Shown here: positions 1 through 64,000 of the stretch, piece after piece
How positions within the stretch are numbered: the first letter of the stretch is position 1
Layout of the letters: every line of letters begins with the position of its first letter
Notes under the pieces: model-generated
Databases searched by the model: none
What the model was told of the DNA's origin: nothing
The model's input: only the letters and a program-made list of their open reading frames with translations
NCBI GenBank assembly: GCA_965219665.1
Contig: CBDCOD010000017.1
Coordinates: forward strand, 6,069 to 70,068
Length of the DNA stretch: 64,000 nucleotides
From: Gammaproteobacteria bacterium
GTDB taxonomy: Bacteria > Pseudomonadota > Gammaproteobacteria > CAKMZV01
Direction: 5' to 3'
Made by a program: the position numbers and the translations under genes

Positions 1-129
1 ACAATTTTTGGCTGCATCGCACCTCCCAACATACAATCAACTCTACCCACCAATGGCTTTATTCTACACATATCGCCCGTTCGCAGTAGCAAAACCCACT
101 GAAAGCAACATCTATATAGCTGGAAATGG

Positions 130-166
130 ATAGCGGGTAAATGCAATACCTGCTATGCTATTTTTT
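130..166 (+). terminator. Candidate rho-independent terminator for a + strand gene lying left of the window
   Basis: 10-bp stem ATAGCGGGTA (130-139) / TACCTGCTAT (147-156) with one G-U pair and a 7-nt loop, then GCTA and TTTTTT (161-166). The T-run exists only in the + sense; in the minus sense the wobble becomes a C-A mismatch and no U-run follows. Confidence 0.35.
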
Positions 167-454
167 CAGTTTATTCAACCACCCATCCAACATGTCCACC
201 AGCGTGTTCACCTCTGCTTTAGAAACTTGCTGGTTGTACGGGCTGCTAACAATCGTATCTATCAATGTGCTGACTGTTTTTTGTTTAACCAAGTCAGACT
301 CAACCGAACTGCTAACCTGAGCAAATGACTGAGAAGTGGCTTTAGGTCGTTTTAGATTAGGTACGCGCAGGCGTGACTTGAGCAAGGCGGCTCTGCGGCA
401 ATTAATAGAATATACTGCTGGCGTGGGCGTCTGTTTGAGTGAGTAGGATGCCAT
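158..454 (-). CDS. Hypothetical small protein, last ORF of the buf/sigma operon
   Basis: 98-codon ORF with ATG at 454, overlapping the end of the upstream ORF by 53 nt. Basic N-terminus and helical-looking C-terminus. I recognise no family and see only a weak SD. Confidence 0.3.
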   Translation of the reverse strand: MASYSLKQTPTPAVYSINCRRAALLKSRLRVPNLKRPKATSQSFAQVSSSVESDLVKQKTVSTLIDTIVSSPYNQQVSKAEVNTLVDMLDGWLNKLKK

Positions 455-1007
455 TATGCACCCATATTTTTACATACGCGCCATGCTTGGTGGGTATCGT
501 CTGCGCTTGGTTGAGTGCAATACGTTCCAAACTGGTGTTGTGGTAGCGTACTTGATAAAAGGTTTCAATTACCCCAGTCTGCTTATTACGAATGCGCACT
601 TGCGCCCCTTTTTCGCCATTTAAGGAGCAGTAGCGTCCGCCAAGCACTTCCCATTGTCCCATATCAAGTACCTGACTCATAGGCAACAACTTGAATGGTA
701 ATTTACTGAAGAAGGTTTGTAGATTCTCATCATTTGCCGACTGAATTTCTAACGCTTTTGCCTTAATATGATTGCTCACCGTCTCCGATGCTAATGAATA
801 CACGCTCACTGGCTGCACTATATTAAATGTACTGACGAACAGCCACGCAGACAGCATCAACAAGATAGATGCGGCTGCTCCAATAAATAGCGGCTTTCGT
901 GAAGCAAAAAAACTTCTCTTCTGTTTGCTTTGCAGTAATACCAACTGCGCATCACTCAACTGCCTATCACTATAACGCTCCCTAATCAGATCACCTAATT
1001 TATTCAT
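402..1007 (-). CDS. Putative membrane-anchored anti-sigma factor (single-pass)
   Basis: ATGA start/stop overlap with the ECF sigma gene (1004-1007). About 38-aa cytoplasmic N-terminus, one hydrophobic helix (PLFIGAAASILLMLSAWLFVSTF), about 135-aa periplasmic domain with a single Cys. The call rests on position and topology only; there is no HxxxCxxC zinc motif. Confidence 0.5.
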   Translation of the reverse strand: MNKLGDLIRERYSDRQLSDAQLVLLQSKQKRSFFASRKPLFIGAAASILLMLSAWLFVSTFNIVQPVSVYSLASETVSNHIKAKALEIQSANDENLQTFFSKLPFKLLPMSQVLDMGQWEVLGGRYCSLNGEKGAQVRIRNKQTGVIETFYQVRYHNTSLERIALNQAQTIPTKHGAYVKIWVHNGILLTQTDAHASSIFY

Positions 1008-1525
1008 TTCAAATACCTACTCAATTCATCTGATCGAATCGCTATCATTTTCTTTCTCAAACGTGCCACTCGAGAAAGCAGTGTCCCTTTAGCGATTTGT
1101 AACTCCTCAGCAATTTGCTCATAGGACATTGCATCAATTGCCAACATACTCAAAATCCCTTTATCCAACAACTCTAATTGATCCCACCAATACTCCAACT
1201 CATCACTTACCACCAACTCATCTAAAAAATTTTGCTCACATTCCACCAATGCTAAGGTCTCATCATCAACCAGTATAGGCTGCACCTTACGAAAGGTGTC
1301 GATTGCTCTATGCCGAATGACCGTCCTAATATAACTCATGCGACACGCACTGTTTCGTGGCGGCTTGCGAACACAAATTTCTAAAGCTGTTTGCAATAAA
1401 TCAAAAGCATCAATCTCCTGCTTGCTATAGTGTAAACAATAGCGATACAGGGTATGCAATTCACGCTCGCTATACACTAATACGCCTTGCTCTTTAAACC
1501 CATTAACCAACGCTTGCTTAACCAT
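1004..1525 (-). CDS. ECF-type RNA polymerase sigma-70 family factor
   Basis: 173 aa. Region 2-like segment DLLQTALEICVRK...YIRTVIRHRAIDTFRK and region 4 HTH MSYEQIAEELQIAKGTLLSRVARLRKKM. ATG at 1525. Confidence 0.85.
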   Translation of the reverse strand: MVKQALVNGFKEQGVLVYSERELHTLYRYCLHYSKQEIDAFDLLQTALEICVRKPPRNSACRMSYIRTVIRHRAIDTFRKVQPILVDDETLALVECEQNFLDELVVSDELEYWWDQLELLDKGILSMLAIDAMSYEQIAEELQIAKGTLLSRVARLRKKMIAIRSDELSRYLK

Positions 1526-2259
1526 GCTTGCAAATACTCAAGCGACACAATACCATCACGCAGCAGTTGCTCTAGACTATGCGCGTAACTACGTGCCTGT
1601 ACAGTGCGTAATATTTTTGCCTCTACGGCATCCATATTATCAATACACGCATTAAAACCTTGTGTGTAAACCACCATCCAACCACGCCTTAACGTTTGGT
1701 CTATTTGAGCATACGGATGATGCTGCTCCAATAATTGGGCATGATGTGCTGAATGGATATAGCACACAGTCAAGCTGGGCATGAAATCCAAAAATAAAGC
1801 ATCTAATGGCTGCGACTCAATTAAACTCTGCCAGTGTTCAGCGGAAACGGGTGCTGGTTGCTGCGCGTAATAGTTCAACTCCAATGCTTGCTCACAGTGC
1901 GCCAAGGAGCGTAACCCATGTATTTTTGACTCAGGGTACTGTACAAACAACTGCAAAAACCGCTCACCATATTGTGCTAAGTCAATATGCACCGAATCGG
2001 TGTGTAAAAAATAGTAGCGCGCCATACCAACTAAGGTGTCACCGAGTAGTTGCTGTAGGCAGGGGAAACGTCCTAAAAGAGCATCTATATGCGCATTTTG
2101 AACGGTTTGTTGATAAATACGATGTCGCGCATTCTCTCGTGAGGGCGCGTCTAAAGCTTGAACGATATTATCTGTTGACGCCTGTTGACGCCAAATCATA
2201 TTGATAAAATCGCTCTGTAACTGTTTAAGCGACTTTGGAGGTGATAATTTCTCTCGCAT
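1477..2259 (-). CDS. bufC: DUF2063 family protein, BufC-like partner of the MNIO enzyme
   Basis: Sits immediately after the DUF692 gene. The N-terminal SLKQLQSDFINMIW resembles the conserved DUF2063 start. I chose the ATG at 2259 (GAGG 6 nt upstream) rather than the ORF-track start at 2301. Overlaps bufB by 35 nt. Confidence 0.75.
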   Translation of the reverse strand: MREKLSPPKSLKQLQSDFINMIWRQQASTDNIVQALDAPSRENARHRIYQQTVQNAHIDALLGRFPCLQQLLGDTLVGMARYYFLHTDSVHIDLAQYGERFLQLFVQYPESKIHGLRSLAHCEQALELNYYAQQPAPVSAEHWQSLIESQPLDALFLDFMPSLTVCYIHSAHHAQLLEQHHPYAQIDQTLRRGWMVVYTQGFNACIDNMDAVEAKILRTVQARSYAHSLEQLLRDGIVSLEYLQAWLSKRWLMGLKSKAY

Positions 2260-3052
2260 GGTCTGCCTCATCCAGAATAACTGATAGCGGTGGAATGTCA
2301 TTATCCCATTCGATCAGCGTAGGAATTGACCCCGCCTGCTGTATGAATTGTCCATATAGTGACCACACCTGAGGATGTACGGGATTATTATGCGCGTCAA
2401 TAACATAATCGCCACAATCTTCAAAGCCTGCCAAATGAATTTCAGCTACCCGAGAGGCATCAATATCGCGTAAATATTGGTCAAAATCGGTTCCATTATT
2501 GCGATATGCCACATAGATGTTATTGATATCAAAAAGAATCTTACAATCTGCCTCTTGAGCAACCATAGAAACAAACTCGCCTTCACGCAAAGTAGAGTCT
2601 TTGAAATTCAAATACGTGGATACATTTTCTATAGCAAAGGGCACTTCCAAATAGTCTTGAACCAATCGGATGCGCTGTGCAACATACTGCGCTGTTTCTT
2701 CTGTGTAGGGCAAGGGCAATAAGTCATGTGATTGGAGACCATGTACTGCGCACCAGCACAGATGATCAGACATAAGCCACGGATTAGTAGCGCGCGCCAA
2801 TGTTTTAAGTGCCTTCAAGTAATCTGCATTCAAGGGGTCAGCACTGCCTATGGATAAGCCAACCGAATGCAATGATACGGGATACAACTCGGCAATAGCC
2901 TCTGCTTCCTTGAAACTTCTAGTATTCTCCTGTAGATGATTATCTGCCAATAATTCCATCCAAGCAAGTGGCGGCTGCTCCTCCACAATTTGCCGAAAAT
3001 GGTTGGAGCGCATGCCAATACCAATCTGCGCTATTTCTGGATTACTAAACAT
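2225..3052 (-). CDS. bufB: DUF692 family multinuclear non-heme iron oxidase (MNIO), BufB/MbnB-like
   Basis: IGIGMRSNHF...WMELLADNHL...HSVGLSIGS...EIHLAGF...TLIEWDNDIP is the TIM-barrel DUF692 pattern. Start set at ATG 3052 (MFSNPEIAQIGIGMR), because the track's TTG start at 3115 reads through a 28-bp perfect palindrome. Confidence 0.85.
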   Translation of the reverse strand: MFSNPEIAQIGIGMRSNHFRQIVEEQPPLAWMELLADNHLQENTRSFKEAEAIAELYPVSLHSVGLSIGSADPLNADYLKALKTLARATNPWLMSDHLCWCAVHGLQSHDLLPLPYTEETAQYVAQRIRLVQDYLEVPFAIENVSTYLNFKDSTLREGEFVSMVAQEADCKILFDINNIYVAYRNNGTDFDQYLRDIDASRVAEIHLAGFEDCGDYVIDAHNNPVHPQVWSLYGQFIQQAGSIPTLIEWDNDIPPLSVILDEADHAREIITSKVA

Positions 3053-3083
3053 GCTATATGCATTAAAGGCTATATAAGAATAA

Positions 3084-3111
3084 CCTACTGCATGCGTACG
3101 CATGCAGTAGG
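3084..3111 (-). terminator. Intercistronic hairpin / candidate attenuator between bufA and bufB
   Basis: Perfect 28-bp palindrome CCTACTGCATGCGT|ACGCATGCAGTAGG, giving about a 12-bp stem with a GUAC loop. It begins 18 nt after the bufA stop codon. In the mRNA sense it is followed by UUAUUCUUAUAU. Confidence 0.5.
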
Positions 3112-3129
3112 TCAAGCGTGAAGTATAAA

Positions 3130-3417
3130 TTACTTCGCAGGCTTAGTTGCAGCGACTATACCGCCCGTGAGCTTAGCACAAGTTCCCTTTGGAACATATA
3201 CCCACTCATTGTCGCTGTTGTTGCTCGTTGCCTGCCCGGCACAGCCATGCTTTTTATTCAAAGCACCGCAATCATTCTTGCCTGCTTTAGATACGCCAGC
3301 ACACTTCTCCCAAAATTTAGGTGTGTCAGGCACTGCTGCCTGTGCATTCATAGCAATTGAACCGACTGCCAATACACCAGCCAAAATTGAGGATTTACAT
3401 AATGTTGATTTATCCAT
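3130..3417 (-). CDS. bufA: DUF2282 / BufA1-type bufferin precursor peptide (Sec signal peptide plus 4-Cys core)
   Basis: 95 aa. Signal peptide MDKSTLCKSSILAGVLAVGSIAMNAQA|AV. Core EKCAGVSKAGKNDCGALNKKHGCAGQATSNNSDNEWVYVPKGTCAKLTGG matches the DUF2282 signature. GGAGA SD 5 nt before the ATG. First gene upstream of the DUF692 and DUF2063 genes. Confidence 0.85.
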   Translation of the reverse strand: MDKSTLCKSSILAGVLAVGSIAMNAQAAVPDTPKFWEKCAGVSKAGKNDCGALNKKHGCAGQATSNNSDNEWVYVPKGTCAKLTGGIVAATKPAK

Positions 3418-3704
3418 GATATTCTCCGTAATTTACGTCATATAAAAAGCTTGCAGCCTACACAATGGTTGCAAAGCACTTACAGTACAAATAAAGTGTA
3501 CTACTTATATAGACGTTACGTAATCCGATTTCATTGCAAAAAAAGTGTAATAACTCATGCTATGGAGCGTTTTTTTTCTGTTATTATCGCTCTTATCACA
3601 GCAATGCAAGCCCAACGTAGTTGGTTTGCAGGTTTCAAAATCGAAGTATCTGCCTATTTTCTGTGCCTCAAGCCCACCACAGCATACAGTATTATGACAT
3701 TAAT

Positions 3705-5039
3705 TCACTCTCGCTCAACTTCAAAAGCGGTTAGTATACTATTGCCTGGATTATATCTCCCTTCTACCTCAATTCTATCACCTACAGATATTTGTAAAGA
3801 ACTTGAAAATCCTTCCAAGCGTGCTGACGTGACATCTACATTGATGAAAGCAGCAGTTGTACCATACTCAGTTGAAATGACCCTTACAATTAAAGTATTT
3901 TGATTTACGCGTTCAGAGACTATCCCATAAACCTCCGTATAATCCTGTCCACTCTCGCCATCGAAACTGCCTTCATATTCGACTTCATAGGCTCGTAGTA
4001 CGTTGGTAGCTGAATCATAGGCGCCCTCAACTTCTAATATAGCACCTATAGGTAAATCTATCACACTGGATAAACCCTCTAAACGTGACGCTGTGGCATC
4101 TACTGTGATAGTAGTAGTTGCAATATTTCCATACTCAGTTGAACGAACTGATAGTGAAAATATCCTTGATGCAGTGCTTACGGTAACTGAACCATATACT
4201 TCAAGATATTGCTCCCCAGCTCTGGTAACACCATCACGATCGTCATCGTCATCATGGAATCCGTCTTGATCAATATCACCATCACGATATCCATCTTGAT
4301 CTAGATCATCATCAAAGTATCCATCTCCGTCACGGTCATCATCAATATATCCATCCTGATTACGGTCATGGGCCAACATAAAGTCTCTATTGCCCTCTCT
4401 ACTATTTTGGGGGTTTGCATCTACTGGGTCAGCCAGCCCATCTGCATCTGAGTCATAAATTCCGCGCTGATAATCGCTATCAATGCTATTATGTATTCCA
4501 TCATAATCACTATCAGATGTCGGCGTACTATCCACTGTAATGACTGTAAGCGCAGCACTATACATTCTATGAATACTGTCTGCTACCCCATCGTCATTAC
4601 CATCTATGCCCTGCTGCTTTGCCTGTTGGCGGTTTGCTGCTAACGCAGTTAAATCTCCTAAATCTACTGAGGTTGACCCCGGTGCCGTAAAAACAGTATG
4701 AACATTGGTAGTCTGATCGTTATATATTTGAACAGCGTGCTTTATACTGTTCGTGCTGGACTGTTCATTACGTGTAAGTGCCAAATAATAGTTAATCCCC
4801 GGGTCTAATATAAGCACAAATGTGCTTTGACCGTCTCGCGTTTGGAGCGATGTAGTGGAATAATAACTACCATTAGTTCCAAACGCCTCAACAAGTGCAT
4901 CCGATACGCTCCCTTGTATTTGGAATGTGCTACGACCAGCTGCCGAGTCTATATTAGAACTAGATCGTGCGCTTTCCTGTCCACAGCCAAGTAAGGCTGC
5001 AAAGGCTAGACCTGATATAAAAAATTTTAAATGTTGCAT
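3705..5039 (-). CDS. Lipoprotein with acidic Ca-binding (thrombospondin type-3-like) repeats and two C-terminal DUF5666-like repeats
   Basis: Lipobox LLGC after a signal sequence. Run of DxDxDG-type motifs (DRNQDGYIDDDRDGDGYFDDDLDQDGYRDGDIDQDGFHDDDDDRDG). Two about 75-aa repeats (EVYG.V...R.EG......G..IEVEG......L.A.EVE). GAGGAG SD 8 nt upstream. Confidence 0.75.
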   Translation of the reverse strand: MQHLKFFISGLAFAALLGCGQESARSSSNIDSAAGRSTFQIQGSVSDALVEAFGTNGSYYSTTSLQTRDGQSTFVLILDPGINYYLALTRNEQSSTNSIKHAVQIYNDQTTNVHTVFTAPGSTSVDLGDLTALAANRQQAKQQGIDGNDDGVADSIHRMYSAALTVITVDSTPTSDSDYDGIHNSIDSDYQRGIYDSDADGLADPVDANPQNSREGNRDFMLAHDRNQDGYIDDDRDGDGYFDDDLDQDGYRDGDIDQDGFHDDDDDRDGVTRAGEQYLEVYGSVTVSTASRIFSLSVRSTEYGNIATTTITVDATASRLEGLSSVIDLPIGAILEVEGAYDSATNVLRAYEVEYEGSFDGESGQDYTEVYGIVSERVNQNTLIVRVISTEYGTTAAFINVDVTSARLEGFSSSLQISVGDRIEVEGRYNPGNSILTAFEVERE

Positions 5040-5164
5040 TATGAAGTCTCCTCATTGAATTTACTGACCACCACCTATAGATGGGCATAATGGCAGAATT
5101 ATAAGGAGGGCTGCCAGCAGATGATATAGGGCAGACAATCAAATTGAGTTTTAGGAGGTTTCTA

Positions 5165-5623
5165 CTAAGCAGGTTTTTCTCTATCTACCAATGTCAATAG
5201 AAAGTGACTAAGGAATTCATGTCTATTTTTATTATTGGATTTGTTAAATATGCTAATTGCCTGATTTTGAATAGTTTTTTCACTAACGCTCCGTAAGGAG
5301 GCTATCTCTTTATATGTAAACCCCTTTATAATCAGCATAGCGACTTCTTTCTCCGCTTTACTTAAAAGCCACCCCTCTAAAATATTTTCTATATAGACAG
5401 ACAAATCCTTTTCAAAGTCAGATAGTGCTTCCGAAGCCTCCCTAAGCCTAGCTTTATGTGCTTGTAACTCCCTAATGTTGTAGTATAACAACCAGCAAGC
5501 AAGTAACACAAATATTAATTCTATCCATAAGTGTACACCTATATCATCCACCCAAAAATCAAAAACAACATCCAGGACAAAGAAAGATAAGATAAATACA
5601 TTAATTATAACTATTTTATACAT
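5165..5623 (-). CDS. Membrane-anchored LuxR-family HTH transcriptional regulator
   Basis: Two N-terminal hydrophobic helices, a coiled linker, and a C-terminal LuxR/GerE HTH (LSKAEKEVAMLIIKGFTYKEIASLRSVSEKTIQNQAISIFNK). Confidence 0.75.
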   Translation of the reverse strand: MYKIVIINVFILSFFVLDVVFDFWVDDIGVHLWIELIFVLLACWLLYYNIRELQAHKARLREASEALSDFEKDLSVYIENILEGWLLSKAEKEVAMLIIKGFTYKEIASLRSVSEKTIQNQAISIFNKSNNKNRHEFLSHFLLTLVDREKPA

Positions 5624-5943
5624 AACTAACCTACTCCCGACTTATGGTACGTATTGTAAAATATTCTGTGCTTATTGACCAACTTTAGCGACACGCTGCG
5701 AATCGCAGTTTACGTTACAAAGTACTTACGCCAGAGCATACACTGTAATCTTACATTATTTATAATAAACGTCTTTGTCTTTTGATTAGGTAAACAAAAA
5801 GTCTACTGGATAGCGATATTTTGACAGAAAAAATCAGAACGTGAGGCTATTTTTATACTGGAAATGGCAACTACGGGCAGCACTACAATATTGATAAAAT
5901 TATTAGCCCTATCCTCATGTGCTTTATATCACTAATAATCTAG

Positions 5944-7323
5944 CTAATCTAAAGCCTTAAAGATATTTTCACACACTTTTTTGGCATCGCCGAAAACCAT
6001 GAAAGACTTATCTAAATAGAAAGCCGCATTAGGTATCCCTGCATACCCTGGCGCCATAGATCGCTTAATTATGAATATTTGCTTGGCATTTTGTACATCT
6101 AAAATGGGCATGCCATAAATAGGACTTGACTTATCTGTCTTCGCTGCTGGATTAAACACATCATTTGCGCCAATGACCAAAACAATATCAGTAGTTGAGA
6201 AATCACTATTGATTTCCTCCAACTCTAATATATCATCATAATCCACATCTGCCTCTGCCAAGAGTACATTCATATGACCTGGCATACGACCTGCTACTGG
6301 GTGAATAGCAAACCGTACCAATACGCCACGCTCCTTTAGGCAATCAACCACCTCTTTCAAAGCATGTTGGGCATGTCCTACTGCCATGCCATAACCTGGG
6401 ACAATAACAACCGATTCAGCATTCTGCATAAAATAGGCAACATCCTCTGCATGCGCCTGCTTAATTGACTCCCCTTCTGTTTGCACTACAGCAGTGGCAT
6501 CTTCTGTCCCAAAGCCACCCATCAATATACTAATAATAGATCGGTTCATGTTCTTGCTCATAATATAGCTGAGTATAGCACCCGATGCCCCCACCAGAGA
6601 ACCTGTAATAATAAGCACTGGATTAGACAAACTAAAGCCGATACCAACTGCCGCCCAGCCAGAATAGCTATTGAGCACAGACACTATCACTGGCATATCT
6701 GCACCACCAATAGGACTTACAGAAAGGAATCCAAAAAGCAAACCCACTACAAGCAGCAATACAAATAGCTCTAACTGTGCCTCATAGGCAAAAGCAACTA
6801 CTAAAGCAACTATAGTGAGTAAGAAAACGCCACTCACTACGCGCTGATTTTTGAACATAAGGAACTTCCAATTTGGAAAAACTCCTTGCAACTTCATAAA
6901 AGCAACGCACGAACCAGTAAAAGTAATAGAACCTATAACCAGCCCTACTGAAAGCTCTACTATCTGCCCAACATTTAACAAATCAATTCCATACTCTTCT
7001 GGTGACGTATACGCCGCAGACGCAATAAAAACAGCAGCCAAGCCTACAAAGCTATGGAATAACGCCATCAGCTGCGGTAAAGCTGTCATCTGAATGCGTA
7101 AGGCAATCAACGAACCAACCAAACCGCCAGACAAAATAGCAACAAAAATCCAAACAACATTATGTGTACTGGGCATAGCGATAGTGGTAAATACCACTAT
7201 TGCCATACCAACCATGCCAATCAGATTACCCCTTCGGGCACTAGATGGAGACGCCAGCCCGCGAATAGATAAAATAAAGCAAACTGCCGCAATCAGGTGA
7301 AAATAAACAGCAAAATTGTCCAT
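5944..7323 (-). CDS. pntB: NAD(P) transhydrogenase subunit beta
   Basis: 459 aa. Multi-TM N-terminal half plus a dIII NADP(H)-binding domain (VPGYGMAVGHAQH...HPVAGRMPGHMNVLLAEA...GANDVFNPAA). TAATG overlap with pntAB. Confidence 0.95.
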   Translation of the reverse strand: MDNFAVYFHLIAAVCFILSIRGLASPSSARRGNLIGMVGMAIVVFTTIAMPSTHNVVWIFVAILSGGLVGSLIALRIQMTALPQLMALFHSFVGLAAVFIASAAYTSPEEYGIDLLNVGQIVELSVGLVIGSITFTGSCVAFMKLQGVFPNWKFLMFKNQRVVSGVFLLTIVALVVAFAYEAQLELFVLLLVVGLLFGFLSVSPIGGADMPVIVSVLNSYSGWAAVGIGFSLSNPVLIITGSLVGASGAILSYIMSKNMNRSIISILMGGFGTEDATAVVQTEGESIKQAHAEDVAYFMQNAESVVIVPGYGMAVGHAQHALKEVVDCLKERGVLVRFAIHPVAGRMPGHMNVLLAEADVDYDDILELEEINSDFSTTDIVLVIGANDVFNPAAKTDKSSPIYGMPILDVQNAKQIFIIKRSMAPGYAGIPNAAFYLDKSFMVFGDAKKVCENIFKALD

Positions 7324-7610
7324 TACGACCTACTCTTACGCTTGGTGAACATAGACAGCATTCTATTGGTAATAAGAAAGCCCCCAAAAATATTAACACT
7401 TGCCAGAAAGATAGCGATAAACCCCAAAATTGCGCTTAAAGAAACGCCCTCTAAACCTGCAGCAATAATGGCTCCAACAATAACCACTGATGAAATCGCA
7501 TTAGTCACACCCATTAGCGGCGCATGAAGCGCAGGCGTTACTGACCAAACCACGTAATAGCCGACAAAGCATGCTAAAACAAATAAATATAACAGCGAAG
7601 TAAACTCCAT
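7323..7610 (-). CDS. pntAB: NAD(P) transhydrogenase subunit alpha part 2 (membrane part)
   Basis: 95-aa three-helix membrane protein between the dI and beta genes. This is the split pntAA/pntAB arrangement known from Rhodospirillum rubrum. Confidence 0.9.
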   Translation of the reverse strand: MEFTSLLYLFVLACFVGYYVVWSVTPALHAPLMGVTNAISSVVIVGAIIAAGLEGVSLSAILGFIAIFLASVNIFGGFLITNRMLSMFTKRKSRS

Positions 7611-7633
7611 TTTTATCCTTATCTTATAGAATA

Positions 7634-8770
7634 CTACTCAAAGAAAGCCTTCCAGTCCTCTGCTCTCAACACACCATCTTGGAACAACAGAGTCTGATCT
7701 AAAATATCATCCTCTATATCCACCTGTACTGTATTATTCTCGACTGATAATAGCTCCACAAAATGCACCATATTTTTAGCCAATAATTCGCTGGCAGTCT
7801 GCGCCACCATTGATGCCACATTGGAATAACCCAAAATATGCACACCCTCTTTACAAACAACTTTGCCATACTGACTCATACTGCAATTGCCACCAGCTGA
7901 CACTGCCAAATCAACAATGACTGACCCTTTTTTCATGCTTTTCACCATCGCATCATCTATGAGCACAGGGGCTTTTCTATTAGGAACCAACGCAGCACAA
8001 ATCACAATATCCTGCTCGGTAATCACTTGCCGAACCAAAGCATTTTGCTTCTGCATATAAGCCTCAGACATCGCCTTAGCATAGCCAGTAGAACTTTGAG
8101 CATCCTTAAACTCCTCATCCTCAACAGCGACAAACTTAGCACCCAAAGATTCCACCTGCTCTTTTGTACTGGGTCGCACATCTGTAGCACTCACTATTGC
8201 ACCTAAGCGTTTTGCTGTCGCAATGGCTTGCAACCCCGCAACCCCCACGCCCATCACCATTATCTTGGCTGCCTTAATCGTTCCTGCAGCGGTCATCATC
8301 ATTGGTACCGCTCGCGGCAAAAATTCAATAGCATCTAACACCGACTTATACCCGACCAGGTTGGCCTGTGAACTCAGCACATCCATAGACTGTGCTCGCG
8401 AGGTACGCGGAATACGCTCCAATGCAAACACATTAACCTTCTTCGCCAATAGTTTCTTGAGCACTTCAGCATTATGCATTGGCTGAGCAATACACACCAA
8501 ATACTTACCCGCCTCCAACAAATCGGTCTCTTTAAGTGTTGGAGGAGCCACCTTAAGTACCACATGGGCATCCTTCAGGGCTTCCACTGCATTTGCAACA
8601 ATTTTTGCACCAACAGCGATAAACTGCTCATCGCTAATGTGCGCCAAATTACCTGCACCACGCTCAACAACCACCTCAAAGCCTTTCTTTAAATACATTT
8701 GAACAGCAGCAGGACTTAATGCCACACGCCTCTCATGGGGTGCACTCTCTTTTAGAACAGCAATTTGCAT
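7634..8770 (-). CDS. pntAA: NAD(P) transhydrogenase subunit alpha part 1 (dI, NAD(H)-binding)
   Basis: 378 aa, alanine-dehydrogenase-like fold. MQIAVLKES..ERRVALSP and the Rossmann motif VMGVGVAGLQAIATAKRLGA. Confidence 0.95.
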   Translation of the reverse strand: MQIAVLKESAPHERRVALSPAAVQMYLKKGFEVVVERGAGNLAHISDEQFIAVGAKIVANAVEALKDAHVVLKVAPPTLKETDLLEAGKYLVCIAQPMHNAEVLKKLLAKKVNVFALERIPRTSRAQSMDVLSSQANLVGYKSVLDAIEFLPRAVPMMMTAAGTIKAAKIMVMGVGVAGLQAIATAKRLGAIVSATDVRPSTKEQVESLGAKFVAVEDEEFKDAQSSTGYAKAMSEAYMQKQNALVRQVITEQDIVICAALVPNRKAPVLIDDAMVKSMKKGSVIVDLAVSAGGNCSMSQYGKVVCKEGVHILGYSNVASMVAQTASELLAKNMVHFVELLSVENNTVQVDIEDDILDQTLLFQDGVLRAEDWKAFFE

Positions 8771-8914
8771 ACCTTAATAACCTTTGACTATGAAACCGCT
8801 TTCATTATCCTCTAAAACCACTTAAACATAACCAATTTATTTACCCAATATACCGAAAAAAACACACATTTTCCTACTCGGCATGCGCCATTACAAAACA
8901 AACAATACCAAATT

Positions 8915-9790
8915 TTAGCTCCGCACGAATGAGCTCATAAACACACCACCAAACACCAGCGCAGCCCCAACAATATGATAGTAAGCCAGCTGCTCATCTA
9001 ACAATCCAACACTTGCTACGGTTGTAAACACCGGCATTAAATGTATGCTCTGGCTCGCAGCAGCTGCACCTATTCTACGCACACAATACGCATACGTAAT
9101 AAAAGCAACAATTGAGGCAAACACCCCTATATACAGATAACTAACTATATTTAGCGCACCAGTCGGTATAGGCTCTGCTCCACTCAGCCCCCAAATAGCT
9201 GACAGCACCAACCAGCCCATCAGCATCGTAATCGCAAAAAACTCCAAAGAACTTAACTCCTCTGGTCTATAGCGCAATAAATTAGAATACAACGCCCAAA
9301 CAACCGCCGCAGCCACAATCACAAAATCGCCTGTAAAACCACCCCACTGATAACTGCTCTCCAAGCGGGTAGTAATAGCCACCACGCCCAACAGCGAGCA
9401 CACAACGCCTAATAACTGCATCCAATGCAACGTCTGCTTCCAAAACAGCAAGGCCAGAATAAGCGTAAACACAGGGATACTACTATTAAGAATGCTCGCG
9501 TTAGCCGCTTGTGTATGATGCAGCCCAGCATACACCATAGCGTTATACAGAGTAATACCACAAACTGCCGTTACAAATAACACACCAAAATGCGCTTTAA
9601 TAACTGCACGCTTCTTCCATAATTGAGGCAAAAACCATGGGATAAACAAAAGACTGGCAACGCTCCATCGAGCCATACTCAACGCCACTGGATCAATAGC
9701 CGTTTCTTCTGACAAAAAGCGGCCTATAATAAAATTACTGCTCCAGCACAGTGGAGCAACTGGAAACACTAACCAGACCCACTTACTCAC
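8915..9790 (-). CDS. EamA/DMT family transporter
   Basis: 291 aa, about 10 hydrophobic helices in two similar halves; typical DMT pattern. Confidence 0.8.
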   Translation of the reverse strand: MSKWVWLVFPVAPLCWSSNFIIGRFLSEETAIDPVALSMARWSVASLLFIPWFLPQLWKKRAVIKAHFGVLFVTAVCGITLYNAMVYAGLHHTQAANASILNSSIPVFTLILALLFWKQTLHWMQLLGVVCSLLGVVAITTRLESSYQWGGFTGDFVIVAAAVVWALYSNLLRYRPEELSSLEFFAITMLMGWLVLSAIWGLSGAEPIPTGALNIVSYLYIGVFASIVAFITYAYCVRRIGAAAASQSIHLMPVFTTVASVGLLDEQLAYYHIVGAALVFGGVFMSSFVRS

Positions 9791-9803
9791 CGTCTAGCCA
9801 CAC

Positions 9804-10430
9804 TCACTTAAAGCGAAATTTAGGCAATCCGACATTAGTACGAATCGCCCACAGCCTAAGCACAAAAATGAGCAAGCCCACAATTACCGACGCTAATACT
9901 GTACTCATACCAAAATGCAGCAACGCAATAAAGCCCAATGCACCACCCCACGACAGCGTTGCATACAATGCACTCGTAAAAACAATCGGATGCTCATTGC
10001 ATAGCACATCGCGCATAATACCGCCCATCACGCCTGTCAACATACCCATAAAACTGGCAGCAATAATAGAAATATCCATTGACAGCGCAACAATGGTTCC
10101 TGCAATAGAAAACGTAGCAAGTCCTGCTGCATCGGTGATAAGAAAATGCTGTGGACGGACACGCACCACACGAGCCACCATAAAGGTAATGATAGCACTC
10201 ACAACAGAAGCGACAAAAAATACTTGATCATACACCCAAAACACATCCCTATCCAACAACATATCTCGTAGCGAACCACCTCCCAATGCTGTTGTAATAG
10301 CAATAATAACCACTCCAAACAAATCAAACTGCTTATCACCTGCTTTAAGCACGCCAGATGCCGCAGACCCCACCACCGCAATCAACGTCAACCAATATAA
10401 AACCGTTATAAAATCAGAAACCAATACCAT
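9804..10430 (-). CDS. Trimeric intracellular cation channel (TRIC/UPF0126, YadS-like) family membrane protein
   Basis: 208 aa. Duplicated glycine motifs: ALGGGSLRDMLL and GVMGGIMRDVL. Confidence 0.8.
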   Translation of the reverse strand: MVLVSDFITVLYWLTLIAVVGSAASGVLKAGDKQFDLFGVVIIAITTALGGGSLRDMLLDRDVFWVYDQVFFVASVVSAIITFMVARVVRVRPQHFLITDAAGLATFSIAGTIVALSMDISIIAASFMGMLTGVMGGIMRDVLCNEHPIVFTSALYATLSWGGALGFIALLHFGMSTVLASVIVGLLIFVLRLWAIRTNVGLPKFRFK

Positions 10431-10529
10431 TGCTATTTTCTATGCAACCATGACTCCAAAAATAACGTACGGTAGTACAACGCCCGCAATATAGCACAGC
10501 CTATGTAAGCGCCTCACATCATGATAAAA

Positions 10530-11318
10530 CTATTTTTTAGGAACGGCAACCACCCTAAACCCATCTACACTAAATCCGCGATTGGGAAGGTTTGCCGCAC
10601 GATGCGCAAACCGCATGAAATGCTCAGGACAATGATGCGACCCACCTCGGCGCACTCGGGTTGTGCCATCCGCAGGTCCTTGGGGATTATGTGTTGTAAA
10701 ACGATCTGCATACGTATTACCGCTATACCAATCATCGACCCACTCCCACACGTTGCCCATCATATCGTACAACCCAAAAGCATTAGGTTTACGTGTTCCT
10801 ACTGGATGCGTGATATCGTCGGAATTGATAATAAACCACGCATAATCCTCTACCTCATCAGGGCGCATCCCCTGATCCCCTGCACGGGCTGCATACTCCC
10901 ACTCTGCTTCAGTAGGTAAGCGATAATCATACTGCTTATCTAACGCACTCAATTCCTGAGTGAAACGCTGTGCCATAAACCAGTTAATACCATTTACTGG
11001 CAAATTCTCCCAGTTATCGCGCTGCCAAGTATTACCGGGACGATTCTCCATCACCTCAAGCCACTGCTTCTGAGTAACCTCAGTTTGACCCATTAAAAAA
11101 GCATCAATACGCACCTTATGATACGGTGTCTCATCTACCACATCCGTCTCCTTAGGACTAGGAAACTCAGATAAGGCATCCTCCACATCCTCCGTACCCA
11201 TAAAAAAAGAACCACTCGGCACTTCAACAAAACGCATACCCAAAACATTAGTCACTTCCGCACGAACAGTACACACCAAAAGCACAGCAAATAGCGTTCC
11301 ACATAATAATTTATACAT
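10530..11318 (-). CDS. Secreted formylglycine-generating enzyme (FGE/SUMF1) family protein
   Basis: Signal peptide MYKLLCGTLFAVLLVCTVRA from the ATG at 11318 (the track start at 11372 is an extension). Motifs LPTEAEWEYAARAG, NAFGLYDMMGNVWEWVDDWY and RVRRGGS. Confidence 0.8.
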   Translation of the reverse strand: MYKLLCGTLFAVLLVCTVRAEVTNVLGMRFVEVPSGSFFMGTEDVEDALSEFPSPKETDVVDETPYHKVRIDAFLMGQTEVTQKQWLEVMENRPGNTWQRDNWENLPVNGINWFMAQRFTQELSALDKQYDYRLPTEAEWEYAARAGDQGMRPDEVEDYAWFIINSDDITHPVGTRKPNAFGLYDMMGNVWEWVDDWYSGNTYADRFTTHNPQGPADGTTRVRRGGSHHCPEHFMRFAHRAANLPNRGFSVDGFRVVAVPKK

Positions 11319-11580
11319 CCTTTCTACACCTCTTAAAAAACAAACTAACAGCCGCCTAATACATAGCGGCACACAAACGACTAATCAGTATACTGCATAC
11401 GCACTGTCCATCATCAGCCTTTTCTTCCAAATGTCAGCAAAACAACTGTAATAGGCATCGTTTATCCTATTACTCTGCGCAAAGCGCGGTCGCAGAACGA
11501 CATGCCACGACTACGCGCAACACGACAAACCACCCTTTGAAGCAGTACGACTGCTACGACAAGGCGCTCAAAAAAGAAAA

Positions 11581-12423
11581 TTATTTGCTTGCTGTGGTAT
11601 TTTGAACAAATTTGGCAACATGTTCATTAGCTGGATTCGCCAATATTTCATCGGGCGTGCCAATCTGACTAATCCCCCCCTCTTCAATAATGGCAATCCG
11701 TGAACCTATATGAATAGCCTCATTCAAATCATGTGTTATAAATATGATGGTTTTTTGCACCTTTTGTTGCAACTCTAGCAGTTGATCTTGTAACTCACAG
11801 CGAATAAGCGGATCTAACGCGCTAAAAGCCTCATCCATAAGCAAAATATCTGTATCGGCACTCAAAGCACGCGCTAAGCCAACACGCTGCTGCATGCCAC
11901 CGGAAAGTTGCGAAGGGTACAGAGCCTCATTACCCTCTAAACCCACTAAAACAAGCGTTTCAGCCGCGTGCTCTAACGCCTTCTTCTTGGGCACACCAGC
12001 AACCAACAGTCCATAAGCCGCATTCTCTAATACCGTTTTATGTGGCAACAGCCCAAAATGCTGAAAAACCATGCTCATTCTGGTACGCCTTAACTCAATG
12101 AGCGCCTTCGTATTCAAAGAGCATACATCTATATCCTCTAAAAAAATAGCGCCTTCCGTTGGCTCAATCAAACGATTGAAGAGCCGAATAAGTGTTGACT
12201 TGCCCGACCCTGACAAGCCCATCAACACGAATATTTCTCCACTACGCACATCCAAAGACACATCGTGCAAACCCACCGTACACTCTGTTTGGCTATATAT
12301 GCTTGCCTTATCCTCGCCCTGCTTAACTAAATCTAATGCAACAGGAATTTGCGCATCACTACCATAGATTTTATAGATATGCTCAAGGCGAATTTTGATA
12401 TCCCGACTCAAAACCAACCTCAA
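11581..12423 (-). CDS. ABC transporter ATP-binding protein (ProV/OpuAA-like, no CBS tail)
   Basis: Walker A GLSGSGKST, signature LSGGMQQRVGLARAL, Walker B ILLMDEAFSALD. TTG start overlapping the permease stop (TTGA). Confidence 0.9.
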   Translation of the reverse strand: MRLVLSRDIKIRLEHIYKIYGSDAQIPVALDLVKQGEDKASIYSQTECTVGLHDVSLDVRSGEIFVLMGLSGSGKSTLIRLFNRLIEPTEGAIFLEDIDVCSLNTKALIELRRTRMSMVFQHFGLLPHKTVLENAAYGLLVAGVPKKKALEHAAETLVLVGLEGNEALYPSQLSGGMQQRVGLARALSADTDILLMDEAFSALDPLIRCELQDQLLELQQKVQKTIIFITHDLNEAIHIGSRIAIIEEGGISQIGTPDEILANPANEHVAKFVQNTTASK

Positions 12424-13298
12424 TTAGAAGTATTCTGGCTACGCATAGCAGCGGTTCGCTTACCATACGCCTGTGCGATACGATCAAAAATAATAGCCAA
12501 AAATACAATCGCCAAACCTGCCAACAAACCTTTTGACACCTCAAGCCGCTGAATGCCCTGAAGCACCTGATAGCCCAAACCACCTGCACCAATCATAGAC
12601 GCTATCACCACCATAGAAAGAGCCAGCATCGTTGTCTGATTAATACCTGTCATAATCGTTGGTAAGGCCAGAGGGAACTCTACAGTAAACAGTTTTTGCC
12701 GTGCAGTCGTACCAAAAGCATCTGCCGCCTCCACTACTGCTGGATCAACTTGGCGAATACCCAAATTCGTCAAACGCACAATCGGTGGCAAAGCAAAAAC
12801 CAACGTTGCCAACACCGCAGGCACTTTTCCTGGACCCAGCAACATCACAAAAGGGATAAGATAAACAAACGTAGGCAACGTCTGCATAATATCCAACACT
12901 GGCAAAAACACCCTCTCAACACGATCAGAACGTGCCATAAAAATGCCCATGGGCAAGCCAATAAAAACAGCCATTAAGGTAGAAACCAGCATCAACACTA
13001 TAGTCTGCATAGTCTCTTCCCAATAGCCAATCGCACCACACAAAAATAGCAGCAGCATAATTAACAAACTACGCTTCCAGCACCGCGAGGCATGATAGGC
13101 AATCGCGCCAATAGCAATCAAAATAATATACCAAGGCACAGCAGTGAGCAAATCTTCCAAGCCAATCACAAGCTTAAGCAACGGCAGGAAAAAATCCTCT
13201 ATGCTCTCGCCAAAGTTAATTACCAAATCTTCAAAACGCTGATCTACTACATTACGCAGTGACCTGGTATCAAAAATGGAAGGAAAATTAGAAGCCAT
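12420..13298 (-). CDS. ABC transporter permease (ProW/OpuAB-like)
   Basis: 292 aa polytopic protein with an EAA-type loop region (VDPAVVEAADAFGTTARQKLFTVEFPLALP). Confidence 0.9.
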   Translation of the reverse strand: MASNFPSIFDTRSLRNVVDQRFEDLVINFGESIEDFFLPLLKLVIGLEDLLTAVPWYIILIAIGAIAYHASRCWKRSLLIMLLLFLCGAIGYWEETMQTIVLMLVSTLMAVFIGLPMGIFMARSDRVERVFLPVLDIMQTLPTFVYLIPFVMLLGPGKVPAVLATLVFALPPIVRLTNLGIRQVDPAVVEAADAFGTTARQKLFTVEFPLALPTIMTGINQTTMLALSMVVIASMIGAGGLGYQVLQGIQRLEVSKGLLAGLAIVFLAIIFDRIAQAYGKRTAAMRSQNTSN

Positions 13299-13350
13299 GT
13301 CAATAGCATACGAACGCTACGCATTCGTATGCCCACACAATACAGAGAAA

Positions 13351-14358
13351 TTAGCGGCTTACTTTGTCCGCAACCTCAGTTGGAACCCACTGTCTCCACT
13401 CATCAAAAGACTTTAAGAAGTGTTCAGCGGCATCTGCGGGAGACGCCTTATTAGCATCTGCCCATGCAAGCACTTGGTTGAGAGAGGCCACTTTATAGGT
13501 TGCCTTAGATAAGAATTTTGCCACATCAGGTGCCTCATCTTTAACCTTATTGGTCATCACTGTCACAACCTTAGCACTCGCAAAATCAGTACGCTGTGGA
13601 TTAGCGCAAGACTTATCCGAAATACAAGAAAACTTGCTCTTATCGAAACGATCCATTTTCAACTTCTTCAAGTTATAGCGACCTAGCACATCTGTTGGCC
13701 CCCAGTAATAAGCCAGAACAGGCTTTTTGCGTGTTACCTGCCGCGCAATGACCGCTTTCAAATTTGCACCCGATCCGGGTGAGAAATACTCAAAATTAGC
13801 CTTCTCCAACGCATACGCTTTGAAGAAATTACGCGTAGTAATCTCACAGCCCCATCCCGGAGGACAGCCATAAAAACGACCTTGCTTGGGATTTTCTTTG
13901 CTTGCAAACAGTTTCCAGTATTTTGCCAAATCATCCACATGACGCAAATCAGGATACTTATTATAAATATAATCTGGAATAAACAGACCTTCTACACCGC
14001 CTCCTTCAAAGGTATCGCCCGCCACAGAGGCATTACCTTTTTTCTGTATTTTTTTCCATGACTCTTCAACCGTACTAATCCACAACTCTGGTACGATATG
14101 TGGCTTAGATTTTGACAGCACACTGGACATAGTAGGCACCGTATCCCCTGGAACCAACTCGGCACTACAGCCATAACCATCACGCAAAATGCGCAATAAC
14201 ACCTCAGCATGAAAAGAGGCTGAAAGCCAAGTCATATTGGCAATACTCAACTTGCCAGCCTTACCACAATTTGGCGCAGCATTAGCTGTTGAAACAATAA
14301 AACATAAAGATAAAAAGAATGAGACGAACATGAATCGTCCACGTGACAAATTTTGCAT
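13351..14358 (-). CDS. Periplasmic substrate-binding protein, ProX/OpuAC family (quaternary amine-type)
   Basis: Signal peptide ending STANA|A, 335 aa, first gene of the three-gene ABC operon. AGGAG SD 5 nt upstream. The substrate cannot be assigned from sequence alone. Confidence 0.8.
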   Translation of the reverse strand: MQNLSRGRFMFVSFFLSLCFIVSTANAAPNCGKAGKLSIANMTWLSASFHAEVLLRILRDGYGCSAELVPGDTVPTMSSVLSKSKPHIVPELWISTVEESWKKIQKKGNASVAGDTFEGGGVEGLFIPDYIYNKYPDLRHVDDLAKYWKLFASKENPKQGRFYGCPPGWGCEITTRNFFKAYALEKANFEYFSPGSGANLKAVIARQVTRKKPVLAYYWGPTDVLGRYNLKKLKMDRFDKSKFSCISDKSCANPQRTDFASAKVVTVMTNKVKDEAPDVAKFLSKATYKVASLNQVLAWADANKASPADAAEHFLKSFDEWRQWVPTEVADKVSR

Positions 14359-14777
14359 AACTTCTCCTTGCCAGTTTGCCGTTTAAAAATTAAATGGTTT
14401 CTGTTGGGGAGAATTACTTCTGGGCTAAATCACAATACGCTACACGCACGAATCAAGCCAAAAAAGGGCAGAAAGCGCAAACAAATTCCCAAATTATTCA
14501 CACTTCATATTGCTGAAAAATCAGCTGCTTACAATGCACCAGCTCTCACTGCTACATACGCTACCTAAACGATCACCTGACGAAAGACCATATGGTTTTC
14601 ACCAAGCAACCTGTGTATTACCGAAGCAATCCTATTTGTACGCATTCTAACCGATAAGCACAAAATCTGCCGAACAATCCAAATCCCCCTCGTAGTAGGA
14701 GATGTCCGATATGCCGTACTCAACCGCCCTCCTTCGGCGGAGAATTTCAGGGTACAGGCTTTGTGAAACAGCTGTGC

Positions 14778-15167
14778 CTACTGCATTGAATGCAAGCCAA
14801 TCGTGTTCCCCTCTGTATCTATAACTATAGCGATAAATCCATGCTCTCCAATCCCCATTTTTGGAACAGCCACTGTACCACCTGCTGCTTCAACTTTAGA
14901 TGCCTCAACCGAGCAGTCTTTACAACTGAAATATACTAACGTACTATTGCCACCAGCCTTTACGCCTTCCATTTTACAAATAGCACCACAGGCGCCGGGC
15001 AGTTCACCCATAGGAAACGCCCACATCTCTGGCTGTGGGAAGGGCTTATCTGTATTCGGCTCATCCACACGAGTCAACGTTTGACCCAAAACAGCCTCAT
15101 AAAAACCCTTAGCTCGTGACATATCATCCACATAAATCTCAAACCAGCACACCGCATTACTTTCCAT
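14778..15167 (-). CDS. VOC (glyoxalase/bleomycin-resistance) family protein
   Basis: About 129 aa. Start moved to ATG 15167, which has GGAGG 8 nt upstream. WFEIYVDDMSRAKGFYEAVLG is a typical VOC N-terminus. Confidence 0.8.
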   Translation of the reverse strand: MESNAVCWFEIYVDDMSRAKGFYEAVLGQTLTRVDEPNTDKPFPQPEMWAFPMGELPGACGAICKMEGVKAGGNSTLVYFSCKDCSVEASKVEAAGGTVAVPKMGIGEHGFIAIVIDTEGNTIGLHSMQ

Positions 15168-15210
15168 AATAAAACCCTCCAAAAGATAATTAAAAAAATA
15201 TAACCTACAT

Positions 15211-16308
15211 CTACATAAACCGCTGCCGCTTTAACAGCACAGGAACATATAAACTGGCAATCAGTATACCCCAAATCAGTAACTGTGACGACACCGGCAA
15301 TTGCTCCAAAATGGGGCGCAACGGTGTAAGCGCATAACAAACAACAATATGATAACTAAACACCAACAAAGCCGACTGACCAATCCGCGTAAAAAAACGC
15401 GCACAAAACCATCTTGGACGAACCTGCACCACCACATAAATCAGATAAGCCAAAAAGAATGTATTAACAACACGCACTGCACCTAAATTACGCGCATCAA
15501 ACCACTCCACATACGGCAACGTATCCTGCAATAGCGCAAACTGATGTCTATATAAAAACAACGGCAAACAAACCACCACTGCCACAACAACATAACGTGT
15601 AGAAATCGGCAACCTAAAAGCAGCATTTTGTGCACACCGATACCCTAACACCATACCAGCCACAAATAACAGCTGCCATGCCAGCAATTCAAACCAGCCC
15701 AAATGGGTATCGGTATAAGTCTCAATCAACAACTGCGGCCGCGCTTGCGCCACAACCCACAGCACAACTGAAACAAGCATCAGCCACTTCCACCGCCCCG
15801 CAGCCAGCAAACGCATAGCAGGAATAGACAGCATAATAAACACACAATACATTGGCAAAATATCTAATAACCCCGTTTGATGTATAAAAAAAGCACCTCG
15901 CAATAACATAGACCATGGATCATTTTTTATCATCTCTTGACTCTCCCAAATTTGGGGCCAAGCCTCGGCAAAATCCGACCAAGAAAACAGCACAACAATC
16001 AGCGCATACGCAGCGATATGATACCTATAAATAACCCCAACACGCCGTATAGCCAGACTATCAAACTGTGCGCTACTCTGGTTATATTTTCGTCCATATA
16101 TCATGCCAAACATAATCCCTGACAACAACACGAACCCTTCAGCAGCAGAAACAAAACCCAACGTCTGGAACGTCCAATCGTAAGTGTACGGTGCAAGCGA
16201 TGGCAGCGGAAAATAAATAAGATGATCTGCCATCATAATCACCAGCATTAAGCCCCGCAAAAAATCCAAGCTCTGAATACGAGAAGGGGGAGCAGTAGTG
16301 TCTGTCAT
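15211..16308 (-). CDS. OpgC-like / acyltransferase-3-like integral membrane protein
   Basis: Polytopic. N-terminal RIQSLDFLRGLMLVIMMADH motif. Start at ATG 16308 (AAGGA SD) rather than 16356. Confidence 0.7.
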   Translation of the reverse strand: MTDTTAPPSRIQSLDFLRGLMLVIMMADHLIYFPLPSLAPYTYDWTFQTLGFVSAAEGFVLLSGIMFGMIYGRKYNQSSAQFDSLAIRRVGVIYRYHIAAYALIVVLFSWSDFAEAWPQIWESQEMIKNDPWSMLLRGAFFIHQTGLLDILPMYCVFIMLSIPAMRLLAAGRWKWLMLVSVVLWVVAQARPQLLIETYTDTHLGWFELLAWQLLFVAGMVLGYRCAQNAAFRLPISTRYVVVAVVVCLPLFLYRHQFALLQDTLPYVEWFDARNLGAVRVVNTFFLAYLIYVVVQVRPRWFCARFFTRIGQSALLVFSYHIVVCYALTPLRPILEQLPVSSQLLIWGILIASLYVPVLLKRQRFM

Positions 16309-16448
16309 ATAATCCTTGAAACGTAGAAAGACCGCCTCATTATATGCACAGGACAAACACTTTGTATCACCTTACAATACACTTTCCACACCACCAGTAG
16401 CAGAGCGACACCCCTAATGATTATAGACCGACTCAACCGCCCAACAAC

Positions 16449-17036
16449 ATGACTGAAAAACTGATTTCTTCTGCCGTATTTTGGTTTTCTTTTGCCTACA
16501 CTATAGGACCATTCTGGCTGGCAGTCATGCGCAGAGCCAGTGAAGGCGAAATCGCCAAATTTTATAAACACTACATCCCCTACCTTCTGTTTAGCTGGCT
16601 CATAGAAATCACCCTGATTGTTTGGACAGTCAACTACTTTGGCGGACTGCACACCACCCTAATCACCGCCATGCACTTTATTGGCGCAGCCCTTATTTTG
16701 CGGATGGCGCTCTCTATCTTCACCAACAAAGGTAATAAAGAAATACGGGTACGCTTTAATTTTTGGGACATGACCTTGCTATCACTCAGCAACCCCAAAA
16801 TATGGTCCAGCGTTCCAGCAGGAGCACTGATAGCAACCTATACCGACTCGCTGCTATTAAACGGTGTTATCTTTTGGGCAATTAGCCTACCGCTTTTTTT
16901 ATCCTCAAGCATCATTTGGGTTGCTTTAGGCAAGCAAGGTGTACGCATCTTAGGCGATAAATTACAAATCATCAACAGCACCCTTATGGCAGGCTTTGCA
17001 CTCTACCTTCTTTATAAAGGCATACTACTGCTCTAA
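16449..17036 (+). CDS. LysE/RhtB-type exporter family protein
   Basis: 195 aa, about 6 helices. IGPFW near the N-terminus and an SNPKIW motif reminiscent of the LysE family. Confidence 0.55.
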   Translation: MTEKLISSAVFWFSFAYTIGPFWLAVMRRASEGEIAKFYKHYIPYLLFSWLIEITLIVWTVNYFGGLHTTLITAMHFIGAALILRMALSIFTNKGNKEIRVRFNFWDMTLLSLSNPKIWSSVPAGALIATYTDSLLLNGVIFWAISLPLFLSSSIIWVALGKQGVRILGDKLQIINSTLMAGFALYLLYKGILLL

Positions 17037-17071
17037 CAACGCACCCTATTATTGCCATACCGCATGCACGC

Positions 17072-17096
17072 TTATATACATAATTTATGTATATAA
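17072..17096. promoter_or_regulatory. AT-rich 12+1+12 inverted repeat just upstream of pyrF
   Basis: TTATATACATAA T TTATGTATATAA, overlapping a TATAAT at 17092-17097. It ends 9 nt before the pyrF ATG. Confidence 0.3.
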
Positions 17097-17105
17097 TAAA
17101 AGGCT

Positions 17106-17837
17106 ATGCAGCGCACATCCACTCACCTTAAAAAAAACATCGCCCTCTCTAATCGGCTTATTTTCGCCTTAGACGTATCCAGCAACGCAGAAGCAAAAGC
17201 CTTAGTAGAAGAACTAGGCGATACCGTCTCTTTCTACAAACTCGGTTTGCAGTTTTTTATGAGTGGGCAATATCGAGAAATGATAGACTGGCTGCTTGCC
17301 AAAGACAAACAAGTATTTGCAGATCTCAAATTCTACGACATACCTCAAACCGTTCATCTGGCTGTTAAAGCCCTCAGTGACAGTGGCGCAACCTTTGTAA
17401 CTGTACACGGCAACGACGCCATCCTTCAAGCTGCCGTTGCAGCAAAAGGCAGCATGAACGTACTGGCAGTCACTGCCCTAACCAGTTTAGATGAAAGCAG
17501 TTTACAAGAATTAGGCGCAGGAACCAGCCTAAAAGACATCGTCCTTTCTCGCACCCAAACCGCGATTGCCGCTGGCTGCTACGGCGTTATTGCCTCAGGC
17601 TTAGAAGCCGCTGACTTACGCGCCGCATACGGCAACGACTTTGCTATCATCACTCCCGGCATACGCCCCGTAAATCAAAAAGATGACCAAAAACGCTCTG
17701 TTAGCGTAGAACAAGCCTTTAACAATGGCGCAGACTACATTGTCGTTGGCAGACCCATCAGAGACCACCACGGGCACCCCTCACGCAAAGCCGCTGCTGA
17801 AGCCATTCAACAAACCATATCCTCTCTATTTTCATAA
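17106..17837 (+). CDS. pyrF: Orotidine 5'-phosphate decarboxylase
   Basis: LIFALDV...SFYKLGLQFF...DLKFYDIPQTV...TVHG...VVGRPI motifs. Confidence 0.95.
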   Translation: MQRTSTHLKKNIALSNRLIFALDVSSNAEAKALVEELGDTVSFYKLGLQFFMSGQYREMIDWLLAKDKQVFADLKFYDIPQTVHLAVKALSDSGATFVTVHGNDAILQAAVAAKGSMNVLAVTALTSLDESSLQELGAGTSLKDIVLSRTQTAIAAGCYGVIASGLEAADLRAAYGNDFAIITPGIRPVNQKDDQKRSVSVEQAFNNGADYIVVGRPIRDHHGHPSRKAAAEAIQQTISSLFS

Positions 17838-17863
17838 CCCAAAAGCCATAAAACCACAGTCTG

Positions 17864-18757
17864 ATGACACACTACATTGGGCGATTTGCGCCCTCACCAA
17901 CGGGTCGCCTACACTTTGGATCACTGGTCAGCGCCATAGCCAGTTTTTTAGACGCACGCGCCTGCCAAGGGACATGGCTCCTCCGCATAGAAGACATTGA
18001 CCCCCCGCGCATAGAAACAGGAGCTGCCGACAGCATCTTAGCCACTTTAGACGCCTACGCACTCCACTGGGACGGAACGCCCACCTACCAAAGCCAGCGC
18101 TTAGAACACTATCACCACCACCTACAGCAGCTACATGATGCAAGACGCACCTACTACTGCAACTGCAGCCGCCGAACCATTCGTGAACAAGGCGGGCACC
18201 TTGACAACCACTGCCGTCAAGCCAACAACACCACCGGCATCATCCGCCTACACACACAAGGCAGCATAAACTGGCATGACGGTATTCAGGGACCACAGCA
18301 ACGCTGCTTTGATACACAAGGCGACTTCATCCTAAAACGCCGTGACGGCTTCTTTGCCTACCAATTAGCCGTAAGCGTTGACGACGCTCTCCAAGGCATA
18401 ACCCACATTGTGCGCGGCAGTGACCTACTCTCCTCAACCGCCATGCAAATCTATCTGTTACAGCAATGGGGATACACCATCCCACACTACGCACATAGCC
18501 CCACCATCATCAATCGCGAAGGCAATAAACTCAGCAAACAGCACTTTTCACCCACGCTCTCCATAGAGCCCAACGCCATCCGCAAAAACTGGATAAAAGC
18601 CCTACATCACTTGGGGCACTCTCCGCCACAATCCCTCACACACCAAACCATAAACGCTATTAAAGACTGGGCAATCACGCACTGGTCTCTCTCTGCAATA
18701 CCCGACACCCTACAACAAGCAGAACACAGAAAAACGCCGAACAGCGCCGCCCCTTAA
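17864..18757 (+). CDS. gluQ: Glutamyl-Q tRNA(Asp) synthetase
   Basis: YIGRFAPSPTGRLHFGSL (HIGH-type), LLRIEDIDPPR, a truncated GluRS-like catalytic domain (297 aa) and a KLSKQ motif. Confidence 0.9.
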   Translation: MTHYIGRFAPSPTGRLHFGSLVSAIASFLDARACQGTWLLRIEDIDPPRIETGAADSILATLDAYALHWDGTPTYQSQRLEHYHHHLQQLHDARRTYYCNCSRRTIREQGGHLDNHCRQANNTTGIIRLHTQGSINWHDGIQGPQQRCFDTQGDFILKRRDGFFAYQLAVSVDDALQGITHIVRGSDLLSSTAMQIYLLQQWGYTIPHYAHSPTIINREGNKLSKQHFSPTLSIEPNAIRKNWIKALHHLGHSPPQSLTHQTINAIKDWAITHWSLSAIPDTLQQAEHRKTPNSAAP

Positions 18758-19509
18758 ATCAAATCAAACAACAATTTGACAATAAAAACACTAAGCACCA
18801 CATTCAGCACCCATCTGATCCACTTCTCCCCTTTTTTAACCGATGTCTGCGCGCCCAGATAACCTCCGATACTCGTCCCCACAGCTAATACACACCCCGC
18901 CAACCACAACACATCAACCTGTGTAGCAAAAACCATAAGCGCAGCAACGGTATATACCAACACCACCGTCACCTTATACATATTCGTACGCACCAAATCT
19001 AAGCCCATCACCTGATTCAATATAGGCATCAAAATAAAACCAACCCCTATCTGAATAAAGCCCCCCCAGAACCCCGCACCAATCATACACACATGCCCCC
19101 AAAACAACCGTTTGGGCTCGCCCTGATGATCCACTGCCTTATACGTATTACCAAACGCAGTAACCAGCATCACCGCAACCATCACCGTTATTAACACCAC
19201 ATTAAACCAAACCTCATCCAAGCGCACCCCAACCTGCGCCCCCCCCACTGCACCAATGGTAGCGCACAATGCCAACGTAGCGCTCAGCCGAAAATCAGCT
19301 AAACCATTACGCCAAAAACCGATTACTGCAGACAGATTTTGAAACAAAATACCAATGCGATTTGTGCCATTGGCTACTGGGGCAGGAACCCCCATAAACA
19401 GCATAATAGGCACAGTCAATAACGACCCACCCCCTGCCATCACATTCAACCAACCAGAACCAACGCCAACCAACGCCAGCAAACCCAACTGCCACCACTC
19501 TAACACCAC
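18754..19509 (-). CDS. TauE/SafE family sulfite-exporter-like permease
   Basis: Polytopic, with the GGGSLLTVP motif. Start reassigned to GTG 19509 (GGAG 7 nt upstream, 251 aa), because the track's ATG at 19590 lies inside rnpB. Stop codons of gluQ and this gene overlap. Confidence 0.8.
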   Translation of the reverse strand: MVLEWWQLGLLALVGVGSGWLNVMAGGGSLLTVPIMLFMGVPAPVANGTNRIGILFQNLSAVIGFWRNGLADFRLSATLALCATIGAVGGAQVGVRLDEVWFNVVLITVMVAVMLVTAFGNTYKAVDHQGEPKRLFWGHVCMIGAGFWGGFIQIGVGFILMPILNQVMGLDLVRTNMYKVTVVLVYTVAALMVFATQVDVLWLAGCVLAVGTSIGGYLGAQTSVKKGEKWIRWVLNVVLSVFIVKLLFDLI

Positions 19510-19545
19510 AACCCCTCTCCTACAAACAACACATACTAAAATCAA

Positions 19546-19909
19546 AAAAGCGAGCCGATCTATAAGCCGGGTTCTGTCATGAGCAGTCATTCATCTTGGC
19601 AAGCGTGTCACCACGCTGCTCTGCGCGAACTACCCGAAAGTCATGCGGGCAACATGTTGTATCCGAAGACACGTACTTTCCTATTTGTCTTGCTCCAGAT
19701 GGGGTTTACCCTGCCACTGCTGTTACCAGCAGAGCGGTGCGCTCTTACCGCACCATTTCACCCTTACCATTCACTACCTAAATAAGCTATGGCGGTATAT
19801 TTTCTGTGGCACTTTCCATCAGCTCACACTGTCCAGAAGTTATCTGGCATCTTGCCCTATGGAGCCCGGACTTTCCTCTGCGTACAGCGACTGCTTAACC
19901 GACTCGCCT
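19546..19909 (-). ncRNA. rnpB: RNase P RNA, bacterial type A
   Basis: The reverse complement contains GAGGAAAGUCCGGGCUCCAUAGGGCA, GGUAAGGGUGAAAUGGUGCGGUAAGAGCGCACC, GGUAAACCCCA and ACAGAACCCGGCUUAU, near-identical to the E. coli M1 RNA conserved regions. The 5' GCGAGUCGGUU pairs with the 3' GAUCGGCUCGC (P1). A T-run follows the 3' end. Ends are accurate to about +/-4 nt. Confidence 0.95.
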
Positions 19910-19913
19910 CACC

Positions 19914-19942
19914 ATTATAAAGGCAATGACTGGGAGGCTGAA
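19914..19942 (-). promoter_or_regulatory. Candidate sigma-70 promoter of rnpB
   Basis: Perfect TATAAT (19919 to 19914, minus sense) 6-7 nt upstream of the predicted mature 5' end. Weak -35 TTCAGC at a 17-bp spacing. Confidence 0.45.
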
Positions 19943-19993
19943 TCTTTACCGAGCATGCAAATGAGTTGCGTTCATCCTACCAATGGTGCTAAA

Positions 19994-20466
19994 ATGAAAC
20001 AACTTGTGAACGAATTTTATGGTAACTGGACACTATGTGTGCGCCCACAAAAACAGCAACACTGCTTAAAAGTGCTATCCTTTGCCAGCACAGGACTACT
20101 TGCAAATAATCTGATTACAGTTGATTCCGACCCCAATTTACACACTGTCGTCGTTGCTGGATCGCAGCAAAACCTTGGAGAAACAGTCGCTCCCTCCTCA
20201 ATAATCCAAAGCATCTTTAGTTACCCCTTTGACAATGTCCTAAGCTATCGCATCACCACAGGCAACAATCTATTTGCCATAGATCGCACCAGGCACCCAC
20301 TACTACCCCACCTGCTACTAACGGTGGCGGTAGTGGTGGCGGCAGCCGTCGCCGCAGCGGCGGCAGTGGTGGCTGTAGTCTGCACCATACGGCAACAACC
20401 GATTGGGTGCTCTGGCTACTCGTGCTGCTTAGTGTCGTTGCCTTACGCCGACGACGCTACAGTTAG
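19994..20466 (+). pseudogene. Frameshifted small ORF: cadherin-like module, Pro/Thr-Gly/Ser linker and GGC-type C-terminal sorting tail
   Basis: Frame 2 from ATG 19994 reads MKQLVNEF...NVLSYRITTGNNLFAIDRT. Near 20290-20310 the sense continues only in frame 1: APTTTPPATNGGGSGGGSRRRSGGSGGCSLHHTATTDWVLWLLVLLSVVALRRRRYS, then stop at 20464-20466. A strong terminator follows. The frame 1 segment has no start codon of its own (stop at 20230-20232). No Sec signal peptide is evident. Confidence 0.5.
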
Positions 20467-20551
20467 CGTTACTTGCCGCCACGAGCGTACAACAATCTGT
20501 GCAGTCCACCACCAGTACCACTGGTTAAAAAACCTGCTTAAAAACCTTGTT

Positions 20552-20584
20552 ACACTGCCCCCAGAGGGCAGTGTTTGTTTTTTT
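20552..20584 (+). terminator. Rho-independent terminator
   Basis: 9-bp GC-rich stem ACACTGCCC / GGGCAGTGT, 5-nt loop, then TTGTTTTTTT. It lies 85 nt after the sorting-tail stop codon and 27 nt before the glcB ATG. Confidence 0.75.
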
Positions 20585-20610
20585 ACTGTTTATATTGAAA
20601 TTGTAATACT

Positions 20611-22788
20611 ATGAAAAATTCTGCTGTTCAAATCGCTAATGTATCCGTTTGCCAATCATTATTTGAGTTTATCAACAATGAGGCATTACCCAATACGGGC
20701 ATTGAGAGTGCCCATTTTTGGGAACAGTTGAGCGTAATTGCCACTGATCTCCTCCCTGAAAATCGAGCGTTACTTGCTAAGCGCAACGCCTTACAGCAAC
20801 AAATAGATGCGTGGTATCAACAAGGAGGCACAGACCCTGTAGCGCATAAGGAATTTTTACAGTCTATTGGCTATTTGAGCGTAGAGCAAGAGGATGATTT
20901 TTGTGTAGATACAGCGCATGTGGATTATGAGATAACCGATATTGCAGCTCCCCAATTGGTCGTTCCGGTCAATAATGCACGCTATGCCCTGAATGCAACC
21001 AATGCGCGCTGGGGCTCTTTATATGATGCTCTGTATGGTACCGATGTTATTGATGAGCACGATGGTAAAGAGAAAGGGAGTGCATTCAATCCTAAACGGG
21101 GGCATGCTGTTACCGAGTATGTGATGCGCCTGTTGATAGAATGGCTCCCTTTGCAGCATGGTACGCTGGCAGATGCTACTGCTTTTTATGTACACAATGG
21201 TGCGCTGCATATTACTGTAAATGGCAAAATAACGCAGTTGCACGATGATGCTGTGTGGGTAGGCTATCAAGGGAAGGCTGATAGTCCATCAGCATTGCTT
21301 TTTAAGCATCATAACTTGCATATTGAGCTGCTGTTTGATAAGAGCCACCCTGTAGGAAAAAGGAGTCCTTGTGGGCTAAAAGATGTTGTATTAGAGTCCG
21401 CTGTTACGACTATTCAGGATTGTGAGGATTCTGTTGCTGCGGTAGATGCAGAGGATAAAGTGCTTGTATATCGAAATTGGTTAGGGCTTATGCTAGGTAC
21501 CTTAAGCGAGACAGTGCATAAGAATGGTATACCAGTTGAGCGTACCCTCAATCCGAATAAGGCATATAGTGCACCTGATGGCTCACTATTTGAGCTAAGC
21601 GCGCGCTCCTTACTTTTGTGCCGTAATGTGGGGCATTTAATGACTAATCCTGCTATTATCATGGCAGATGGGTCCGAAATACCCGAGGGGATTATGGATT
21701 GTATGGTGACTGCATTATGCGCCTTACATGATTTAACGAATAGACGAGTTAATTCACAAGCGGGCAGTATGTATATTGTTAAACCCAAGATGCATGGACC
21801 TGAGGAGGTGGCTTTTGCTGTCAAATTGTTTGGGCGTGTTGAGCGCGCTTTGGGACTGGCAGAGAATACGCTCAAAATCGGCATTATGGATGAAGAACGC
21901 CGCACAAGCATTAACCTCAGGGCCTGCATTCGTGCAGCAAAATCGCGCATTGTATTCATCAATACAGGGTTTTTAGATCGTACCGGAGATGAGCTACATA
22001 CTGCCATGTATGCAGGCGCTATGCTGCCTAAAGGCGATATGAAAGCAGCTACATGGTTGCAGGCATACGAGAAAGCAAATGTTATTGTTGGCTTACAGTG
22101 TGGCTTGCCCGGACATGCACAAATAGGCAAGGGTATGTGGGCAATGCCTGATGAAATGGCGCGTATGATGCATGATAAAGTCGGACACCCCGCATCAGGA
22201 GCTAATACCGCGTGGGTCCCTTCTCCTACAGCAGCCACCTTACATGCTATTCACTATCATCAGGTGGATGTGCTTGCCGTTCAGCAACAGTTAATGCAGG
22301 AGTGCTTAACATACCCTTTGGATGCGCTTTTGACGATACCTATTTTGAATACTGTGCCCAGTTCTGAGGCTATAGCGCAAGAGTTAGATAGCAATTGTCA
22401 GAGCATATTGGGCTATGTAGTACGCTGGATTGATCAGGGCATTGGATGCTCTAAAGTGCCAGATATTAACCATGTGGGCTTGATGGAGGATCGTGCTACC
22501 TTACGTATTTCTTCACAGCTACTTGCAAACTGGCTGCTGCACGGCTTGATTACTAAGGAGCAAGTTAGCAATGCTATGCAGCGCATGGCAGCGGTAGTAG
22601 ATGCACAAAATGCACATGATGCTGCCTATACGCCAATGGCTCCTGAATGTGATGGTCTAGCGTTTACTGCAGCTTGTACATTGGTGTTTAATGGCGCTAC
22701 AGTGGAAAACGGCTATACAGAGCCTGCTTTACATCATTTTCGCTTGCTGAAAAAAACGGAAAATACATCTGCCTCAACAGCAGAGTAG
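20611..22788 (+). CDS. glcB: Malate synthase G
   Basis: 725 aa, collinear with E. coli GlcB features: N-terminal F.NNEALPNTGIESAHFW, then IVKPKMHGPEEV, GIMDEERRT and NTGFLDRTGDE. Confidence 0.95.
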   Translation: MKNSAVQIANVSVCQSLFEFINNEALPNTGIESAHFWEQLSVIATDLLPENRALLAKRNALQQQIDAWYQQGGTDPVAHKEFLQSIGYLSVEQEDDFCVDTAHVDYEITDIAAPQLVVPVNNARYALNATNARWGSLYDALYGTDVIDEHDGKEKGSAFNPKRGHAVTEYVMRLLIEWLPLQHGTLADATAFYVHNGALHITVNGKITQLHDDAVWVGYQGKADSPSALLFKHHNLHIELLFDKSHPVGKRSPCGLKDVVLESAVTTIQDCEDSVAAVDAEDKVLVYRNWLGLMLGTLSETVHKNGIPVERTLNPNKAYSAPDGSLFELSARSLLLCRNVGHLMTNPAIIMADGSEIPEGIMDCMVTALCALHDLTNRRVNSQAGSMYIVKPKMHGPEEVAFAVKLFGRVERALGLAENTLKIGIMDEERRTSINLRACIRAAKSRIVFINTGFLDRTGDELHTAMYAGAMLPKGDMKAATWLQAYEKANVIVGLQCGLPGHAQIGKGMWAMPDEMARMMHDKVGHPASGANTAWVPSPTAATLHAIHYHQVDVLAVQQQLMQECLTYPLDALLTIPILNTVPSSEAIAQELDSNCQSILGYVVRWIDQGIGCSKVPDINHVGLMEDRATLRISSQLLANWLLHGLITKEQVSNAMQRMAAVVDAQNAHDAAYTPMAPECDGLAFTAACTLVFNGATVENGYTEPALHHFRLLKKTENTSASTAE

Positions 22789-22820
22789 CCCTCTTTAAGA
22801 AAAGCGGTATTTTTATTACT

Positions 22821-25800
22821 TTAGATTTGAGTCTTTCTACTCATCTTCACAGTAGATAGATGATAGCGGCGGCGAGAAAGTAGTATTTTAAGCAGTGCGA
22901 GCAAGCAGAGCAGCAGTAAAGATGGGTCATAATCGCTGTCCAATATCAAGGCACAGCCACCACTTTCTTCACTTGAACGACTGTCTAAAACAATAAAGAC
23001 GTCTGTGTTTGCAACACCTACTAAGGAGAGAACATTGCCATTTAATCCCTTAGCTCTATCGTACGATCCAGCATTATAAGCGTCACTATCATTGATACCG
23101 CCATCTGTAATGCGAACAAGAATACACCGATTACCGCTGGTTAGTCCAGAAGAGTACAGTCCACTATCTGCCTCAGGGCAACTGCCATTGGCTAAGAGTG
23201 GTGCGCTGGATGTGGCATCACCTTGACTGGTGTCAAAATCGCGCCAACCTATTCCCAGTAGATACGTTCTTAACACTAAGGAGCCATTGGGTAGCTGGCT
23301 AGGTAAGCGAATTGTGGCTAACGCAATGCTACCAACATGACGAAGGCCTGCCATTTCCATGTCAATTAAACCTGTTCTATATTCAAATACGGGGTCTGCT
23401 ACATAGCCTGTTCCTCTACCTAAGCCGTTTAGGCTCTCAATGCTTTCTTCTGTTAGCACCAGCCCTGTAGAGAGTGCCATAGAGCGCGCAAAATAACCAG
23501 AGCGCGCAACGTTCTGTGACTCACTTAGTCTGTACGATGCGCTCTCAGTCCATATGATACGACGAATACTGGTACTCTCTTGTATTTCATCAGGCAGGCC
23601 GTCTTGCTCTGAGTCAATCAGTTGACTCACCTCTATTTGATTTGGCAGCACAGTCAATACCAGACTACCTCTGGACGCGGCAGTGATACCCTGAGCACTT
23701 CTACGGTGCACACTCACTGTAACTTCATATACACCCTCTGCAAGATTGCCAGGATTAAATATTATGCGCTGGCAAGATCCATGACCAGAACTCAGTAGGC
23801 CACCATGGCTTTCATGATGCGAGAGACAGAGTGCACTACCTGTTATGCGAGATACTATTTCTGTGGTTCCTATGGACCAGTCCAAGAAGGTCTGCGCTGA
23901 CTGCCAGCCACCTAAGCGGGCGGTTATCGTAACCGTTCCACCACCTGCTCTTATGGCTCGAACCTTGCCATTGCCGTTGCCTTCTTGGAATAGTTCTAAC
24001 CAGACTACTGGTTGGTTGTGGATTTGTGGATTTGTGCCGTCTAAAATTTCTTGCCCATCTCCGACACCATCGCCGTCTAAGTCACTATTAAACTGCGCAT
24101 TCACCACCCCTAAGCCCTGCAAATAGAATTCTACAGCGTTGCTTAAACCGTCGGTATCACTGTCTGCTGCACCGTTACTTATAGGGCTATTTGCATTGGT
24201 CCGAGAGTACCCTTGGCGCACTTCAATAATATCGGGCAAACCGTCACCATCTGTATCTGTTTCAGCTGTTAAGCCAGAGTTTGAGCTACAGCTGATGTTA
24301 TCAGATGGTATCGCTGGATTTGCATCCGCACAGCCAATCAGGGTCTCTATCGTATCAGGAATACGATTTCCGTTGATGTCTGTTTCAATATCTGCCTCAT
24401 GTGGATTGAGGTTGTTAGCAACTTCAAATACGTCTGGATAACCGTCAGCATCAGCATCACTTATGGCACTGACGCCCGTTATGCCAATACTGGCAAGATA
24501 GCCTTCAATCGCATTAGTAATACCGTTAGCATTACTATCACCTGCTCCATTCAAATACGGAGAGTCTGCATCGTTTATACCATTGGATAGAATATACTCT
24601 AAACCATCTGGCAGACCATCACCATCCGAGTCAAACGCTCCATCAGGAATGCCGTCATTGTTGCTATCTGCCACATTGCCAGCGCCTCGTTCTTCAAAGC
24701 GATTTTGTAGGCCATCGCCATCTGAATCCTCTACGTGATCAAAGACACTATCAAGATCTGTATCACGGTTATTTGGCGCAGTATTGAACTCCCGCAACTC
24801 TAAAATATTACTTAAACTGTCACCATCTGCATCTTCATCTGCATCGCTTAGCCCATTGTTATTTGTATCGCTTAGAGTGGCTGAGGTATTTGTTAGGTAG
24901 AATTCTTCACCGTCTGTCAGACCATCGCCATCAGTATCAGCACGATATGGATCAGTGCCTATCTGAACCTCTTCCAGATTAGTGAGCCCGTCTGAGTCAA
25001 AGTCTTCGGCACCATCATTTATACCGTCATTATCTGTGTCAGGGTCTGTGGGTAAGGCCGTAAGCGTTATGGCACGTGAGGTGGATGCAAATATATTCCA
25101 TTCAGCCCCATCGGATAGACCATCACCATCTGTGTCAGGATTTCTGGGGTTAATGCCCAAAAATAATTCAAACCCATCGGACAGACCATCATCATCTGTG
25201 TCTCCATTATGGTCTGAAATAATACCGGTTGCTGCATTGGAAGCGAGTAGGCTAAGCACGCTATCGCCTACAGCAGAAATAACGACGCTTTCTGTACTTT
25301 CGTCATTGCTATCTCCCAAAACGTCAAAACTAATGAGTGCACTACTGCTGCCTTGCTCTATGGTAGCAGAGTGTACGGTTGTGTAGTCGGCGCCCGCAGT
25401 AGCAGTTCCTGTGGTAATAATAGTGAAGTCAATTGCATTCTGAGTAAAGTTGAGGAATGGTATGGATACCTCTGCCTGTAGTGGAACGCCTTGCAGTTGT
25501 TCCTCAAACCCTGGCTCTACTCCGTGCTGAACAATAGCAACAGTAACTGGAATATGTGCTAAAGCCTCATTATCTATAATGATTACAGTCGCTGAGGATG
25601 TGAGGTTTATATCATCAATAATTGAATCAAATTCACTGGGTTGCGGTATCATACTGATTGTGGTTAATCCAACCACTACAGTCTCCCTGCCCTCTAATAG
25701 GGTATCATCTAATATTTCTATTGCGAGGCTGGCTGTGCTACGCCCATCTAAGATGTCATAACTGGCAGCGCCAGATGATGTGTTGCCAAGCACAAAATCT

Positions 25801-28800
25801 ACACCTTCAATAGCAATGCTACTGGAAACGTTTTGTACACCAATGGAAAGCGTTGAACCCGTAGCGTTAATAATCGCTTCACCAGACTGGTCAGTTAATG
25901 TAACTCGAATATTCCCATGGCGGGTATTGGTGAATACTTGAGCCGGTTCAGCGACCAAGTTCTGTATGGTTAGGCTTTCTTGTCCATCTGTGATTAGATA
26001 GCGCAGTGACAACGTTTTACTTTGCTCAGCATCTAATACATCAATAGTAATGCCTGATCCAAGAGAAATAGCTGCATTATCAGAGCCGATTAGCCCAATG
26101 GTGGTCTCCTCACTTAACTCCAGTGCAGCGTCATCCAACGCCCTTAACAGAATACTTGAGCTACGAGCCCCATGGGGGATGATGATATTAAGCGCGCTTA
26201 ATGAAACATCCTCACTGGCAAGGGTTGCTGATCCTGATACCCCTAAAAAGAGGCTAATATCTGTGCCAGTCAGATTAGTGGATGCTAACGAGACAACTAT
26301 CTCCAGCTCTTCATCAGATTCAAGAATCGTATGCGTAGTAGCAGCAAAGTTTACAGCAATATTCTGATTATTTTCATCATGGATTGTAACGGCATAAGCA
26401 CTCTGAGCAGGCGTAGTGAAGTGCGGGAAGGTTGGGGCTGTAAATTGAATAATAATGTTCTCTTCATCTTCAAATAGTGTGTCTGTACTGACATAGAGCA
26501 CAATTGCTGCACTCGATTGCAGCGGATCAATCACAAAAGTTTGACTACTTAGTGTGTAATCCTCACCAAGCGTTGCATCTCCTCCCAGAATGAATGGGAA
26601 ATATAGGGGAATTGATGTGTGGTTCACTGTATCTAAGCTAAGTACCGCTGTAATAGAGCCTACATTTTCTGCCACAGCATCATCTACACCAAGGCGATAT
26701 GTATGTGGACCTAAGTCATTATCCAGAATATCAATGATGGCAGTATTGCCCAACGATACCGCGCGCAAGTCCCCTGTAGGGTTAGAAACTTGTAATATGG
26801 CAGTTTCTGTCGTCTCAAAACGCAAATCATCTATGAGCATAATATCTGTGAGAACTTCATTGCTGCCGGTGCTAAGCACTACAGTAGTGCGCGAGGTAAT
26901 ATCTAATTCGTCAGCCGTAGCATTGATGGTGGTAACGGCTACCACAAAGGTCAATGGCTTCCACTCATTGACGACATTACCTGCCAGGGCGACCCGCACT
27001 GACGCATGTTCTCCTTCTGTGCCTTCGTTCTCTATAAATCGCAGTGAGACAGCCGCATCTCTAAATTCATCATCGATAATGTGGGTAGAGGTTGTCAACG
27101 GTAAGTCATCTGCACTAATGCCAATACTGGCACCAATACCATTTATCTCAATACCAAAGGTTTCAGTGCTTTCTAAGAGGCTATCATTTTGAGCCAGTAG
27201 GCTAAATTGCGCGCTTTGACGATTAGGGGCAATGGCAATAGTAAAGGTTGCTGGGGAAACTATATCAGAGCCTATACGGGCTGAATCATTGACTAAACGC
27301 ACACTATAGAGCAGCGTAGAGTGTGTCTCGTTAATACGACCAATGGAAAGGCGATATACATTAGGAATAATGTTATCTTCGCGTATGTCTGAGAAATTGA
27401 TTTCGGCAGAAACACCTGTATTATCATTGTCTGTGATAGTGAAGCTGACTACATTACTGAGTTGATCTATCAGGTCGCTACGGAAGGCTGCGGATAAGGA
27501 CTCGCTGTTCTCTAAACGTTCATCATCTACTGCCCCTATTGTGAATACGCCACTACTACTACCAGTCGGAATGCTAATTAAGTTGTCACTGGGCGTTATC
27601 GTATAGTCATTGGTTTCAGCAACCCCTGAGAATAATGCTTCAATAATGATGGGCTGAGCGCGACCATTGGCAAGCATTTCTCCATTGTTGTTCTCTAAAT
27701 AGATGATTACATTTTGCGTTTCTCCTTCTGCAAGGGTAAACTGAGGCGTGCTGATTATAGAGACGGCATCTACCTCATCATCTATGATACTTAAAAGCAC
27801 CTGTGATTCGCTTATACCTGTACGCAACTCTGGGTTTGCTGACACATCCGCCATGACAACAAATGTTTCTGTTGCCTCAATAAGGAAGTCATTGAGCACA
27901 GTTAGGGGGAATATAGCAGAGGTACTACCGTGCGCAATAGATACCATATTTGCCATATTGTAGTCATCTCCTCTAACTGCTTCACCGCTTGGGAAGGCAA
28001 CCATTGTATGCAATGTCGAGCCCGTGTTATTTGTAGAGCCAATGGCAATAAGAATCTGCGTGGCAGTTGGTATGTTGGTGGATGATTGTTCGGCAAGAAT
28101 CAAGTCTGTGGCTAATACTTGTACTATGATGTTTCTATTGTCGTTATCTACAATCCTGTAGCGTACAACGCTTTCGCTGAGAGTCGTACGCGTGTCACTT
28201 GCGGTTATGGTTACATCAAATGGCTCATCATTTTCAAACAAGTCATCGTCGATAACTGCAAAAGAGGCTTGGGCAGCGTTAAGACCCTCTCTTATGGTGA
28301 GGTTCGAAACAGTAATGATGTCCGTGTTCGTGGTTTGTGAGCTATCCAAATATGCGCGCTGAATGCCAGAAGTGGATACGTCAGAGAATGCCAAATTAAA
28401 GGATAGACTAAGCCCTACACCCAACATGTCAACTTCTTCTTGCAACTGTAGCCTCAATATGGCAGGAGTCTCTGCTTGCTCGCGTGGCTGCTGTGGTGTC
28501 AATACTTGAACTGTAGTGCTTTCATTATCAAAAATTGTGACATGCGTTGTCTCAACACTAACATTCACTAACGTACTGTCGTATATATCTGTTAATGCTA
28601 ATGCTACTGATTCACTAAATTCTAATACTCTATCATCATGTGTAGCATATGTGATAGTCGTATAAGTGCTATCTATTGCTATAACAGCATCTGCAACAAA
28701 AGCATAGTCAACTGGGTCACCAATGCCGCCTGCTACTCGTGATGCACTATTTGCCAAGTTACTGCTTGGTGTGGCAATCTGAATAAAGAGCGGTACACCC

Positions 28801-31800
28801 GTATTATTTGGAAGAGAGAGTTCAATCAGCATGCCGATTAAGTCACCTTCTTCCCCACTATCTACATGAGTGATGGATAGGGTTACTGTGTCGTTGTCTT
28901 CTATAAATAAACTGAAGGTTGATTCATCTAGAATCACTAATGGCTCTTCTGGCTCAGCCAGCGTTACATCAAAGCGCTCTGTCAGCTCAAATAAACCATC
29001 GTCAATAACATCAAACTGAATACTGGTAGAACTCTCTCCTGGCTGGATAAGTACCGTCTGCTGCGCAACTTGATAGTCCACATTTTCTATTGCTGCACCG
29101 GATAACGCGAAGGGGAATGATAATACTCTACGTGTGTTATTAACGACCAATGAACCTGAACTGTCACGTAGGAATAATTCAGCCATCACTGCACGATTTG
29201 CTGCCTCAGAACCCGTGCTGATTTGCACTAAATCTATGTACGTAATATCATTATCGGTTATCTCCGTCATTGCTGATACGGTAGATAAGTGCACTCTGTC
29301 ATTACTCGCTCCACTAAGATGTACACGCACTGTTTCTGTAGCCTCAAGCAGCCTATCATCTAATACAGAGAGTACAGCACTACCTCTTCTTAATCCAATG
29401 GGTATAGTAATCGTTGTATCTAGTACATAGTCTGTTCCGCTATCTGCTGTACCCGTTGTACTAAGGTATAGTTCTATCGGATTAGGTGAGTTATTGGGCA
29501 GAGTAAGCTCTGCATTCAAAACAAGCGTTCCAGCTGGTTCTGACAAAGGAGTAACTGCAAAAGCAATGGTGGCGGTAACGCTTTCGTTGTCAATAATGGC
29601 GGCTTGTGTACTATCTCCCACATTCAATGCCGGATGATTAGATGCTACAGCAGTTATAGTCAATGACTCAGTGCTCTCAAAAAGCAGATCGTCAAATAAA
29701 GTTATTTCTAATATGCTTTCACGTCCACCATCGTTAATGCTTACTGTAACTACGTTCGTGTTGGCGGGGCTTCTAAAATCAAAGAGCGGCTCTACCTCAC
29801 CACTTAAGCCAATTAGAATATCCAAAGCGGTCCCCGTGTTATTGGTGGTATCTAAACTAATGGTGATAGCAGCAGGTGTATCTCCTTCTATACCCGCTTG
29901 CGCTGCACTTAAGGTAACATTGACGGTGCCTGTTGTGTTATCACCGTCAAAAATAACCGTCTGTTGCTGGGCAGCTAGTGTGGTTTCTACTTGTTCGTTA
30001 TTTGACCCATATAAGCCAATACGTACACGCTCATCATCTTCAAAAAGATCATCATCAGCAACAAACACCAATGCAGTGCCTCTACTATCGCCTACATTTA
30101 ATGTTAATGTGGTGGAGAGAATACCGTTAACATGACCCAATCCATGAAAATCTTCAGCACTAACATCACCCGATAAGGATACATATAATTCAACTGGCGC
30201 CTGCGTAATATTACTGGCGATTGTTGTGCTGATAACACCATTTTCAATCAAAAATAGCTGTGCAGTAATTTCTAAAGGCTCACCAAGTATAGGCGGAATT
30301 GCCTGCGGTTCTGCGCCAGCTGTAACCGATAAGACAATCCCCACAAGCTCATCATCTAATAAAGTTATTTCTATGCTTGGAGTGCTAAATAATGTGTCCA
30401 AATTCACTGCTGTAGTATGCGCACTTGATAGGATAGAGGCTATCGCTAAATGTATGGTTTCTTCACCTTCAAAATCACTGTCATCTATAGCCATCACTTC
30501 AATCTGCGCTCTATCTGATCCAGGCGCAATATGCACGATAGTAGGGGGCGCGATATAGTCTGTGTTGGCTATAGCAGTTCCTGAAAAAGTAATTGAAAAA
30601 GTGAGTGTATCAGGTGTAGCATTTACTCGACTTAGTTGAGCAGTTACTCTCAATGCCCCAGCAACATTTTCCCGAATAGTAGGTTGGTTACTGCCCAATG
30701 CAAGGCCAATATTGGTATTATCATCGTCTATGACCACGATCTCTGCAGGATCAGATAAATGAATATTTGATAGCCTTGCCGCATCAGACAAATCAACGTT
30801 ATTAAATGCTCCTGTTAGGCGCACACGCAATACTTCATCATTTTCAAAGAGTGCATCATCCTCTACAACAAAACCAAGTATTGATGTACTTTGATTAGGC
30901 AAAATGGTTAAAAGTCCTGCGGAATCACTCAAGGCTGCATTTGTCTCAAAGTCTGCAAAGTCTGCCCGCCCAAATGATTCTATCGACACCAAGATTGGCT
31001 GACCTGTCATATTAGGGCGACTTAGTACAAGGGTCAGTGTCGTACCCTCACCCGTTCCTTCATTCGCATTCCCTGATAAGGATATAGTTGCCGTTGCTAG
31101 TGTATGATCTGTAATTGTCAGCTCTATATTCGGAGTGTTCAGCGGCTGTGCAATACTAACTGGTAGTATACTTTCTAAACGTATAGATAAAGTTTCTGTT
31201 GATTCATACAGATCATCACTGCGAACAGGTAGTACGTCAGTAACTGCTGTTTGACCTGCTGGCACAATAATAGTGCGACTGTTTAGACTGGCTGTTGATA
31301 TACCAGAGAAATCTGCAACCTCAGCAAACTGAGCACCTGTGCCTAACCCTTGAATGGAGTATGTAAAGGTTGAGTTGCTTAAACTTGCTGTAGAGAGCAA
31401 TGCTGTAACTAAAAGTGACCCGCCTTCTTCGCCAGATTGGGCTGTAATACTTCCGATAATGTTTTCACTATCTCTATCTGAAATGAGGATAGACAGCGTT
31501 GTTTGCGCTATTTGGACCGAGGCATGACTGCTTGCTGTGGATGCTAATATAACCGTCAGCTCTTCAAAGCCTTCTACAATGCCATCATTAAAGCCACCAA
31601 TAACCAACGAACCCGTATCCGTTCCTTGCCTAACGATAATTGAACCACTTAAGTCTGCTAAAGTTGTAACCGTCCTAGTCGGTCCGCCTGATAGGCTGAA
31701 GCCAACAAAGTCAGCACCACTTACATCTCCAGATACTGAGAAAGGAATCTCCACCGGGCGATCGGTATTATTAACCCGATCCACAGTAACTAAGAATGTT

Positions 31801-34800
31801 AAGCTTTCGTCTTCTTGGTTACTAACGCCATCTGCAACAAAGCGGAGCGATGCAGAGCGAGCACTTGCAAAGTCTTCATCATCTTCAATAAGCGCTGTTA
31901 TCGTGCTTCTTGCTAATGATACCTGAGGATGATCTACTCTACCGATAGCAACACCAAACTGCTCATCACCCTCCCATAAATCATCATCTATAACTGCTAC
32001 AGTAAAGACAGCAGCAGATTCACCCGTGTCAATTTGACCACCTGCTGCACTGACAATAATATCAGCTGGCGTCGCGCGTGAAGCGGCCAAAAATTCATAG
32101 CCTATATTACCGAATTCAATAGCATTACCTGTTTGGTTCACAATGGGTAATCCATTATGCTCAAGCCGTGCTTCTACATTCAGTTGCATTCTACCTTCTA
32201 CTGCCGCATTTAAGACACTAAAGGCGAGCACTGCCTCCTCATTGTCTTTAATGGAAACGCCTATTGTGCTATCTTCTAATGCGGTTTGAACAAAGAATGG
32301 TACATTCGTAGGAGTACTAATCTGTATAACCAAGGTTTCCGTAGATTCAAGCAAAGTATCATCGACTATATTAATCTGAGCTGTGACAGAAGAAACTCCC
32401 TCCAAAATGACTACGTTGCCCTCAAAAATAATATCATCAGCAATAGCTGTTCCCTGATTACCTAAATGAACTGGTATAGCGATAGCAAAGCCTGATTCAT
32501 TCACTAAGAGTGCGCTAGGATCAGCTACATCAAAAACTTCTACCTTAAAGCGCGCAGGGGCAGATATTTCTTGAGGAAGTTTTTCTGCACCATCAGCAAG
32601 TGCCACAATACGCAGCCCAGGTGTTGAGGTATCTGCAATCATAACCTGTGTCGTACTGGGTCTACCTGTGAAGCTACCAATATCCTCAATGACTCTGTCA
32701 TTAAGCTGTATTTCTACAGTTTCTATCCCTTCCAGAGCAGAATCGCGCACAGCAGGAATAACGAGTATGCTGGAAGTGCCTCCGTCTGCAATAATAAACT
32801 GTCGATTAGACACACTAAAGCCTGGTACAAAATCACTTATGGTCACATTGCTGCCTAAAATAAAGTCAATATCAAAAGTTAGTGCTGAGTCTGATCCATT
32901 CTCTAAAGCATTACCTGCCTCATCAATTAGGCTAACTCGCACCTGTGCGGTAGATAAACCCTCTGCGGCATGAGTCAGCGTTTCTACACGAATATTACGC
33001 GGTTCATTATCAGCAATCATCGCGCTGACCATGGGGTTGATGAGCGTAAGAGCCGTTTCTGTTGTCTCTATCATAATAGATAGCGATTCATTGGCAAGTT
33101 CAAGCAGCTGGTCTTGAATAACTGGGACAGTTACCGTTACTGCACTCTCACCGCTTGCTATCAGCAGTTGTCTGTCTGCAGGGTCAGTGGAGTAGCTAAA
33201 GTCTTGGTTGGGAAGTGCTGTGATACCTAATGCACCCCATCTCAATATAATGGGTCGCCCTGTATTGTTAGTACGACTGAGCGTAATAGAAATTTCTATA
33301 GGAACGGTCCCTCCTTGAGTTTCAACGCCTAAAGTGCCTTCAGACCCATTTCTAACCACCAGATTGGTGGCAACATTCTCTGCATCTGCATCATCTGCTA
33401 TCTGTGCAGTAATCTGTGATATTTGTGACTCAATCCGTTCATACGGCAAGGATAGTAAATTAAAGACTATCGTCTCCGTTGTTTCAAAAAGAATGTCGTC
33501 ATAAACCTCTATGATTGTCTCACCTGTACGCGCACCATCAGCAATTGATAAGGTCAGCGACGACTGCAAGAAGTCCACTCCCTGTACTTGCTCTACGCCA
33601 CCTGATGCCGATCCACCCTGCACTTGCAGCGGAAACTCCAATGTGTTACCCGTACGATTAGGGATGTCAAGAGCAGCTGCTAAACGGATATTAACTGGAG
33701 TACCGTTGTTTTCTCTTCCATTCTGCACAACAGATAGCGTAATAGTCGCTGTATCATCATCTTCTATGACTACCGTCGCATGATTATTAACACCAGCTAA
33801 CCCAAATAAATCAGTTCCTATAATGCGCGCACTGATCTGCTCATCTAACTCAAAGAGGCTATCATCTATAATCGTTATATCTAAAGAGGCTGTACTTTGA
33901 CCATCTATAATTGGTACGATTACCTGTGTTGAGGAGAGTATGTAGTCTGAACCACGCTCAGCCGTATCATTTATAGTGGATACACTAATGGTTACATTGA
34001 TGGAACTGCCAAGCGTATTGACCCCATTCAAGGCTATTACAAACTGCACTGAAGGAGCACCTTCTAATGCTGATTCACCTGTAATCTGTACACTAGAGTC
34101 TAAGACTTCATCATCTGTCAAAATGGCTGTACTTGTACTGTCCACACCTGTGACTAAAGAATCACTAACTGCCTCTATACGCACAGCTACTTCCTCATTG
34201 TGTTCCAAATTCGTATCATCAAATATAGCTATCTGAATCTGTGCTGAAGAAGCGCCTACTGGAATAGTAATGATGCGCGTGCTGGCATCAAAGTCCACAT
34301 TGCGCTGTGCTGGGACGGTAGCATGAATAATAGAATCATAAAAAGCTACCGTTACATGTATAGGAGAGCCGGTATTGTTTCTGCGTGTCAGTTGAACAGT
34401 TGCACTCAGATTATCCGTGCCTTCTAAGCCTCCTTCTAGGGTAATGGATGCTGTTGAATTATCATCATCTAAAAGAAACGCTGTAACACTTGTTGATACA
34501 AATATCAAGCGTGATAAAACACTTTCGGGTAAATCATGGGCTAAGGCGATTTGTAGGGTCTCAGTTGACTCAAATAACAAATCTTGGATGCTGCCTATTG
34601 AGCTAAATGCTCGATCTCCTCCAGAAAAAATAGTGAGATTAAGCGTTGATATGCCGTAGTCTTCCCCAGGTGTTGCTGTGCCTCCTAATCCTACAGCATA
34701 GAAGCCAAGATCTCGACTGGAGGCATTATGCTGTGATAGAGTCGCTACAATGTCTATTTCTTCCCCTTCAGTAGTTGCACCAACTGTTAGAGTAACCGTG

Positions 34801-37800
34801 GCTATTTCATCATCCTCTATAAAGATGGCAGCAGTTGGTGCAGTGCTAATTGCTGAAGATAGCAGCGGTAAATTACTGCTCTGTAAACGAGCAACGCCCT
34901 GCTCGTCCAGCTCCCATAACGCATCTTGCACAGGGGTTATCAATGCTACTCCAAAGCGCTCTCCAACGCCTATGGGAATGATGATAGTGGTTGTAACAAA
35001 GTCCTCCATACTGGCGGTAATGCCTGCTGGCACATCGTCTGTATTTACTGTTACTGTAAAGTCTATGCGGCTTGAAGTAAGGTTTACTGTCCCCAAGTCT
35101 AACTCTAACTGAGCTGATCTTTGACTGGCTTCCTCTGCATGCACAATGGTAGATAAACTAAGCATTACCGCGTCATTGTCAGTAATGAGCGCAGTTGCTT
35201 CAGAAAAATCTGTGATACTTGGAATACTGCTACCTGTAATAGCTATATTTAAAGTTTCTGTGCTTTCAAAGCCTAAGTCATCAATCACTCCTAAACTGAA
35301 GGTGCCATGACGCTCTCCTACGTCTATATAGACACGGAAGGTGTTGCCTTGATCTATGTCTGCCTCCGACCCAGTTATTAGCAAATCAAACCAAATTGCT
35401 GCTGGTGTGTTATTGTCTAAAGCTATTTGAACAAATCCTTCTATAGGTTGACCGTTCTCAGAACCATTTTGGGTAATAACTATCTGAGCAGAGGTTGGGT
35501 TGTCATTGTCTCTAAGGTTTTCTAAAATTTCACGTTGGCTAAAGGTTAGGCGAGATAAAACCGCTGCAGGTATCGCTGAAGTGCTTAATACAATCTGAAC
35601 GCTTTCATCCCCTTCAAATAAAGCATCATCTATTACCAAGATGTCCGTTGAAGCACCCACAGCACCATTTTCAATAACTAAGGTATGTGTGGTGTAGTCT
35701 ATGCCCGCCTGAGCTTGACCAAAAGACTCTATGGGGAAGACTAAAGGAGCGCCCGTCTGGTTAGCAAAACCTAATGCATTACTAATTTCAAGAGTCCACG
35801 GCATGCCACCTTCAATGCCTATACTTACGCTCCGAGCCTGTATATTAAGAATTTCATCATCTTCAATATAGCCTACTACTGCGCTATTATCTAACCGAAT
35901 GGACGGATTAGAGACCGCTGTAAGGCGTAGTCCAAGACTTTCTAATAATTCAAACCCTGTATCATCCACTATGGGAATAGCTATTTGTGCAGATTTCTGA
36001 CCAACCCCAATAATAATTTCGGTTGGGAATGTGCCGTAATCAGAAGCTTGTGCGCTGGTTAAGGCATCAATAATTTCAACGTCAACCACAATGTCTTGGG
36101 ACAACTGATTTGTAGTATTCAAATTGACTTGGAATACCAAATCTTGCGCCGGACTTTCAGAGCCTGTTGTTATCAATTCAAGAGTTGCAACTGCTTCTTG
36201 AATAAATGTATTAAATATGAGTGTGTCTGTGGTTTCTACACTCAAATCAGAGTGCAGCACTGCAAGTGCACTAATGCCAATAAGCTCTGTTTCCTCAATA
36301 AATTGGTCAGCCAATATTGCTATATCCACACTACCAGTAGTTGCGCCTATAGGTATGGTTAACAGTGCTGTTGATTGCGCAAAATCAGATAATGAGGCAG
36401 CAGCAACAGTCAACGCACTAGCATTGCGTGCTGCCACTGCCCCTTGACTGGGTTCGATCAGCCTTACCTCGTACTCAATAGGTGCTGGTGTATTATTGGT
36501 AACATCTAAGCTAATTGAAATCGGTAGGTCAGCCCCTTCAAAGCCATTAGGAACGCTCAAAACTGCACTGTTAAACTCATTGTCTGCAATAAACACACTG
36601 GCAGTAGCAACATGTGCTGTAAATGGCGGACTCACAAACTCTACAACGACTGTTTCTATGCCTTCGTATATGGTGTCATCTATTGGTGTAATATAGAAAA
36701 ATGTTTCTGTGCTACCCTGTGCCAGAAAAACAGTTTGCTGGTCTATGGTGTAGTCTAAACCAGTTACTGCCAGCCCTCTGTATGACAAATTCAGTACTAT
36801 GTCTGTGGCTACAGCATCTGCCGAAACAATGCGTAACTCACCGCGGCGTTGACCTTCCTCACTGGCGTTGCTCTCTGTAATGATATAAAGCGTATTAGGA
36901 CCGGTATCGTTGTCCAAAATCGTACCGGATACAACTGGCTGTTGCAGTAATACAGGCTGACTACCTACATAGCTTATTTGCATCCGCACTGGTTCGTCTA
37001 TCTCATTGATGAGATCATCAATGACTGGTAAACGAATGGTTGCTTGCCTTGCGCCACTTTCAATACTAATTGTAGAGGTTACAACAATAAAATCAATCTG
37101 CGGCAAAGCAACACTCTGCGGATAACTCAATTCAAAGATCAAGGCTTCGCCTGTGTTATTGGTAGAGGGCAAACTAATCGTAAACTCTATCGGACTAGAT
37201 CCTTCAAGTCCCTGTTGCGTTTGTGCAACTGAGACGGCAATTTGCTCATTGTCCAGTAAATCAACAGTTAGTGTGGATGGATTAACCCTTAACACTTGCT
37301 CGTCAATGTTAATACTATCTGTGCGCAACTGTAGATTTAGGCGCTCAACTCCCTCAAGCAGGTCGTCATCTACCATCACAATATCTATCAAAGCAGAAGT
37401 GCTTCCTGCTGGAATGGTTGCACTAAAATCAGTTGTAATGAGGTCAGCAGCTAAATCAGCACTACCTGCTAAAGCAAACAGCTCTACCGTGACGGCTTCA
37501 TTAATAGCAAAAGAGAGTGCCACTTGTACTTGCCCCGTCGAGATACCCTCAACAGGCGCAGAAATCAATTGTATAGAGACAAGCGATACATCATCATCCA
37601 CAAGCAGGACACTGGTACTAATGCCAGCACGTACGAACGGACTACTGCTTTGTGGTGTAAACGTGATAGTTTCAGTGACTTCTGAGTAAACATCATCATA
37701 TACTGGGACCGTGATAATAGCGGTTGACTGTCCAAAATTTATAACGCTAACCAAATTATTTTGATAGTCATTCTGCCCACCGCGCACTACACCACCTATA

Positions 37801-40800
37801 GCCGTACCTGTAGAGTCAAGCGTAATAGATATAGCTTGGCTGGTATCATTTGCTATCAGTGCCACACCTGTATCACTGCTAACGAGCAATCCGACCGTTA
37901 ATAGGAGGTCAGCAGGACTTCCTTCTACATAAACCGCCGAATTGATTTCAATAATTGACGCTACCGCCCCTCTTTCAGACTCATCATCAATAATCGTCCC
38001 TTGTGATACATTTTCATCAAAAATAAAGGTATCTGAAAATTCTGTATCTATTGGCTGTGCACTTAATAGAACCTGCTCATTACCTTCTAATAGTGCATCG
38101 TCAACTACTGAGATGTCAACATCCCCTAAGGTCATGCCGTGCGCGATGGTGAGTGTTGCTACCTGAACTGTATCAGAGATAACAAAGTCTGAAAAGCTTG
38201 CCTGACCACCCATCCTAATGATGGCAAAACTGATGCCTGACTCAACACCAACTGGATTGCTCAGACTAACCCGTGCCCTTAAGGCACGTCCTCCCTCACG
38301 CGCATTTATCGGTACAGAAAGAGCAGCGCGCACAGCCTGAAAAGTCGATTCATCATCCTCAATAAATAAGGGGGTTGCTGCATTCGGAAGGATTAGCGCT
38401 GCATCACTTGGGTTTCGCAACTTAATTGCCGCAAACTCCATCCCCTCAATCGCATTATCATTATGAACAGGCCACTCTAACGTAGCATACCCTAAACCAG
38501 GCGGAATAATCGCAGTGTTAGAAGAAATATCAAAATCAGCGTTAATTCCTGCAATAACTAATGTGCTACTGCTCGGATCTACTTCAAGGCTTACCGTAAT
38601 AGATGATTCTGTACCATTGATAACACCATCAGCCAAAAATACTCTTGCAACGATAGCCTGTGGATTAGATGACTCTACACCTGTTGTGATTTGCTCTAAT
38701 TGAATGCTTACACCCGTTGCACGTTGCTCATCCAGTATGCGAGCCACTACTGTGCTATTGTCAAAAGTAATCGGAGCGTTCGCATTCTGAGTCAAGTCGT
38801 ACTGCTGCTCGCCCATCAGGGTTTCATCTTGCTCTAATATCTGATCTGAAACTACGGTTAAAAAGGCAATGCCCGTATTGGAATTTGGTTCAATGCTGAC
38901 AGTGAGAGCGGAGTCTGTATAATCTTCTGGGTTACTGGCGGTACCTTCCGTAAGAGCAAGCTCTACATCAATAGGAACGGTGAAACCATTGAAATGATTC
39001 AGTTGCACACTAAAGACTATACTTCCTGACTCAAGCCCATCAACTGCAAATAAGGTTGCGGTCGTCCTACCAAATTCATTATCGATAATATCAAAGAAAG
39101 TCAATGCCGTTGGCACCTGCAACGCTTCACTGAAGCTTCCTGTCGTTTCTATTGCCAGAGCAAATGTTTCTGTTGACGCCTCTAAAAGCAAATCATCTAA
39201 AAGAGTCACCGTGAGTCTAACTGAACTTTCCCCGGGTTCAATATATACTGTGTTGACCCGATTAGGCAATCCTTGCAGCAGGGCATCAGAACCGTAAGTT
39301 GCCGTACCAGTCGCATTGCGTAGCACAATGGGAATGGCAGTACCTAAATGGTTGGTCGTAGGCTGTACCAACCCGTTATGCGTACTTTGCAGAACAATAT
39401 TAAAGGTGGCAGTTCCCTGATTTTCAGCAAAATAAGCAGCACTTACATTGGCAATAGAGACAATAGCACCTCGCTGATACTCGTCATCCACAATGTGAAT
39501 AGTAGCACTGCTTTCTCCGAGCGAGCTGCCTGTAATAGTAGTAGGGCGGATTGTCTCGAAATTGACGGACCCTATGGCAACCTTCAATACTTCTGTTGAT
39601 TCAAATAAGCGATCATCTATCACACGGACGAATAGACTGCCCGAAGAATCACCTTCGGCAATACTAACTGCATACGTTGTAACATAATCAGCAGCATCTG
39701 CTGTACCACTAAAGGCTAATGATATTTCAATCGGAGCATGGGTGTGGTTGGCTGCACTCAAATTAAAGGATAGCTGCGTGGTCGCCTCTGTTTCATTGAG
39801 TGTTAACGGAGCTACTATACCTACTATGAGACCCTCATAAAACTCATCGTCTCCTATAAGTCCGACTGTTTCAGACTGCAACACATTGACCGCTGGATCT
39901 GAAGCACTGGAGGCAGCAATAACCACAGTCTCTGTTGATTCAAATAAACTGTCATCTATGATGGCAACATCAAAATAAACACTGGCAGTTCCATCAAGGA
40001 TAACCACACTGATTGGCTGAGTGTAGTCTGCTCCATGAAGTGCCTCTGCCTGAGCAGAAGTTGTGCTTAAGTCAGCCAATGTGATGGTGATAGGCTGATG
40101 CGTATTATTAGCCTTAGAAAGCGTGATTTTAAATTGCAATGAACTATGCCGCGCTACATCAGATGATTCAAAACCCAGTTGGGTCATGCTTATTGTTGCA
40201 GTAACTGAACCTGCCATATTATCATCATCCAATATCTCGGCCTGCCCAGAAAACCCGGATAGTGCAGCACCTAAGTCATCGTTGGTCAAGACATTCACCA
40301 CATCTCCCAAACCAAAAATAATGCTCTCTGTATTTTCAAACAAACTATCTTCGAAAACAGGAATACTCAGCTGCGCTGATGAGGAACCATCTGCTATGAT
40401 AAAAGTAAGTGTGCTTGCATCAAAATCTACATCTTCAGTTGCAAGCGATTGACTGCTGACCACAACGGCAATAGCTAATTCTGCATTGAGCCCTAATGTC
40501 ACTGATTGCGTAATGGTAGCGGATACGGCACGCTGCAGAACACCTTCTAATAGAATGGCTTGCGGTAAGCCTGTGTCCCGCTCCTGTCCAGCAACACTGG
40601 TAACCATAAATTCAACATTACCGAATTCATTGTCCAATATCTCAAAACTTTCACTGAATGTGTTGACATCTGTAACTATGTTGACAATGACACCTTCTAC
40701 GGTAGCAGATAAAATACGTACAACCATTGTTTCCGTATTTTCTAATATCGCATCTTCTATCGTTGCAAGCTCTATACTTACCTGCTGTTGACTTGGTGCA

Positions 40801-43800
40801 AACACAGCGGTTGTTTGTGCTGTACTGAAGTCAACACCAGGAACAGCACTACCACCTGACTGCCCTGTAGGATACTCAAGCGTTACATTAATCGTACTAC
40901 TGATTGCTTCACGATCAAGTTCTACAACCAGAGAAGCTGATGAACCCTCAGGAATTAAAGCGTTACCACTATTGCGCAGACTTAGTGCCAAATCGGAGTC
41001 GTTGTCTTGAATATTGATAGTTAGGGCAGAGGCATTTCCTGTTGTTAGCGCAGGCGACAGAACGCCCCCATACGTACCAGTACTTACAGAAATTTCAATG
41101 GTTTCAGGAATTACAGAGCCTTCTGCCAGTACATCATCTATGATGCTAACGCTGATTAATGCGGTGGTTTGGCCAGGTGCTAACGTAAAGACTGTATCTG
41201 CCAATACATAGTCAAAACCTGCAGTGTTTGTTGAGCTAATGCTGCGCTTAGCCGTACCACGCACTGTAAGTGGAACAACAATGTTCTCATGACCGCTATT
41301 GGCAACAAGCCCTTCATCAATATGCTCTAAAGTTAAACTTACAACAATGCTCTGTGCATTACCTTCATTAACATTAACAATTGGATCACCTAAACTACTT
41401 GCTAAAACTAATTGCACTGCACCAACAGCATTCAAACTATCAATAATAATCGTTTCTGTTGTGCCACGCTCTGCGGTTAGGACACCTCCAATACCAAAAG
41501 CCTCTAATATGCTGGGCAGCACATGTGTCACTTGCTGCACCTCTATAATGACCTGCTCGGAGTGCTCAAATAAATTGTCATTAGCCACTGGATACAGTCC
41601 ACTGAACTGACTACCCGTCAGTGATTCTGCACTGACAGATGGAATAGATACAGCAACTGTTGAATAATCTATACCTGCATCAGCCTGCCCTCGATAGGCT
41701 ATAACAAGACCTAAAGTTGACCCTGAACCGTTATAAACTGGCTCATTAGCATTATTAACTAATGCATAGACTACCCTAATAGGAACGGAGGTTGGTTGTT
41801 GCTCTCGACCAGCTGCTGGATTAATATTTAAGGAAACGCCAGCTATGATTTCATCATCAATAATGGAGGCAGTAACCGTATCTGTCAGTGCATCTACCTG
41901 ACTACGCGGGAAGCGGTTTGCTGTTTCTGTGGATAGCCGAATTTGCAAATTAAACTGCTCGGTTCCTTCTAAAAACTGATCATCTAACACAGCATACTCA
42001 AGAACTGTGGATATATTGCCTGTTGCAATGCTTACAACTATTTCATTACTACCCTGAAAATCAGTTCCATTCGTTGCATTACCTGAACCAGCAGAAATAG
42101 GCAACAGCTCTGCAACAAAAGACAGAGGAAACTCCGAACTATTGATATTGCTGAGTTCTACAACCAAACTTACTGATGAAGTACCTTCTATCCCAGCCGA
42201 CACCTGCCGCAATTCTGCAAGGACATTGTCATTGTCTGCTATCTCACCTGTAGCCTGCTGGTCAGCGCCCACACTATTAAAAACCGCTGCATTATTATCT
42301 GGATCTGTGATAGCCAGTGTGAATGTCTCGGTTGACTCAAACTCAATATCATCTAATACCTCAACTGCGTATTGAGCTGTACTCCTCCCCACACTAACTA
42401 AGAATTGTGCACCAATCGGATTAGCATAGTCTAAGCCTAAAGAGGCTGAGTCAGCTGGGTCACCAAGAGTAATATTTACTGCAATTGTGCTGTGCGTATA
42501 GTTTGGCAATGCCATCTCTACCTCAAATAGCACAGGCTCTTGAGGGTCCCCCGCTGCCACTTCCCGACCAGGAGACTGTTGCGTCGCATGAAGCCTCAAG
42601 TTATCATCATTTTCATCATCACGCACTTCAACAATATCTGTTCTACTGCTTGTAATATTTAAGGTAGAGCCTATGTATACGGCACCGACAGAGAAAAATT
42701 CTTCATTCGGCCACCCCTCAAAGGCAGGATCGTCTATAACCTGCCAGCTCTGAGTGGTTGCCGAGGCACTGTTGAGTATGCTATGCTGTATATCAGCCGA
42801 TTCGTTAAGATCTAAGTCTAAATCGGCTGACCCAGTCAATGGATCACCACCTAACTCAACATTACCTGAAAGCGTTACATTTGACTCAAAAAGAATACTG
42901 CTACCCGTCTGGTTTATAACGCGTTCACCCGCTGTTATTTTGCTTTCTAAGAATGTTTCAACGATGGCTGGCAGTGGTGTGCCATTTCCTTCATCAGCAT
43001 GCTGCAGTCTACGCACATTAACTAACACACCATCTACTTGCTCATCATCAGATGCCTGCACAATCACATCTGTTAGATTAGCCTCAGAGAGCGTGTATAA
43101 CCCACCTCCACCAACACTGGAATGACGAAGTGAAAAAGCACGTGTTGAGCCAACTAACGCAAAATCATCTACAACACGAACCACGACAGTGTGACTACTT
43201 AACACACCTGTAGCAAAATCCAAAGTAAGGCTGCCCGTTGAAAATGTTTTTCCATTGGAAGAAACTTCTAATCCTGGATAAAAATCATTACTTGTTGTAG
43301 TAATCCGAAGCGTTAATTGCACGTTAGAATTAGAAGGCACTGTCCTAATAGAAATCACGTAGGTACTTTGTGGCGCGGTACGTTCATCCACTTCTAAGAG
43401 AGTGGGCGTAATATCGAAGCCCGGAGCATCATCATTTACATTCTCTGCATCTAAGGTTTGTGCAACAACACGCTGCGGATCAGAGTAGACTAAGTCGGTG
43501 GTGGTCGCGATATGGCTTCTCACAGTAAATGTTTGTGTTGGGTCTGTTATGGGAGGTATGTCAGCAACACCTTGTAAGGTTGCTGTGACTGTAGTTTGCC
43601 AGTTTATCGGTGTAAATACAATATCCTGTGATATAAGCCCTGCATTAGATCCAACCCCAATTACTCCAAGCGCTGCACTACTAGATCGTACTGATACCGT
43701 CACCGTAGAAACAGGTTCTGTCCCTAACCGTACATCGAACACATCAAAAGTTCTCGTCTGTGTTGCCGTGCTGGGTCCATTATTGGAATCAAATACACTA

Positions 43801-46800
43801 TCCAGAACCCGCAAAGGTGTTGACTCTGTCAGCATAATAAGATGAGCAGTATCATCATCTATACTCGTACCTGTAAATTGTGCAGTGCGGATATTTGAAC
43901 CACTATACTGAGGAGCAGTCCCAGTAGATACTAATAATACAGTGAACGTCTGTGAACCATCATCTACATCGTCATCCACTGCCTGAACAGTTATAGTTCT
44001 CGTATCTGACCACGCGCCGCTCCCAGATGCAGCAGTGTTAAAGGTTATAGAAGATACGATAAGCCGCACTTCTAATGTTTTGCCGTTACTAAAAGCGTTG
44101 TAGTGTACCGTCGTATCCAATAATATATCTACTGGCTCAAAGGGTTGCGCTTGTAAGCGCATGTGGAAACTATCCGTAGTTTCTCCATCTTCGCGTACTT
44201 GAAGTGTTGGGTTTACTATAGCAGAAACGAGAATCCCTGCTTGATCATCATCCAATATACTTACTACAGCCGTTGCTTGCTGAGTCTGTAAGCCAGACCA
44301 ATGTGCTTCTGTATTGACATCTGCCTGAGCATCTACTGAACTTAATGCTTGTATAGAAAGCTGTTGCGTCTCGTCATCATAATAATCATCTATTGCATTA
44401 ATCGTAATGACCTGAGTAGTCAACCAAGAAGTACTCGGATATGCCTCAAATACTAATACTCGTGTACTTATACTCAATAAACCACCAATATGGTCATTAT
44501 CAAAACCCGAAGAAACCGTGACCCCAAAAGTAGAAATGGATAACGTTACCGTGCTTTCAGGCTGCGCATTAAGACGCATACCTAATGCAATCATGTTGGC
44601 GGAACCTGCCGCTAACGTTTCTCCTACGGCAAAGGCGGTGCTCGTAAAGGTAATACCTGCTGTATCATCATCAATGATGGTTACTGTGAGGGTTGCTCCT
44701 AAAAAGTCAGGGCTATTAAGATAGTTTGTATCTAATGAAGCCGCACTAAATGAACCAAAGACTATCTCATCATCCTCATCGATATCATCTTGCTGAGCTA
44801 CTACCGTAAAAGTTGTCCATACATCCCATGCTACCCTTGCAAATTCAATGCTTGAACTACTAAACACCATCTCACTATTTGTCAACCCGTTGGTGGTATA
44901 AAAAGCCGTCAGTGTAAGCGTTGTCTGTGGCTGGGAACGCAAACGCACAGCTACTGTTTGCGAAGAGCCTGCTTCGCTGATGGTTACAGATGAACTGGAG
45001 AACTCAAAACCAGCCAACTCATCATCCAAAGCAGTTACTACGACGCTGTCAATATCTAAGGCAGCATGGTAACCAGAAACAGGCGCACTAGATACAGAAA
45101 TTTGCAGCGTAGTAACTTGATCCTGATCATTCAAGGAGTCATCAACTGCTTGTACGGTAACGGTTTGTGTGGCTCTATAATTTTGTGGTGTAAAGGTGAG
45201 CACTACTTGTGTTGAAAATGTATTGAATGGTACGGCACCTGTTTCTGTAGAGCGAACCCCTACCTGTAAAACCCCAAAAATTGTCGCAACATCACTCGCT
45301 TTCGTGTTATCGGTTGAGGCTACCAACAACGTGATGGTTGAGGCTGGCTGGGTATCTACGCGCAAAGCAAATGCTTCCCTTGGATTAGTGATATCTTCCG
45401 TAACGGTTAGAGTAGTTGGTACTACCGTTACTCCTGCCTCATCCTCATCCAATATTGTTACAACAACTGATGCGGTATTAGATGCACTGTAATCAGCACC
45501 CCCTCCAGCTGTCCACGTAACAGTTGTTCTCTGAGTTCCCTCTTCAATAAAATTGTCAATAGCTTGAACAACTACCTGCTGAGGAATATTCCAATTTGAA
45601 CGAGTGAATACTAACTGTCCTGTATTGGTTTTTGCTTGTTGCGATGAATTATTATCGGGGCCAATAAAAGAATGCTCCAGTGATACGCTAAGGGTTACTG
45701 TGGATGGAGAAAGCAAATTGTCCGTATCAAAAGGCTTGGAAGTAAGGACTACTGTAAATGAATCCGTAGTAGGCCTACCACCTTCTAAACCGTCTTCACT
45801 CACTGTTAGCGAACTTGGACTAACCGTTATACTTCGCTCATCTACATCAATAACATCAACCAATATTTCCCGAACACCAAAAACCGATGCGTCTGCTGCA
45901 ATGGCTTCAATGATAACTGTCTGTGTATCATCATCTTCAAAATCATGGTATGCGGTAACTGTTACAGCCTGAGAAGTGAAACGCGGAGTGAATGCAGGAA
46001 CGGTGATCGATGCAATGACTTTAAGCTCTGTGCTAGGCGCACTATGTATAGAAAGGAAGTCTATCGTAATGGCGCTTGAGGTCTTAACACTCAGTGACAG
46101 ATCAAATGTTGCCGTAGTAGGTCCTGCCAAAGCCGTTTCATAAATCATGCCCAAATTAGTAGTTGATAATGAGAAAGCTGATTCATCATCATCAACTATT
46201 TCGATCAGATGTGTTGAGGAGCGTGTATTGATACCACTCCAGAAAGCATCAATAGTAGAATCCTCAATAGTGCTTGCAGCAGCTACTACGACCGTCTGTG
46301 TGCCATCATCAAAATCATCATCTACCGCCGTAATAACTATTGACTGCAAAGTGTTCCAACTATTGCTGGGGTATGGTGAAAATACAACACTGGTGGTGCT
46401 CAATACAATAGAGCCTGTAAAGGTGGCTGGCAGAACCGTGCCTGTAGAAAAATACACAGTCACTGTCGATTCCGGTTGTGTCGCTAAACGCACGAATAAG
46501 CTGTCCGTTGTGTTGGGCTCTGTGACAACCGGATTGCCCGATAACACAATACCTGCTGTATCGTTATCAATAATGGTTACCGTTAACGTACTTGACAAAA
46601 ATTGAGGATCATCAACATAACCGGCTGCCGTTGCTGATGCAATAAAATACACATCTACTGTCTCATCATCCTCATCAATGAAATCATCAAAAGCAGTTAT
46701 CGTAACAGTAACTGGATTAAATGCACTACTATCACTAAAACGAATAGTATTCGTACTGAATGTTAATTCACGTGTCGATTGACCTGAAAGCGTAGAGGTT

Positions 46801-49800
46801 GGAGAAAGAAATACCGTCATACCACTAACTGGCTCCGCCGTTAGCACCACAGTAAATGTGCTACCACTGCCCCCTTCTGTTACAGAGGCAGTAGAGCGAC
46901 TAAGACTATAGCCAGGACTCTCATCATCAATTACCTCAACAATAACATCTGATAAAGTCGTAGCAGCACTGTAACCAGAGTCCCCATTAACAACTGTCAG
47001 CGTCAGCGTCACAAAAACACCATCATCATTTGCCTGATCATCTATTGCCTCAACTGAGACCGTAATAGGCGTGTTCCAAGTCGCAGAAGTGAAACTCAAT
47101 AATATACTACTCTGACTATTCGTGCTTTGACCACTTAACTCTAACTGCGCAAGCCCTTGAACCTGTGTAGAAGCAACCGATAGCGTAACCGTAGATAATG
47201 GCTGCGTCTGTGGGCGAATCTCAAAAGTAGCCGACCTACTACTACCTGCCTCTTCTGTGATAATCAGCGATGTTGGAACAACTACAAAGCCTGCAACATC
47301 ATCATCTGTAACGGTGACCGTCAGTGTAACATTCTCACTTGAACCATAATCACCCCCACTGGCTGCTAAGCTAAAGGTGCTATACTGTGTATTATCAACT
47401 ACCTCATCATCATAGGCAGAGACCGTTACCGTAATAGAAGTACTCCAATTAGAAGTAGTAAAAACTATTCGAGCTGTAGATAAAGAGGACTGTATCGGAA
47501 TAACGCCTGATGTAAATGTATGCGCACTACTAACCTCAAGCGTAACATCTCCACCATATGGACGCGTAGCCAAACGAACCTCAGCAGTAGAAACCGACCC
47601 CCCTTCCGTAACCGTATGCTCCGTAGGCGCAATCTGTACCCCACGTACATCATCATCAATGGTCTCAAACCCACGTGCAGTGGGCGATAGCCCACTATAT
47701 AAAGCATCGGATGAAGCAACCGATAGCGTAACTGTCGCATTGCGGGTATCATCATCAAAATCATCATCTACTACCGTAATCGTAACACTCTGGAGCGTTT
47801 GCCAACTGTTAGCAGTAGCCGTAAAAGTCAATGAATCAACACTTAACGTTGCCTCTGGATCAGAGGATAAACTATCATCACTTAACAATACATTAACCGT
47901 AACCGTACTGAAGGGGCGCGTTGCTAAGCGAACCGTAAAGGTGGCTTGTGTCGCACTTGACTCATATAGGGTATCTGTACTTAACGCACTAACGACCAAA
48001 GCACTTTCATCATCATCTACTACCAATACCCCATGCGTAGAACTTACGCTATTTGCACCAGCCCAATGAGAAATCGTATTCAAGTCCGCATTAGCAACAA
48101 CTGCAGAGTCCGCCGTAACAACTACTGTCTGTGTGCCATCATCAAAATTATCATCTACCGCCGTAACAACTATTGACTGCAAAGTGTTCCAACTATTGCT
48201 GGGGTATGGTGAAAATACAACACTGGTGGTACTCAATATAATAGAGCCACCAACTGCAATTGAGCCCGTACTAAAACTTAACACCACTGTACTCTCAGGC
48301 TGCGCCGATAGCCGAACTAATAAACTATCTGTCGTATTAGGCTCCGTTACAACTGGACTTCCTGATAACTCAATACCTGCTGTATCATTGTCTACAACCG
48401 TTACCGTCAGAGTATCCCCTGAAAAATCCGCATTGCTTGCATAAGCACCATTGATGTTGTCCGTAGCAATCAAGAAAACTTGTATACTTTCATCATCCTC
48501 ATCAATGTCATCATTCACCGCTGTAACCGTTATCGAAACAGGCGTGCGAGCATTTGCACTGCTGAAAACAATAGTATTCGTACTGAATGTCAATTCACGT
48601 GTCGATTGACCTGAAAGCGTGGCTGATGGCGATAACGCAACCGTAGCACTACCCGGAGGATCCGCCGTTAGCACCACAGTAAAAATGCTACCAACGCCCC
48701 CTTCTGTTACAGAGGCAGTAGAGCGACTAAAACTATAGCCAGGCCTCTCATCATCAATTACCTCAACAATAACATCTGATAAAGTCGTAGCAGCACTGTA
48801 ACCAGAGTCCCCATTAACAACTGTCAGCGTCAGCGTCACAAAAACACCATCATCATTTGCCTGATCATCTATTGCCTCAACTGAGACCGTAATAGGCGTG
48901 TTCCAAGTCGCAGAAGTGAAACTCAATAATATACTACTCTGACTATTCGTGCTTTGACCACTTAACTCTAACTGCGCAAGCCCTTGAACCTGTGTAGAAG
49001 CAACCGATAGCGTAACCGTAGATAATGGCTGCGTCTGTGGGCGAATCTCAAAAGTAGCCGACCTACTACTACCTGCCTCTTCTGCGATAATCAGCGATGT
49101 TGGAACAACTACAAAGCCTGCAACATCATCATCTGTAACGGTGACCGTCAGTGTAACATTCTCACTTGAACCATAATCACCCCCACTGGCTGCTAAGCTA
49201 AAGGTGCTATACTGTGTATTATCAACTACCTCATCATCATAGGCAGAGACCGTTACCGTAATAGAAGTACTCCAATTAGAAGTAGTAAAAACTATTCGAG
49301 CTGTAGATAAAGAGGACTGTATCGGAATAACGCCTGATGTAAATGTATGCGCACTACTAACCTCAAGCGTAACATCTCCACCATATGGACGCGTAGCCAA
49401 ACGAACCTCAGCAGTAGAAACCGACCCCCCTTCCGTAACCGTATGCTCCGTAGGCGCAATCTGTACCCCACGTACATCATCATCAATGGTCTCAAACCCA
49501 CGTGCAGTGGGCGATAGCCCACTATATAAAGCATCGGATGAAGCAACCGATAGCGTAACTGTCGCATTGCGGGTATCATCATCAAAATCATCATCTACTA
49601 CCGTAATCGTAACACTCTGGAGCGTTTGCCAGCTGTTAACAGTAGCCGTAAAAGTCAATGAATCAACACTTAACGTTGCCTCTGGATCAGAGGATAAACT
49701 ATCATCACTTAACAATACATTAACCGTAACCGTACTGAAGGGGCGCGTTGCTAAGCGAACCGTAAAGGTGGCTTGTGTCGCACTTGACTCATATAGGGTA

Positions 49801-52800
49801 TCTGTACTTAACGCACTAACGACCAAAGCACTTTCATCATCATCTACTACCAATACCCCATGCGTAGAACTTACGCTATTTGCACCAGCCCAATGAGAAA
49901 TCGTATTCAAGTCCGCATTAGCAACAACTGCAGAGTCCGCCGTAACAACTACTGTCTGTGTGCCATCATCAAAATTATCATCTACCGCCGTAACAACTAT
50001 TGACTGCAAAGTGTTCCAACTATTGCTGGGGTATGGTGAAAATACAACACTGGTGGTACTCAATATAATAGAGCCACCAACTGCAATTGAGCCCGTACTA
50101 AAACTTAACACCACTGTACTCTCAGGCTGCGCCGATAGCCGAACTAATAAACTATCTGTCGTATTAGGCTCCGTTACAACTGGACTTCCTGATAACTCAA
50201 TACCTGCTGTATCATTGTCTACAACCGTTACCGTCAGAGTATCCCCTGAAAAATCCGCATTGCTTGCATAAGCACCATTGATGTTGTCCGTAGCAATCAA
50301 GAAAACTTGTATACTTTCATCATCCTCATCAATGTCATCATTCACCGCTGTAACCGTTATCGAAACAGGCGTGCGAGCATTTGCACTGCTGAAAACAATA
50401 GTATTCGTACTGAATGTCAATTCACGTGTCGATTGACCTGAAAGCGTGGCTGATGGCGATAACGCAACCGTAGCACTACCCGGAGGATCCGCCGTTAGCA
50501 CCACAGTAAAAATGCTACCAACGCCCCCTTCTGTTACAGAGGCAGTAGAGCGACTAAAACTATAGCCAGGCCTCTCATCATCAATTACCTCAACAATAAC
50601 ATCTGATAAAGTCGTAGCAGCACTGTAACCAGAGTCCCCATTAACAACTGTCAGCGTCAGCGTCACAAAAACACCATCATCATTTGCCTGATCATCTATT
50701 GCCTCAACTGAGACCGTAATAGGCGTGTTCCAAGTCGCAGAAGTGAAACTCAATAATATACTACTCTGACTATTCGTGCTTTGACCACTTAACTCTAACT
50801 GCGCAAGCCCTTGAACCTGTGTAGAAGCAACCGATAGCGTAACCGTAGATAATGGCTGCGTCTGTGGGCGAATCTCAAAAGTAGCCGACCTACTACTACC
50901 TGCCTCTTCTGCGATAATCAGCGATGTTGGAACAACTACAAAGCCTGCAACATCATCATCTGTAACGGTGACCGTCAGTGTAACATTCTCACTTGAACCA
51001 TAATCACCCCCACTGGCTGCTAAGCTAAAGGTGCTATACTGTGTATTATCAACTACCTCATCATCATAGGCAGAGACCGTTACCGTAATAGAAGTACTCC
51101 AATTAGAAGTAGTAAAAACTATTCGAGCTGTAGATAAAGAGGACTGTATCGGAATAACGCCTGATGTAAATGTATGCGCACTACTAACCTCAAGCGTAAC
51201 ATCTCCACCATATGGACGCGTAGCCAAACGAACCTCAGCAGTAGAAACCGACCCCCCTTCCGTAACCGTATGCTCCGTAGGCGCAATCTGTACCCCACGT
51301 ACATCATCATCAATGGTCTCAAACCCACGTGCAGTGGGCGATAGCCCACTATATAAAGCATCGGATGAAGCAACCGATAGCGTAACTGTCGCATTGCGGG
51401 TATCATCATCAAAATCATCATCTACTACCGTAATCGTAACACTCTGGAGCGTTTGCCAGCTGTTAACAGTAGCCGTAAAAGTCAATGAATCAACACTTAA
51501 CGTTGCCTCTGGATCAGAGGATAAACTATCATCACTTAACAATACATTAACCGTAACCGTACTGAAGGGGCGCGTTGCTAAGCGAACCGTAAAGGTGGCT
51601 TGTGTCGCACTTGACTCATATAGGGTATCTGTACTTAACGCACTAACGACCAAAGCACTTTCATCATCATCTACTACCAATACCCCATGCGTAGAACTTA
51701 CGCTATTTGCACCAGCCCAATGAGAAATCGTATTCAAGTCCGCATTAGCAACAACTGCAGAGTCCGCCGTAACAACTACTGTCTGTGTGCCATCATCAAA
51801 ATTATCATCTACCGCCGTAACAACTATTGACTGCAAAGTGTTCCAACTATTGCTGGGGTATGGTGAAAATACAACACTGGTGGTACTCAATATAATAGAG
51901 CCACCAACTGCAATTGAGCCCGTACTAAAACTTAACACCACTGTACTCTCAGGCTGCGCCGATAGCCGAACTAATAAACTATCTGTCGTATTAGGCTCCG
52001 TTACAACTGGACTTCCTGATAACTCAATACCTGCTGTATCATTGTCTACAACCGTTACCGTCAGAGTATCCCCTGAAAAATCCGCATTGCTTGCATAAGC
52101 ACCATTGATGTTGTCCGTAGCAATCAAGAAAACTTGTATACTTTCATCATCCTCATCAATGTCATCATTCACCGCTGTAACCGTTATCGAAACAGGCGTG
52201 CGAGCATTTGCACTGCTGAAAACAATAGTATTCGTACTGAATGTCAATTCACGTGTCGATTGACCTGAAAGCGTGGCTGATGGCGATAACGCAACCGTAG
52301 CACTACCCGGAGGATCCGCCGTTAGCACCACAGTAAAAATGCTACCAACGCCCCCTTCTGTTACAGAGGCAGTAGAGCGACTAAAACTATAGCCAGGCCT
52401 CTCATCATCAATTACCTCAACAATAACATCTGATAAAGTCGTAGCAGCACTGTAACCAGAGTCCCCATTAACAACTGTCAGCGTCAGCGTCACAAAAACA
52501 CCATCATCATTTGCCTGATCATCTATTGCCTCAACTGAGACCGTAATAGACGTGTTCCAAGTCACAGAAGTGAAACTCAATAATATACTACTCTGACTAT
52601 TCGTGCTTTGACCACTTAACTCTACCTGCGCAAGCCCTTGAACCTGTGTAGAAGCAACCGATAGCGTAACCGTAGATAATGGCTGCGTCTGTGGGCGAAT
52701 CTCAAAAGTAGCCGACCTACTACTACCTGCCTCTTCTGTGATAATCAGCGATGTTGGAACAACTACAAAGCCTGCAACATCATCATCTGTAACGGTGACC

Positions 52801-55800
52801 GTCAGTGTAACATTCTCACTTGAACCATAGTCACCCCCACTGGCTGCTAAGCTAAATTTGCTATACTGTGTATTATCAGCCACCTCATCATCATAGGCAG
52901 AGACCGTTACCGTAATAGAAGTACTCCAATTAGAAGTAGTAAAAACTATTCGAGCTGTAGATAAAGAGGACTGTATCGGAATAACGCCTGATGTAAATGT
53001 ATGCGCACTACTAACCTCAAGCGTAACATCTCCACCATATGGACGCGTAGCCAAACGAACCTCAGCAGTAGAAACCGACCCCCCTTCCGTAACCGTATGC
53101 TCCGCAGGCGCAATCTGTACCCCACGTACATCATCATCAATGGTCTCAAACCCACGTGCAGTGGGCGATAGCCCACTATATAAAGCATCGGATGAAGCAA
53201 CCGATAGCGTGACTGTCGCATTGCGGGTATCATCATCAAAATCATCATCTACTACCGTAATCGTAACACTCTGGAGCGTTTGCCAGCTGTTAACAGTAGC
53301 CGTAAAAGTCAATGAATCAACACTTAACGTTGCCTCTGGATCAGAGGATAAACTATCATCACTTAACAATACATTAACCGTAACCGTACTGAAGGGGCGC
53401 GTTGCTAAGCGAACCGTAAAGGTGGCTTGTGTCGCACTTGACTCATATAGGGTATCTGTACTTAACGCACTAACGACCAAAGCACTTTCATCATCATCTA
53501 CTACCAATACCCCATGCGTAGAACTTACGCTATTTGCACCAGCCCAATGAGAAATCGTATTCAAGTCCGCATTAGCAACAACTGTAGAGTCCGCCGTAAC
53601 AACTACTGTCTGTGTGCCATCATCAAAATTATCATCTACCGCCGTAACAACTATTGACTGCAAAGTGTTCCAACTATTGCTGGGGTATGGTGAAAATACA
53701 ACACTGGTGGTACTCAATATAATAGAGCCACCAACTGCAATTGAGCCCGTACTAAAACTTAACACCACTGTACTCTCAGGCTGCGCCGATAGCCGAACTA
53801 ATAAACTATCTGTCGTATTAGGCTCCGTTACAACTGGACTTCCTGATAACTCAATACCTGCTGTATCATTGTCTACAACCGTTACCGTCAGAGTATCCCC
53901 TGAAAAATCCGCATTGCTTGCATAAGCACCATTGATGCTGTCCGTGGCAATCAAGAAAACTTGTATACTTTCATCATCCTCATCAATGTCATCATTCACC
54001 GCTGTAACCGTTATCGAAACAGGCGTGCGAGCATTTGCACTGCTGAAAACAATAGTATTCGTACTGAATGTCAATTCACGTGTCGATTGACCTGAAAGCG
54101 TGGCTGATGGCGATAACGCAACCGTAGCACTACCCGGAGGATCCGCCGTTAGCACCACAGTAAAAATGCTACCAACACCCCCTTCTGTTACAGAGGCAGT
54201 AGAGCGACTAAAACTATAGCCAGGCCTCTCATCATCAATTACCTCAACAATAACATCTGATAAAGTCGTAGCAGCACTGTAACCAGAGTCCCCATTAACA
54301 ACTGTCAGCGTCAGCGTCACAAAAACACCTTCATCATTTGCCTGATCATCTATTGCCTCAACTGAGACCGTAATAGGCGTGTTCCAAGTCGCAGAAGTGA
54401 AACTCAATAATATACTACTCTGACTATTCGTGCTTTGACCACTTAACTCTAACTGCGCAAGCCCTTGAACCTGTGTAGAAGCAACCGATAGCGTAACCGT
54501 AGATAATGGCTGCGTCTGTGGGCGAATCTCAAAAGTAGCCGACCTACTACTACCTGCCTCTTCTGTGATAATCAGCGATGTTGGAACAACTACAAAGCCT
54601 GCAACATCATCATCTGTAACGGTGACCGTCAGTGTAACATTCTCACTTGAACCATAATCACCCCCACTGGCTGCTAAGCTAAAGGTGCTATACTGTGTAT
54701 TATCAACTACCTCATCATCATAGGCAGAGACCGTTACCGTAATAGAAGTACTCCAATTAGAAGTAGTAAAAACTATTCGAGCTGTAGATAAAGAGGACTG
54801 TATCGGAATAACGCCTGATGTAAATGTATGCGCACTACTAACCTCAAGCGTAACATCTCCACCATATGGACGCGTAGCCAAACGAACCTCAGCAGTAGAA
54901 ACCGACCCCCCTTCCGTAACCGTATGCTCCGTAGGCGCAATCTGTACCCCACGTACATCATCATCAATGGTCTCAAACCCACGTGCAGTGGGCGATAGCC
55001 CACTATATAAAGCATCGGATGAAGCAACCGATAGCGTAACTGTCGCATTGCGGGTATCATCATCAAAATCATCATCTACTACCGTAATCGTAACACTCTG
55101 GAGCGTTTGCCAGCTGTTAACAGTAGCCGTAAAAGTCAATGAATCAACACTTAACGTTGCCTCTGGATCAGAGGATAAACTATCATCACTTAACAATACA
55201 TTAACCGTAACCGTACTGAAGGGGCGCGTTGCTAAGCGAACCGTAAAGGTGGCTTGTGTCGCACTTGACTCATATAGGGTATCTGTACTTAACGCACTAA
55301 CGACCAAAGCACTTTCATCATCATCTACTACCAATACCCCATGCGTAGAACTTACGCTATTTGCACCAGCCCAATGAGAAATCGTATTCAAGTCCGCATT
55401 AGCAACAACTGTAGAGTCCGCCGTAACAACTACTGTCTGTGTGCCATCATCAAAATTATCATCTACCGCCGTAACAACTATTGACTGCAAAGTGTTCCAA
55501 CTATTGCTGGGGTATGGTGAAAATACAACACTGGTGGTACTCAATATAATAGAGCCACCAACTGCAATTGAGCCCGTACTAAAACTTAACACCACTGTAC
55601 TCTCAGGCTGCGCCGATAGCCGAACTAATAAACTATCTGTCGTATTAGGCTCCGTTACAACTGGACTTCCTGATAACTCAATACCTGCTGTATCATTGTC
55701 TACAACCGTTACCGTCAGAGTATCCCCTGAAAAATCCGCATTGCTTGCATAAGCACCATTGATGCTGTCCGTAGCAATCAAGAAAACTTGTATACTTTCA

Positions 55801-58800
55801 TCATCCTCATCAATGTCATCATTCACCGCTGTAACCGTTATCGAAACAGGCGTGCGAGCATTTGCACTGCTGAAAACAATAGTATTCGTACTGAATGTCA
55901 ATTCACGTGTCGATTGACCTGAAAGCGTGGCTGATGGCGATAACGCAACCGTAGCACTACCCGGAGGATCCGCCGTTAGCACCACAGTAAAAATGCTACC
56001 AACACCCCCTTCTGTTACAGAGGCAGTAGAGCGACTAAAACTATAGCCAGGCCTCTCATCATCAATTACCTCAACAATAACATCTGATAAAGTCGTAGCA
56101 GCACTGTAACCAGAGTCCCCATTAACAACTGTCAGCGTCAGCGTCACAAAAACACCTTCATCATTTGCCTGATCATCTATTGCCTCAACTGAGACCGTAA
56201 TAGACGTGTTCCAAGTCACAGAAGTGAAACTCAATAATATACTACTCTGACTATTCGTGCTTTGACCACTTAACTCTAACTGCGCAAGCCCTTGAACCTG
56301 TGTAGAAGCAACCGATAGCGTAACCGTAGATAATGGCTGCGTCTGTGGGCGAATCTCAAAAGTAGCCGACCTACTACTACCTGCCTCTTCTGTGATAATC
56401 AGCGATGTTGGAACAACTACAAAGCCTGCAACATCATCATCTGTAACGGTGACCGTCAGTGTAACATTCTCACTTGAACCATAATCACCCCCACTGGCTG
56501 CTAAGCTAAAGGTGCTATACTGTGTATTATCAACTACCTCATCATCATAGGCAGAGACCGTTACCGTAATAGAAGTACTCCAATTAGAAGTAGTAAAAAC
56601 TATTCGAGCTGTAGATAAAGAGGACTGTATCGGAATAACGCCTGATGTAAATGTATGCGCACTACTAACCTCAAGCGTAACATCTCCACCATATGGACGC
56701 GTAGCCAAACGAACCTCAGCAGTAGAAACCGACCCCCCTTCCGTAACCGTATGCTCCGTAGGCGCAATCTGTACCCCACGTACATCATCATCAATGGTCT
56801 CAAACCCACGTGCAGTGGGCGATAGCCCACTATATAAAGCATCGGATGAAGCAACCGATAGCGTAACTGTCGCATTGCGGGTATCATCATCAAAATCATC
56901 ATCTACTACCGTAATCGTAACACTCTGGAGCGTTTGCCAGCTGTTAACAGTAGCCGTAAAAGTCAATGAATCAACACTTAACGTTGCCTCTGGATCAGAG
57001 GATAAACTATCATCACTTAACAATACATTAACCGTAACCGTACTGAAGGGGCGCGTTGCTAAGCGAACCGTAAAGGTGGCTTGTGTCGCACTTGACTCAT
57101 ATAGGGTATCTGTACTTAACGCACTAACGACCAAAGCACTTTCATCATCATCTACTACCAATACCCCATGCGTAGAACTTACGCTATTTGCACCAGCCCA
57201 ATGAGAAATCGTATTCAAGTCCGCATTAGCAACAACTGTAGAGTCCGCCGTAACAACTACTGTCTGTGTGCCATCATCAAAATTATCATCTACCGCCGTA
57301 ACAACTATTGACTGCAAAGTGTTCCAACTATTGCTGGGGTATGGTGAAAATACAACACTGGTGGTACTCAATATAATAGAGCCACCAACTGCAATTGAGC
57401 CCGTACTAAAACTTAACACCACTGTACTCTCAGGCTGCGCCGATAGCCGAACTAATAAACTATCTGTCGTATTAGGCTCCGTTACAACTGGACTTCCTGA
57501 TAACTCAATACCTGCTGTATCATTGTCTACAACCGTTACCGTCAGAGTATCCCCTGAAAAATCCGCATTGCTTGCATAAGCACCATTGATGTTGTCCGTA
57601 GCAATCAAGAAAACTTGTATACTTTCATCATCCTCATCAATGTCATCATTCACCGCTGTAACCGTTATCGAAACAGGCGTGCGAGCATTTGCACTGCTGA
57701 AAACAATAGTATTCGTACTGAATGTCAATTCACGTGTCGATTGACCTGAAAGCGTGGCTGATGGCGATAACGCAACCGTAGCACTACCCGGAGGATCCGC
57801 CGTTAGCACCACAGTAAAAATGCTACCAACACCCCCTTCTGTTACAGAGGCAGTAGAGCGACTAAAACTATAGCCAGGCCTCTCATCATCAATTACCTCA
57901 ACAATAACATCTGATAAAGTCGTAGCAGCACTGTAACCAGAGTCCCCATTAACAACTGTCAGCGTCAGCGTCACAAAAACACCTTCATCATTTGCCTGAT
58001 CATCTATTGCCTCAACTGAGACCGTAATAGACGTGTTCCAAGTCACAGAAGTGAAACTCAATAATATACTACTCTGACTATTCGTGTTTTGACCACTTAA
58101 CTCTACCTGCGCAAGCCCTTGAACCTGTGTAGAAGCAACCGATAGCGTAACCGTAGATAATGGCTGCGTCTGTGGGCGAATCTCAAAAGTAGCCGACCTA
58201 CTACTACCTGCCTCTTCTGTGATAATCAGCGATGTTGGAACAACTACAAAGCCTGCAACATCATCATCTGTAACGGTGACCGTCAGTGTAACATTCTCAC
58301 TTGAACCATAGTCACCCCCACTGGCTGCTAAGCTAAATTTGCTATACTGTGTATTATCAACTACCTCATCATCATAGGCAGAGACCGTTACCGTAATAGA
58401 AGTACTCCAATTAGAAGTAGTAAAAACTATTCGAGCTGTAGATAAAGAGGACTGTATCGGAATAACGCCTGATGTAAATGTATGCGCACTACTAACCTCA
58501 AGCATAACATCTCCACCATATGGACGCGTAGCCAAAAGAACCTCAGCAGTAGAAACCGACCCCCCTTCCGTAACCGTATGCTCCGTAGGCGCAATCTGTA
58601 CCCCACGTACATCATCATCAATGGTCTCAAACCCACGTGCAGTGGGCAATAGCCCACTATATAAAGCATCGGATGAAGCAACCGATAGCGTAACTGTCGC
58701 ATTGCGGGTGTCATCATCAAAATCATCATCTACTACCGTAATCGTAACACTCTGGAGCGTTTGCCAGCTGTTTCCAGTAGCCGTAAAAGTCAATGAATCA

Positions 58801-61800
58801 ACACTTAACGTTGCCTCTGGATCAGAGGATAAACTATCATCACTTAACAATACATTAACCGTAACCGTACTGAAGGGGCGCGTTGCTAAGCGAACCGTAA
58901 AGGTGGCTTGTGTCGCACTTGACTCATATAGGGTATCTGTACTTAACGCACTAACGACCAAAGCACTTTCATCATCATCTACAACTCGAACCATGGAATC
59001 TGCACTCACACTGCTGGTCCCTGACCAGTGTAATCTGGTATTTGTACTCGCTCCAGCTTGAACAGTAGAACTGAGACTTACAGTTACGGTTGCATCACCA
59101 TCATCTATAACATTGTTTTGCGCAGTGACTGTAAATGACTGTGTTATATCCCAGTTAGCACTTGTAAATAATAGCTGATTTGTGCTCAGATTCAATGATT
59201 TTGTCGATTCTGGAGATAACACAACCTCTGAAGCAACAATCGTTAAAGAAACAGTGGACTCGGGTTGAGCGTCTAATACGACAAAAATAGCACTCTGAGC
59301 AGATGATTCTGATAACGAGAACGACTGAGGGGCTAGAGTGATTCCCGCTGTATCGTTGTCATCGATAGTAAATTGGTATACATCGCTCTCAAAATCAGGA
59401 ACATTAATATACGGTATGTTGCCTGATGGCGTAAATGTCAATGCATATGTTGTCTTATCTTCATCTATTGAGTCATCAATAGCAACGACCGTTACTGACT
59501 GCGAACTATTCCACCTAAAAGTATTTCCTGCGCCATCCGTAGAAAAGGCCAAACCAACAGAAGCACTTAACGTACCATTGGTCCCATGTATCACAGCATA
59601 CTGGTTGACGCTGCCATCAAGAAAATCTGGATGCAAAATAAGCGGCGACCCTGTGGGTGCTAAGCGCAAGGCTATATTAAAAATAGCTGTTCCGCCTGCC
59701 TCACTCACAGTTCCAGTTGTTGGACTAATGGTAAATCCGTGCTCATCATTATCAATAGCTGTTATTTCTGTGTCTTGATTCGCGGCAAGCCCCCGATAGA
59801 AGCCAGAACTTGTGGCGGCTGACTCATACGAAATGACACTGTTAACATTTTGATCATTGATAGCATCATCAATAGCGGTGACCAATACAGTCTGTGGGAT
59901 ATTCCAATTGCTTGAAGTAAAGTTTAACTGGACAACTGAGGTCGATCCATTTAGCATAATTTGATGGCTAAGATCACCCGCTAACGGCGTAGCTAGCAAC
60001 ACAATCTGCACAGTGCCAGTAGGCTGGGTTGCCAGAACTACACTCACTTGCGTTGTCAAATCACCATCTTCCGAAACAGAGGCAAATGTAGGAGATGGTA
60101 ACACTGCTGCAACATCATTGTCTATAACAACAACCTGAGTAGTCTGATTGCTGACAAAATTAATGTAGTCATTTCCTGATTGCTGACTGGCAACAGAGAT
60201 CGTTAACAGCTCAGTGTAGCTCACTCCCTCATCAATAAAATTGTCACGCCCAGCAAGTGTAACAAGCTGAGCAGTACTCCAATTGGCTGTGCTAAACGTC
60301 AAGCTATGTGTTGCATTGCCTTCAATCAACAGACTAGTTCCTCCATCGAAAAGCAGGGTAACCGTTCCTTCTGGAACAGAGGCAAGGCGCGTTTGCAGGG
60401 TAGCTGTTGTTGAGCTATCCTCCGATACAGTAAGCGGACTACTTGAAGTGAGTATGATACCTGCATCAGCCGTAGAGTTCAGCACGGACACCTGCGCATT
60501 CGCTGTTGCTGTTGCAACACCGTCGCCAACTGCAATGACAAAGGTATAACTAGAGGTGGATTCAAAATCTAATTCCTGATTAGCGTTTAGCCGCAAAACC
60601 CCTGTGCTGCTAATACTAAATCCTGCGGCTCCTGCACCGCTGAGTGCATACGACAGACTATCAGACTCGTCTGCGTCTGAAGCATTTATTTGCCCTACAA
60701 CCGTTATCACATTCGGAGGACTAAAGTCGTTTTCTAGTATGTTAAACTGTGTCACACCTATCGTGGGCGTATCGTTTACAGGTGTGACAACCACTAAAAA
60801 GGATCCTGTGCTTGAATCCACTCCTCCAAACAAGGTACTACCATCATCTTGCAACATATAACTAATAGTTGCAGTACCAAAGGAATTAGGGTTAAAAGAG
60901 AAGGTTAGTGTGGCATCTTCAAGGTCTTGTAGTATGCTACTACTGATGGTTGGTGTGCTCACCAGAATATCCGAATCATCTATAATATTTGTTAGACTCA
61001 ATGTAATGTTTTGCGTAACACCCGCATTATTATCATCAAAATCCGTTATAACCCCTGCAGAGACCACTGTATAGCTTGAATCCTCTGCTATGACTAATGA
61101 TGCACTATCTGCAGACGGCGCAAAATTAATCGTGCGTACTTGAATAACCACAGTGACCGTGGTGCTGTCCTCACCATTACGCAATGTCCCACCATCATCT
61201 TGCACCGTAATACTCAATGTGACATTGCCCGAGGAGCCTAATACTGGGTCAAAACGAAGTGCTGCTGTGGTTGCACCGACTGTGTACACAATGGTTGTAC
61301 CTGACTCTAACACACTCGTAGAACCACTTGTTTGGATACTAAAAGAGAACGGCTGCTGAGCCAAACCGCTCAAGCCATCACCTTCATCTAAGTCCTGCAG
61401 CACAACAATCTCTTGAACACCCAGGAAATCTTCAAATATTGCAGAGTTGCCATTTGCTACAACATTCGTCTGAGTAACATTGCTCAGTGATACAGTTGGA
61501 GCGTCATTAACAGGGAGCACAGGTACTAAAAGATATGCCGTAGTTGTCGATACACCATCTGATAAACCAACCGTAATGGTCGCAGTGCCTGAGAAATCCG
61601 CCGGTGGAGTATAACCAATAGGTATTTGTTGTATGCCCGTTGAGACAGCACTAATCTGACCATCTATCTCAACAGCGCCCGTGGATACTGTAAGAGACCA
61701 TGCACTGCTGCTAAACGCCTCACCGTCCAAGTCAAATCCACTTAAGGTTATAGCACGTGCTAACGAGGCATCTTCGTTGAAAACGTTCGTAACTGTTGAG

Positions 61801-64000: not shown

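Follow-up and report, generated by a model that had tools for sequence, protein, structure and literature searches.

The window considered here, the whole 64-kb stretch of DNA that was analyzed, raised the question of whether five genes on its minus strand encode a bufferin-type peptide system together with the sigma factor/anti-sigma factor pair that controls it, as a first-pass annotation had proposed. All five co-oriented open reading frames (ORFs) of this proposal were present between positions 402 and 3417, and their coordinates matched. The features of the region were the following:

3510..3538, minus strand: predicted ECF-type promoter, TGCAATGAAA-N13-ACGTCTA, from motif conservation in related loci
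3130..3417, minus strand: bufA, Buf1 (DUF2282) precursor, 95 aa; PF10048 DUF2282, 75.7 bits, cut-off 22.4
3081..3114, minus strand: perfect 15-bp stem-loop, then T-rich TTCTTATATA, from a terminator-like scan
2225..3052, minus strand: bufB, MNIO/DUF692 multinuclear non-heme iron oxidase, 275 aa; PF05114, 331 bits, cut-off 25
1477..2259, minus strand: bufC, DUF2063 partner of the MNIO enzyme, 260 aa; PF09836, 44.1 bits, cut-off 27.2
1004..1477, minus strand: ECF (group IV) sigma factor, 157 aa from the GTG at 1477; Sigma70_r2, Sigma70_r4_2, and TIGR02937, start by homolog alignment
402..1007, minus strand: candidate anti-sigma factor, single-pass membrane protein, 201 aa; position, topology, and co-occurrence

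The peptide precursor and its processing enzymes

Profile-HMM searches with the DUF2282, DUF692/MbnB, and DUF2063 models placed three of the ORFs above the curated cut-offs, and all available sequence tests agreed with the reading as a Buf1-type bufferin cluster. The bufA gene, with the ribosome-binding site GGAG 7 nt upstream of its ATG, encodes a precursor with a Sec-type signal peptide, which ends between AMNAQA and AVPD as judged by inspection and alignment. The core of 68 residues contains four cysteine residues, C39, C50, C59, and C80, and these and the core pattern AVPDxPKxWEKC...NDCG...HxC...GTC were invariant in 22 aligned homologs. BufB also passed the NCBIfam equivalog NF050167 (MNIO_BufB; 326.8 versus 310) over the model positions 1 to 262 of 262, and its closest solved relative was 3BWW (E of 6e-41), with MbnB at 2e-8. 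Its residues H95, E140, D173, N176, H204, D217, H219, and E246, predicted to be of the metal-ligand type, were at least 97% invariant in 119 homologs. As judged from its sequence, BufB is a bufferin maturase. An alternative longer start of bufB, a TTG at 3115, would fall inside the stem-loop. The bufC gene overlaps bufB by 35 nt, its start at 2259 was backed by an alignment with the related locus L001, and a GAGG ribosome-binding site precedes its ATG. The product of the cassette is probably a copper-binding, bufferin-type periplasmic peptide.

A divergent ECF sigma factor in one tight unit with bufABC

The product of the fourth gene scored above the cut-offs of Sigma70_r2 (25.3 versus 24), Sigma70_r4_2 (26.5 versus 25.7), and TIGR02937 (48 versus 42.9), and no specific NCBIfam subfamily passed its cut-off. 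The profile of its family matched SigH and SigE of M. tuberculosis at about 1e-19, spanning sigma2 to sigma4, and the protein is a genuine, if divergent, ECF sigma factor. Conservation in 21 homologs begins at the start methionine of “MFD..L..LYRY,” the counterpart of which in the window is a valine encoded by the GTG at 1477. This GTG is therefore most likely the start codon, as part of a TAGTG that shares 1 nt with the bufC stop codon. A start at the ATG at 1525, which would yield 173 aa and a 49-nt overlap with bufC, is unlikely because homolog conservation begins only at 1477. Of the overlaps of 35, 49, and 4 nt claimed before, the first was upheld by homolog alignment and the last by the ATGA in which the start of the last gene overlaps the stop of the sigma gene, but the 49-nt overlap is probably a start-codon artifact.

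The overlaps TAGTG and ATGA count for translational coupling. The layout confirmed that the sigma factor and membrane protein genes are the 3′ part of one tightly packed unit with bufABC, and the region from 402 to 3417 is, by its predicted gene products, a genuine five-gene cassette, bufA-bufB-bufC-sigma-antisigma, with the last gene as the candidate for the anti-sigma factor. When BufB was used to retrieve genome loci, 23 of 80 had an identical gene order, as did nearly all of the 80 metagenome loci collected with the last gene. The genes flanking the cassette differ from those of its nearest relatives, L001 and L002.

A predicted, conserved promoter upstream of bufA

The −35 site TGCAATGAAA is located at positions 3538 to 3529 and the −10 site CGTCTA at 3515 to 3510, and CGTC follows TGCAAT after 17 nt. 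Transcription is predicted to start near 3503, with a leader of about 85 nt, and the motif had a single match in the 64-kb window. Of 56 complete related loci, 45 contained the consensus TGCAATCAAA-N13-TCGTCTA, always with the same spacer length, and 11 lacked the strict motif; the −35 site in the window has G instead of C at one of the conserved positions. Sigma-type loci possessed the strict motif in 18 of 23 cases versus 2 of 51 non-sigma loci (Fisher P of 7e-11). The strict motif recurred in 23 of 32 loci of an independent metagenome set, and the background elsewhere was one match in 1.93 Mb of strand-bases. The −10 site agrees with that of Neisseria sigma-E, CGTCTAAH (PMC2893595). The conserved ECF-type promoter upstream of bufA tracks the presence of the sigma gene over about 100 related loci and is almost confined to sigma-bearing ones, which lends support to the positive autoregulation claimed in the first-pass annotation.

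The membrane protein encoded by the last gene

AlphaFold2 returned a pLDDT of 89.7 for the full protein and a pLDDT of 92 with a pTM of 0.85 for its domain. The model contains cytoplasmic helices at residues 4 to 12 and 19 to 35 and a membrane helix at 41 to 61, followed by a compact periplasmic alpha/beta domain of 140 aa. The topology is N-in, with a cytoplasmic part of about 38 residues and KQKRSFFASRK preceding the membrane helix. An exhaustive HMMER search yielded 781 clusters of this family at E ≤ 1e-3 and 277 at E ≤ 1e-10, with the invariant residues E75, H80, G123, R125, C127, Y151, and W182 (motifs NH and GGRYCS).

The relatives are annotated solely as “hypothetical protein,” the generic label that had been predicted, and no curated family fits. 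DUF3379 (PF11859) reached 18.4 bits (E of 0.0014), below its gathering threshold of 33.2, and matched 4 of 43 family members, down to an E of 4.6e-6. This weak likeness spans the region of the membrane helix and the N-terminal half of the periplasmic domain; DUF3379 is itself an uncharacterized family, and no literature tying it to ECF systems was found. A search for solved folds gave no significant relative, the best being RseB with an E of 0.02 to 0.06, and neither sequence likeness nor significant structural likeness to known anti-sigma factors was detected. The protein is not NrsF or a zinc-binding (ZAS) anti-sigma factor and belongs to no anti-sigma type known for these clusters. In the 80 metagenome loci, the sigma gene was located upstream of the last gene in 53 of 53 cases, bufC in 41 of 42, bufB in 31 of 33, and bufA in 26 of 28. 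From its position, topology, and co-occurrence with the sigma factor, we infer that the protein is an anti-sigma factor that resembles class II, for instance, CnrY.

A hairpin between bufA and bufB

The stem-loop sits within the 77-nt spacer between bufA and bufB. The 96-nt segment holding it folds with −30.5 kcal/mol (z = −4.0), and none of 200 shuffles folded as well. L001 and L002 contain a different GC-rich hairpin and T-run in the equivalent position, and the 80 nt downstream of bufA in 111 loci were more structured than the controls (mean z of −1.8 and −2.7 versus about 0). The hairpin is a candidate for a partial terminator or 3′-end stabilizer that would raise the level of precursor mRNA over that of the enzymes and regulators, and the downstream genes, including that of the sigma factor, are probably expressed below the precursor.

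Alternative explanations

No DoxX (BufD) gene was found across the 64-kb window with a profile from bufD-like ORFs of related loci, which had been checked as Pfam DoxX with 59.6 bits, in agreement with the earlier claim of its absence. DoxX was encoded downstream of bufC in 1 of 104 sigma-type loci versus 21 loci of the other type. This near mutual exclusion of DoxX and the last gene could mean that the latter encodes a membrane-anchored periplasmic bufferin accessory, such as a chaperone, receptor, or redox partner, which replaces DoxX, with the sigma factor controlled from elsewhere or constitutively active. The lack of likeness to any known anti-sigma family and the short cytoplasmic part would fit such a function, but the exclusivity holds equally for the sigma gene and points to two lineages of cassettes, not to a direct replacement of one function by another. 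Moreover, the last gene always accompanies the sigma gene and is translationally coupled to it, and class II anti-sigma factors are built in the same way, with a pair of short amphipathic helices at the N terminus and then a single membrane helix (PMC6851896), which makes an accessory function improbable. It is even less probable, indeed very unlikely, that there is no positive feedback because the hairpin is an efficient terminator, the ECF promoter drives bufA only, and bufB, bufC, and the genes for the sigma factor and the membrane protein are constitutively expressed from an internal promoter. The stem is strong and followed by a T-rich tract, but this tract is broken (TTCTTATATA), the interval between hairpin and bufB contains no sigma-70-like site above chance, and the same promoter and gene order persist in many relatives in which bufA and bufB nearly abut; all six genes of the Neisseria operon are co-transcribed (PMC2893595). 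The anti-sigma function and the feedback loop remain the preferred reading.

Related systems in Caulobacter and Legionella respond to copper, gold, cadmium, and chromium. A related system of Haemophilus responds to HOCl and oxidants (PMC7907618), and the cassette may instead answer oxidative or hypochlorite envelope stress, like Neisseria sigma-E and Haemophilus RpoE2, so that copper buffering would not be the main role of the peptide. In H. influenzae, an unlinked DoxX-MNIO-DUF2063 operon is RpoE2 dependent and HOCl induced (PMC7907618), the −10 site equals that of Neisseria sigma-E (PMC2893595), and the candidate sensor might just as well use its single invariant periplasmic cysteine for redox sensing. 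On the other hand, characterized DUF2282 bufferins bind Cu(I)/Cu(II) very tightly and protect against copper (PMC11626156), generators of reactive oxygen species do not induce the Caulobacter sigma-F regulon (PMC3511200), and the cassette differs from the Neisseria and Haemophilus systems, which use cytoplasmic ZAS anti-sigma factors and EGKCG-type precursors (PMC12668002). An oxidative signal is thus rather unlikely, albeit less so than an accessory function of the membrane protein, and a metal signal is preferred.

Comparison with known systems

The cassette shares with buf1ABCD/sigF-nrsF of Caulobacter vibrioides (PMC11626156, PMC3511200) the DUF2282 precursor with a Sec signal peptide and four cysteines, the BufB-type MNIO, the DUF2063 partner, and the gene order, as well as control by an ECF sigma factor and a membrane-bound anti-sigma factor, a candidate here, with functionally important or conserved cysteines. 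Sigma-F/NrsF controls buf1 and buf2, and the conserved NrsF cysteines matter for function (PMC3511200, PMC11626156). However, sigF-nrsF is a separate transcription unit without strong autoregulation, whereas the sigma pair of the cassette is inside the operon; NrsF is a DUF1109 protein with six transmembrane helices, unlike the partner here, with its single helix and periplasmic domain of 140 aa; the promoter is GTAACC-N16-CGAA instead of TGCAAT-N17-CGTC; and buf1 contains DoxX (BufD), which the cassette lacks.

The rpoE operon NMB2140-2145 of Neisseria meningitidis/gonorrhoeae, the gonophorin cluster (PMC2893595, PMC12668002), also combines MNIO, DUF2063, ECF sigma, and anti-sigma factor, the sigma gene directly preceding that of the anti-sigma factor, and is co-transcribed and experimentally autoregulated with the same −10 site, CGTCTA (PMC2893595). 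It differs in its EGKCG-repeat precursor, in a DoxX gene as first gene of the operon, in the anti-sigma factor MseR, a small cytoplasmic ZAS protein, and in the −35 site (GTMAGBWTT) and spacer (12 to 13 nt). In Sinorhizobium meliloti, the pair rpoE7-ecfR7 adjoins and controls the membrane protein/DUF692/DUF2063 operon SMb20530-20527, but in a divergent two-operon layout with a SigF-like promoter, TGTAACA...CGAAT (PMC6180224). The metal-responsive, autoregulated ECF system CnrYXH of Cupriavidus metallidurans represents the class to which the cassette may be likened: CnrY is a single-pass anti-sigma factor with a cytoplasmic anti-sigma domain of two helices and 45 aa (PMC6851896), compared to about 38 aa in the candidate here. 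Sequence likeness to CnrY was not detectable, and CnrY, which barely extends into the periplasm, depends on a separate sensor, CnrX, whereas the protein of the cassette has a fused 140-aa periplasmic domain and putative sigma binding.

The sigma/anti-sigma layout as such is not new, because a self-regulated MNIO-peptide operon with both factors, NMB2140-2145, was reported for N. meningitidis in 2010 (PMC2893595) and sigma genes inside Buf1 clusters in 2025 (PMC12452194). New at this locus are the membrane partner, its promoter, and the 15-bp hairpin; both the peptide system and a layout with self-regulation were known before.

Working model

A bufferin cassette with an ECF promoter feedback, a membrane-bound anti-sigma factor, and damping by a hairpin is the most plausible reading, with a probability of about 0.7. 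By analogy to Caulobacter Buf1, BufB and BufC would convert the central cysteines C50 and C59 into 5-thiooxazoles in the cytoplasm, the modified BufA peptide would be exported and its signal peptide cut between AQA and AV, and the small folded product with a C39-C80 disulfide would chelate excess periplasmic copper. The translationally coupled last gene would provide a membrane-anchored anti-sigma factor of a previously unannotated family, the two short cytoplasmic helices of which would hold the sigma factor at rest as in CnrY. The sigma factor would be released once envelope stress, most likely a thiophilic metal, is sensed by the periplasmic domain, possibly via the invariant His80 and Cys127. 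Comparison of loci suggests that it would then transcribe its own operon from the single ECF promoter TGCAATGAAA-N13-ACGTCTA in a positive feedback loop. Most transcripts may end, or be stabilized, at the hairpin after bufA, which would keep the precursor in excess over the enzymes and regulators and damp the gain of the feedback. Should this hairpin terminate transcription efficiently, expression of the sigma factor would depend on read-through.

The biosynthetic core of the cassette

No group of MNIO-modified peptides is larger than the bufferins, which constitute a widespread copper-defense system. Five co-oriented and tightly packed ORFs were present at 402 to 3417 on the minus strand, at the positions reported in the first-pass annotation, in the order bufA for the precursor, bufB for the MNIO, bufC for a DUF2063 protein, a gene for an ECF sigma factor, and a last gene for a single-pass membrane protein. 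Profile searches with the DUF2282, DUF692/MbnB, and DUF2063 models placed the first three products above all curated thresholds, with none of the three ORFs below its model.

Features of the cassette
3130-3417, minus strand: bufA; PF10048 (DUF2282), 75.7 bits versus a gathering score of 22.4, model positions 1 to 51 of 53
2225-3052, minus strand: bufB; PF05114, 331 bits; NF050167 equivalog (bufferin maturases), 326.8 versus 310, full length
1477-2259, minus strand: bufC; PF09836 (DUF2063), 44.1 bits versus 27.2
402-1007, minus strand: last gene; 201-aa single-pass membrane protein, candidate anti-sigma factor

Inspection and alignment indicated a Sec-type signal peptide in BufA, composed of a basic N-terminus, the hydrophobic stretch ILAGVLAVGSIAM, and then AQA/AVPD (the slash marks the cleavage site), and the cleavage context …ILAGVLAVGSIAMNAQA/AVPD was conserved in 22 homologs. 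The core contains 68 residues. C39, C50, C59, and C80, together with the motifs around the Cys residues (WEKCAG, NDCG, HGCAG, and GTC), were invariant in the 22 aligned homologs. Four conserved Cys residues in the core are the published requirement for Buf1 precursors, and the predicted BufA matches the published definition of these precursors (PMC11626156, PMC12452194). The nearest relative of BufB with a solved structure was the DUF692 protein 3BWW of Histophilus somni (E = 6e-41), with MbnB farther off. Residues H95, E140, D173, N176, H204, D217, H219, and E246 of BufB were invariant in 119 homologs, a pattern that we take to be that of the iron ligands in MbnB structures. The bufC product as a single query gave no match to PDB sequences. 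All five window proteins scored over their full length against profiles made from their relatives, so that no gene of the cassette is degraded. The biosynthetic core adds a new member to a known family, and the predicted precursor, its Cys residues, the MNIO, and the DUF2063 protein all agree with the definition of a Buf1-type bufferin (captophorin) cluster.

Gene boundaries and the hairpin downstream of bufA

The overlap of the sigma factor gene with the last gene (ATGA, 4 nt) is real, and the bufC start at 2259, which makes bufC and bufB overlap by 35 nt, is consistent with that of the homolog in L001, one of the two related loci nearest to the window cassette. The 49-nt overlap of bufC and the sigma factor gene, also proposed in the first-pass annotation, did not hold up and is most likely an artifact of choosing the first ATG, because the conserved part of 21 sigma homologs opens with MFD..L..LYRY, whose initiator Met corresponds to a GTG-encoded Val in the window, and because this GTG (1477) lies downstream of AAGG and has one G in common with the bufC stop codon (TAGTG). 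For bufB, the start must be the ATG at 3052, since a longer ORF with a TTG start would begin within a hairpin. This hairpin, a perfect 15-bp stem-loop (3114 to 3081) in the spacer between bufA and bufB, is followed by a T-rich tract, and the 96-nt segment containing it reached −30.5 kcal/mol (z = −4.0), with no shuffled sequence performing as well. At the matching position, L001 and L002, the other nearest locus, possess a different hairpin, rich in GC and accompanied by a T-run, and the 80 nt that follow bufA, compared over 111 loci, had more structure than the controls (mean z of −1.8 to −2.7 versus about 0).

Distribution of the cassette

A scan with BufB, using one genome per species, returned 80 loci, and the order bufA-bufB-bufC-sigma-last gene was found in 23 of them, in genomes or metagenome-assembled genomes (MAGs) labelled Ectothiorhodospiraceae, Thioalkalispiraceae, Methylococcales, Thiothrix, Thiodiazotropha, Halochromatium, Woeseiaceae, Porticoccaceae, and Betaproteobacteria. 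Complete genomes with the cassette include OZ255827, OZ255836, CP070643, and CP070775, and candidate cultivable carriers are Gallaecimonas sp. GXIMD4217 (protein WP_341503423.1) and Halochromatium glycolicum DSM 11080 (L063). The nearest relatives were located on two gammaproteobacterial MAG chromosomes of about 2.1 Mb, with a BufB identity of 64% for L001 and 59% for L002; the window and these two loci have only the five cassette genes in common, and their flanks differ. In L002 (OZ255843, about 5500 to 8600), the cassette seems to be in decay: three ORF fragments stand in for bufC, bufB lacks part of its 5′ end, and GCGCCT replaces ACGTCT at the −10 site of the promoter. Four loci from Cocleimonas/Thiotrichaceae MAGs (L018, L021, L025, and L069) have no sigma pair; in these, one bufB follows a tandem array of four or five bufA-like ORFs.

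In the reverse direction, 80 metagenomic loci were retrieved through the last gene with a 9-sequence alignment. Where the contig reached far enough upstream of the last gene, the sigma factor gene was present in 53/53, bufC in 41/42, bufB in 31/33, and bufA in 26/28 cases; being those most closely related to the query, these loci give frequencies for its subfamily, which need not apply to all 781 clusters of the family described below.

No DoxX-like ORF was found in the 64-kb window, in agreement with the first-pass annotation. Among the related loci L001 to L160, a DoxX gene followed bufC in 21 loci without the sigma and membrane-protein pair versus 1 of 104 loci of the sigma type (L052); DoxX and the pair are almost mutually exclusive. 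The DoxX protein of Caulobacter (BufD) is needed for neither modification nor function (PMC11626156), and DoxX is therefore not a defining feature of a bufferin cluster.

The sigma factor and its predicted promoter

The window sigma factor scored above the cutoffs of Sigma70_r2, Sigma70_r4_2, and the generic ECF model TIGR02937, contains sigma2 and sigma4 domains only, and agrees with the size of about 160 to 200 aa for ECF (group IV) factors. A 12-sequence profile of its family aligned over the full length with SigH and SigE of Mycobacterium tuberculosis (about 1e-19); as a single query, the protein gave no match to PDB sequences, and none of the specific NCBIfam subfamilies scored above its cutoff. 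Judged by these domain matches, it is a genuine, unclassified ECF sigma factor.

Upstream of bufA in the related loci, TGCAATCAAA is followed by TCGTCTA, with an invariant spacing of 17 nt between TGCAAT and CGTC. The corresponding window site is the only one of its kind in 64 kb:

3538-3510, minus strand: predicted ECF-type promoter; TGCAATGAAATCGGATTACGTAACGTCTA; TGCAAT-N17-CGTC

The strict motif occurred in 18 of 23 sigma-type loci versus 2 of 51 other loci of the first set (Fisher p = 7e-11), in 23 of 32 loci of a second, independently retrieved set, and once in 1.93 Mb of other sequence. A looser motif, with C allowed at the sixth base of the −35 site, T at the fourth base of the −10 site, and a spacer of 16 to 18 nt, was found upstream of bufA in four non-sigma loci, and in three of these (L016, L048, and L068) the contig ends before a possible sigma factor gene. 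A motif tied to the presence of the sigma factor gene and located upstream of the operon of this same sigma factor is the signature expected for an autoregulated ECF promoter. The self-regulation suggested in the first-pass annotation is thus backed by a predicted ECF-type promoter that is conserved upstream of the operon and co-occurs with the sigma factor gene. The window −10 site equals that of Neisseria sigma-E (CGTCTAAH, PMC2893595), whereas the motif is unlike the SigF-type promoter GTAACC-N16-CGAA of Caulobacter and Sinorhizobium (PMC3511200, PMC6180224). The RNA structure of the 5′ leader (3503 to 3415) was not unusual (z = −0.14), an Rfam search gave no match near the cassette, and sigma-70-like promoter matches in 1 to 5700 were at chance level (16 versus 15.2 expected).

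The last gene, a candidate anti-sigma factor

An exact look-up of the product of the last gene on public contigs gave no match and a word-indexed protein search only the protein itself, so that its family was found only by an exhaustive HMMER search. This search yielded 781 clusters (E ≤ 1e-3), almost all with lengths between 190 and 220 aa, from MAGs of Gamma- and Betaproteobacteria; single members carry a Myxococcota or Nitrospinota annotation. All named members, three among ten clusters looked up, carry the label “hypothetical protein,” and no model in Pfam or NCBIfam covers the family. In the alignment, L17 and L25 of the N-terminal segment were near-invariant, and E75, H80, F105, G123, R125, C127, Y151, and W182 of the C-terminal domain invariant. 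AlphaFold2 with the family alignment produced a confident model (pLDDT 89.7) with helices at 4 to 12 and 19 to 35, a membrane helix at 41 to 61, and a subsequent alpha/beta domain, which alone reached a pLDDT of 92 and a pTM of 0.85; the basic stretch before the membrane helix indicates a cytoplasmic N-terminus. Foldseek searches against the PDB with the full-length and the domain-only models gave no match at E ≤ 0.001. The best match both times was RseB, of the RseB/MucB periplasmic sensor fold (E of 0.016 to 0.06; TM of 0.28 to 0.38 normalized to the query), and the family profile gave only a chance match to PDB sequences (E = 0.68).

The architecture of this protein, its translational coupling to the sigma factor, and the obligate co-occurrence of both argue for an anti-sigma factor, with a probability of about two in three. 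[quoted passage not shown] An NrsF-type protein (DUF1109, PF06532) would possess six membrane segments, but one membrane helix is predicted here, and PF06532 matched neither the window protein nor 43 relatives. Weak DUF3379 matches appeared in 4 of these 43 relatives; the window product scored 18.4 bits, under the gathering threshold of 33.2, and a literature search for DUF3379 in an ECF context found nothing. The predicted architecture is like that of the class II protein CnrY, a single-pass protein with a 45-residue cytoplasmic part that wraps CnrH in two helices (PMC6851896); the sequences of the two proteins showed no similarity.

Candidates for sensing residues in the putative anti-sigma factor are its invariant periplasmic His and Cys, in analogy to the Cys residues conserved in NrsF (PMC3511200). 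The last gene may even found a family of minimal membrane anti-sigma factors dedicated to bufferins, with a periplasmic domain that senses copper directly or the metal-loading of the bufferin, and with a peptide that titrates its own inducer, resulting in product feedback; we regard this extended proposal as rather unlikely. The hairpin downstream of bufA may act as a partial terminator or 3′-end stabilizer, which would lead to a high precursor-to-enzyme ratio and could damp the feedback loop.

Neighbors of the cassette in the window

Other features of the window
3705-5039, minus strand: 444-aa predicted lipoprotein directly upstream of the cassette; C-terminal DUF5666 (34.3 bits), Asp-rich DxDxDG-like middle
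5165-5623, minus strand: 152-aa protein; hydrophobic N-terminus, LuxR/GerE-type helix-turn-helix (30 bits), weakly like the LIC13292 regulator family
158-454, minus strand: 98-aa ORF overlapping the 3′ end of the last gene by 53 nt
130-156, plus strand: terminator-like hairpin with T-run from the terminator scan
19547-19906, minus strand: RNase P RNA, bacterial class A, 302 bits, full length
22821-63965, minus strand: single 13,714-aa ORF of about 41 kb

The genes for the DUF5666 lipoprotein and the LuxR-type protein were rejected as members of the cassette: relatives were beside the module in 0 of 80 genome loci, and the window shares no flanking genes with L001 and L002. The lipoprotein is probably unrelated to the cassette. 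For the 98-aa ORF, Pfam gave no match and the fetched loci no relative, and no clear intrinsic terminator of the cassette itself was found. Three 3,000-aa segments of the 13,714-aa ORF were scanned and contained Cadherin, Calx-beta, and bacterial TSP3 repeats, which would fit a giant Ca2+-binding surface adhesin.

Discussion

To our knowledge, switches of bufferin clusters are known only for Caulobacter (sigma-F/NrsF) and for Neisseria and Haemophilus (sigma-E/ZAS). The bufferin work of 2024 described DUF2282 and six-Cys precursors, thiooxazoles, copper protection, and the dispensable DoxX (PMC11626156), and a 2025 survey of MNIO clusters reported that Buf1 clusters can hold sigma and NrsF genes (PMC12452194). 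In the supplement of this survey, Sigma70_r2 is found near 23% of the MNIO genes and NrsF near only 12%, indicating that a sizeable share of the sigma-linked clusters has another partner; DUF3379 is never mentioned there (PMC12452194). The genes NMB2140 to NMB2145 of Neisseria meningitidis encode DoxX, a precursor of the EGKCG type (PMC12668002), MNIO, DUF2063, sigma-E, and the ZAS anti-sigma factor MseR and are co-transcribed and autoregulated (PMC2893595), and RpoE2 of Haemophilus influenzae controls the equivalent operon in trans (PMC7907618). With the Neisseria operon and the sigma genes of Buf1 clusters published, the hard-wired design has precedents. DUF692, DUF2063, and DUF2282 were not found in the main text of the ECF re-classification paper, and no published account was found of the pair of sigma factor and last gene, its promoter, or its near-exclusion with DoxX.

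The bufferin operon hard-wired to its own sigma factor and a candidate anti-sigma factor, as proposed in the first-pass annotation, is real and was correctly interpreted; the regulatory half of the cassette is a new variant, and the general view of bufferins as such is unaffected. This adds a regulatory variant and a working label for a family of hypothetical proteins and no surprise about the mechanism. The locus and about 100 relatives represent a third, compact regulatory solution, with promoter, sigma factor, and single-pass sensor candidate inside the cluster. With the promoter consensus, complete genomes can be searched for members of the regulon, the sensor family offers a handful of invariant periplasmic residues that are directly mutable, and the module is a candidate for a portable sensor of metal or envelope stress.

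Follow-up and report, generated by a model that had tools for sequence, protein, structure and literature searches.

The locus of interest in the window (the whole 64-kb stretch of DNA that was analysed) is a gap of ~700 bp between the genes for RNase P RNA and malate synthase G. The first of these, rnpB (class A; 19547-19906, minus strand), is recognised over its full length by Rfam RF00010 with 302 bits against a gathering score of 100. It forms the left boundary of the locus and points away from it. The second, glcB (20611-22788, plus strand), matches NF002825 with 1122 bits and is closest to gamma- and alphaproteobacterial sequences, the organism itself belonging to Pseudomonadota. Beyond glcB follows a giant ORF on the minus strand (22821-63965), which contributes 13,714 aa and remains unclosed where the window ends. 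The gap between rnpB and glcB holds two reading frames, referred to here as the head and the tail.

Translation reproduces the arrangement described in the original prediction. Starting at ATG 19994, frame 2 reads MKQLVNEF...NVLSYRITTGNNLFAIDRT, a head with a cadherin-like end, and frame 1 reads ...APTTTPPATNGGGSGGGSRRRSGGSGGCSLHHTATTDWVLWLLVLLSVVALRRRRYS, a tail that is closed by a TAG stop at 20464-20466. No start codon opens the tail, and in its frame one first appears as a GTG only ~20 codons ahead of the stop. Frame 2 had been thought to end after the head, but no stop interrupts it between 19643 and 20614, which yields an ORF of 323 aa that is antisense to rnpB and overlaps glcB. This long frame-2 ORF (19643-20614) is spurious and an artefact of composition; upstream of ~19907 this follows from the presence of rnpB on the opposite strand. 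The terminator that was proposed to follow the tail was recovered by a scan on the plus strand at 20552-20584, with a hairpin at 20552-20574 (9-bp stem with 6 GC pairs, 5-nt loop) and a T-run (TTGTTTTTTT), 27 bp ahead of the glcB start.

A match to a C-terminal sorting-domain model had been set beforehand as the check on the suggestion that the tail is a sorting signal, and such a match was obtained. The 57-aa tail scores 38.5 bits on the JDVT-CTERM model NF033191 (cutoff 27) and aligns with model positions 1-34 of 35, while the MYXO-CTERM model TIGR03901 gives 26 bits (cutoff 20). The domain occupies ~20359-20460 on the plus strand (GGSGGC-SLHHTATTDW-VLWLLVLLSVVAL-RRRRY), and the tail is tripartite, consisting of GGSGGC, then SLHHTATTDWVLWLLVLLSVVAL and finally RRRRYS followed by the stop. 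On NF033191, the 157-aa protein obtained by fusing head and tail reaches 35.4 bits and the intact protein of a sister strain, described below, 32.8 bits.

The locus was compared with that of related strains, as the original prediction had proposed, and an intact gene was found at the same place. ENA contig ERZ25072490:ctg192942 (51.8 kb) was reached via a 98% identical homolog of glcB and a cluster member of a TauE-like neighbour. Over the TauE-like gene, rnpB, glcB and the 3' end of the giant gene, its identity to the window is 98.1-99.4%. Between rnpB and glcB it carries a gene of 22,335 bp that encodes 7,444 aa, a length that is the gene call of the source collection, the contig having been read on either side of its positions 26778-29801 (the middle 3 kb). 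The gene starts 148 bp from rnpB and ends 146 bp before glcB; the locus that was reached via the TauE-like neighbour includes its first 9.4 kb. Its product begins with MRAPTKSTILLKSAILALLSFASTGLLANNLITVDPDPNLH...NVLSYRITTGNTLFAINRTNGAITLTAA and ends with ...YERITISVTEAPTEPPPTTPPATGDGGGGGGGGCSLHHTATTDWVLWLLVLLSVVALRRRRYS and a stop, the last 32 residues being identical to the tail in the window. The protein consists of a Sec signal peptide, ~7,300 residues of repeat/beta-propeller modules and a C-terminal JDVT-CTERM domain, with matches to Cadherin, Cadherin_4, Big_9, NHL, TEN_NHL, tandem-95 and JDVT-CTERM models. The hairpin at 20552-20584 is identical in the sister contig and is the terminator of the former adhesin gene.

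Other searches for relatives were negative. Among GTDB species genomes, the best match to glcB is 61% identical and shows no synteny, which indicates that the organism has no close relative in that set. Exact-protein look-ups of the glcB product, the TauE-like protein and GluQRS of the window returned no record. A Pfam search of the 157-aa fusion gave no match, and a protein search with the same fusion among 5.8 billion proteins gave none at E <= 0.01; the intact 7,444-aa protein is evidently not retrievable by the latter route.

When the window is aligned with the sister allele, the plus strand between rnpB and the TAG stop resolves into the parts of a single gene. The former 5' region, comprising promoter and leader (19907-20034), has diverged from the sister strain to ~84% identity with gaps, a 21-bp indel included, compared to 98-99% identity in the flanking genes. 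ATG 19994, from which the head had been read as if from a native start, falls inside this region. The native start is ATG 20035 in frame 1, which is homologous to the ATG at which the sister gene starts (with MRAPTKSTILLKSAILALLSFASTGLLANN), and the frame-2 head opens with 27 codons (MKQLVNEFYGNWTLCVRPQKQQHCLKV) that do not belong to the native coding sequence. The segment 20035-20074 holds the native start and the first 13 codons of a Sec signal peptide (MCAPTKTATLLKS, frame 1). In frame 2, 20075-20291 then completes the signal peptide and enters the first cadherin-like domain (LSFASTGLLANNLITVDS...NVLSYRITTGNNLFAIDRT); this segment is colinear with the 7,444-aa gene over codons 19-90. The C-terminal remnant (20292-20466, frame 1) contains a Thr/Pro and Gly/Ser linker, the JDVT-CTERM domain and the TAG at 20464-20466. 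Overall, what remains is colinear with the intact gene over codons 1-91 and over its last ~59 codons.

The two frame breaks in this series correspond to two separate lesions. The smaller one is a loss of 14 bp (CTATCCTTGCACTA; lost segment CTATCCTTGCACT[A/C]) after 20074, between 8-bp direct repeats CTATCCTT. Of the seven public sequencing runs that cover the site, six (X1, X3, X4, X5, X6 and X10) retain the 14-bp segment, as does the ENA contig; the window and run X2 lack it. Start codon and body lie in different frames in the window because these 14 bp are lost. When they are put back, ATG 20035 reads MCAPTKTATLLKSAILALLSFASTGLLANN..., with the hydrophobic core of a typical Sec leader. The maximum 12-aa Kyte-Doolittle mean is 2.03 for this restored sequence versus 0.31 from ATG 19994, the N-terminus read from the latter being non-hydrophobic. 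The original prediction had taken the lack of a Sec signal as an argument for a relic. The window indeed has no Sec signal peptide in frame with the body, but a signal peptide is encoded and broken by the 14-bp deletion, and in the sister allele it is in frame. The break in the signal-peptide frame is the work of a slippage deletion between the 8-bp direct repeats.

The larger lesion is the absence of 21,901 bp of the adhesin gene, or 98% of the gene as measured on the ENA allele. From either side, the window is homologous to the long allele as far as 20291, placing the deletion junction at this base. The left breakpoint reads ...CGCACC[A]ATGGC... and the right one ...GTAACTG[A]GGCACC..., with the one common base A as the sole microhomology. 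Since 21,901 is 3n+1 and codon position 1 is joined to codon position 2, the reading shifts from frame 2 to frame 1 at 20291. The 30-mers that flank the junction in the long form have no copy anywhere in the window, so the junction is not in repeated sequence. An illegitimate deletion with 1 nt of microhomology took out the 21,901 bp and joined codon 91 out of frame to the last ~59 codons. The tail is one base out of phase, and the earlier observation that a single base fuses the frames into 157 aa is correct: one added base would mend exactly this shift. The extra base had, however, been proposed for the C4 run at 20306-20309, within a shift zone near 20290-20310, whereas the frame breaks exactly at 20291.

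Contigs of public sequencing runs were placed on 19900-20650 of the window and reveal both forms of the locus. Contigs of X3, X4, X5, X6 and part of X1 match the window to 20288 and then continue TCAATGGCGCAATCACCTTAACCGCTGCAC; here, X3 and X4 represent one sample (depth ~156-355) and X5 and X6 carry a second host label. Past 20288, frame 2 of these long-form contigs reads ...AIDR-INGAITLTAA, the normal continuation of a cadherin-like domain. On the other side, contigs of X1, X2, X3 and X4 enter the window at 20291 from ...CTTACGAGCGTATAATCATCTCTGTAACTG, and their frame 1 reads YERIIISVTE-APTTTPP.... Run X1 also contains the short form, in a contig of 138 bp that spans the same deletion junction as the window (20252-20389). 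This contig differs from the window by 3 SNPs and is therefore an independent observation rather than the same data. On the left side of the junction, depths in X1 are 4.4 for the deletion branch, 3.7 for the long branch and 8.4 for the shared flank, and on the right side 4.4, 2.3 and 6.3, respectively. The branch depths add up to the flank depths, which indicates that both alleles coexist in the X1 sample. Furthermore, the 14-bp segment is at full depth in X1, implying that the X1 deletion allele carries the large lesion only.

The deletion allele hence occurs on at least two slightly different haplotypes, those of the window and X1. The deletion in the genome of the window itself is indicated by its own assembly and by the one independent junction contig from X1. 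Run X2, whose coverage is very low, has a head identical to the window in which the 14 bp are missing too, yet it has the long-form right junction at a depth of ~8 and no contig spanning the deletion junction; X2 may represent a thinly covered mixture. Hi-C run X8 provided one read on the region, which lies only partly on 20291-20342 and is then unlike the window. Run X9, in which RNA evidence was sought, contained nothing from the region, and scans of JGI metagenomes returned 0 matches, whether for the deletion junction or for the conserved tail. The deletion is a genuine allele of the bacterial population, and one public sample contains it together with the long form.

The window thus shows a syntenic intact ortholog in a close relative, colinear remnants, defined breakpoints and a lost frame, the features of a pseudogene formed by deletion. 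Of the readings put forward originally, the one in which head and tail are the deletion relic of a second giant adhesin is borne out by the 7,444-aa gene that occupies this place intact in the sister strain and by the 21,901 bp that are gone. Very probably, 20035-20466 is the non-functional residue of a second giant gene for a surface adhesin, which sister strains have kept intact. No secreted or anchored product can arise from the remnant, nor anything resembling the original protein. It shares with ordinary deletion pseudogenes an out-of-frame internal deletion with minimal microhomology, a later small slippage deletion, intact flanking genes and an intact allele in close relatives, and differs from them in nothing essential, the notable points being the loss of a 22-kb gene and the presence of both alleles in one sample.

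The only serious rival to this reading is a collapse during assembly, in which the full 22-kb gene would be present in the genome but collapsed or popped out, leaving a false junction between head and tail. Repeat-rich giant genes are prone to misassembly, and both the long-form right junction in X2, the run closest to the window in the head, and the divergent Hi-C read of X8 would fit such an artefact. However, the X1 contig crosses exactly the same junction with 3 SNPs and balanced branch depths, the junction lies outside repeated sequence, and a collapse would not also make a separate 14-bp deletion, which renders this explanation improbable. Less probable still, and rejected here, is the homopolymer miscall that the original prediction had listed, whereby one C would have been lost from the C4 run at 20306-20309 and the 157-aa protein would be real. 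One extra base does fuse the frames and the C4 run is the only homopolymer of at least 4 bases in the overlap zone, but contigs of X1, X2, X3 and X4 cover 20291-20342 without any indel at this run. In addition, the intact allele reads the tail in the same frame through the same run region, past YERI(I/T)ISVTE, so that the frame of the tail is the native one, and the frame break at 20291 coincides with a deletion junction. A 157-aa fusion produced by an extra C would begin at the spurious ATG and have no signal peptide; the search among 5.8 billion proteins found no homolog of such a fusion.

Programmed -1 ribosomal frameshifting, by which the locus would express a small JDVT-CTERM-anchored protein, was suggested by two overlapping open frames in a -1 relation with a terminator after the second. 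This proposal fails on several points and is hardly credible: no slippery heptamer of the X XXY YYZ type occurs in any frame at 20233-20460, and the frame-2 start is spurious and leads to no signal peptide. Moreover, the two parts are 21.9 kb apart in one continuous ORF in other strains, so the overlap is not a conserved recoding site and the supposed shift site does not exist in the intact allele. Equally remote is a co-option of the remnant, with its transcript or terminator serving as a regulatory leader or insulator for glcB, or with a signal-less peptide in a new role. In its favour, the 145-bp region before glcB is 94% conserved with an identical hairpin, and the deletion allele persists in at least two haplotypes. 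The terminator is, however, equally present behind the intact gene and hence nothing new, and the second disruptive lesion that has accumulated is as expected for a neutral relic.

The deletion remnant and the neighbouring giant gene both point toward glcB, one from either side, in agreement with the inverted, bracketing arrangement noted originally. The giant ORF ends with ...SGGCALILDSDYDPSLLLLCLLALLKILLSRRRYHLSTVKMSRKTQI and a stop. Its own JDVT-CTERM-like tail (22866-22964, minus strand) reads SGGC-ALILDSDYDP-SLLLLCLLALLKILLS-RRRY and is followed by 13 extra residues. Two JDVT-CTERM-type tails therefore lie at most 2.5 kb apart. The proposed parallel between them holds, as the tail of the giant protein (>13,714 aa) scores 28.1 bits on NF033191 by itself and 24.3 bits as part of a 199-aa segment, with a cutoff of 27. 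The likeness that had been pointed out between NVLSYRITTG in the head and AVLSYGMTGDG in the giant ORF reflects homology of domain families; the placing of the latter motif near the N-terminus is not supported, as it lies near the window edge, where the giant ORF runs off the end.

The description of the locus as a mini-paralog of the giant gene is correct insofar as the two share families of repeat domains. Modules of the 7,444-aa protein are 26-43% identical to those of the giant protein, and its residues 59-230 match residues 27-211 of the giant (numbered from the window edge) with E = 7.6e-12. At the DNA level, BLAST of the window detected no nucleotide similarity between the remnant and the giant gene, and in BLAST against the giant protein the head and tail of the remnant reach only marginal E values (0.049 and 0.001, respectively). 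A recent duplication of the neighbouring giant gene as the source of the remnant was ruled out by these marginal protein matches and the lack of DNA similarity. Both coding tails do begin with the same GGTGGCTGT, at 20368-20376 on the plus strand and 22953-22961 on the minus strand. Two copies of this sequence occur in 14/100 shuffles, however, so the match reflects Gly-Gly-Cys codons only and does not point to a shared origin of the DNA. Tandem Repeats Finder, whose limit of 500 bp on the period explains the blank, found no repeat in the giant gene.

By its modules, the intact allele belongs with the giant cadherin-like/tandem-95 surface proteins (NF012211; Pfam Cadherin, Cadherin_4 and Big_9), as does the giant neighbour, whose modules come from the same families. 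LapA, SiiE and many other well-studied giant adhesins use type I secretion with C-terminal RTX-type signals and have no Sec leader. The intact allele differs from these in having a Sec leader, a sorting tail of the Cys/TM/Arg type and NHL beta-propeller blocks.

By its published description, the JDVT-CTERM class combines one Cys, which is invariant, with a Leu-rich helix and an Arg cluster, and has a DP nine residues past the Cys that hardly ever varies (10.1101/2023.06.07.544157). The tail of the remnant resembles this class in its Cys motif, Leu-rich TM helix and Arg cluster, its one Cys, an acidic residue at +9 and a score above the cutoff. It departs from it in reading D then W (DW) nine residues after the Cys in place of the nearly invariant DP, whereas the neighbouring giant keeps DP at +9/+10. 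One Cys is found in the tails of the remnant and the long allele, and the tail of the giant protein has a second Cys inside its helix. Furthermore, JDVT-CTERM typically has one client per genome, adjacent to the Rce1-like CPBP protease MrtJ (NF033192) (Haft, bioRxiv 10.1101/2023.06.07.544157). The sister strain, in contrast, has two giant clients flanking glcB, and the client in the window is a dead remnant. No CPBP protease gene was detected next to these clients: among window ORFs of at least 150 aa outside the giant gene, NCBIfam models recognised no MrtJ-type protease, and the gene tables of the ~43 kb of sister contig that were inspected list no PF02517-type gene.

The tail is also a Cys-containing C-terminal tag of the same class as MYXO-CTERM and passes the model for it. 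Within the class, cleavage and surface sorting have been proven by experiment for the MYXO-CTERM/myxosortase MrtX system only (Guo, Haft & Wall, mBio 2025, PMC11980579). This system differs in belonging to Myxococcota, in serving dozens of clients and in a tag that often has a second Cys (GCGC), and the tail of the remnant scores higher on JDVT-CTERM (38.5 vs 26 bits). By analogy with this system, we infer that the intact protein would be exported via Sec and then retained in the inner membrane by the tail helix, where its Cys would be modified and an MrtJ-type intramembrane protease (Rce1-like; CPBP) would cut it. After cleavage, it would be moved to the cell surface.

For annotation, the locus calls for care, as gene callers may report a hypothetical protein of 206-323 aa here (19643/19994-20614), for which pseudogene fragment is the apt description. 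It also carries a caution, in that two frames and a homopolymer can mimic a sequencing error or recoding, and a check against a sister strain is needed before read-through is claimed. As a lesion, this is an ordinary deletion pseudogene; what is of note are the very large size of the lost gene, the coexisting alleles and, in the sister strain, the two neighbouring giant clients without an adjacent protease. In this locus, the loss of a 7,444-aa surface adhesin is seen as a segregating variant, and two very large clients, one with a DW variant, join the little-studied JDVT-CTERM class. Two wider interpretations are speculative and on balance rather doubtful: one is that presence and absence of the 22-kb adhesin form a standing polymorphism, in view of the two alleles in one sample and the two haplotypes of the deletion allele, and the other that JDVT-CTERM acts in this lineage as a multi-client sorting system for giant adhesins without an adjacent MrtJ. 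If true, such a multi-client system would depart from the published pattern of one client beside its protease, and a polymorphism in this apparently host-associated population could reflect selection to shed or keep a giant surface protein, for example in host or immune interaction.

The Gly/Ser linker that precedes the Cys motif of the relic, the pseudogene remnant of the adhesin gene between rnpB and glcB, is hypervariable among strains (window 20310-20370, forward strand). It reads NGGGSGGGSRRRSGGSGG in the window versus GDGGGGGGG in the ENA strain, a sister strain with an intact adhesin gene. The public sequencing runs X3 and X4 share an in-frame 18-bp deletion in this linker, at 20339; in runs X1 and X2, SNPs and indels are clustered at 20343-20359. 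Upstream, the spacer that separates rnpB from the start of the adhesin gene has diverged far more than the flanking genes: window 19907-20034 and positions 11171-11298 (reverse complement) of the ENA-strain locus L082 are approximately 84% identical, against 98-99% for the flanking genes, and the spacer contains an indel of 21 bp directly after rnpB. In run X2 (window 19900-20400), the head contigs have a depth of 2 and match the window allele in lacking the 14 bp of the second, small deletion after 20074; the right-junction contig of the long form, the intact adhesin allele, has a depth of about 8, and the glcB contig of about 6.

The relic is also crossed by an open frame of 323 aa (206 aa from the ATG at 19994) at 19643-20614 on the forward strand, which overlaps rnpB in antisense and extends beyond the relic to include the first 4 bp of glcB. 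This frame is spurious, yet gene finders are likely to report it as a hypothetical protein.

In the giant protein, encoded on the reverse strand, the JDVT-CTERM-like tail together with its C-terminal extension occupies 22821-22964. Its RRRY cluster is succeeded by 13 further residues (HLSTVKMSRKTQI), so that this tail does not lie at the very C-terminus, and its helix contains a second Cys. The match to the JDVT-CTERM model (NF033191, cutoff 27 bits) is borderline, with 28.1 bits for the tail alone and 24.3 bits in context. The same ORF harbors a tandem array of about seven repeats of ~1.83 kb (609 aa) at 46285-58982 (reverse strand) that are 90-98% identical among themselves, and this array is likely a hotspot for both copy-number change and assembly error.

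Elsewhere, window 1004-3115 (reverse strand) probably represents a bufferin-type RiPP cluster, comprising an ECF sigma factor (1004-1525), an ORF without a family match (1477-2301) and the adjoining ORF that matches the MNIO-family bufferin maturase BufB (2225-3115; NF050167, 326.8 bits, cutoff 310), all on the reverse strand.

The window DNA is present in runs X1-X6 and X10, which carry two different organism labels (A and B) and include a Hi-C project, and no relative of glcB above 61% identity was found among the GTDB species genomes. The source thus seems to be a proteobacterium that is uncharacterised and probably host-associated.

Follow-up and report, generated by a model that had tools for sequence, protein, structure and literature searches.

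Giant adhesins of Gram-negative bacteria are textbook substrates of type I secretion (T1SS). The locus studied here raises the question of how such a protein is sorted when its C-terminus has the layout of a tripartite sorting signal, as a Cys-type tag on a megadalton adhesin would mean a route through Sec, an intramembrane protease and a lipid tether instead of T1SS. In this study, we have followed up a preliminary description of one giant open reading frame (ORF) on the minus strand of a 64,000-nucleotide stretch of DNA (the window; Table 1), using profile searches of its tail, substitutions in the tail sequence, homologue searches and a comparison of related loci.

The giant protein and its C-terminal end

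No stop codon interrupts the frame over 13,725 codons, as far as position 63998, and the N-terminus of the protein therefore lies outside the window; a TTG at 63965, given as the start in the program-made ORF list, is unproven. The part of the protein that is seen amounts to 1.44 MDa, with a pI of 4.05 and 0.2% Lys. It is built of cadherin-like, Big_9, Calx-beta and TSP3 repeats and includes seven near-identical tandem units of 609 aa, revealed by self-BLAST as 1827-bp repeats that Tandem Repeats Finder, with its period limit of 500, had missed. The protein is surface-adhesin-like. When the N-terminal fragment of the ORF was compared with genome contigs, the only match was to Cyclobacteriaceae, at 27% identity.

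The stop codon occupies 22821-22823, and the minus-strand translation of the window ends in SGGCALILDSDYDPSLLLLCLLALLKILLSRRRYHLSTVKMSRKTQI just before it. Translation of 22821-23720 (-) ends in SSEESGGCALILDSDYDPSLLLLCLLALLKILLSRRRYHLSTVKMSRKTQI, identical to the C-terminus quoted in the preliminary description, and the segment 22824-22961 singled out there runs from the GG of GGC through the last codon. At this extreme C-terminus, GGC is followed by PSLLLLCLLALLKILLS and by RRR, the latter 14 residues before the stop. The earlier claim of a tripartite signal of the sortase class in place of an RTX/T1SS C-terminus was well founded: signature, transmembrane (TM) helix and Arg cluster are all present. 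It had also been stated that GGxGxDxUx repeats are absent, and a regular-expression search of all 13,725 residues agrees, with no GGxGxD motif and no full RTX nonapeptide. These results bear on the possibility that the protein is a T1SS-secreted adhesin of the LapA/SiiE/MpIBP type whose hydrophobic C-terminus has nothing to do with sorting. In size, arrangement of repeats and Ca-binding domains it resembles typical T1SS adhesins, and a T1SS operon could sit upstream of the gene, beyond the window. Nevertheless, we regard this reading as improbable: the nonapeptides are missing, the C-terminal helix and Arg cluster match the profile of a sorting signal, and no T1SS genes of the ABC, MFP or TolC type turned up when the larger ORFs of the 22.8 kb downstream were scanned.

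Table 1. Features of the locus, in window coordinates.
Feature	Position	Strand	Remark
Second JDVT-CTERM tail, ending in GGSGGCSLHHTATTDWVLWLLVLLSVVALRRRRYS before the stop	20233..20463	+	3' end of a gene that carries an internal deletion and a frameshift in the assembly
Malate synthase G	20611..22788	+	Convergent; in the slot held by MrtJ in ~80% of related loci
Terminator-like hairpin with T-run	22768..22784	-	37 nt past the giant stop, inside the malate synthase 3' end
Giant ORF	22821..63998	-	At least 13,725 codons; N-terminus beyond the window
Arg cluster RRR with 14-residue basic extension, YHLSTVKMSRKTQI	22824..22874	-	Predicted cytoplasmic end
JDVT-CTERM match, SGGCALILDSDYDPSLLLLCLLALLKILLSRRR	22866..22964	-	NF033191, model positions 3-35 of 35
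Leu-rich hydrophobic segment, PSLLLLCLLALLKILLS	22875..22925	-	Predicted TM helix (hydropathy); second Cys and one Lys inside
Asp-Pro	22923..22928	-	Asp exactly nine residues past the Cys, a JDVT-CTERM hallmark
Signature Cys (TGT) of GGC	22953..22955	-	Predicted modification site; cleavage expected just after the Cys
Pre-anchor domain	23043..23633	-	Remote choice-of-anchor U type; conserved Cys pair and DGGxNDxD motif
Calx-beta domains and bacterial TSP3 (Ca-binding) repeats	23721..26720	-	Just upstream of the pre-anchor domain

Assignment of the tail to a sorting-signal family

JDVT-CTERM (NF033191) is the sole NCBIfam family that matches the giant tail (E 6.6e-7). The isolated 53-aa tail scores 29.1 bits against a curated cut-off of 27, and the match is borderline because the score falls to 23.4 bits in the context of the last 299 aa; JDVT-CTERM clients are for the same reason, a tail below cut-off within a long protein, probably under-called. 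The register of the tail is C-ALILDSDY-DP, i.e., C-x8-D-P, and an Asp nine residues after the Cys belongs to the definition of the family (bioRxiv 10.1101/2023.06.07.544157). What had been taken for a variant feature, an acidic spacer of about eight residues, is instead the conserved register of JDVT-CTERM, as found both in that paper and in our alignment A1. Substitutions in the tail lower the NF033191 score to 14.8 bits (C to A), 18.8 bits (RRR to AAA) and 7.6 bits (DP to AA), and with the Cys and DP changes combined no match is left. The Cys had been proposed as a processing or lipidation site; the part of this proposal that stands is that the Cys is the key residue of the signal, as judged by the loss of score and by its invariance in A1. 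Cys-containing tripartite C-terminal signals comprise JDVT-CTERM, MYXO-CTERM, Synerg-CTERM as well as CGP-CTERM.

A first homologue search with the last 299 aa found nothing, and an exhaustive phmmer search of representatives gave 1134 relatives of this region (E down to 1e-19). Among the 150 best of these, about 56 have a GGC tail, which in 25 cases shows the C-x8-D register; the GGC tails of relatives score 29-54 bits for JDVT-CTERM. G-C and the Asp at +9 (D196) are invariant in A1, the giant sequence included. Two relatives (P0151 and P0054) pass the cut-offs of both choice_anch_U (NF041766, 57-62 bits) and JDVT-CTERM; the pre-anchor domain of the giant itself reaches 16.7 bits for NF041766, short of the cut-off of 32, yet phmmer shows it to be clearly homologous to proteins that pass. 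When A1 was used as a profile, just 8 proteins came back, on short contigs whose neighbouring genes were uninformative.

Could any Leu-rich helix followed by RRR produce such a match by chance? With 35 positions the model is short, it contains many low-complexity residues, and the score is near the cut-off. We tested this explanation and rejected it as scarcely credible, as the match was lost in four full shuffles of the tail and also when only the signature was shuffled, with helix and RRR intact. Furthermore, the E-value is low, and the tail is tied to bona fide members of the family by the homology of the domain upstream and by the invariance of columns in A1.

Some features of the tail depart from the description of JDVT-CTERM. 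The description has one Cys, whereas the giant helix contains a second (LLLLCLL), as does the domain in some relatives, e.g., P0044 and P0089. The helix gap is 16 residues instead of the usual 14, and 14 residues follow RRR, where relatives have extensions of 1-17 residues. An AlphaFold model of the last 230 aa (6-sequence alignment, mean pLDDT 49) was used for the terminal helix only; in this low-confidence model, the helix spans residues 197-218 of the fragment and starts at the Pro of DP. At the nucleotide level, independent assemblies of four runs (X1, X2, X5 and X6, under two host labels) do not differ across 22773-23028, and run X5 differs by ~2% in the flanks of this segment. None of the RNA runs contains the gene.

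The preliminary description had favored a variant of GlyGly-CTERM, which would be cut by a rhombosortase, and had suggested scoring the tail against three families. Neither GlyGly-CTERM (TIGR03501), nor MYXO-CTERM (TIGR03901, cut-off 20 bits), nor PEP-CTERM (TIGR02595, with its PEP motif) matched the giant tail at E<=10, and the proposed variant gives way to the 29.1-bit JDVT-CTERM match. The tail does have a GG pair ahead of a TM helix and RRR, and genuine GlyGly-CTERM tails occur on the same pre-anchor domain: 44 of the 150 best relatives have tails of the form GG..TM..RR, and one with this domain (P0010) scores 21 bits for TIGR03501 (cut-off 15.5). The near miss is understandable because the same domain precedes true GlyGly-CTERM tails elsewhere. 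In GlyGly-CTERM, however, the helix directly follows GG(S/A), whereas ~10 residues including the Cys and a closing DP intervene in the giant tail. As the NF033191 score also collapses on changes of Cys or DP, and scans of the larger window ORFs at 1-22788 found no gene of the rhomboid family, we consider a rhombosortase substrate very improbable.

Based on these comparisons, the giant tail reads, by its sequence, as a known but rare Cys-containing C-terminal sorting tag and not as GlyGly-CTERM or a type I secretion signal. We think it likely that the last ~50 residues of the adhesin-like protein constitute a JDVT-CTERM sorting signal that would serve in the processing and display model set out below. 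The protein is far bigger than any other carrier of the tag seen: no relative of its C-terminal region among those seen exceeds ~4,100 aa, and the giant cargo is more than three times the size of any relative seen.

MrtJ and the neighborhood of the giant gene

If the tail is JDVT-CTERM, the expected enzyme is MrtJ, a CPBP-family glutamic intramembrane protease, and not a rhombosortase or exosortase. Across 80 metagenome loci with the pre-anchor domain, MrtJ lies directly beside the stop codon in 42 of the 52 Cys-tail genes with room for it, and beside 1 of 22 other tails, that one being an S-C tail. Nine of the 10 scanned MrtJ proteins score 72-102 bits for NF033192 (6 at or above the cut-off of 75), and the remaining one (L061) scores 40.8; clustering the MrtJ ORFs gives 27 groups at 90% identity and 7 at 50%. 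In the window, the downstream side of the giant gene is not adjoined by a cognate MrtJ (NF033192), and neither MrtJ nor another CPBP gene was revealed when the larger ORFs at 1-22788 were scanned with NCBIfam and Pfam. Our own MrtJ HMM, run on six-frame stop-to-stop ORFs of at least 40 aa over the whole 64 kb, gave a best hit of only E 0.09. The protease would have to be encoded upstream of the giant gene or at another place in the genome. A missing neighbor is common, since 10 of the 52 related Cys-tail loci have no adjoining MrtJ, and the published figure for an MrtJ within 4 kb is only 17 of 36 (bioRxiv 10.1101/2023.06.07.544157).

A second JDVT-CTERM tail lies 2.4 kb away, and the genome therefore uses the signal more than once. 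At 37.4-39.7 bits for NF033191, it is a stronger match than the tail of the giant; its MYXO-CTERM score (TIGR03901, 23-27 bits) is lower than its JDVT-CTERM score. The gene to which it belongs, at 20035-20463, has a deletion and a frameshift, which shows that such genes decay or vary in the population; other runs contain a long form of the gene with both ends intact. A 323-aa ORF at 19643-20614 was considered as a partner protein and rejected, having no family match and an odd composition and overlapping the RNase P RNA as well as what remains of the second JDVT-tail gene.

These observations could also describe an orphan or decayed tail, in which MrtJ has been lost or is unused and the helix is either an uncleaved inner-membrane anchor or part of a gene becoming a pseudogene in a host-restricted bacterium. 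The lack of MrtJ from the 64 kb and from its usual downstream slot would fit this, as would the borderline HMM score, the atypical features of the tail and the damaged second gene next to it. We nevertheless find decay unlikely: the frame is unbroken over 41 kb, none of Cys, DP and RRR has been lost, and the tail has no substitutions between strains that are ~2% apart in its flanks. The absence of an adjoining MrtJ is, as above, frequent anyway, and the second gene survives in its long form in other runs.

Proposed route and comparison with known systems

With the tail taken as JDVT-CTERM, a possible model would be the following. The giant protein would cross the inner membrane N-terminus first until the helix halts transfer, with RRR and the basic tail remaining in the cytoplasm. 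The Cys of GGC may then be modified, probably by lipidation, as a published hypothesis has it. By homology, MrtJ, a CPBP glutamic intramembrane protease of the myxosortase family, would recognize C-x8-DP in the membrane and cut just after the Cys. The acidic, Ca-binding repeat fiber of ~1.4 MDa would stay tethered by its C-terminus and be displayed as a surface adhesin by a host-associated and probably gammaproteobacterial bacterium. Because the N-terminus and the upstream genes lie outside the window and no MrtJ lies inside it, we infer the processing, the Sec route and the outer-membrane passage of the 1.44-MDa protein. For MYXO-CTERM, cleavage by MrtX and its dependence on the Cys have been shown experimentally, and a model running from Sec through (lipidation) and cleavage to the type II secretion system (T2SS) has been published (PMC11980579). 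The Sec route proposed for the giant protein would agree with that model. T2SS is used by MYXO-CTERM and GlyGly-CTERM cargo.

To assume processing and export for a chain of >13,700 aa would be to extrapolate from relatives that, among those seen, do not exceed ~4,100 aa. The full picture, a protein longer than 13,700 residues (>1.4 MDa) that is Sec-exported, processed by an MrtJ-type enzyme and lipid-tethered on the surface of a host-associated bacterium, in a lineage where JDVT-CTERM serves several clients (at least two here), is put forward tentatively, as possible rather than probable. If true, the giant protein would greatly exceed every other client of a C-terminal sorting system in size, the passage through the outer membrane, by T2SS or otherwise, would be able to handle a megadalton fiber, and JDVT-CTERM would be a multi-client rather than a one-client system in this lineage. 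Experimental proof of a route of this kind has so far come only from MYXO-CTERM proteins of normal size, and the giant protein offers an extreme and concrete test case for the cargo size limit of the route and for the crossing of the outer membrane. The finding also brings a host-associated bacterium into the little-studied JDVT-CTERM/MrtJ system, and the protein would probably mediate attachment there.

There are clear likenesses and differences between the giant protein and known systems. It shares with the T1SS adhesins LapA, SiiE and MpIBP a megadalton size, tandem Ig-like, cadherin and Calx-beta repeats, acidity, Ca binding and a likely adhesin role, but it has no RTX repeats, it ends in a TM helix and Arg cluster instead of a T1SS signal, and the window contains no T1SS genes. 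GlyGly-CTERM has the GG, TM helix and basic cluster in common with it, and the same choice-of-anchor U-type domain in other proteins; its enzyme, the rhombosortase, is a rhomboid serine protease, and the giant tail, with its Cys and C-x8-DP spacer, is not matched by the TIGR03501 profile. MYXO-CTERM/MrtX of Myxococcus xanthus has the same architecture and an enzyme of the same superfamily; within the group, Cys-dependent cleavage has been demonstrated by experiment for MYXO-CTERM alone (PMC11980579). Unlike the giant tail, MYXO-CTERM is without DP and often has GCGC, TIGR03901 does not match the giant tail, and MYXO-CTERM has dozens of clients per genome and an enzyme gene not adjacent to them. 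The choice-of-anchor U proteins (NF041766) carry a homologous domain just before the tail, pass the cut-off and end in alternative anchors, whereas the copy of the giant is divergent (16.7 vs 32 bits) and ends a megadalton protein. The closest counterpart is JDVT-CTERM/MrtJ (NF033191, NF033192; Haft 2023, bioRxiv 10.1101/2023.06.07.544157). That family is described as typically having one tail per genome, where we find at least two in 64 kb, and the giant differs further in that MrtJ is neither adjacent downstream nor in the window and in that its tail scores below the cut-off in context. Nevertheless, GGC, the Cys, DP at +9, the Leu-rich helix and the Arg cluster are all shared, the isolated tail is above the cut-off, and relatives with the same pre-anchor domain have an adjoining MrtJ; the giant protein is a very large additional member of the known JDVT-CTERM family.

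A JDVT-CTERM signal at the end of the giant protein

In this analysis, we have examined the C-terminal tail of the giant protein, and our results place it in a known kind of sorting signal, JDVT-CTERM (NF033191), of which it is an extreme and previously undescribed member. The minus-strand translation ends in ...SRSSEESGGCALILDSDYDPSLLLLCLLALLKILLSRRRYHLSTVKMSRKTQI directly before the stop codon, exactly as quoted in the preliminary description, and the region is supported by contigs from four public sequencing runs (X1, X2, X5 and X6). The sole NCBIfam match of the isolated 53-residue tail was JDVT-CTERM (29.1 bits, E 6.6e-7; curated cut-off 27 bits), over model positions 3-35 of 35, from SGGC through RRR. 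Within the last 299 residues, the same tail scored 23.4 bits, below the cut-off, and by the curated rule the match is borderline. The preliminary interpretation is partly supported. The tripartite class of sorting signal and the role given to the Cys hold up, but the assignment as a GlyGly-CTERM-like variant does not: GlyGly-CTERM, PEP-CTERM and MYXO-CTERM, the three models suggested for scoring, gave no match to the tail at E<=10 in NCBIfam, nor did Pfam give any match.

The defining features of JDVT-CTERM include an invariant Cys, a Leu-rich helix and an Arg cluster (Haft, bioRxiv 10.1101/2023.06.07.544157). The giant tail reads C-ALILDSDY-D-P, with Asp exactly at +9 from the Cys. Therefore, the Cys after GG and the acidic spacer of about eight residues, which had been taken as peculiarities of a GlyGly variant, are indeed present but represent the register of JDVT-CTERM itself. 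Scoring of altered tails showed that the match depends on family-specific positions: the score fell from 29.1 bits to 14.8 with Cys->Ala, to 7.6 with DP->AA and to 18.8 with RRR->AAA, and no match was left with Cys->Ala and DP->AA combined, with the signature shuffled while helix and RRR were kept, or in four full shuffles. As a control against chance and composition, these scores show that the match does not rest on a generic helix followed by arginines.

A word-indexed search with the last 299 residues found no relatives, and an exhaustive HMMER search of 1.84 billion representatives returned 1134 proteins at E<=0.001 (126 at E<=1e-10). The part common to these 1134 is the domain ahead of the tail, marked by two conserved Cys residues that form a pair and by the motif DGGxNDxD; in the giant protein it reaches just 16.7 bits against choice-of-anchor U (cut-off 32), as compared to 57-62 bits for two relatives, P0151 and P0054. 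In keeping with the name choice-of-anchor U, the best 150 of the 1134 differ in their anchors: about 56 have GGC tails, 44 have GG...helix...RR tails and 10 have a ...TYxF end. The C-x8-D register recurs in 25 of the approximately 56 GGC tails, the next residue being P, A, M, T, F or L, and the JDVT-CTERM scores of representatives with a GGC tail lie at 29-54 bits. The GlyGly-CTERM reading came close without leaving this domain family, as the tail of another relative, P0010, does score as GlyGly-CTERM. In an alignment of the giant C-terminus with 15 GGC-tail relatives, the signature G-C (with the Cys) and the Asp +9 columns are invariant, and this establishes homology, in the same register, between the giant tail and accepted JDVT-CTERM domains.

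A separate Cys-tail class, (S/G)GC(S/T)(I/L/M/V)(S/T)...(D/E)W(W)L...WLG...R/K-rich, was also seen in a metagenome locus (L061 4003-5071) and in the relatives P0037, P0045, P0069, P0083, P0101, P0121 and P0147, and scores under the JDVT-CTERM cut-off (17.8 bits for P0147). In L061, the Cys-tail gene is adjoined by a CPBP protease with 49.7 bits for the myxosortase core model and only 40.8 for MrtJ. This class and this protease may constitute an undescribed sister signal/enzyme pair.

The giant gene and its source

The giant frame runs for 13,725 codons without a stop. Its listed start is a TTG at 63965, yet the frame is open ahead of it, and the true N-terminus therefore lies beyond the window. 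The visible part (1.44 MDa, pI 4.05) is very acidic and extremely Lys-poor (Asp+Glu 1800 versus Lys+Arg 406; Lys just 0.2%). A regular-expression search of the entire visible translation found no GGxGxD motif, as had been noted before. In residue numbers of the visible part only, an N-terminal stretch of Big_9 and cadherin domains is followed by a repeat region at ~1140-7000, in which seven units of 609 residues (1827 bp) are nearly identical. Divergent repeats of the Calx-beta type then make up another region (~7000 to 12,930), and the protein closes, in this order, with Calx-beta domains, Ca-binding TSP3 repeats, the pre-anchor domain and the tail. Such a composition is that of a Ca-binding adhesin fibre. 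The assembled copy number of the tandem units may be inexact, because short-read contigs break up there.

In the tail comparison, the X1 contig is identical to the window and the X2 contig has a single change, in the neighbouring gene. X5 and X6, from a more distant strain, have zero changes across 22773-23028; the 16 differences between X5 and the window in 790 bases compared (~2%) all flank this interval. The strain under the second host label is ~2% diverged. The runs holding the window sequence (X1-X10) carry two eukaryote organism labels and one is a 102-Gb Hi-C library; word depth is ~180-fold in X2 and up to ~190-fold across runs. Together, the two labels, the Hi-C library and the high depth indicate that the bacterium lives with a eukaryote, and the source of the window (GC ~44%) is an abundant host-associated bacterium. 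This GC content and the PDB matches of malate synthase G given below would be consistent with a gammaproteobacterium.

Features of the window (positions in nucleotides)
Feature	Position	Strand	Remark
Possible single-pass anti-sigma	402-1007		after the ECF sigma factor
Bufferin-type RiPP operon	1004-3417	-	
ECF sigma factor	1004-1525	-	after the Bufferin-type genes
Partner ORF in Bufferin-type operon	1477-2301	-	no family match
MNIO maturase BufB	2225-3115	-	327 bits
Small Cys-containing secreted precursor-like ORF	3130-3417	-	Bufferin-type operon
444-aa lipoprotein-like ORF	3705-5039	-	long Asp-rich (DxDxDG-like) stretch, two repeated C-terminal modules; no NCBIfam family
RNase P RNA, bacterial class A	19547-19906	-	302 bits
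323-aa ORF	19643-20614	+	overlaps RNase P RNA; looks spurious (odd composition, no family match)
Second JDVT-CTERM gene, remnant	20035-20463	+	tail frame 20233-20463
Malate synthase G	20611-22788		1122 bits; convergent to giant gene, directly downstream
Giant ORF	63998 to stop 22821-22823	-	right end is that of the window
Seven tandem 1827-bp (609-aa) units	47465-59061		near-identical; within giant gene

MrtJ and the proposed processing

The protease expected for JDVT-CTERM is MrtJ (NF033192), and not rhombosortase or exosortase; in the enzyme, as in the family, the preliminary description was wrong. We surveyed 80 metagenome loci encoding the pre-anchor domain for small multi-pass ORFs with the CPBP motifs EExxxR, FxxxH and HxxxN. 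Nine of the 10 candidates scanned (~140-190 residues) scored 72-102 bits for NF033192, six of them at or above its cut-off of 75; the tenth is the L061 protease described above, with only 40.8 bits. With an HMM built from the candidates, a MrtJ ORF was found in 43/80 loci, directly after the client stop codon in 40 of these 43 (same strand or convergent) and directly upstream in 2. Where at least 500 bases of room were available, MrtJ adjoined 42/52 Cys-tail genes as against 1/22 genes with other tails, that one being an S-C tail. Clustering of the MrtJ ORFs at 90% identity leaves 27 groups, and at 50% it leaves 7; therefore, the adjacency is not one lineage counted repeatedly. The published association is 16/17 adjacent and 17/36 within 4 kb (Haft, bioRxiv 10.1101/2023.06.07.544157). 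Our survey reproduces and extends it within the giant's own pre-anchor domain family.

At the giant gene itself, the downstream neighbour is malate synthase G (its nearest PDB entries, 5oas and 5vfb, are from Pseudomonas aeruginosa), the 3' end of which contains the giant gene's terminator-like hairpin. Among the larger ORFs at 1-22788, scans with NCBIfam or Pfam turned up neither a protein of the CPBP, rhomboid or exosortase families nor any part of a T1SS, and our MrtJ HMM, run at full sensitivity on all six-frame window ORFs of at least 40 residues, gave a best E of only 0.09. The cognate protease is therefore not within the window. The missing neighbour is not decisive, because an adjacent enzyme is likewise absent from 10/52 of the related loci and from roughly half of those published.

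The one experimentally studied sister system is MYXO-CTERM/MrtX, in which MrtX cuts MYXO-CTERM in M. xanthus and in E. coli, cleavage needs the Cys, and the working model runs from Sec through lipidation and cleavage to T2SS (PMC11980579). By analogy, the giant protein would be exported from its N-terminus and held in the inner membrane by its C-terminal helix (predicted to begin at the Pro of DP in a low-confidence AlphaFold model), while the Arg cluster and basic tail would remain inside the cell; the Cys would then be modified, MrtJ would cut after it, and the cut protein would be displayed on the surface. The features of the tail, its homology and the adjacency of MrtJ in relatives are observed here, and we infer the giant's signal peptide, Cys modification, cleavage and, above all, megadalton passage through the outer membrane.

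A second JDVT-CTERM gene

A regular-expression search of ORF ends for C-x8-D...helix...RR revealed a second tail, ...GGSGGCSLHHTATTDWVLWLLVLLSVVALRRRRYS before the stop, which scores 37-40 bits for JDVT-CTERM, above the giant's own. Its frame has no start codon in the window. Relative to the window, contigs of X2, X3, X4, X5 and X10 have 14 bases inserted after 20074, which give a signal-peptide-like N-terminus from an ATG at 20035 (MCAPTKTATLLKSAILALLSFASTGLLANNLITVD...). At 20288/20291, contigs of X1, X2, X3, X5 and X10 depart from the window and continue in frame into different sequence of cadherin-like type (...FAIDRINGAITLTAA and ...YERIIISVTEAPTTTPP), which in X2 adds up to at least 2 kb; the X4 contig does so on the left side only. 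The window's deletion junction is spanned by one 138-base X3 contig; with the long-form contigs, this means that long and deleted forms both exist and the gene is polymorphic in the population. In addition, 18 bp at 20339, within the Gly/Ser linker, are missing from X2.

We conclude that the window holds what is left of a second gene for a JDVT-CTERM surface protein, frameshifted and with an internal deletion. The long form appears to pair the JDVT-CTERM tail with the signal-peptide-like N-terminus, which fits the Sec route. Whereas JDVT-CTERM has been described as typically one per genome (Haft, bioRxiv 10.1101/2023.06.07.544157), our results show that this lineage uses the signal more than once.

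Follow-up and report, generated by a model that had tools for sequence, protein, structure and literature searches.

A giant gammaproteobacterial gene encoding a predicted calcium-stiffened surface fibre with a candidate JDVT-CTERM-type sorting tail

Introduction

How might a gammaproteobacterium export, and hold at its surface, a protein encoded by an open reading frame of more than 41 kb? Giant Gram-negative adhesins of worked-out biogenesis are type I-secreted RTX proteins. The locus considered here, in a window of 64,000 nucleotides (the whole stretch of DNA that was analysed), invites that comparison. A preliminary description, made from the sequence alone, had proposed a Ca-dependent modular extracellular fibre and had left its export and anchoring fully open. 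Herein we examine the integrity of the gene, the modules of its product and the signals at its two ends, and we weigh several explanations for how such a protein could be displayed.

Results

An intact frame for most of a giant gene

In minus-strand frame 2 not a single stop occurs from 63998 down to 22824, a run of 13,725 sense codons that bears out the open frame described previously and that is closed by a TAA at 22821-22823. At this base composition each codon has a probability of 0.058 of being a stop, and about 802 stops would be expected by chance in an ORF of this length; the log10 probability of encountering none is approximately -359. The codon usage of the ORF (RSCU) correlates with that of 17 neighbouring genes at r=0.81, and its G+C resembles that of the flanks. 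The window contains most of a real gene, whose features are collected in Table 1.

The TTG at 63965, which had been suspected to be an artefact of the window edge, is merely the first start-type codon past that edge. Indeed, a close relative supplies a protein fragment (P0051) that extends ~400 residues farther upstream, with residue 1 of the window corresponding to approximately its residue 401; over its final ~360 residues it is 95% identical to the first ~370 residues of the window. Because P0051 adds these ~400 residues, the full-length protein is predicted to comprise about 14,100 residues (about 1.5 MDa), of which the window encodes the C-terminal 13,725. P0051 includes a hydrophobic leader, whose hydrophobic segment reads LLPVVVLSSAMLSSLDA/AAGG and whose start codon is uncertain, along with NHL repeats. 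Judged by this relative, the N-terminus upstream of the window probably consists of an NHL beta-propeller preceded by a signal-peptide-like segment, and the leader may mark the protein as a Sec substrate. Its size had earlier been placed among the largest of bacterial proteins, which was an overstatement: a class of large proteins of at least 10,000 aa is present in many phyla, with predicted lengths reaching 85,804 aa (West-Roberts et al. 2023, bioRxiv 10.1101/2023.11.21.568195). At ~14,100 aa the product of this gene is large, yet it sets no size record.

The visible portion of the protein (1.44 MDa, pI 4.05) is extremely acidic and nearly without lysine and cysteine, consisting of T 12.0%, S 11.9%, V 10.1%, A 8.7%, L 8.6%, D 7.9%, E 5.2%, K 0.2% and C 0.06%. 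A richness in D, E, T, S and V had been noted from the sequence; this is correct for T, S, V and D, but E is not enriched.

Table 1. Coordinates of the giant ORF and of its features within the window; residues are numbered from the first visible codon.
Feature	Position	Strand	Basis or remark
Giant ORF, 13,725 sense codons + TAA	22821..63998	-	5'-incomplete, leaves window
Final NHL beta-propeller blade, aa 1-27	63918..63998	-	Precomputed PF01436 NHL; weak NCBIfam ScyF NHL match; remaining blades via P0051
N-proximal cadherin/Ig-like modules, aa 28-560	62319..63917	-	Weak Big_9, own HMMs, tandem-95 repeat match in P0051
T8 run on coding strand, ORF nt 1114-1121	62878..62885	-	Only homopolymer of at least 8 in ORF
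Cys-free C-type-lectin-like domain, aa ~565-730	61809..62306	-	Family profile and fold searches
Cadherin-like modules, aa 730-1178	60465..61811	-	Pfam Cadherin, own HMM
47 class A modules, ~122 aa each, divergent Calx-beta	43029..60440	-	Own HMM; hhalign; NCX1 profile match
Six tandem cassettes, 1,827 nt (609 aa, five modules) each	48024..58985	-	Self-BLAST; >99% identical
Seventh cassette, diverged, 72% aa identity to others	46197..48023	-	Self-comparison
48 class B canonical Calx-beta modules, ~123 aa each	25224..43028	-	Pfam Calx-beta, own HMM
TSP3-type Ca-binding repeats, aa 12933-13314, 12 DxDxDG motifs	24039..25211	-	TSP3_bac (PF18884)
C-terminal domain: Ig-like beta-sandwich + divergent choice-of-anchor U-like domain	22974..24038	-	Homologue comparison, NF041766
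JDVT-CTERM-type sorting tail, aa 13679-13711, GG-C-ALILDSDY-DP-SLLLLCLLALLKILLS-RRR	22866..22964	-	NF033191

Calx-beta arrays and a recently amplified cassette

Iterated HMMs of our own tiled aa 1189-12917 of the visible protein with 95 Calx-beta-type modules spaced 121-123 aa apart, 47 belonging to class A and 48 to class B. Class B is canonical: Calx-beta (PF03160) scored 170.6 bits over aa 5000-9999 and 155.5 bits over aa 10000-13725 against a cut-off of 27, with E-values of 1.5e-50 and 7.4e-46 over class B, and the consensus ...GSATAGADY...VIDDSLLEGTE... displays both the G-x-A-x-x-G-x-D-[YF] and the DD...E..E motifs. Class A modules lack the G-x-A-x-G-x-DY motif and retain an acidic DDD.DDD cluster, and their region scores 27.1 bits with the same Pfam family, barely at the cut-off of 27. 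However divergent, the class A profile matches the Calx-beta domain structures of NCX1 (E=6e-6), and hhalign relates class A to class B with a probability of 85%.

Within the class A modules is an internal array of 1,827-nt repeats, unmentioned in the preliminary description, that spans 12.7 kb. It was revealed by self-BLAST; Tandem Repeats Finder reported no array, as the period is above its limit. Each of the six closely similar copies lies 1-12 nt from their consensus, with no difference at all between copies 5 and 6. The six near-identical cassettes are a recent amplification, and in the reading that we favour below the length of the fibre is changeable by unequal recombination among them.

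A second fragment from the close relative (P0062) is colinear with aa 404-5850 of the window in a BLAST alignment with a single 1-aa gap, which indicates that the cassette copy number is reproduced there. In an ungapped comparison the relative appeared to be one cassette shorter, an idea that was rejected because the one gap explains the lost register. The relative is 95-97% identical, and its gene is called in separate pieces that are split by frameshifts. For example, P0051 stops exactly at the T8 tract, after ...DLFF, as a T7 would give, and P0062 ends out of frame.

Cadherin-like modules, a lectin-like insert and TSP3 repeats

Toward the N-terminus, a total of 6-9 cadherin/Ig-like modules in aa 28-1175 is interrupted by a C-type-lectin-like domain. 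Modules were detected at aa 28-111, 229-335 and 336-440 on its N-terminal side, where spacing suggests others at ~125-228 and 441-560, and at aa 730-830, 834-954 and 1078-1175 on its C-terminal side, where spacing suggests one more at ~955-1075. The module at aa 1098-1172 was assigned to Cadherin (PF00028) at 35.8 bits versus a cut-off of 28.8, and our own HMM tied three more modules to it; the rest of the N-proximal region was assigned to cadherin by its spacing alone.

The lectin-like insert escaped several direct searches of its region, with no Pfam match at E<=1, no match at E<=10 by phmmer against the PDB and no homologue in a word-index search. An exhaustive HMMER search did recover homologues, and the PDB matches of a profile built from 14 homologous copies are nearly all C-type lectin domains (Dectin-1, E=8e-6). 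One such copy (P0068) passes Pfam Lectin_C (PF00059) at 26.2 bits versus 22.6. For an AF2 model of low confidence (pLDDT 54), all 50 of the 50 PDB fold matches listed were C-type lectin-like domains (CTLDs), at a target-normalised TM of ~0.5. The insert noticed previously is therefore present. The cysteines of the conserved CTLD disulfides are missing from it, the visible protein having no Cys before aa 13223, and no EPN/QPD-WND sugar/Ca pair is visible in the domain alignment; for these reasons carbohydrate binding cannot be inferred.

C-terminal to the Calx-beta arrays, TSP3_bac (PF18884) matched in nine stretches at 113.5 bits versus a cut-off of 25. This region holds one Cys pair (13223/13237). 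Taken together, the domain content supports the earlier proposal of a Ca-dependent modular extracellular fibre: the Calx-beta, TSP3_bac and Cadherin scores all exceed their Pfam cut-offs in the HMM parsing that had been suggested, and the lectin-like insert adds to them. The earlier count of more than 100 modules was right, with 95 Calx-beta-type modules and 6-9 cadherin/Ig-like ones. All four of the classes then named (cadherin-like, 120-aa Calx-like, canonical Calx-beta and TSP3) exist, but they do not make four classes of beta-sandwich, as TSP3 repeats are short Ca-binding motifs.

The C-terminal domain and a borderline sorting tail

The C-terminal domain, which holds two Cys pairs, scored 18.5 bits (E=0.0027) with choice-of-anchor U (NF041766), below the cut-off of 32. 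Since a homologue (P0006) that reaches 32.5 bits with this family aligns over the same C-terminal region, the domain appears to be a diverged relation of this family without scoring as a member. The C-terminal 600 aa gave an AF2 model of low confidence (pLDDT 56) with only generic Ig-like tandem matches at TM ~0.13 in a fold search, and a search of the protein database with these 600 aa found no close copy. The C-terminal set of domains is shared at 33-43% identity by complete Woeseiaceae-type proteins of ~1,000 aa that start with signal peptides, and it also occurs in an ORF of at least 3,983 codons from a Thiomicrospira MAG (L085, OZ239628.1).

The JDVT-CTERM signal recognized by MrtJ is tripartite, with an invariant single Cys, a DP nine residues later, a Leu-rich helix and an Arg-rich end, and the genes are adjacent in 16 of the 17 described systems (Haft 2023, bioRxiv 10.1101/2023.06.07.544157). 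The tail of the giant protein, on which the preliminary description had not remarked, has the published layout, with C13682, D13691-P13692 (DP at +9), the Leu-rich helix SLLLLCLLALLKILLS and RRR, except that a second Cys (13698) is situated in the helix. NF033191 scored 28.2 bits versus a cut-off of 27 when the last 75 aa were searched alone and 23.1 bits in a 1,000-aa query, a borderline result in which the match covers the 33 residues of the tail. JDVT-CTERM was the sole NCBIfam family reported for the 75-residue tail (maximum E-value 10), and the tails of two homologues (P0013 and L085) likewise match it.

Neighbouring genes and regulatory elements

A malate synthase G gene converges on the giant gene 36 nt from its 3' end; it shares at most 61% identity with any genome searched, the best matches being gammaproteobacterial MAGs. 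Among the ORFs of window positions 1-22800, which cover 22.8 kb on the 3' side of the giant gene, there is no MrtJ/CPBP (NF033192) gene, which counts against the sorting model presented below, and there are no genes for type I secretion (T1SS ABC/MFP/TolC) or for LapG/LapD. Downstream of L085, the closest homologue, a CPBP gene is absent as well, and no sorting-enzyme gene was seen to be conserved beside four homologues (P0003, P0011, P0013 and L085). The visible protein contains zero GGxGxD RTX motifs and no match to HemolysinCabind. Export and anchoring, which had seemed fully open, are therefore narrowed by a tail that matches JDVT-CTERM when searched alone, by the lack of RTX repeats and by the absence of T1SS genes from the 3' side.

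The preliminary description had also pointed to ops-type elements as a possible aid to transcription of so long a gene. RfaH ops-like motifs, of which there are six, were not in excess over shuffled sequences (3.0 +/- 1.9). Intragenic terminator-like sites were weak and slightly fewer than in shuffles (9 versus 13.0 and 8 versus 13.8), and this near-shuffle level is evidence neither for nor against anti-termination.

Discussion

We consider it somewhat probable that the giant protein is a Sec-exported, Ca-stiffened surface fibre whose C-terminus is processed by an MrtJ-type protease and whose N-terminal propeller and lectin-like domain are distal. Under this model Sec would export the protein with its N-terminus leading, and the C-terminal helix and Arg cluster would retain it in the inner membrane. 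By analogy with the MYXO-CTERM/myxosortase system, the conserved Cys would then be modified and a CPBP/Rce1-like intramembrane protease of the MrtJ type would remove the tail, leaving the mature protein anchored to the cell through its C-terminus. For the related MYXO-CTERM signal, experiments have demonstrated cleavage by MrtX (Guo, Haft and Wall 2025, PMC11980579). With Ca2+ occupying its Calx-beta, cadherin and TSP3 sites, the chain would stay extended, giving a fibre of roughly 0.4-0.5 um if each module contributes ~4-5 nm, and the NHL propeller and lectin-like domain could bind ligands at the distal tip. The polarity of such a fibre would be opposite to that of type I-secreted RTX adhesins.

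The same kind of fibre could be sorted otherwise, through a permanent inner-membrane anchor or through a rhombosortase, exosortase-like or lipoprotein-type route, in which case the likeness to JDVT-CTERM would be only compositional. We take this to be the less probable course, though one that deserves serious weight, as the JDVT-CTERM scores are borderline, a CPBP gene is adjacent neither on the observable (3') side nor downstream of L085, and an OmpA-like beta-barrel follows the homologue in two cases (L083 and P0004). Moreover, in the Woeseiaceae homologues the same domain is followed by a GSGSxGP-helix-RRR tail that has no Cys, which fits the 'choice-of-anchor' idea of one domain paired with different anchors. 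What speaks for JDVT-CTERM-type sorting instead is the Cys-DP spacing at exactly the published +9, together with the Leu-rich helix, the Arg cluster, the lack of any other NCBIfam family reported for the 75-residue tail and the matching tails of P0013 and L085. A type I-secreted RTX adhesin of the Bap/LapA/MpIBP/SiiE kind, exported C-terminus first via ABC/MFP/TolC, held by an N-terminal plug and bearing its ligand domains near the C-terminus, would have much the same look, since a giant acidic Ca-binding extender of tandem beta-sandwiches, including Calx-beta- and cadherin-like ones, is also found in LapA and SiiE (PMC12153261). This explanation is very improbable and already largely refuted: GGxGxD nonapeptide motifs, HemolysinCabind matches and ABC/MFP/TolC or LapG/LapD genes in 1-22800 are all lacking, the relative has a hydrophobic leader at its N-terminus, and a C-terminus made of a transmembrane helix plus Arg cluster cannot be reconciled with a T1SS signal.

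It is also conceivable, but improbable in our estimation, that the ORF as assembled is nonfunctional, whether through a wrong cassette copy number, as a decaying pseudogene or as a phase-variable gene that is often off. Arrays such as these 11 kb of >99%-identical tandem repeats, two copies of which are identical, assemble poorly; the gene of the 95-97%-identical relative is in pieces, one ending at the T8 and another out of frame; and the C-terminal 600 aa have no close copy in the protein database. Decay, however, would not leave a 41-kb frame intact, and the relative's sequence follows the whole array colinearly, interrupted by a single gap. The breaks in the relative's gene fit the homopolymer or contig-end errors of long-read assemblies, a single T8 in 41 kb is near chance (~2 expected by our estimate), and the codon usage agrees with that of the neighbours.

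The Sec-exported, C-terminally processed fibre that we favour can be placed beside several known systems. With JDVT-CTERM/MrtJ (Haft 2023) it shares the tripartite tail, with Cys, DP at +9, Leu-rich helix and Arg cluster, and a Pseudomonadota host; it differs in the second helix Cys, in a sub-cut-off score in the long query and in the absence of an adjacent MrtJ on the 3' side. We found no published description of a JDVT-CTERM client as large as ~14,000 aa. The giant Gram-negative adhesins with worked-out biogenesis (LapA, MpIBP and SiiE) are type I-secreted RTX proteins (PMC12153261). These adhesins and FrhA resemble the giant protein in their megadalton size, in an acidic, Ca-rigidified extender of tandem beta-sandwiches with Calx-beta- or cadherin-like modules, in a lectin-type ligand domain and in marine or environmental gammaproteobacterial hosts. 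In contrast to them, the giant protein has no RTX repeats, no T1SS signal and, on the 3' side, no T1SS genes, and it is marked by a Sec-type leader (in the relative), a C-terminal membrane tail and a predicted reversed polarity with the C-terminus at the cell. In BapP of Pseudoalteromonas tunicata, a Ca-dependent protein of 1,600 aa that is needed for biofilm, a Sec signal is predicted, and an N-terminal beta-propeller precedes 12 Calx-beta-like/BIg_9 sandwiches (PMC12153261). Compared by description, the order of parts is alike (leader, beta-propeller, Ig/BIg_9-type and Calx-beta-type sandwiches), as are the marine gammaproteobacterial host and an equally unclear export route; BapP is nine times shorter, however, and its description mentions neither a TSP3 region nor a lectin domain nor a sorting tail. 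The Woeseiaceae-type proteins (P0001-P0012) and L085 have in common with the giant protein the C-terminal series of Calx-beta, TSP3, Ig-like and choice-of-anchor U domains and a helix/Arg tail. L085, too, is a very long ORF whose tail contains Cys, whereas the Woeseiaceae-type proteins carry no more than 2-3 Calx-beta modules and lack Cys in the tail; the portions seen of either include no class A cassette array, lectin domain or cadherin region.

The >99%-identical cassettes are a clean case of modules amplified recently within a giant gene. The array is at the same time an assembly warning, because copy number and homopolymer calls determine whether such genes appear intact. The protein follows the same extender logic as the T1SS RTX adhesins, yet it bears the hallmarks of another pathway, namely the Sec-type leader of the relative and, at the C-terminus, a sorting tail that contains Cys. 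These could, although we regard so broad a proposal as rather unlikely, represent a third route for giant Gram-negative adhesins, combining Sec export, a C-terminal Cys-tag with lipid modification, clipping by an MrtJ-type CPBP protease, display with the C-terminus in and the N-terminus out, cassette recombination that tunes length, and possible switching at the T8. If the protein is expressed and surface-exposed, it raises the question of how an intermediate of 14,000 residues would pass from the periplasm through the outer membrane, and it would stand at the extreme among clients of the recently described CPBP myxosortase-like enzymes.

Coding status of the giant gene

The giant open reading frame runs on the minus strand from 63998 to 22824 through 13,725 sense codons without a stop and ends at a TAA codon (22821-22823). 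From the ORF's own base composition, which predicts one stop per 17 codons, about 802 stops would be expected over this length and none is found, which excludes a chance open frame. Its G+C content (0.43-0.47) is that of the flanking housekeeping genes, and its relative synonymous codon usage follows that of 17 neighbouring genes (r=0.81). Many opposite-strand ORFs of 100-200 aa lie beneath it with a period of 1,827 nt and are by-products of the repeats. As the preliminary description had held, the frame is unbroken to the window edge and the TTG at 63965 is an edge artefact; P0051, a 759-aa fragment from a close relative, extends upstream of the window. The last ~360 residues of P0051 match the window's first ~370 at 95% identity, which puts residue 1 of our numbering (the codon at 63996-63998) near residue 401 of P0051. 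Only P0051 shows a hydrophobic leader (…LLPVVVLSSAMLSSLDA/AAGG), which lies outside the window.

The repeat array and the gene calls in the relative

A 1,827-nt cassette encoding five class A (divergent Calx-beta) modules occurs six times in tandem across 48024-58985. The copies differ from their consensus by 1-12 nt each, copies 5 and 6 being identical, and a diverged seventh copy (46197-48023) retains 72% amino-acid identity. The array is the product of recent amplification or of concerted evolution, and is also where the ORF is most prone to misassembly. P0062, a further fragment from the relative (5,459 aa, 97% identity), is colinear with window residues 404-5850 apart from one gap, so the array length is reproduced in a second assembly.

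The relative's version of the gene is called as separate pieces. P0051 breaks off exactly where a coding-strand T8 tract lies (62878-62885), the only homopolymer of this length or more within the 41 kb of the ORF; a T7 in its place would have this effect. P0062 begins at the next Met after this break, and its own end is out of frame. The T8 site could mark a slipped-strand switch or an error in the relative's sequence, and the breaks as a whole could reflect a pseudogene, slipped-strand phase variation, or long-read errors at homopolymers or contig ends.

Domain architecture

The visible protein (1.44 MDa, pI 4.05) carries 1,800 Asp and Glu against 406 Lys and Arg, with only 30 Lys, and all eight of its Cys fall within the last 500 residues. 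Class B modules are, by sequence, canonical Calx-beta domains (Pfam Calx-beta E=1.5e-50 and 7.4e-46). Class A modules lack the G-x-A-x-G-x-DY motif and, at 27.1 bits, barely pass the Pfam threshold of 27. They are nonetheless tied to Calx-beta because HMM iteration seeded with either class recruits the other, hhalign pairs the two classes (probability 85%), and the class A profile matches NCX1 Calx-beta domains in the PDB (E=6e-6).

Features of the giant protein and of other genes in the window
Feature	Position	Strand	Remarks
NHL beta-propeller, last blade	aa 1-27		remaining blades seen in P0051 only
Cadherin/Ig-like modules	aa 28-1178		6 detected (Pfam or own HMMs), ~3 inferred from spacing
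Lectin-like insert	aa ~565-730		inside cadherin/Ig-like region
Class A modules	aa 1189-6962		n=47, ~122 aa each
Class B modules	aa 6999-12917		n=48, ~123 aa each
TSP3 region	aa 12933-13314		12 DxDxDG motifs; TSP3_bac 113.5 bits
C-terminal domain	aa ~13321-13675
C-terminal tail	last ~45 residues		GG-C-ALILDSDY-DP-SLLLLCLLALLKILLS-RRR-YHLSTVKMSRKTQI
Unannotated 201-aa ORF	402-1007	minus
ECF-type sigma factor	1004-1525	minus
DUF2063 partner	1477-2301	minus
BufB MNIO maturase	2225-3115	minus	NF050167 326.8 bits vs 310
Precursor-like ORF, 95 aa	3130-3417	minus	Cys-rich, signal peptide; ...EKCAGVSKAGKNDCG...HGCAGQ...
Lipoprotein-like protein, 444 aa (…LLGC…)	3705-5039	minus	very acidic D-rich middle, DxDxDG-like runs, two DUF5666 repeats
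FGE-sulfatase/GldK-PvdO-EgtB-type protein, 280 aa	10530-11372	minus	NCBIfam matches all far under cut-offs
RNase P RNA, bacterial class A, full-length	19547-19906	minus	302 bits

The lectin-like insert gave no match in direct Pfam or PDB sequence searches and no homologue by word-index search. An exhaustive HMMER search found its ~230-aa unit 3-9 times, at ~29% identity, in six public-collection proteins of 2,400-7,800 aa (P0063-P0068). One of these copies passes Pfam Lectin_C (26.2 bits vs 22.6). The PDB matches of a 14-copy profile are nearly all C-type lectin domains (Dectin-1, E=8e-6), and for a low-confidence AF2 model of the insert (pLDDT 54) each of the 50 listed fold matches is C-type lectin-like; together these bear out the first lectin-like reading. 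Since the canonical cysteines and sugar/Ca motifs are absent from the insert, its sequence does not predict carbohydrate binding. In P0063-P0068 the unit recurs as 3-9 tandem copies of a ~390-aa Ig-like plus Cys-free C-type-lectin-like module, for which Pfam has no dedicated model; P0067 and P0068 also carry FG-GAP repeats, and P0066 He_PIG repeats.

The C-terminal cassette and its homologues

The tail scores 28.2 bits against the JDVT-CTERM sorting signal when searched alone and 23.1 within a long query (cut-off 27). It bears the hallmarks defined for that signal (Haft 2023, bioRxiv 10.1101/2023.06.07.544157), namely an invariant Cys, DP nine residues on, a Leu-rich helix and an Arg cluster, with one extra Cys within the helix. 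The cognate enzyme MrtJ, a CPBP/Rce1-type intramembrane protease, adjoins its client gene in 16 of 17 described cases (Haft 2023). No MrtJ-type CPBP gene was found in window positions 1-22800, which cover the gene's 3' side only, or after L085, the giant ORF of a Thiomicrospira MAG (OZ239628.1); the nearest 3' gene encodes malate synthase G, convergent and 36 nt away. For the related MYXO-CTERM signal, Cys-dependent cleavage by myxosortase has been demonstrated experimentally, and lipidation and type II secretion are predicted for its surface display (PMC11980579).

Woeseiaceae and related metagenomes supply homologues of the last 600 residues (33-37% identity), which are complete proteins of ~1,000 aa ordered as signal peptide, 2-3 Calx-beta modules, TSP3, the same C-terminal domain, and helix with Arg tail. 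The best match is L085 (43% identity over 958 residues, colinear), whose frame runs without a stop through at least 3,983 codons (1-11953) to the locus edge, with Calx-beta, TSP3 and C-terminal domain in the same order; its tail has poly-Gly and two Cys (JDVT-CTERM 24.3 bits). The conserved C-terminal domain bears the NCBIfam name 'choice-of-anchor U', with the homologue P0006 at 32.5 bits and the giant protein only at 18.5, under the cut-off of 32. Among the Woeseiaceae-type ~1,000-aa homologues, an OmpA-like beta-barrel gene comes directly after the homologue gene (L083, 5499-6398), and in P0004 such a barrel is fused to the homologue or read through. This barrel may be an outer-membrane partner; none follows the giant gene in the window.

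Other genes in the window

A bufferin-type RiPP operon occupies 402-3417 on the minus strand. Its precursor-like ORF matches no NCBIfam model and, read by eye, appears DUF2282/BufA-like, and the 201-aa ORF could encode an anti-sigma factor for the adjacent sigma factor. From its sequence, the 444-aa protein is a probable second Ca-binding envelope protein in the neighbourhood. The RNase P RNA overlaps the 5' third of a 323-aa ORF call (19643-20614, plus strand), which has no family match, and the start of a TauE ORF; the 323-aa ORF is probably non-coding where the RNA overlaps it.

Proposed mechanism and relation to known systems

The domain architecture, the Ca-binding motifs and the tail are the observed parts of the proposed mechanism, together with the absence of RTX motifs from the protein and of T1SS genes on the gene's 3' side. 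The protein would leave the cytoplasm via Sec and be retained by its C-terminal helix, after which the tail Cys would be modified and the tail clipped by an MrtJ-type protease. The C-terminus would serve as anchor, and the NHL propeller and the lectin-like domain would lie at the distal end. Cadherin and Calx-beta-type domains span roughly 4-5 nm per module, at which Ca-dependent stiffening would yield a fibre of ~0.4-0.5 um, and recombination within the cassette array may vary its length.

In mode of working the protein resembles LapA, MpIBP and SiiE, adhesins with a Ca-rigidified extender, but it lacks their defining RTX repeats and, on the 3' side, a T1SS. By layout alone it can be likened to BapP, a 1,600-aa biofilm adhesin with leader, propeller, and Ig-type and Calx-beta-type sandwiches in the same order (PMC12153261), although it is nine times as long. 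Proteins of at least 10,000 aa occur in many phyla, with predictions up to 85,804 aa, and the full protein, at ~14,100 aa, is 'large' in those terms (West-Roberts et al. 2023). The giant protein is an extreme case of kinds already known, namely surface proteins that combine Calx-beta and TSP3 with a C-terminal sorting signal.

Follow-up and report, generated by a model that had tools for sequence, protein, structure and literature searches.

The locus raises the question of whether a run of nearly identical coding units inside a giant gene of an uncultured bacterium is real and recent, and what it would mean for the encoded protein. The window, i.e. the whole stretch of 64,000 nucleotides analysed here, carries this gene on the minus strand as a 41-kb frame without a break, and the array lies in frame within it (Table 1). 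The frame is open to the window edge, with no in-frame stop in 63,966-64,000. A protein from a closely related assembly, P0394, adds 409 residues upstream, comprising a signal-peptide-like segment and an NHL repeat seen in P0394 only, and the true N-terminus is predicted to lie ~409 aa past the window. The predicted product is a giant, very acidic fibre protein of ~14,100 aa and 1.4-1.5 MDa, expected at the cell surface. From the N- to the C-terminus, the part contributed by P0394 is followed by Big_9, tandem-95 and cadherin-like domains, ~86 Calx-beta modules, TSP3 repeats and a hydrophobic and basic tail. Our preferred reading, to which we assign a probability of roughly 0.72, is a real and recent in-frame tandem amplification of a 1,827-bp block of five Calx-beta modules in the stalk of this fibre, whose length would change by unequal recombination.

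Table 1. Features of the giant gene and its repeat array (positions in the window).
Feature	Position	Strand	Description
Giant ORF	22821..64000	(-)	13,714 aa from first possible start at 63,965; ORF list
Near-identical tandem array	46870..58982	(-)	6.63 x 1,827 bp; aa 1662-5699; 33 near-identical Calx-beta modules; lag-1827 identity and mismatch matrix
Unit 1 (W1)	57156..58982	(-)	5' array edge in gene orientation; most divergent full unit, 12-17 nt vs others
Unit 2 (W2)	55329..57155	(-)	
Unit 3 (W3)	53502..55328	(-)	
Unit 4 (W4)	51675..53501	(-)	4 private variants; 5 variants common with unit 1; A-C protein equals P0394 unit S4
Units 5 and 6 (W5, W6)	48021..51674	(-)	DNA 100% identical; copy absent from P0394
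Unit 7 head	46870..48020	(-)	Modules A, B, C and first residues of D; 99.4-100% identical to unit 6
Unit 7 tail	46194..46869	(-)	Older D* (60% aa identity to array D) and E* (69% to array E)
Next in-phase five-module block	44253..46193	(-)	A-E at 33-44% aa identity
Diverged upstream Calx-beta-like modules (4)	58995..60470	(-)	Last E-like, 40%; preceding two weakly assigned C and D
Entire Calx-beta-type stalk	25206..60470	(-)	~86 modules, aa 1166-12920; iterated module HMM
N-proximal Big_9, tandem-95 and cadherin-like domains	60483..63278	(-)	
Bacterial TSP3 (thrombospondin type 3) Ca2+-binding repeat region	24018..25136	(-)	Pfam TSP3_bac E=9.5e-26; CglD- and MtsD-like matches
C-terminal tripartite sorting-signal-like tail	22866..22964	(-)	Motif, hydrophobic helix LLLLCLLALLKILL, RRR; JDVT-CTERM 22.1 bits, cut-off 27

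In the region of the gene, strong autocorrelation peaks were found only at 1,827 bp and its multiples (0.47, 0.44 and 0.42 versus a background of ~0.29); TRF missed the array because of its maximum period of 500. Identity at a lag of 1,827 was 98-100% in 300-nt bins from ~46,870 to 57,155. Therefore, the periodic stretch covers 46,870-58,982, which corresponds to 12,113 bp or 6.63 copies as assembled and agrees with the exact period of 1827 bp and the 6.6 near-identical units of a preliminary description made by eye from the letters. The array edge at high coordinates is sharp (58,982) and the one at low coordinates is graded, with 50-97% identity between ~46,630 and ~46,870; the array is present at 46905, where its start had been placed, but the real edge lies ~35 nt lower. 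The motif DDDESALVV occurs seven times with a spacing of exactly 609 aa, as the earlier unit boundaries implied, and the first base of its first codon (58,979, 57,152 etc.) differs from those boundaries by a trivial single nucleotide. With 1,827 bp, the unit comprises 609 codons and is a multiple of three, which fits an in-frame tandem-repeat surface protein.

The two copies at 48019-49845 and 49846-51672, already thought to be identical, showed 0 mismatches, and W5 and W6 together form 3,654 bp in which both halves match perfectly. All remaining pairs of full units differ at 3-17 of 1,827 nt, giving 0-0.93% DNA divergence (99.1-100% identity) overall; substitutions alone separate the units, as no indels were found in the unit comparison. 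A second assembly, L007, differs from the window by 171 substitutions (1.75%) and 0 indels over 9,767 nt of the giant gene, with 81 synonymous and 88 nonsynonymous codon differences; across these 9,767 nt the gene is intact and under purifying selection. Because the units are only 0-0.93% apart, compared with 1.75% between the window and L007 in 9.8 kb of this gene, we conclude that the array was recently amplified, as had been proposed.

P0394 and P0244, which are proteins of closely related assemblies, match the window at 99.6% identity in their N-terminal flanks but differ from it in their arrays. Both were compared as protein sequences. Frameshifts interrupt their ORFs within the array; the one in P0394 falls at a G5 run, and P0244 has two of them less than ~30 nt apart. 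P0394 contains five full units and a terminal D* hybrid versus six full units in the window, and its out-of-frame tail VAHLLWC* matches the D* DNA of W7 in the +1 frame. The best collinear match of P0394 to the window skips W5 or W6, the identical pair, and the units pair by position with 3, 2, 6, 1 and 6 aa differences. In P0244, D* is followed by a normal E twice, i.e. there are two D*-bearing units, an arrangement absent from the window. The earlier expectation of a copy number that varies between strains is borne out by these frameshifted protein records, and the comparison supports a probable difference in copy number or arrangement of at least one copy between close strains; the P0394 array may be an assembly collapse and P0244 may be a strain chimera.

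These comparisons also bear on whether the repeat exists but was assembled with the wrong copy number or order, by collapse, expansion or polishing-driven homogenisation, so that strain differences would be assembly differences. An assembler could err exactly at the 3,654 bp of complete identity between W5 and W6, and one copy of this pair is exactly the unit by which the window and P0394 differ. Moreover, the breaks of both relatives' ORFs inside the array suggest a region that is hard to assemble, and the L007 contig ends within the giant gene. However, distinguishing substitutions in five of the six full units anchor the unit order, and P0394, an independent assembly, repeats unit-specific variants in the same order (S1~W1, S2~W2, S4=W4 and S6~W7). 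The 41-kb frame is free of indels and breaks, three assemblies independently yield at least 5-7 units, and assemblers rarely add copies. We regard such an artefact as unlikely, although the assembled copy number may be off by one in either direction.

Each 609-aa unit consists of five Calx-beta modules, A-E, of ~120 aa each, so that alignment, HMM and an AF2 model with five beta-sandwiches agree with the five modules described before. Non-array parts of the giant protein reached 153.1 and 137.7 bits with Pfam Calx-beta (PF03160; cut-off 27) and the C-terminal part 48 bits; the array unit alone scored 23.6 bits, which is under the threshold, and its modules form one HMM family with those recognised by Pfam. 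A resemblance to CBD1-CBD2 of NCX1/CALX was seen in several ways. The module profile matched NCX1 CBD1 with E=7.6e-10, and DDDIFEED (E-F loop) and DDDHAGIF (interdomain linker) of NCX1 align to the conserved DDDxxE (also written DDxxxE) and DDDxAG of the modules. The AF2 models (pLDDT 85.7 and 81.8), of which the single-module model (81.8) is a sandwich with nine short strands, matched CALX-CBD1 and NCX1 CBD1 in Foldseek (3ead, 2dpk, 3gin; TM 0.61-0.73), as is expected for a seven-stranded beta-sandwich; generic Ig-like folds (PapD, ASH) score as high, so the fold alone is not discriminating. On these grounds the array modules can be assigned to the Calx-beta family, and they keep both acidic motifs with which NCX1 CBD1 builds its Ca2+ sites. 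In eukaryotes the CBDs are a cytosolic regulatory pair, whereas here the Calx-beta modules form an array of ~86 domains that is extracellular by prediction and whose Ca2+ binding is putative. Since DDDxxE is retained in the E-F loop of the domains and DDDxAG in their linker, Ca2+ most likely stiffens the stalk at every domain junction, in the manner of the extender regions of other giant adhesins.

The flanks give an indication of how the block arose. Downstream, the modules follow the order D (60% aa identity), E (69%), A (33%), B (35%), C (38%), D (33%), E (44%) and A (31%); on the upstream side, C, D and E (40%) follow one another, with weak calls for C and D. The cyclic order A-E is thus kept in the flanks at 31-69% aa identity, in three age tiers. 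The same strongly diverged five-module order had been noted before and holds at the protein level, but the upstream C and D calls are weak and no in-register DNA similarity was found in the flanks past the tail of unit 7. The block at 44253..46193 appears to be an ancient copy of the five-module super-repeat. Within the tail of unit 7, E* holds a near-identical central patch that is consistent with a gene-conversion tract. A plausible history would begin with several duplications of an old five-module super-repeat, whose copies are now 31-44% identical, followed by another duplication of one copy that gave the D*/E* tail of unit 7 (60-69% identity). Amplification would then have brought this lineage to six or seven copies. 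Gene conversion would have overwritten the initial 63% of unit 7 and shuffled variants among units, and a final gain of one unit would have produced the identical W5/W6 pair. Since 1.8-kb units of >99% identity are present, whole units could be added or removed by RecA-type unequal recombination or replication slippage. With each event the protein would gain or lose 609 aa, equal to five beta-sandwiches; assuming 4-5 nm per domain, the stalk would become roughly 20-25 nm longer or shorter.

The size of the block could also be explained by a folding constraint under which identical neighbours would misfold, rather than by historical accident. The module types A-E share a mutual identity of 23-38%, which includes adjacent ones, and four other domains always separate identical ones; in general, neighbouring homologous domains are divergent, probably to avoid misfolding (PMC4660218). 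This explanation seems improbable to us, as a distant relative (P0245) tolerates ~40 consecutive single modules at 89-99% identity and ~120 identical neighbouring repeats occur in MpAFP (PMC4083281). Besides, once a five-module DNA periodicity exists, homologous recombination amplifies in that register anyway.

Among the units of the window, 23 sites are variable, and the variable codons comprise 15 nonsynonymous and six synonymous ones. Four-gamete tests failed for 20 of 55 informative site pairs, which indicates mosaic variants, and both unit 7 and relatives show conversion patches. These data support that the units have exchanged sequence. Of the ongoing homogenisation suggested earlier, the past exchange stands, but the window and P0394, whose units still pair by position, show no visible sign that it continues. 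The pN/pS ratio is ~0.83 among units versus ~0.36 between strains in the 9.8 kb at the C-terminal end, a contrast that is not significant with only 21 variable codons, and the variants are near neutral. It seems rather doubtful that the array is kept as a fast-evolving segment of variable size and sequence, for host or phage evasion or for tuning of reach, and is not a neutral by-product of repeat recombination. The mostly nonsynonymous unit variants would fit such selection, as would the structural differences between close strains and the P0244 array, which differs from the window by ~3% of aa versus 0.4% in the flank. However, relaxed constraint on redundant spacer domains equally predicts a pN/pS near 1, imported or chimeric sequence could explain the divergence of P0244, and the arrays of the window and P0394 are still largely collinear.

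Phase variation had been suggested as well, which would mean on/off switching of the giant gene by way of the repeat. Frameshifts of both relatives fall within the array, one of them at the G5 run, but five G are short for slipped-strand switching and a typical site of long-read errors. Moreover, gain or loss of a 609-codon unit leaves the frame unchanged, and the window copy is fully open. Phase variation is accordingly very improbable.

In Gram-positive bacteria, alpha C/Rib, Esp, Aap/SasG, Ebh and Mub carry in-frame near-identical repeats whose number varies between strains by recombination while the frame is kept. The array described here is like them in its in-frame near-identical DNA repeats, by which protein length would change without loss of frame. 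Their units comprise 80-200 aa and one or two domains, in contrast to five domains here. These proteins are LPXTG-anchored, belong to Gram-positive pathogens or commensals, and several have measured effects on immune escape or biofilm. Super-repeats in which several beta-sandwich or module types are duplicated as a block are also found in titin and nebulin, the latter with a recent, near-identical segmental triplication of variable copy number. These are an analogy only, as they are eukaryotic, intracellular, exon-based and unrelated in sequence to the giant protein.

Extenders made of near-identical Ca2+-dependent beta-sandwich repeats are also known from RTX adhesins such as MpAFP/MpIBP (PMC4083281, PMC7493085), where a distal binding region is projected by this rigid run of domains (PMC4083281, PMC7493085, PMC5550230). 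With ~1.5 MDa, a very acidic composition and a bulk made of near-identical beta-sandwiches, the giant protein resembles region II of MpAFP/MpIBP from Marinomonas primoryensis and the extenders of LapA, SiiE, FrhA and MhLap. Its ~86 Calx-beta modules with acidic linker motifs form a long tandem beta-sandwich extender of this kind, with a predicted Ca2+ dependence. Unlike in MpAFP, the domains are Calx-beta and not BIg, and the amplified unit comprises five different domains (609 aa) and not one (104 aa). The termini differ from those of RTX adhesins, too. A signal-like segment and NHL repeat, as seen in P0394, take the place of an N-terminal retention module. Apart from TSP3_bac and Calx-beta, the Pfam and NCBIfam matches in the last 1,683 aa were limited to two weak ones, sodium/calcium-exchanger (caca) and JDVT-CTERM; HemolysinCabind/RTX gave no match, and the C-terminal RTX and T1SS signal of RTX adhesins was not found there. 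Instead, TSP3 repeats are followed by a sorting-type tail (...GGCALILDSDYDPSLLLLCLLALLKILLSRRRYH) with a helix and an RRR cluster, whose JDVT-CTERM score of 22.1 bits is below the cut-off of 27. No sorting enzyme (CPBP-type protease, exosortase, rhombosortase) was found among the scanned ORFs of the window, and no T1SS genes (ABC transporter, MFP, TolC) or other secretion genes in the window, with the region upstream of the gene lying outside it. The 22 kb past the 3' end of the gene hold housekeeping functions (malate synthase G, GluQRS, pyrF, betaine ABC importer). Only homology and architecture suggest Ca2+ binding, anchoring, adhesion and a position at the cell surface.

Giant proteins of uncultured bacteria with multiple Calx-beta modules form a family of 9,487 representative proteins at E<=1e-3, typically of 2-8 thousand aa, many from sponge-associated MAGs; Calx-beta proteins are reportedly enriched in sponge-symbiotic Actinobacteriota (PMC11706023). 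Apart from P0394 and P0244, their identity to the 609-aa unit is <=44%. Judged by eye, P0245 seems to end in a barrel of the autotransporter type. Distant relatives, too, carry recent and near-identical Calx-beta arrays, with differing unit sizes and terminal domains: a 4,701-bp period with 96-99.96% identity in L004, a 1,737-bp period with 89% identity in L006, and a 114-aa period in P0245. The array is a clear, if rather ordinary, example of an adhesin stalk built from repeats that would alter its length by recombination, a kind of system that is already known.

The preliminary description proposed a tandem array of nearly identical 1,827-bp coding units inside the giant gene, and this was borne out by autocorrelation, by identity at lag 1827 and by mismatch counts between units. 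Within the giant gene, 1,827 bp and its multiples gave the sole strong autocorrelation peaks (0.47, 0.44 and 0.42 over a background of ~0.29). From ~46,870 to 57,155 the identity at lag 1827 was 98-100%; therefore, the periodic stretch spans 46,870-58,982 and holds 6.63 copies in 12,113 bp. The array edge at high coordinates is sharp, and the low-coordinate edge fades over ~240 nt. With the unit boundaries of the preliminary description, the units at 48019-49845 and 49846-51672 were 100% identical, and the remaining pairs of full units were 3-17 nt apart, with substitutions only. The motif DDDESALVV occurs seven times at a spacing of exactly 609 aa. Self-BLAST revealed no further high-identity repeat in the window. 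TRF with a period limit of 500 missed the array for that reason only, and the autocorrelation used instead recovered the 1,827-bp period. The assembly may be wrong by one copy in either direction.

Each 609-aa unit comprises five modules, A to E (121, 117, 126, 121 and 124 aa), with a mutual identity of only 23-38%, and the flanks retain the cyclic A-E order. Six full units (W1-W6, numbered 5' to 3' in the minus-strand gene) are followed by a terminal hybrid, unit 7, in which A, B and C show 99-100% DNA identity and are succeeded by older versions of the last two modules, D* (60% aa identity) and E* (69%). Beyond unit 7 we found A, B, C, D, E and A at 31-44%, and the module just upstream of the array is E-like at 40%. 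These graded identities therefore define three age tiers of the five-module block. The six full units vary at 23 sites (16 transitions, 7 transversions); 15 of the 21 variable codons are nonsynonymous and 6 synonymous, corresponding to a pN/pS of ~0.83. The most divergent full unit is W1, at the array edge. In the four-gamete test 20 of the 55 pairs from 11 informative sites failed, and segments have therefore been exchanged among units. Moreover, the near-identical central patch of E* in unit 7, flanked by diverged ends, resembles a conversion tract. The fractional number of 6.63 copies is best explained by conversion that overwrote an older unit over its first 63%.

Among 1.84 billion representatives searched exhaustively with HMMER, we identified P0244 (R), a protein of a closely related assembly, at 90% identity in eight stretches; all other matches reached at most 44%. 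P0394 (S), from a second related assembly, is its cluster mate, and the flanks of both are 99.6% identical to the window. S and R were compared with the window as protein sequences, both from frameshifted ORFs. S contains five full units and then a unit with a D module that starts D*-like until a G5 run breaks it. The residues read out of frame behind the break, VAHLLWC*, correspond exactly to window D* DNA translated in the +1 frame and do not match normal D, and S6 is therefore the terminal hybrid. Hence five full units precede the hybrid in S versus six in the window. The best collinear alignment of S1-S5 with W1-W6 omits W5 or W6 and leaves differences of 3, 2, 6, 1 and 6 aa. The extra window unit thus appears to be one of the identical W5/W6 pair, and the difference would reflect a unit gained in the window lineage or, alternatively, one lost or collapsed in S. 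R carries five units with a normal D, of which R1 is very divergent with a D*-like patch, then two units combining D* with a normal E, an arrangement not present in the window, and then two frameshifts. Its units differ from those of W and S by 4-21 aa per 365, whereas its flank differs by 0.4%. Rapid evolution of the array, import from a more distant lineage and a chimeric contig are all possible sources of this divergence. Concerted evolution, with units clustering by strain, was rejected, as the units of the window and P0394 pair by position and only P0244 is divergent.

The ORFs of P0394 and P0244 both end out of frame inside the array, which is thus the site of a broken ORF in two of the three assemblies compared. 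In P0244, which begins at an internal Met, two shifts lie within ~30 nt of an E module. Consensus errors and genuine disruption of the ORFs are both possible causes of these breaks. Recent amplification and a copy number that varies between strains had been claimed from the window alone, and both gain support from the comparison with relatives, which for the copy number was made on proteins from frameshifted ORFs. The suggested phase or antigenic variation gained no support, and on/off switching is unlikely, since each unit change preserves the frame.

A third relative, the ENA metagenome contig L007, was reached via P0121, a malate synthase of 98% identity, and matches window 20,291-32,587 at 97.9% (12.3 kb), with synteny ending at window 20,291. 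L007 ends inside the giant gene short of the array, and the comparison covers the C-terminal part. The final 9,767 nt of the gene differ by 171 substitutions and no indels, and of the codon differences 81 are synonymous and 88 nonsynonymous; therefore, the giant gene is real and constrained. The array units are at most 0.93% apart versus 1.75% at the L007 strain split, and they are younger than the split between the strains of the window and L007. Upstream of malate synthase G, where synteny is lost (L007 1-9855), the relative instead has another giant gene, which encodes 7,444 aa, is not in the window and matches Cadherin, Big_9, NHL and Vgb_lyase.

For malate synthase G itself (window 20611-22788) there are four variants of at least 97.8% identity: P0242 matches the window exactly, and P0243, P0241 and P0121 differ by 5, 8 and 16 aa, with P0241 located on a 1.56-Mb contig. 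The next best named malate synthase G proteins, of Nitratireductor and Azospirillum, share ~61% identity, and the lineage is therefore one without close cultured relatives. The other neighbours of the giant gene are likewise housekeeping genes (GluQRS, pyrF and a betaine-type ABC importer), which places the locus on the chromosome.

From 63,966 to the window end the frame of the giant ORF continues without a stop, and the N-terminus of the protein therefore lies beyond the window. P0394 agrees with the window ORF at 1,654 of the 1,661 residues preceding the array and adds 409 residues upstream, which contain a signal-peptide-like segment (by eye) and an NHL repeat. The full protein here is therefore ~14,100 aa long. 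Three of the seven differences in this flank (aa 104, 105 and 111) fall inside a tandem repeat (48-bp unit, 1.9 copies; window 63628-63723) in the N-proximal part of the gene. The window ORF is of extreme composition: its product of 1.44 MDa carries a net charge of ~-1,395. Lysine accounts for 30 of its 13,714 residues (0.2%) versus 2-10% in neighbouring proteins, and all eight cysteines lie within the last 500 aa. A domain search detected no RTX repeats in the giant ORF, and a search for a sorting protease and secretion genes within the window found none. The protein is apparently Sec-exported, with a C-terminal sorting signal as its anchor, and not T1SS/RTX-secreted.

Features of the giant ORF and of other loci in the window
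Feature	Position	Strand	Size	Remarks
Giant ORF	22,821-63,965	minus	13,714 aa	
Big_9, tandem-95 and cadherin-like domains	N-proximal, giant ORF			
~86 modules of one family	aa 1166-12920, giant ORF			iterated HMM
Bacterial TSP3 repeats	C-proximal, giant ORF			
Hydrophobic helix and RRR	C-terminal tail, giant ORF			weak JDVT-CTERM match, 22.1 bits, cut-off 27
RNase P RNA, bacterial class A	19547-19906	minus		302 bits, full length
Secreted Cys-containing peptide	3130-3417	minus	95 aa	RiPP-like operon
MbnB/TglH/ChrH-family enzyme	2225-3115	minus		RiPP-like operon; E=5e-99
DUF2063 protein	1477-2301	minus		RiPP-like operon
ECF-type sigma factor	1004-1525	minus		RiPP-like operon
DUF3379 (anti-sigma-like) ORF	402-1007	minus		RiPP-like operon; weak match
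444-aa protein	3705-5039	minus	444 aa	lipoprotein-like N-terminus and Asp-rich, TSP3-like repeats, by eye

Besides the giant gene, the window contains a RiPP-like operon at 402-3417 on the minus strand, whose arrangement presumably resembles that of bufferin (copper-binding RiPP) genes. In the 444-aa protein Lys is scarce (0.7%), and the C-terminus has two DUF5666-type repeats. A 323-aa ORF at 19643-20614 on the plus strand overlaps the RNase P RNA and has no family match; it is therefore probably not a gene.

The modules were assigned to the Calx-beta type. Outside the array, Pfam Calx-beta scored 153 and 138 bits in the giant protein, against only 23.6 bits for a single array unit. A profile built from 45 modules of the window matched the Ca2+-binding domain CBD1 of NCX1 (E=7.6e-10); in a phmmer search of the unit against PDB sequences there was no match, and the module profile alone succeeded. 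The module motifs align with DDDIFEED in the E-F loop and DDDHAGIF in the CBD1-CBD2 linker of NCX1. Given these aligned motifs and the Ca2+ sites of NCX1 CBD1, Ca2+ may be bound at every domain junction. The AF2 model of the 609-aa unit consists of five beta-sandwiches (pLDDT 85.7; 81.8 for a one-module model). Foldseek retrieved CALX/NCX CBD1 at TM 0.61-0.73, with generic Ig-like folds equally good, and for the whole five-domain model it returned generic multi-Ig matches only (hydin, cadherins and alpha-2-macroglobulins).

The wider family comprises 9,487 representatives at E<=1e-3 in exhaustive HMMER, typically of 2-8 thousand aa. A word-indexed protein search with the unit yielded matches of at most 38% identity, all of at most 1,058 aa; the relatives at 90% identity escaped it and were recovered later by exhaustive HMMER. 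Against genome contigs the unit found relatives at 27-34% identity only, and against metagenome contigs it found none. Several distant members have recent arrays of their own: one with a 4,701-bp period and 96-99.96% identity on contig L004 (5338-17184), one with a 1,737-bp period and 89% identity on L006 (7598-13759), and one with a 660-bp period and ~79% identity over 12.6 kb on L002 (8891-22386). In the distant family protein P0245 the period is 114 aa, with ~40 single modules of 89-99% identity, and its C-terminus appears by eye to be an autotransporter-type barrel. P0245 had been considered as the downstream ORF of a relative, which was ruled out; it is an unrelated family member. As identical neighbours are tolerated in P0245, the notion of the five-domain block as a folding requirement is weakened (compare PMC4660218). 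Several distant relatives look sponge-associated, given their record titles (e.g. Candidatus Poriferisodalis) and the MAG series SB0665 and CAR4. The best word-index match was the Amphimedon symbiont AqS3 (10.64898/2026.08.05.743132). Calx-beta proteins were reported to be enriched in sponge-symbiotic Actinobacteriota (PMC11706023).

Functionally, the array comes closest to the extender regions of giant RTX adhesins; region II of MpAFP, for instance, consists of ~120 identical 104-aa Ca2+-dependent repeats (PMC4083281, PMC7493085). However, by RTX/T1SS criteria the window protein lies outside the RTX adhesin family, as it has another domain type, another N-terminus and a sorting-type C-terminus. 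The array is most plausibly stalk material, with a copy number that drifts in 609-aa steps via unequal recombination and with gene conversion shuffling variants among the units. It opens no new mechanism. It is a clean natural example of how a megadalton bacterial surface fibre grows, with three age tiers, conversion patches and an apparent one-unit gain between strains with 99.6% identical flanks in one gene. Moreover, it documents a stalk of Calx-beta instead of BIg domains from a lineage without close cultured relatives. For metagenome assemblies it serves as a warning that gene lengths and domain counts of such proteins can be trusted no further than the reads that span the array.

In a reading that we consider improbable (roughly 8%), the array would form the hypervariable segment of a fibre with which an uncultured bacterium, possibly associated with sponges or invertebrates, interacts with its host. 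The sponge aggregation factor is also built from Calx-beta arrays. If the host-fibre reading were true, the ~86-domain fibre of a symbiont could dock into or mimic the host matrix. The five-domain block size would then be kept because identical domains are never adjacent, and gain and loss of blocks together with conversion would give each strain its own signature of length and sequence.
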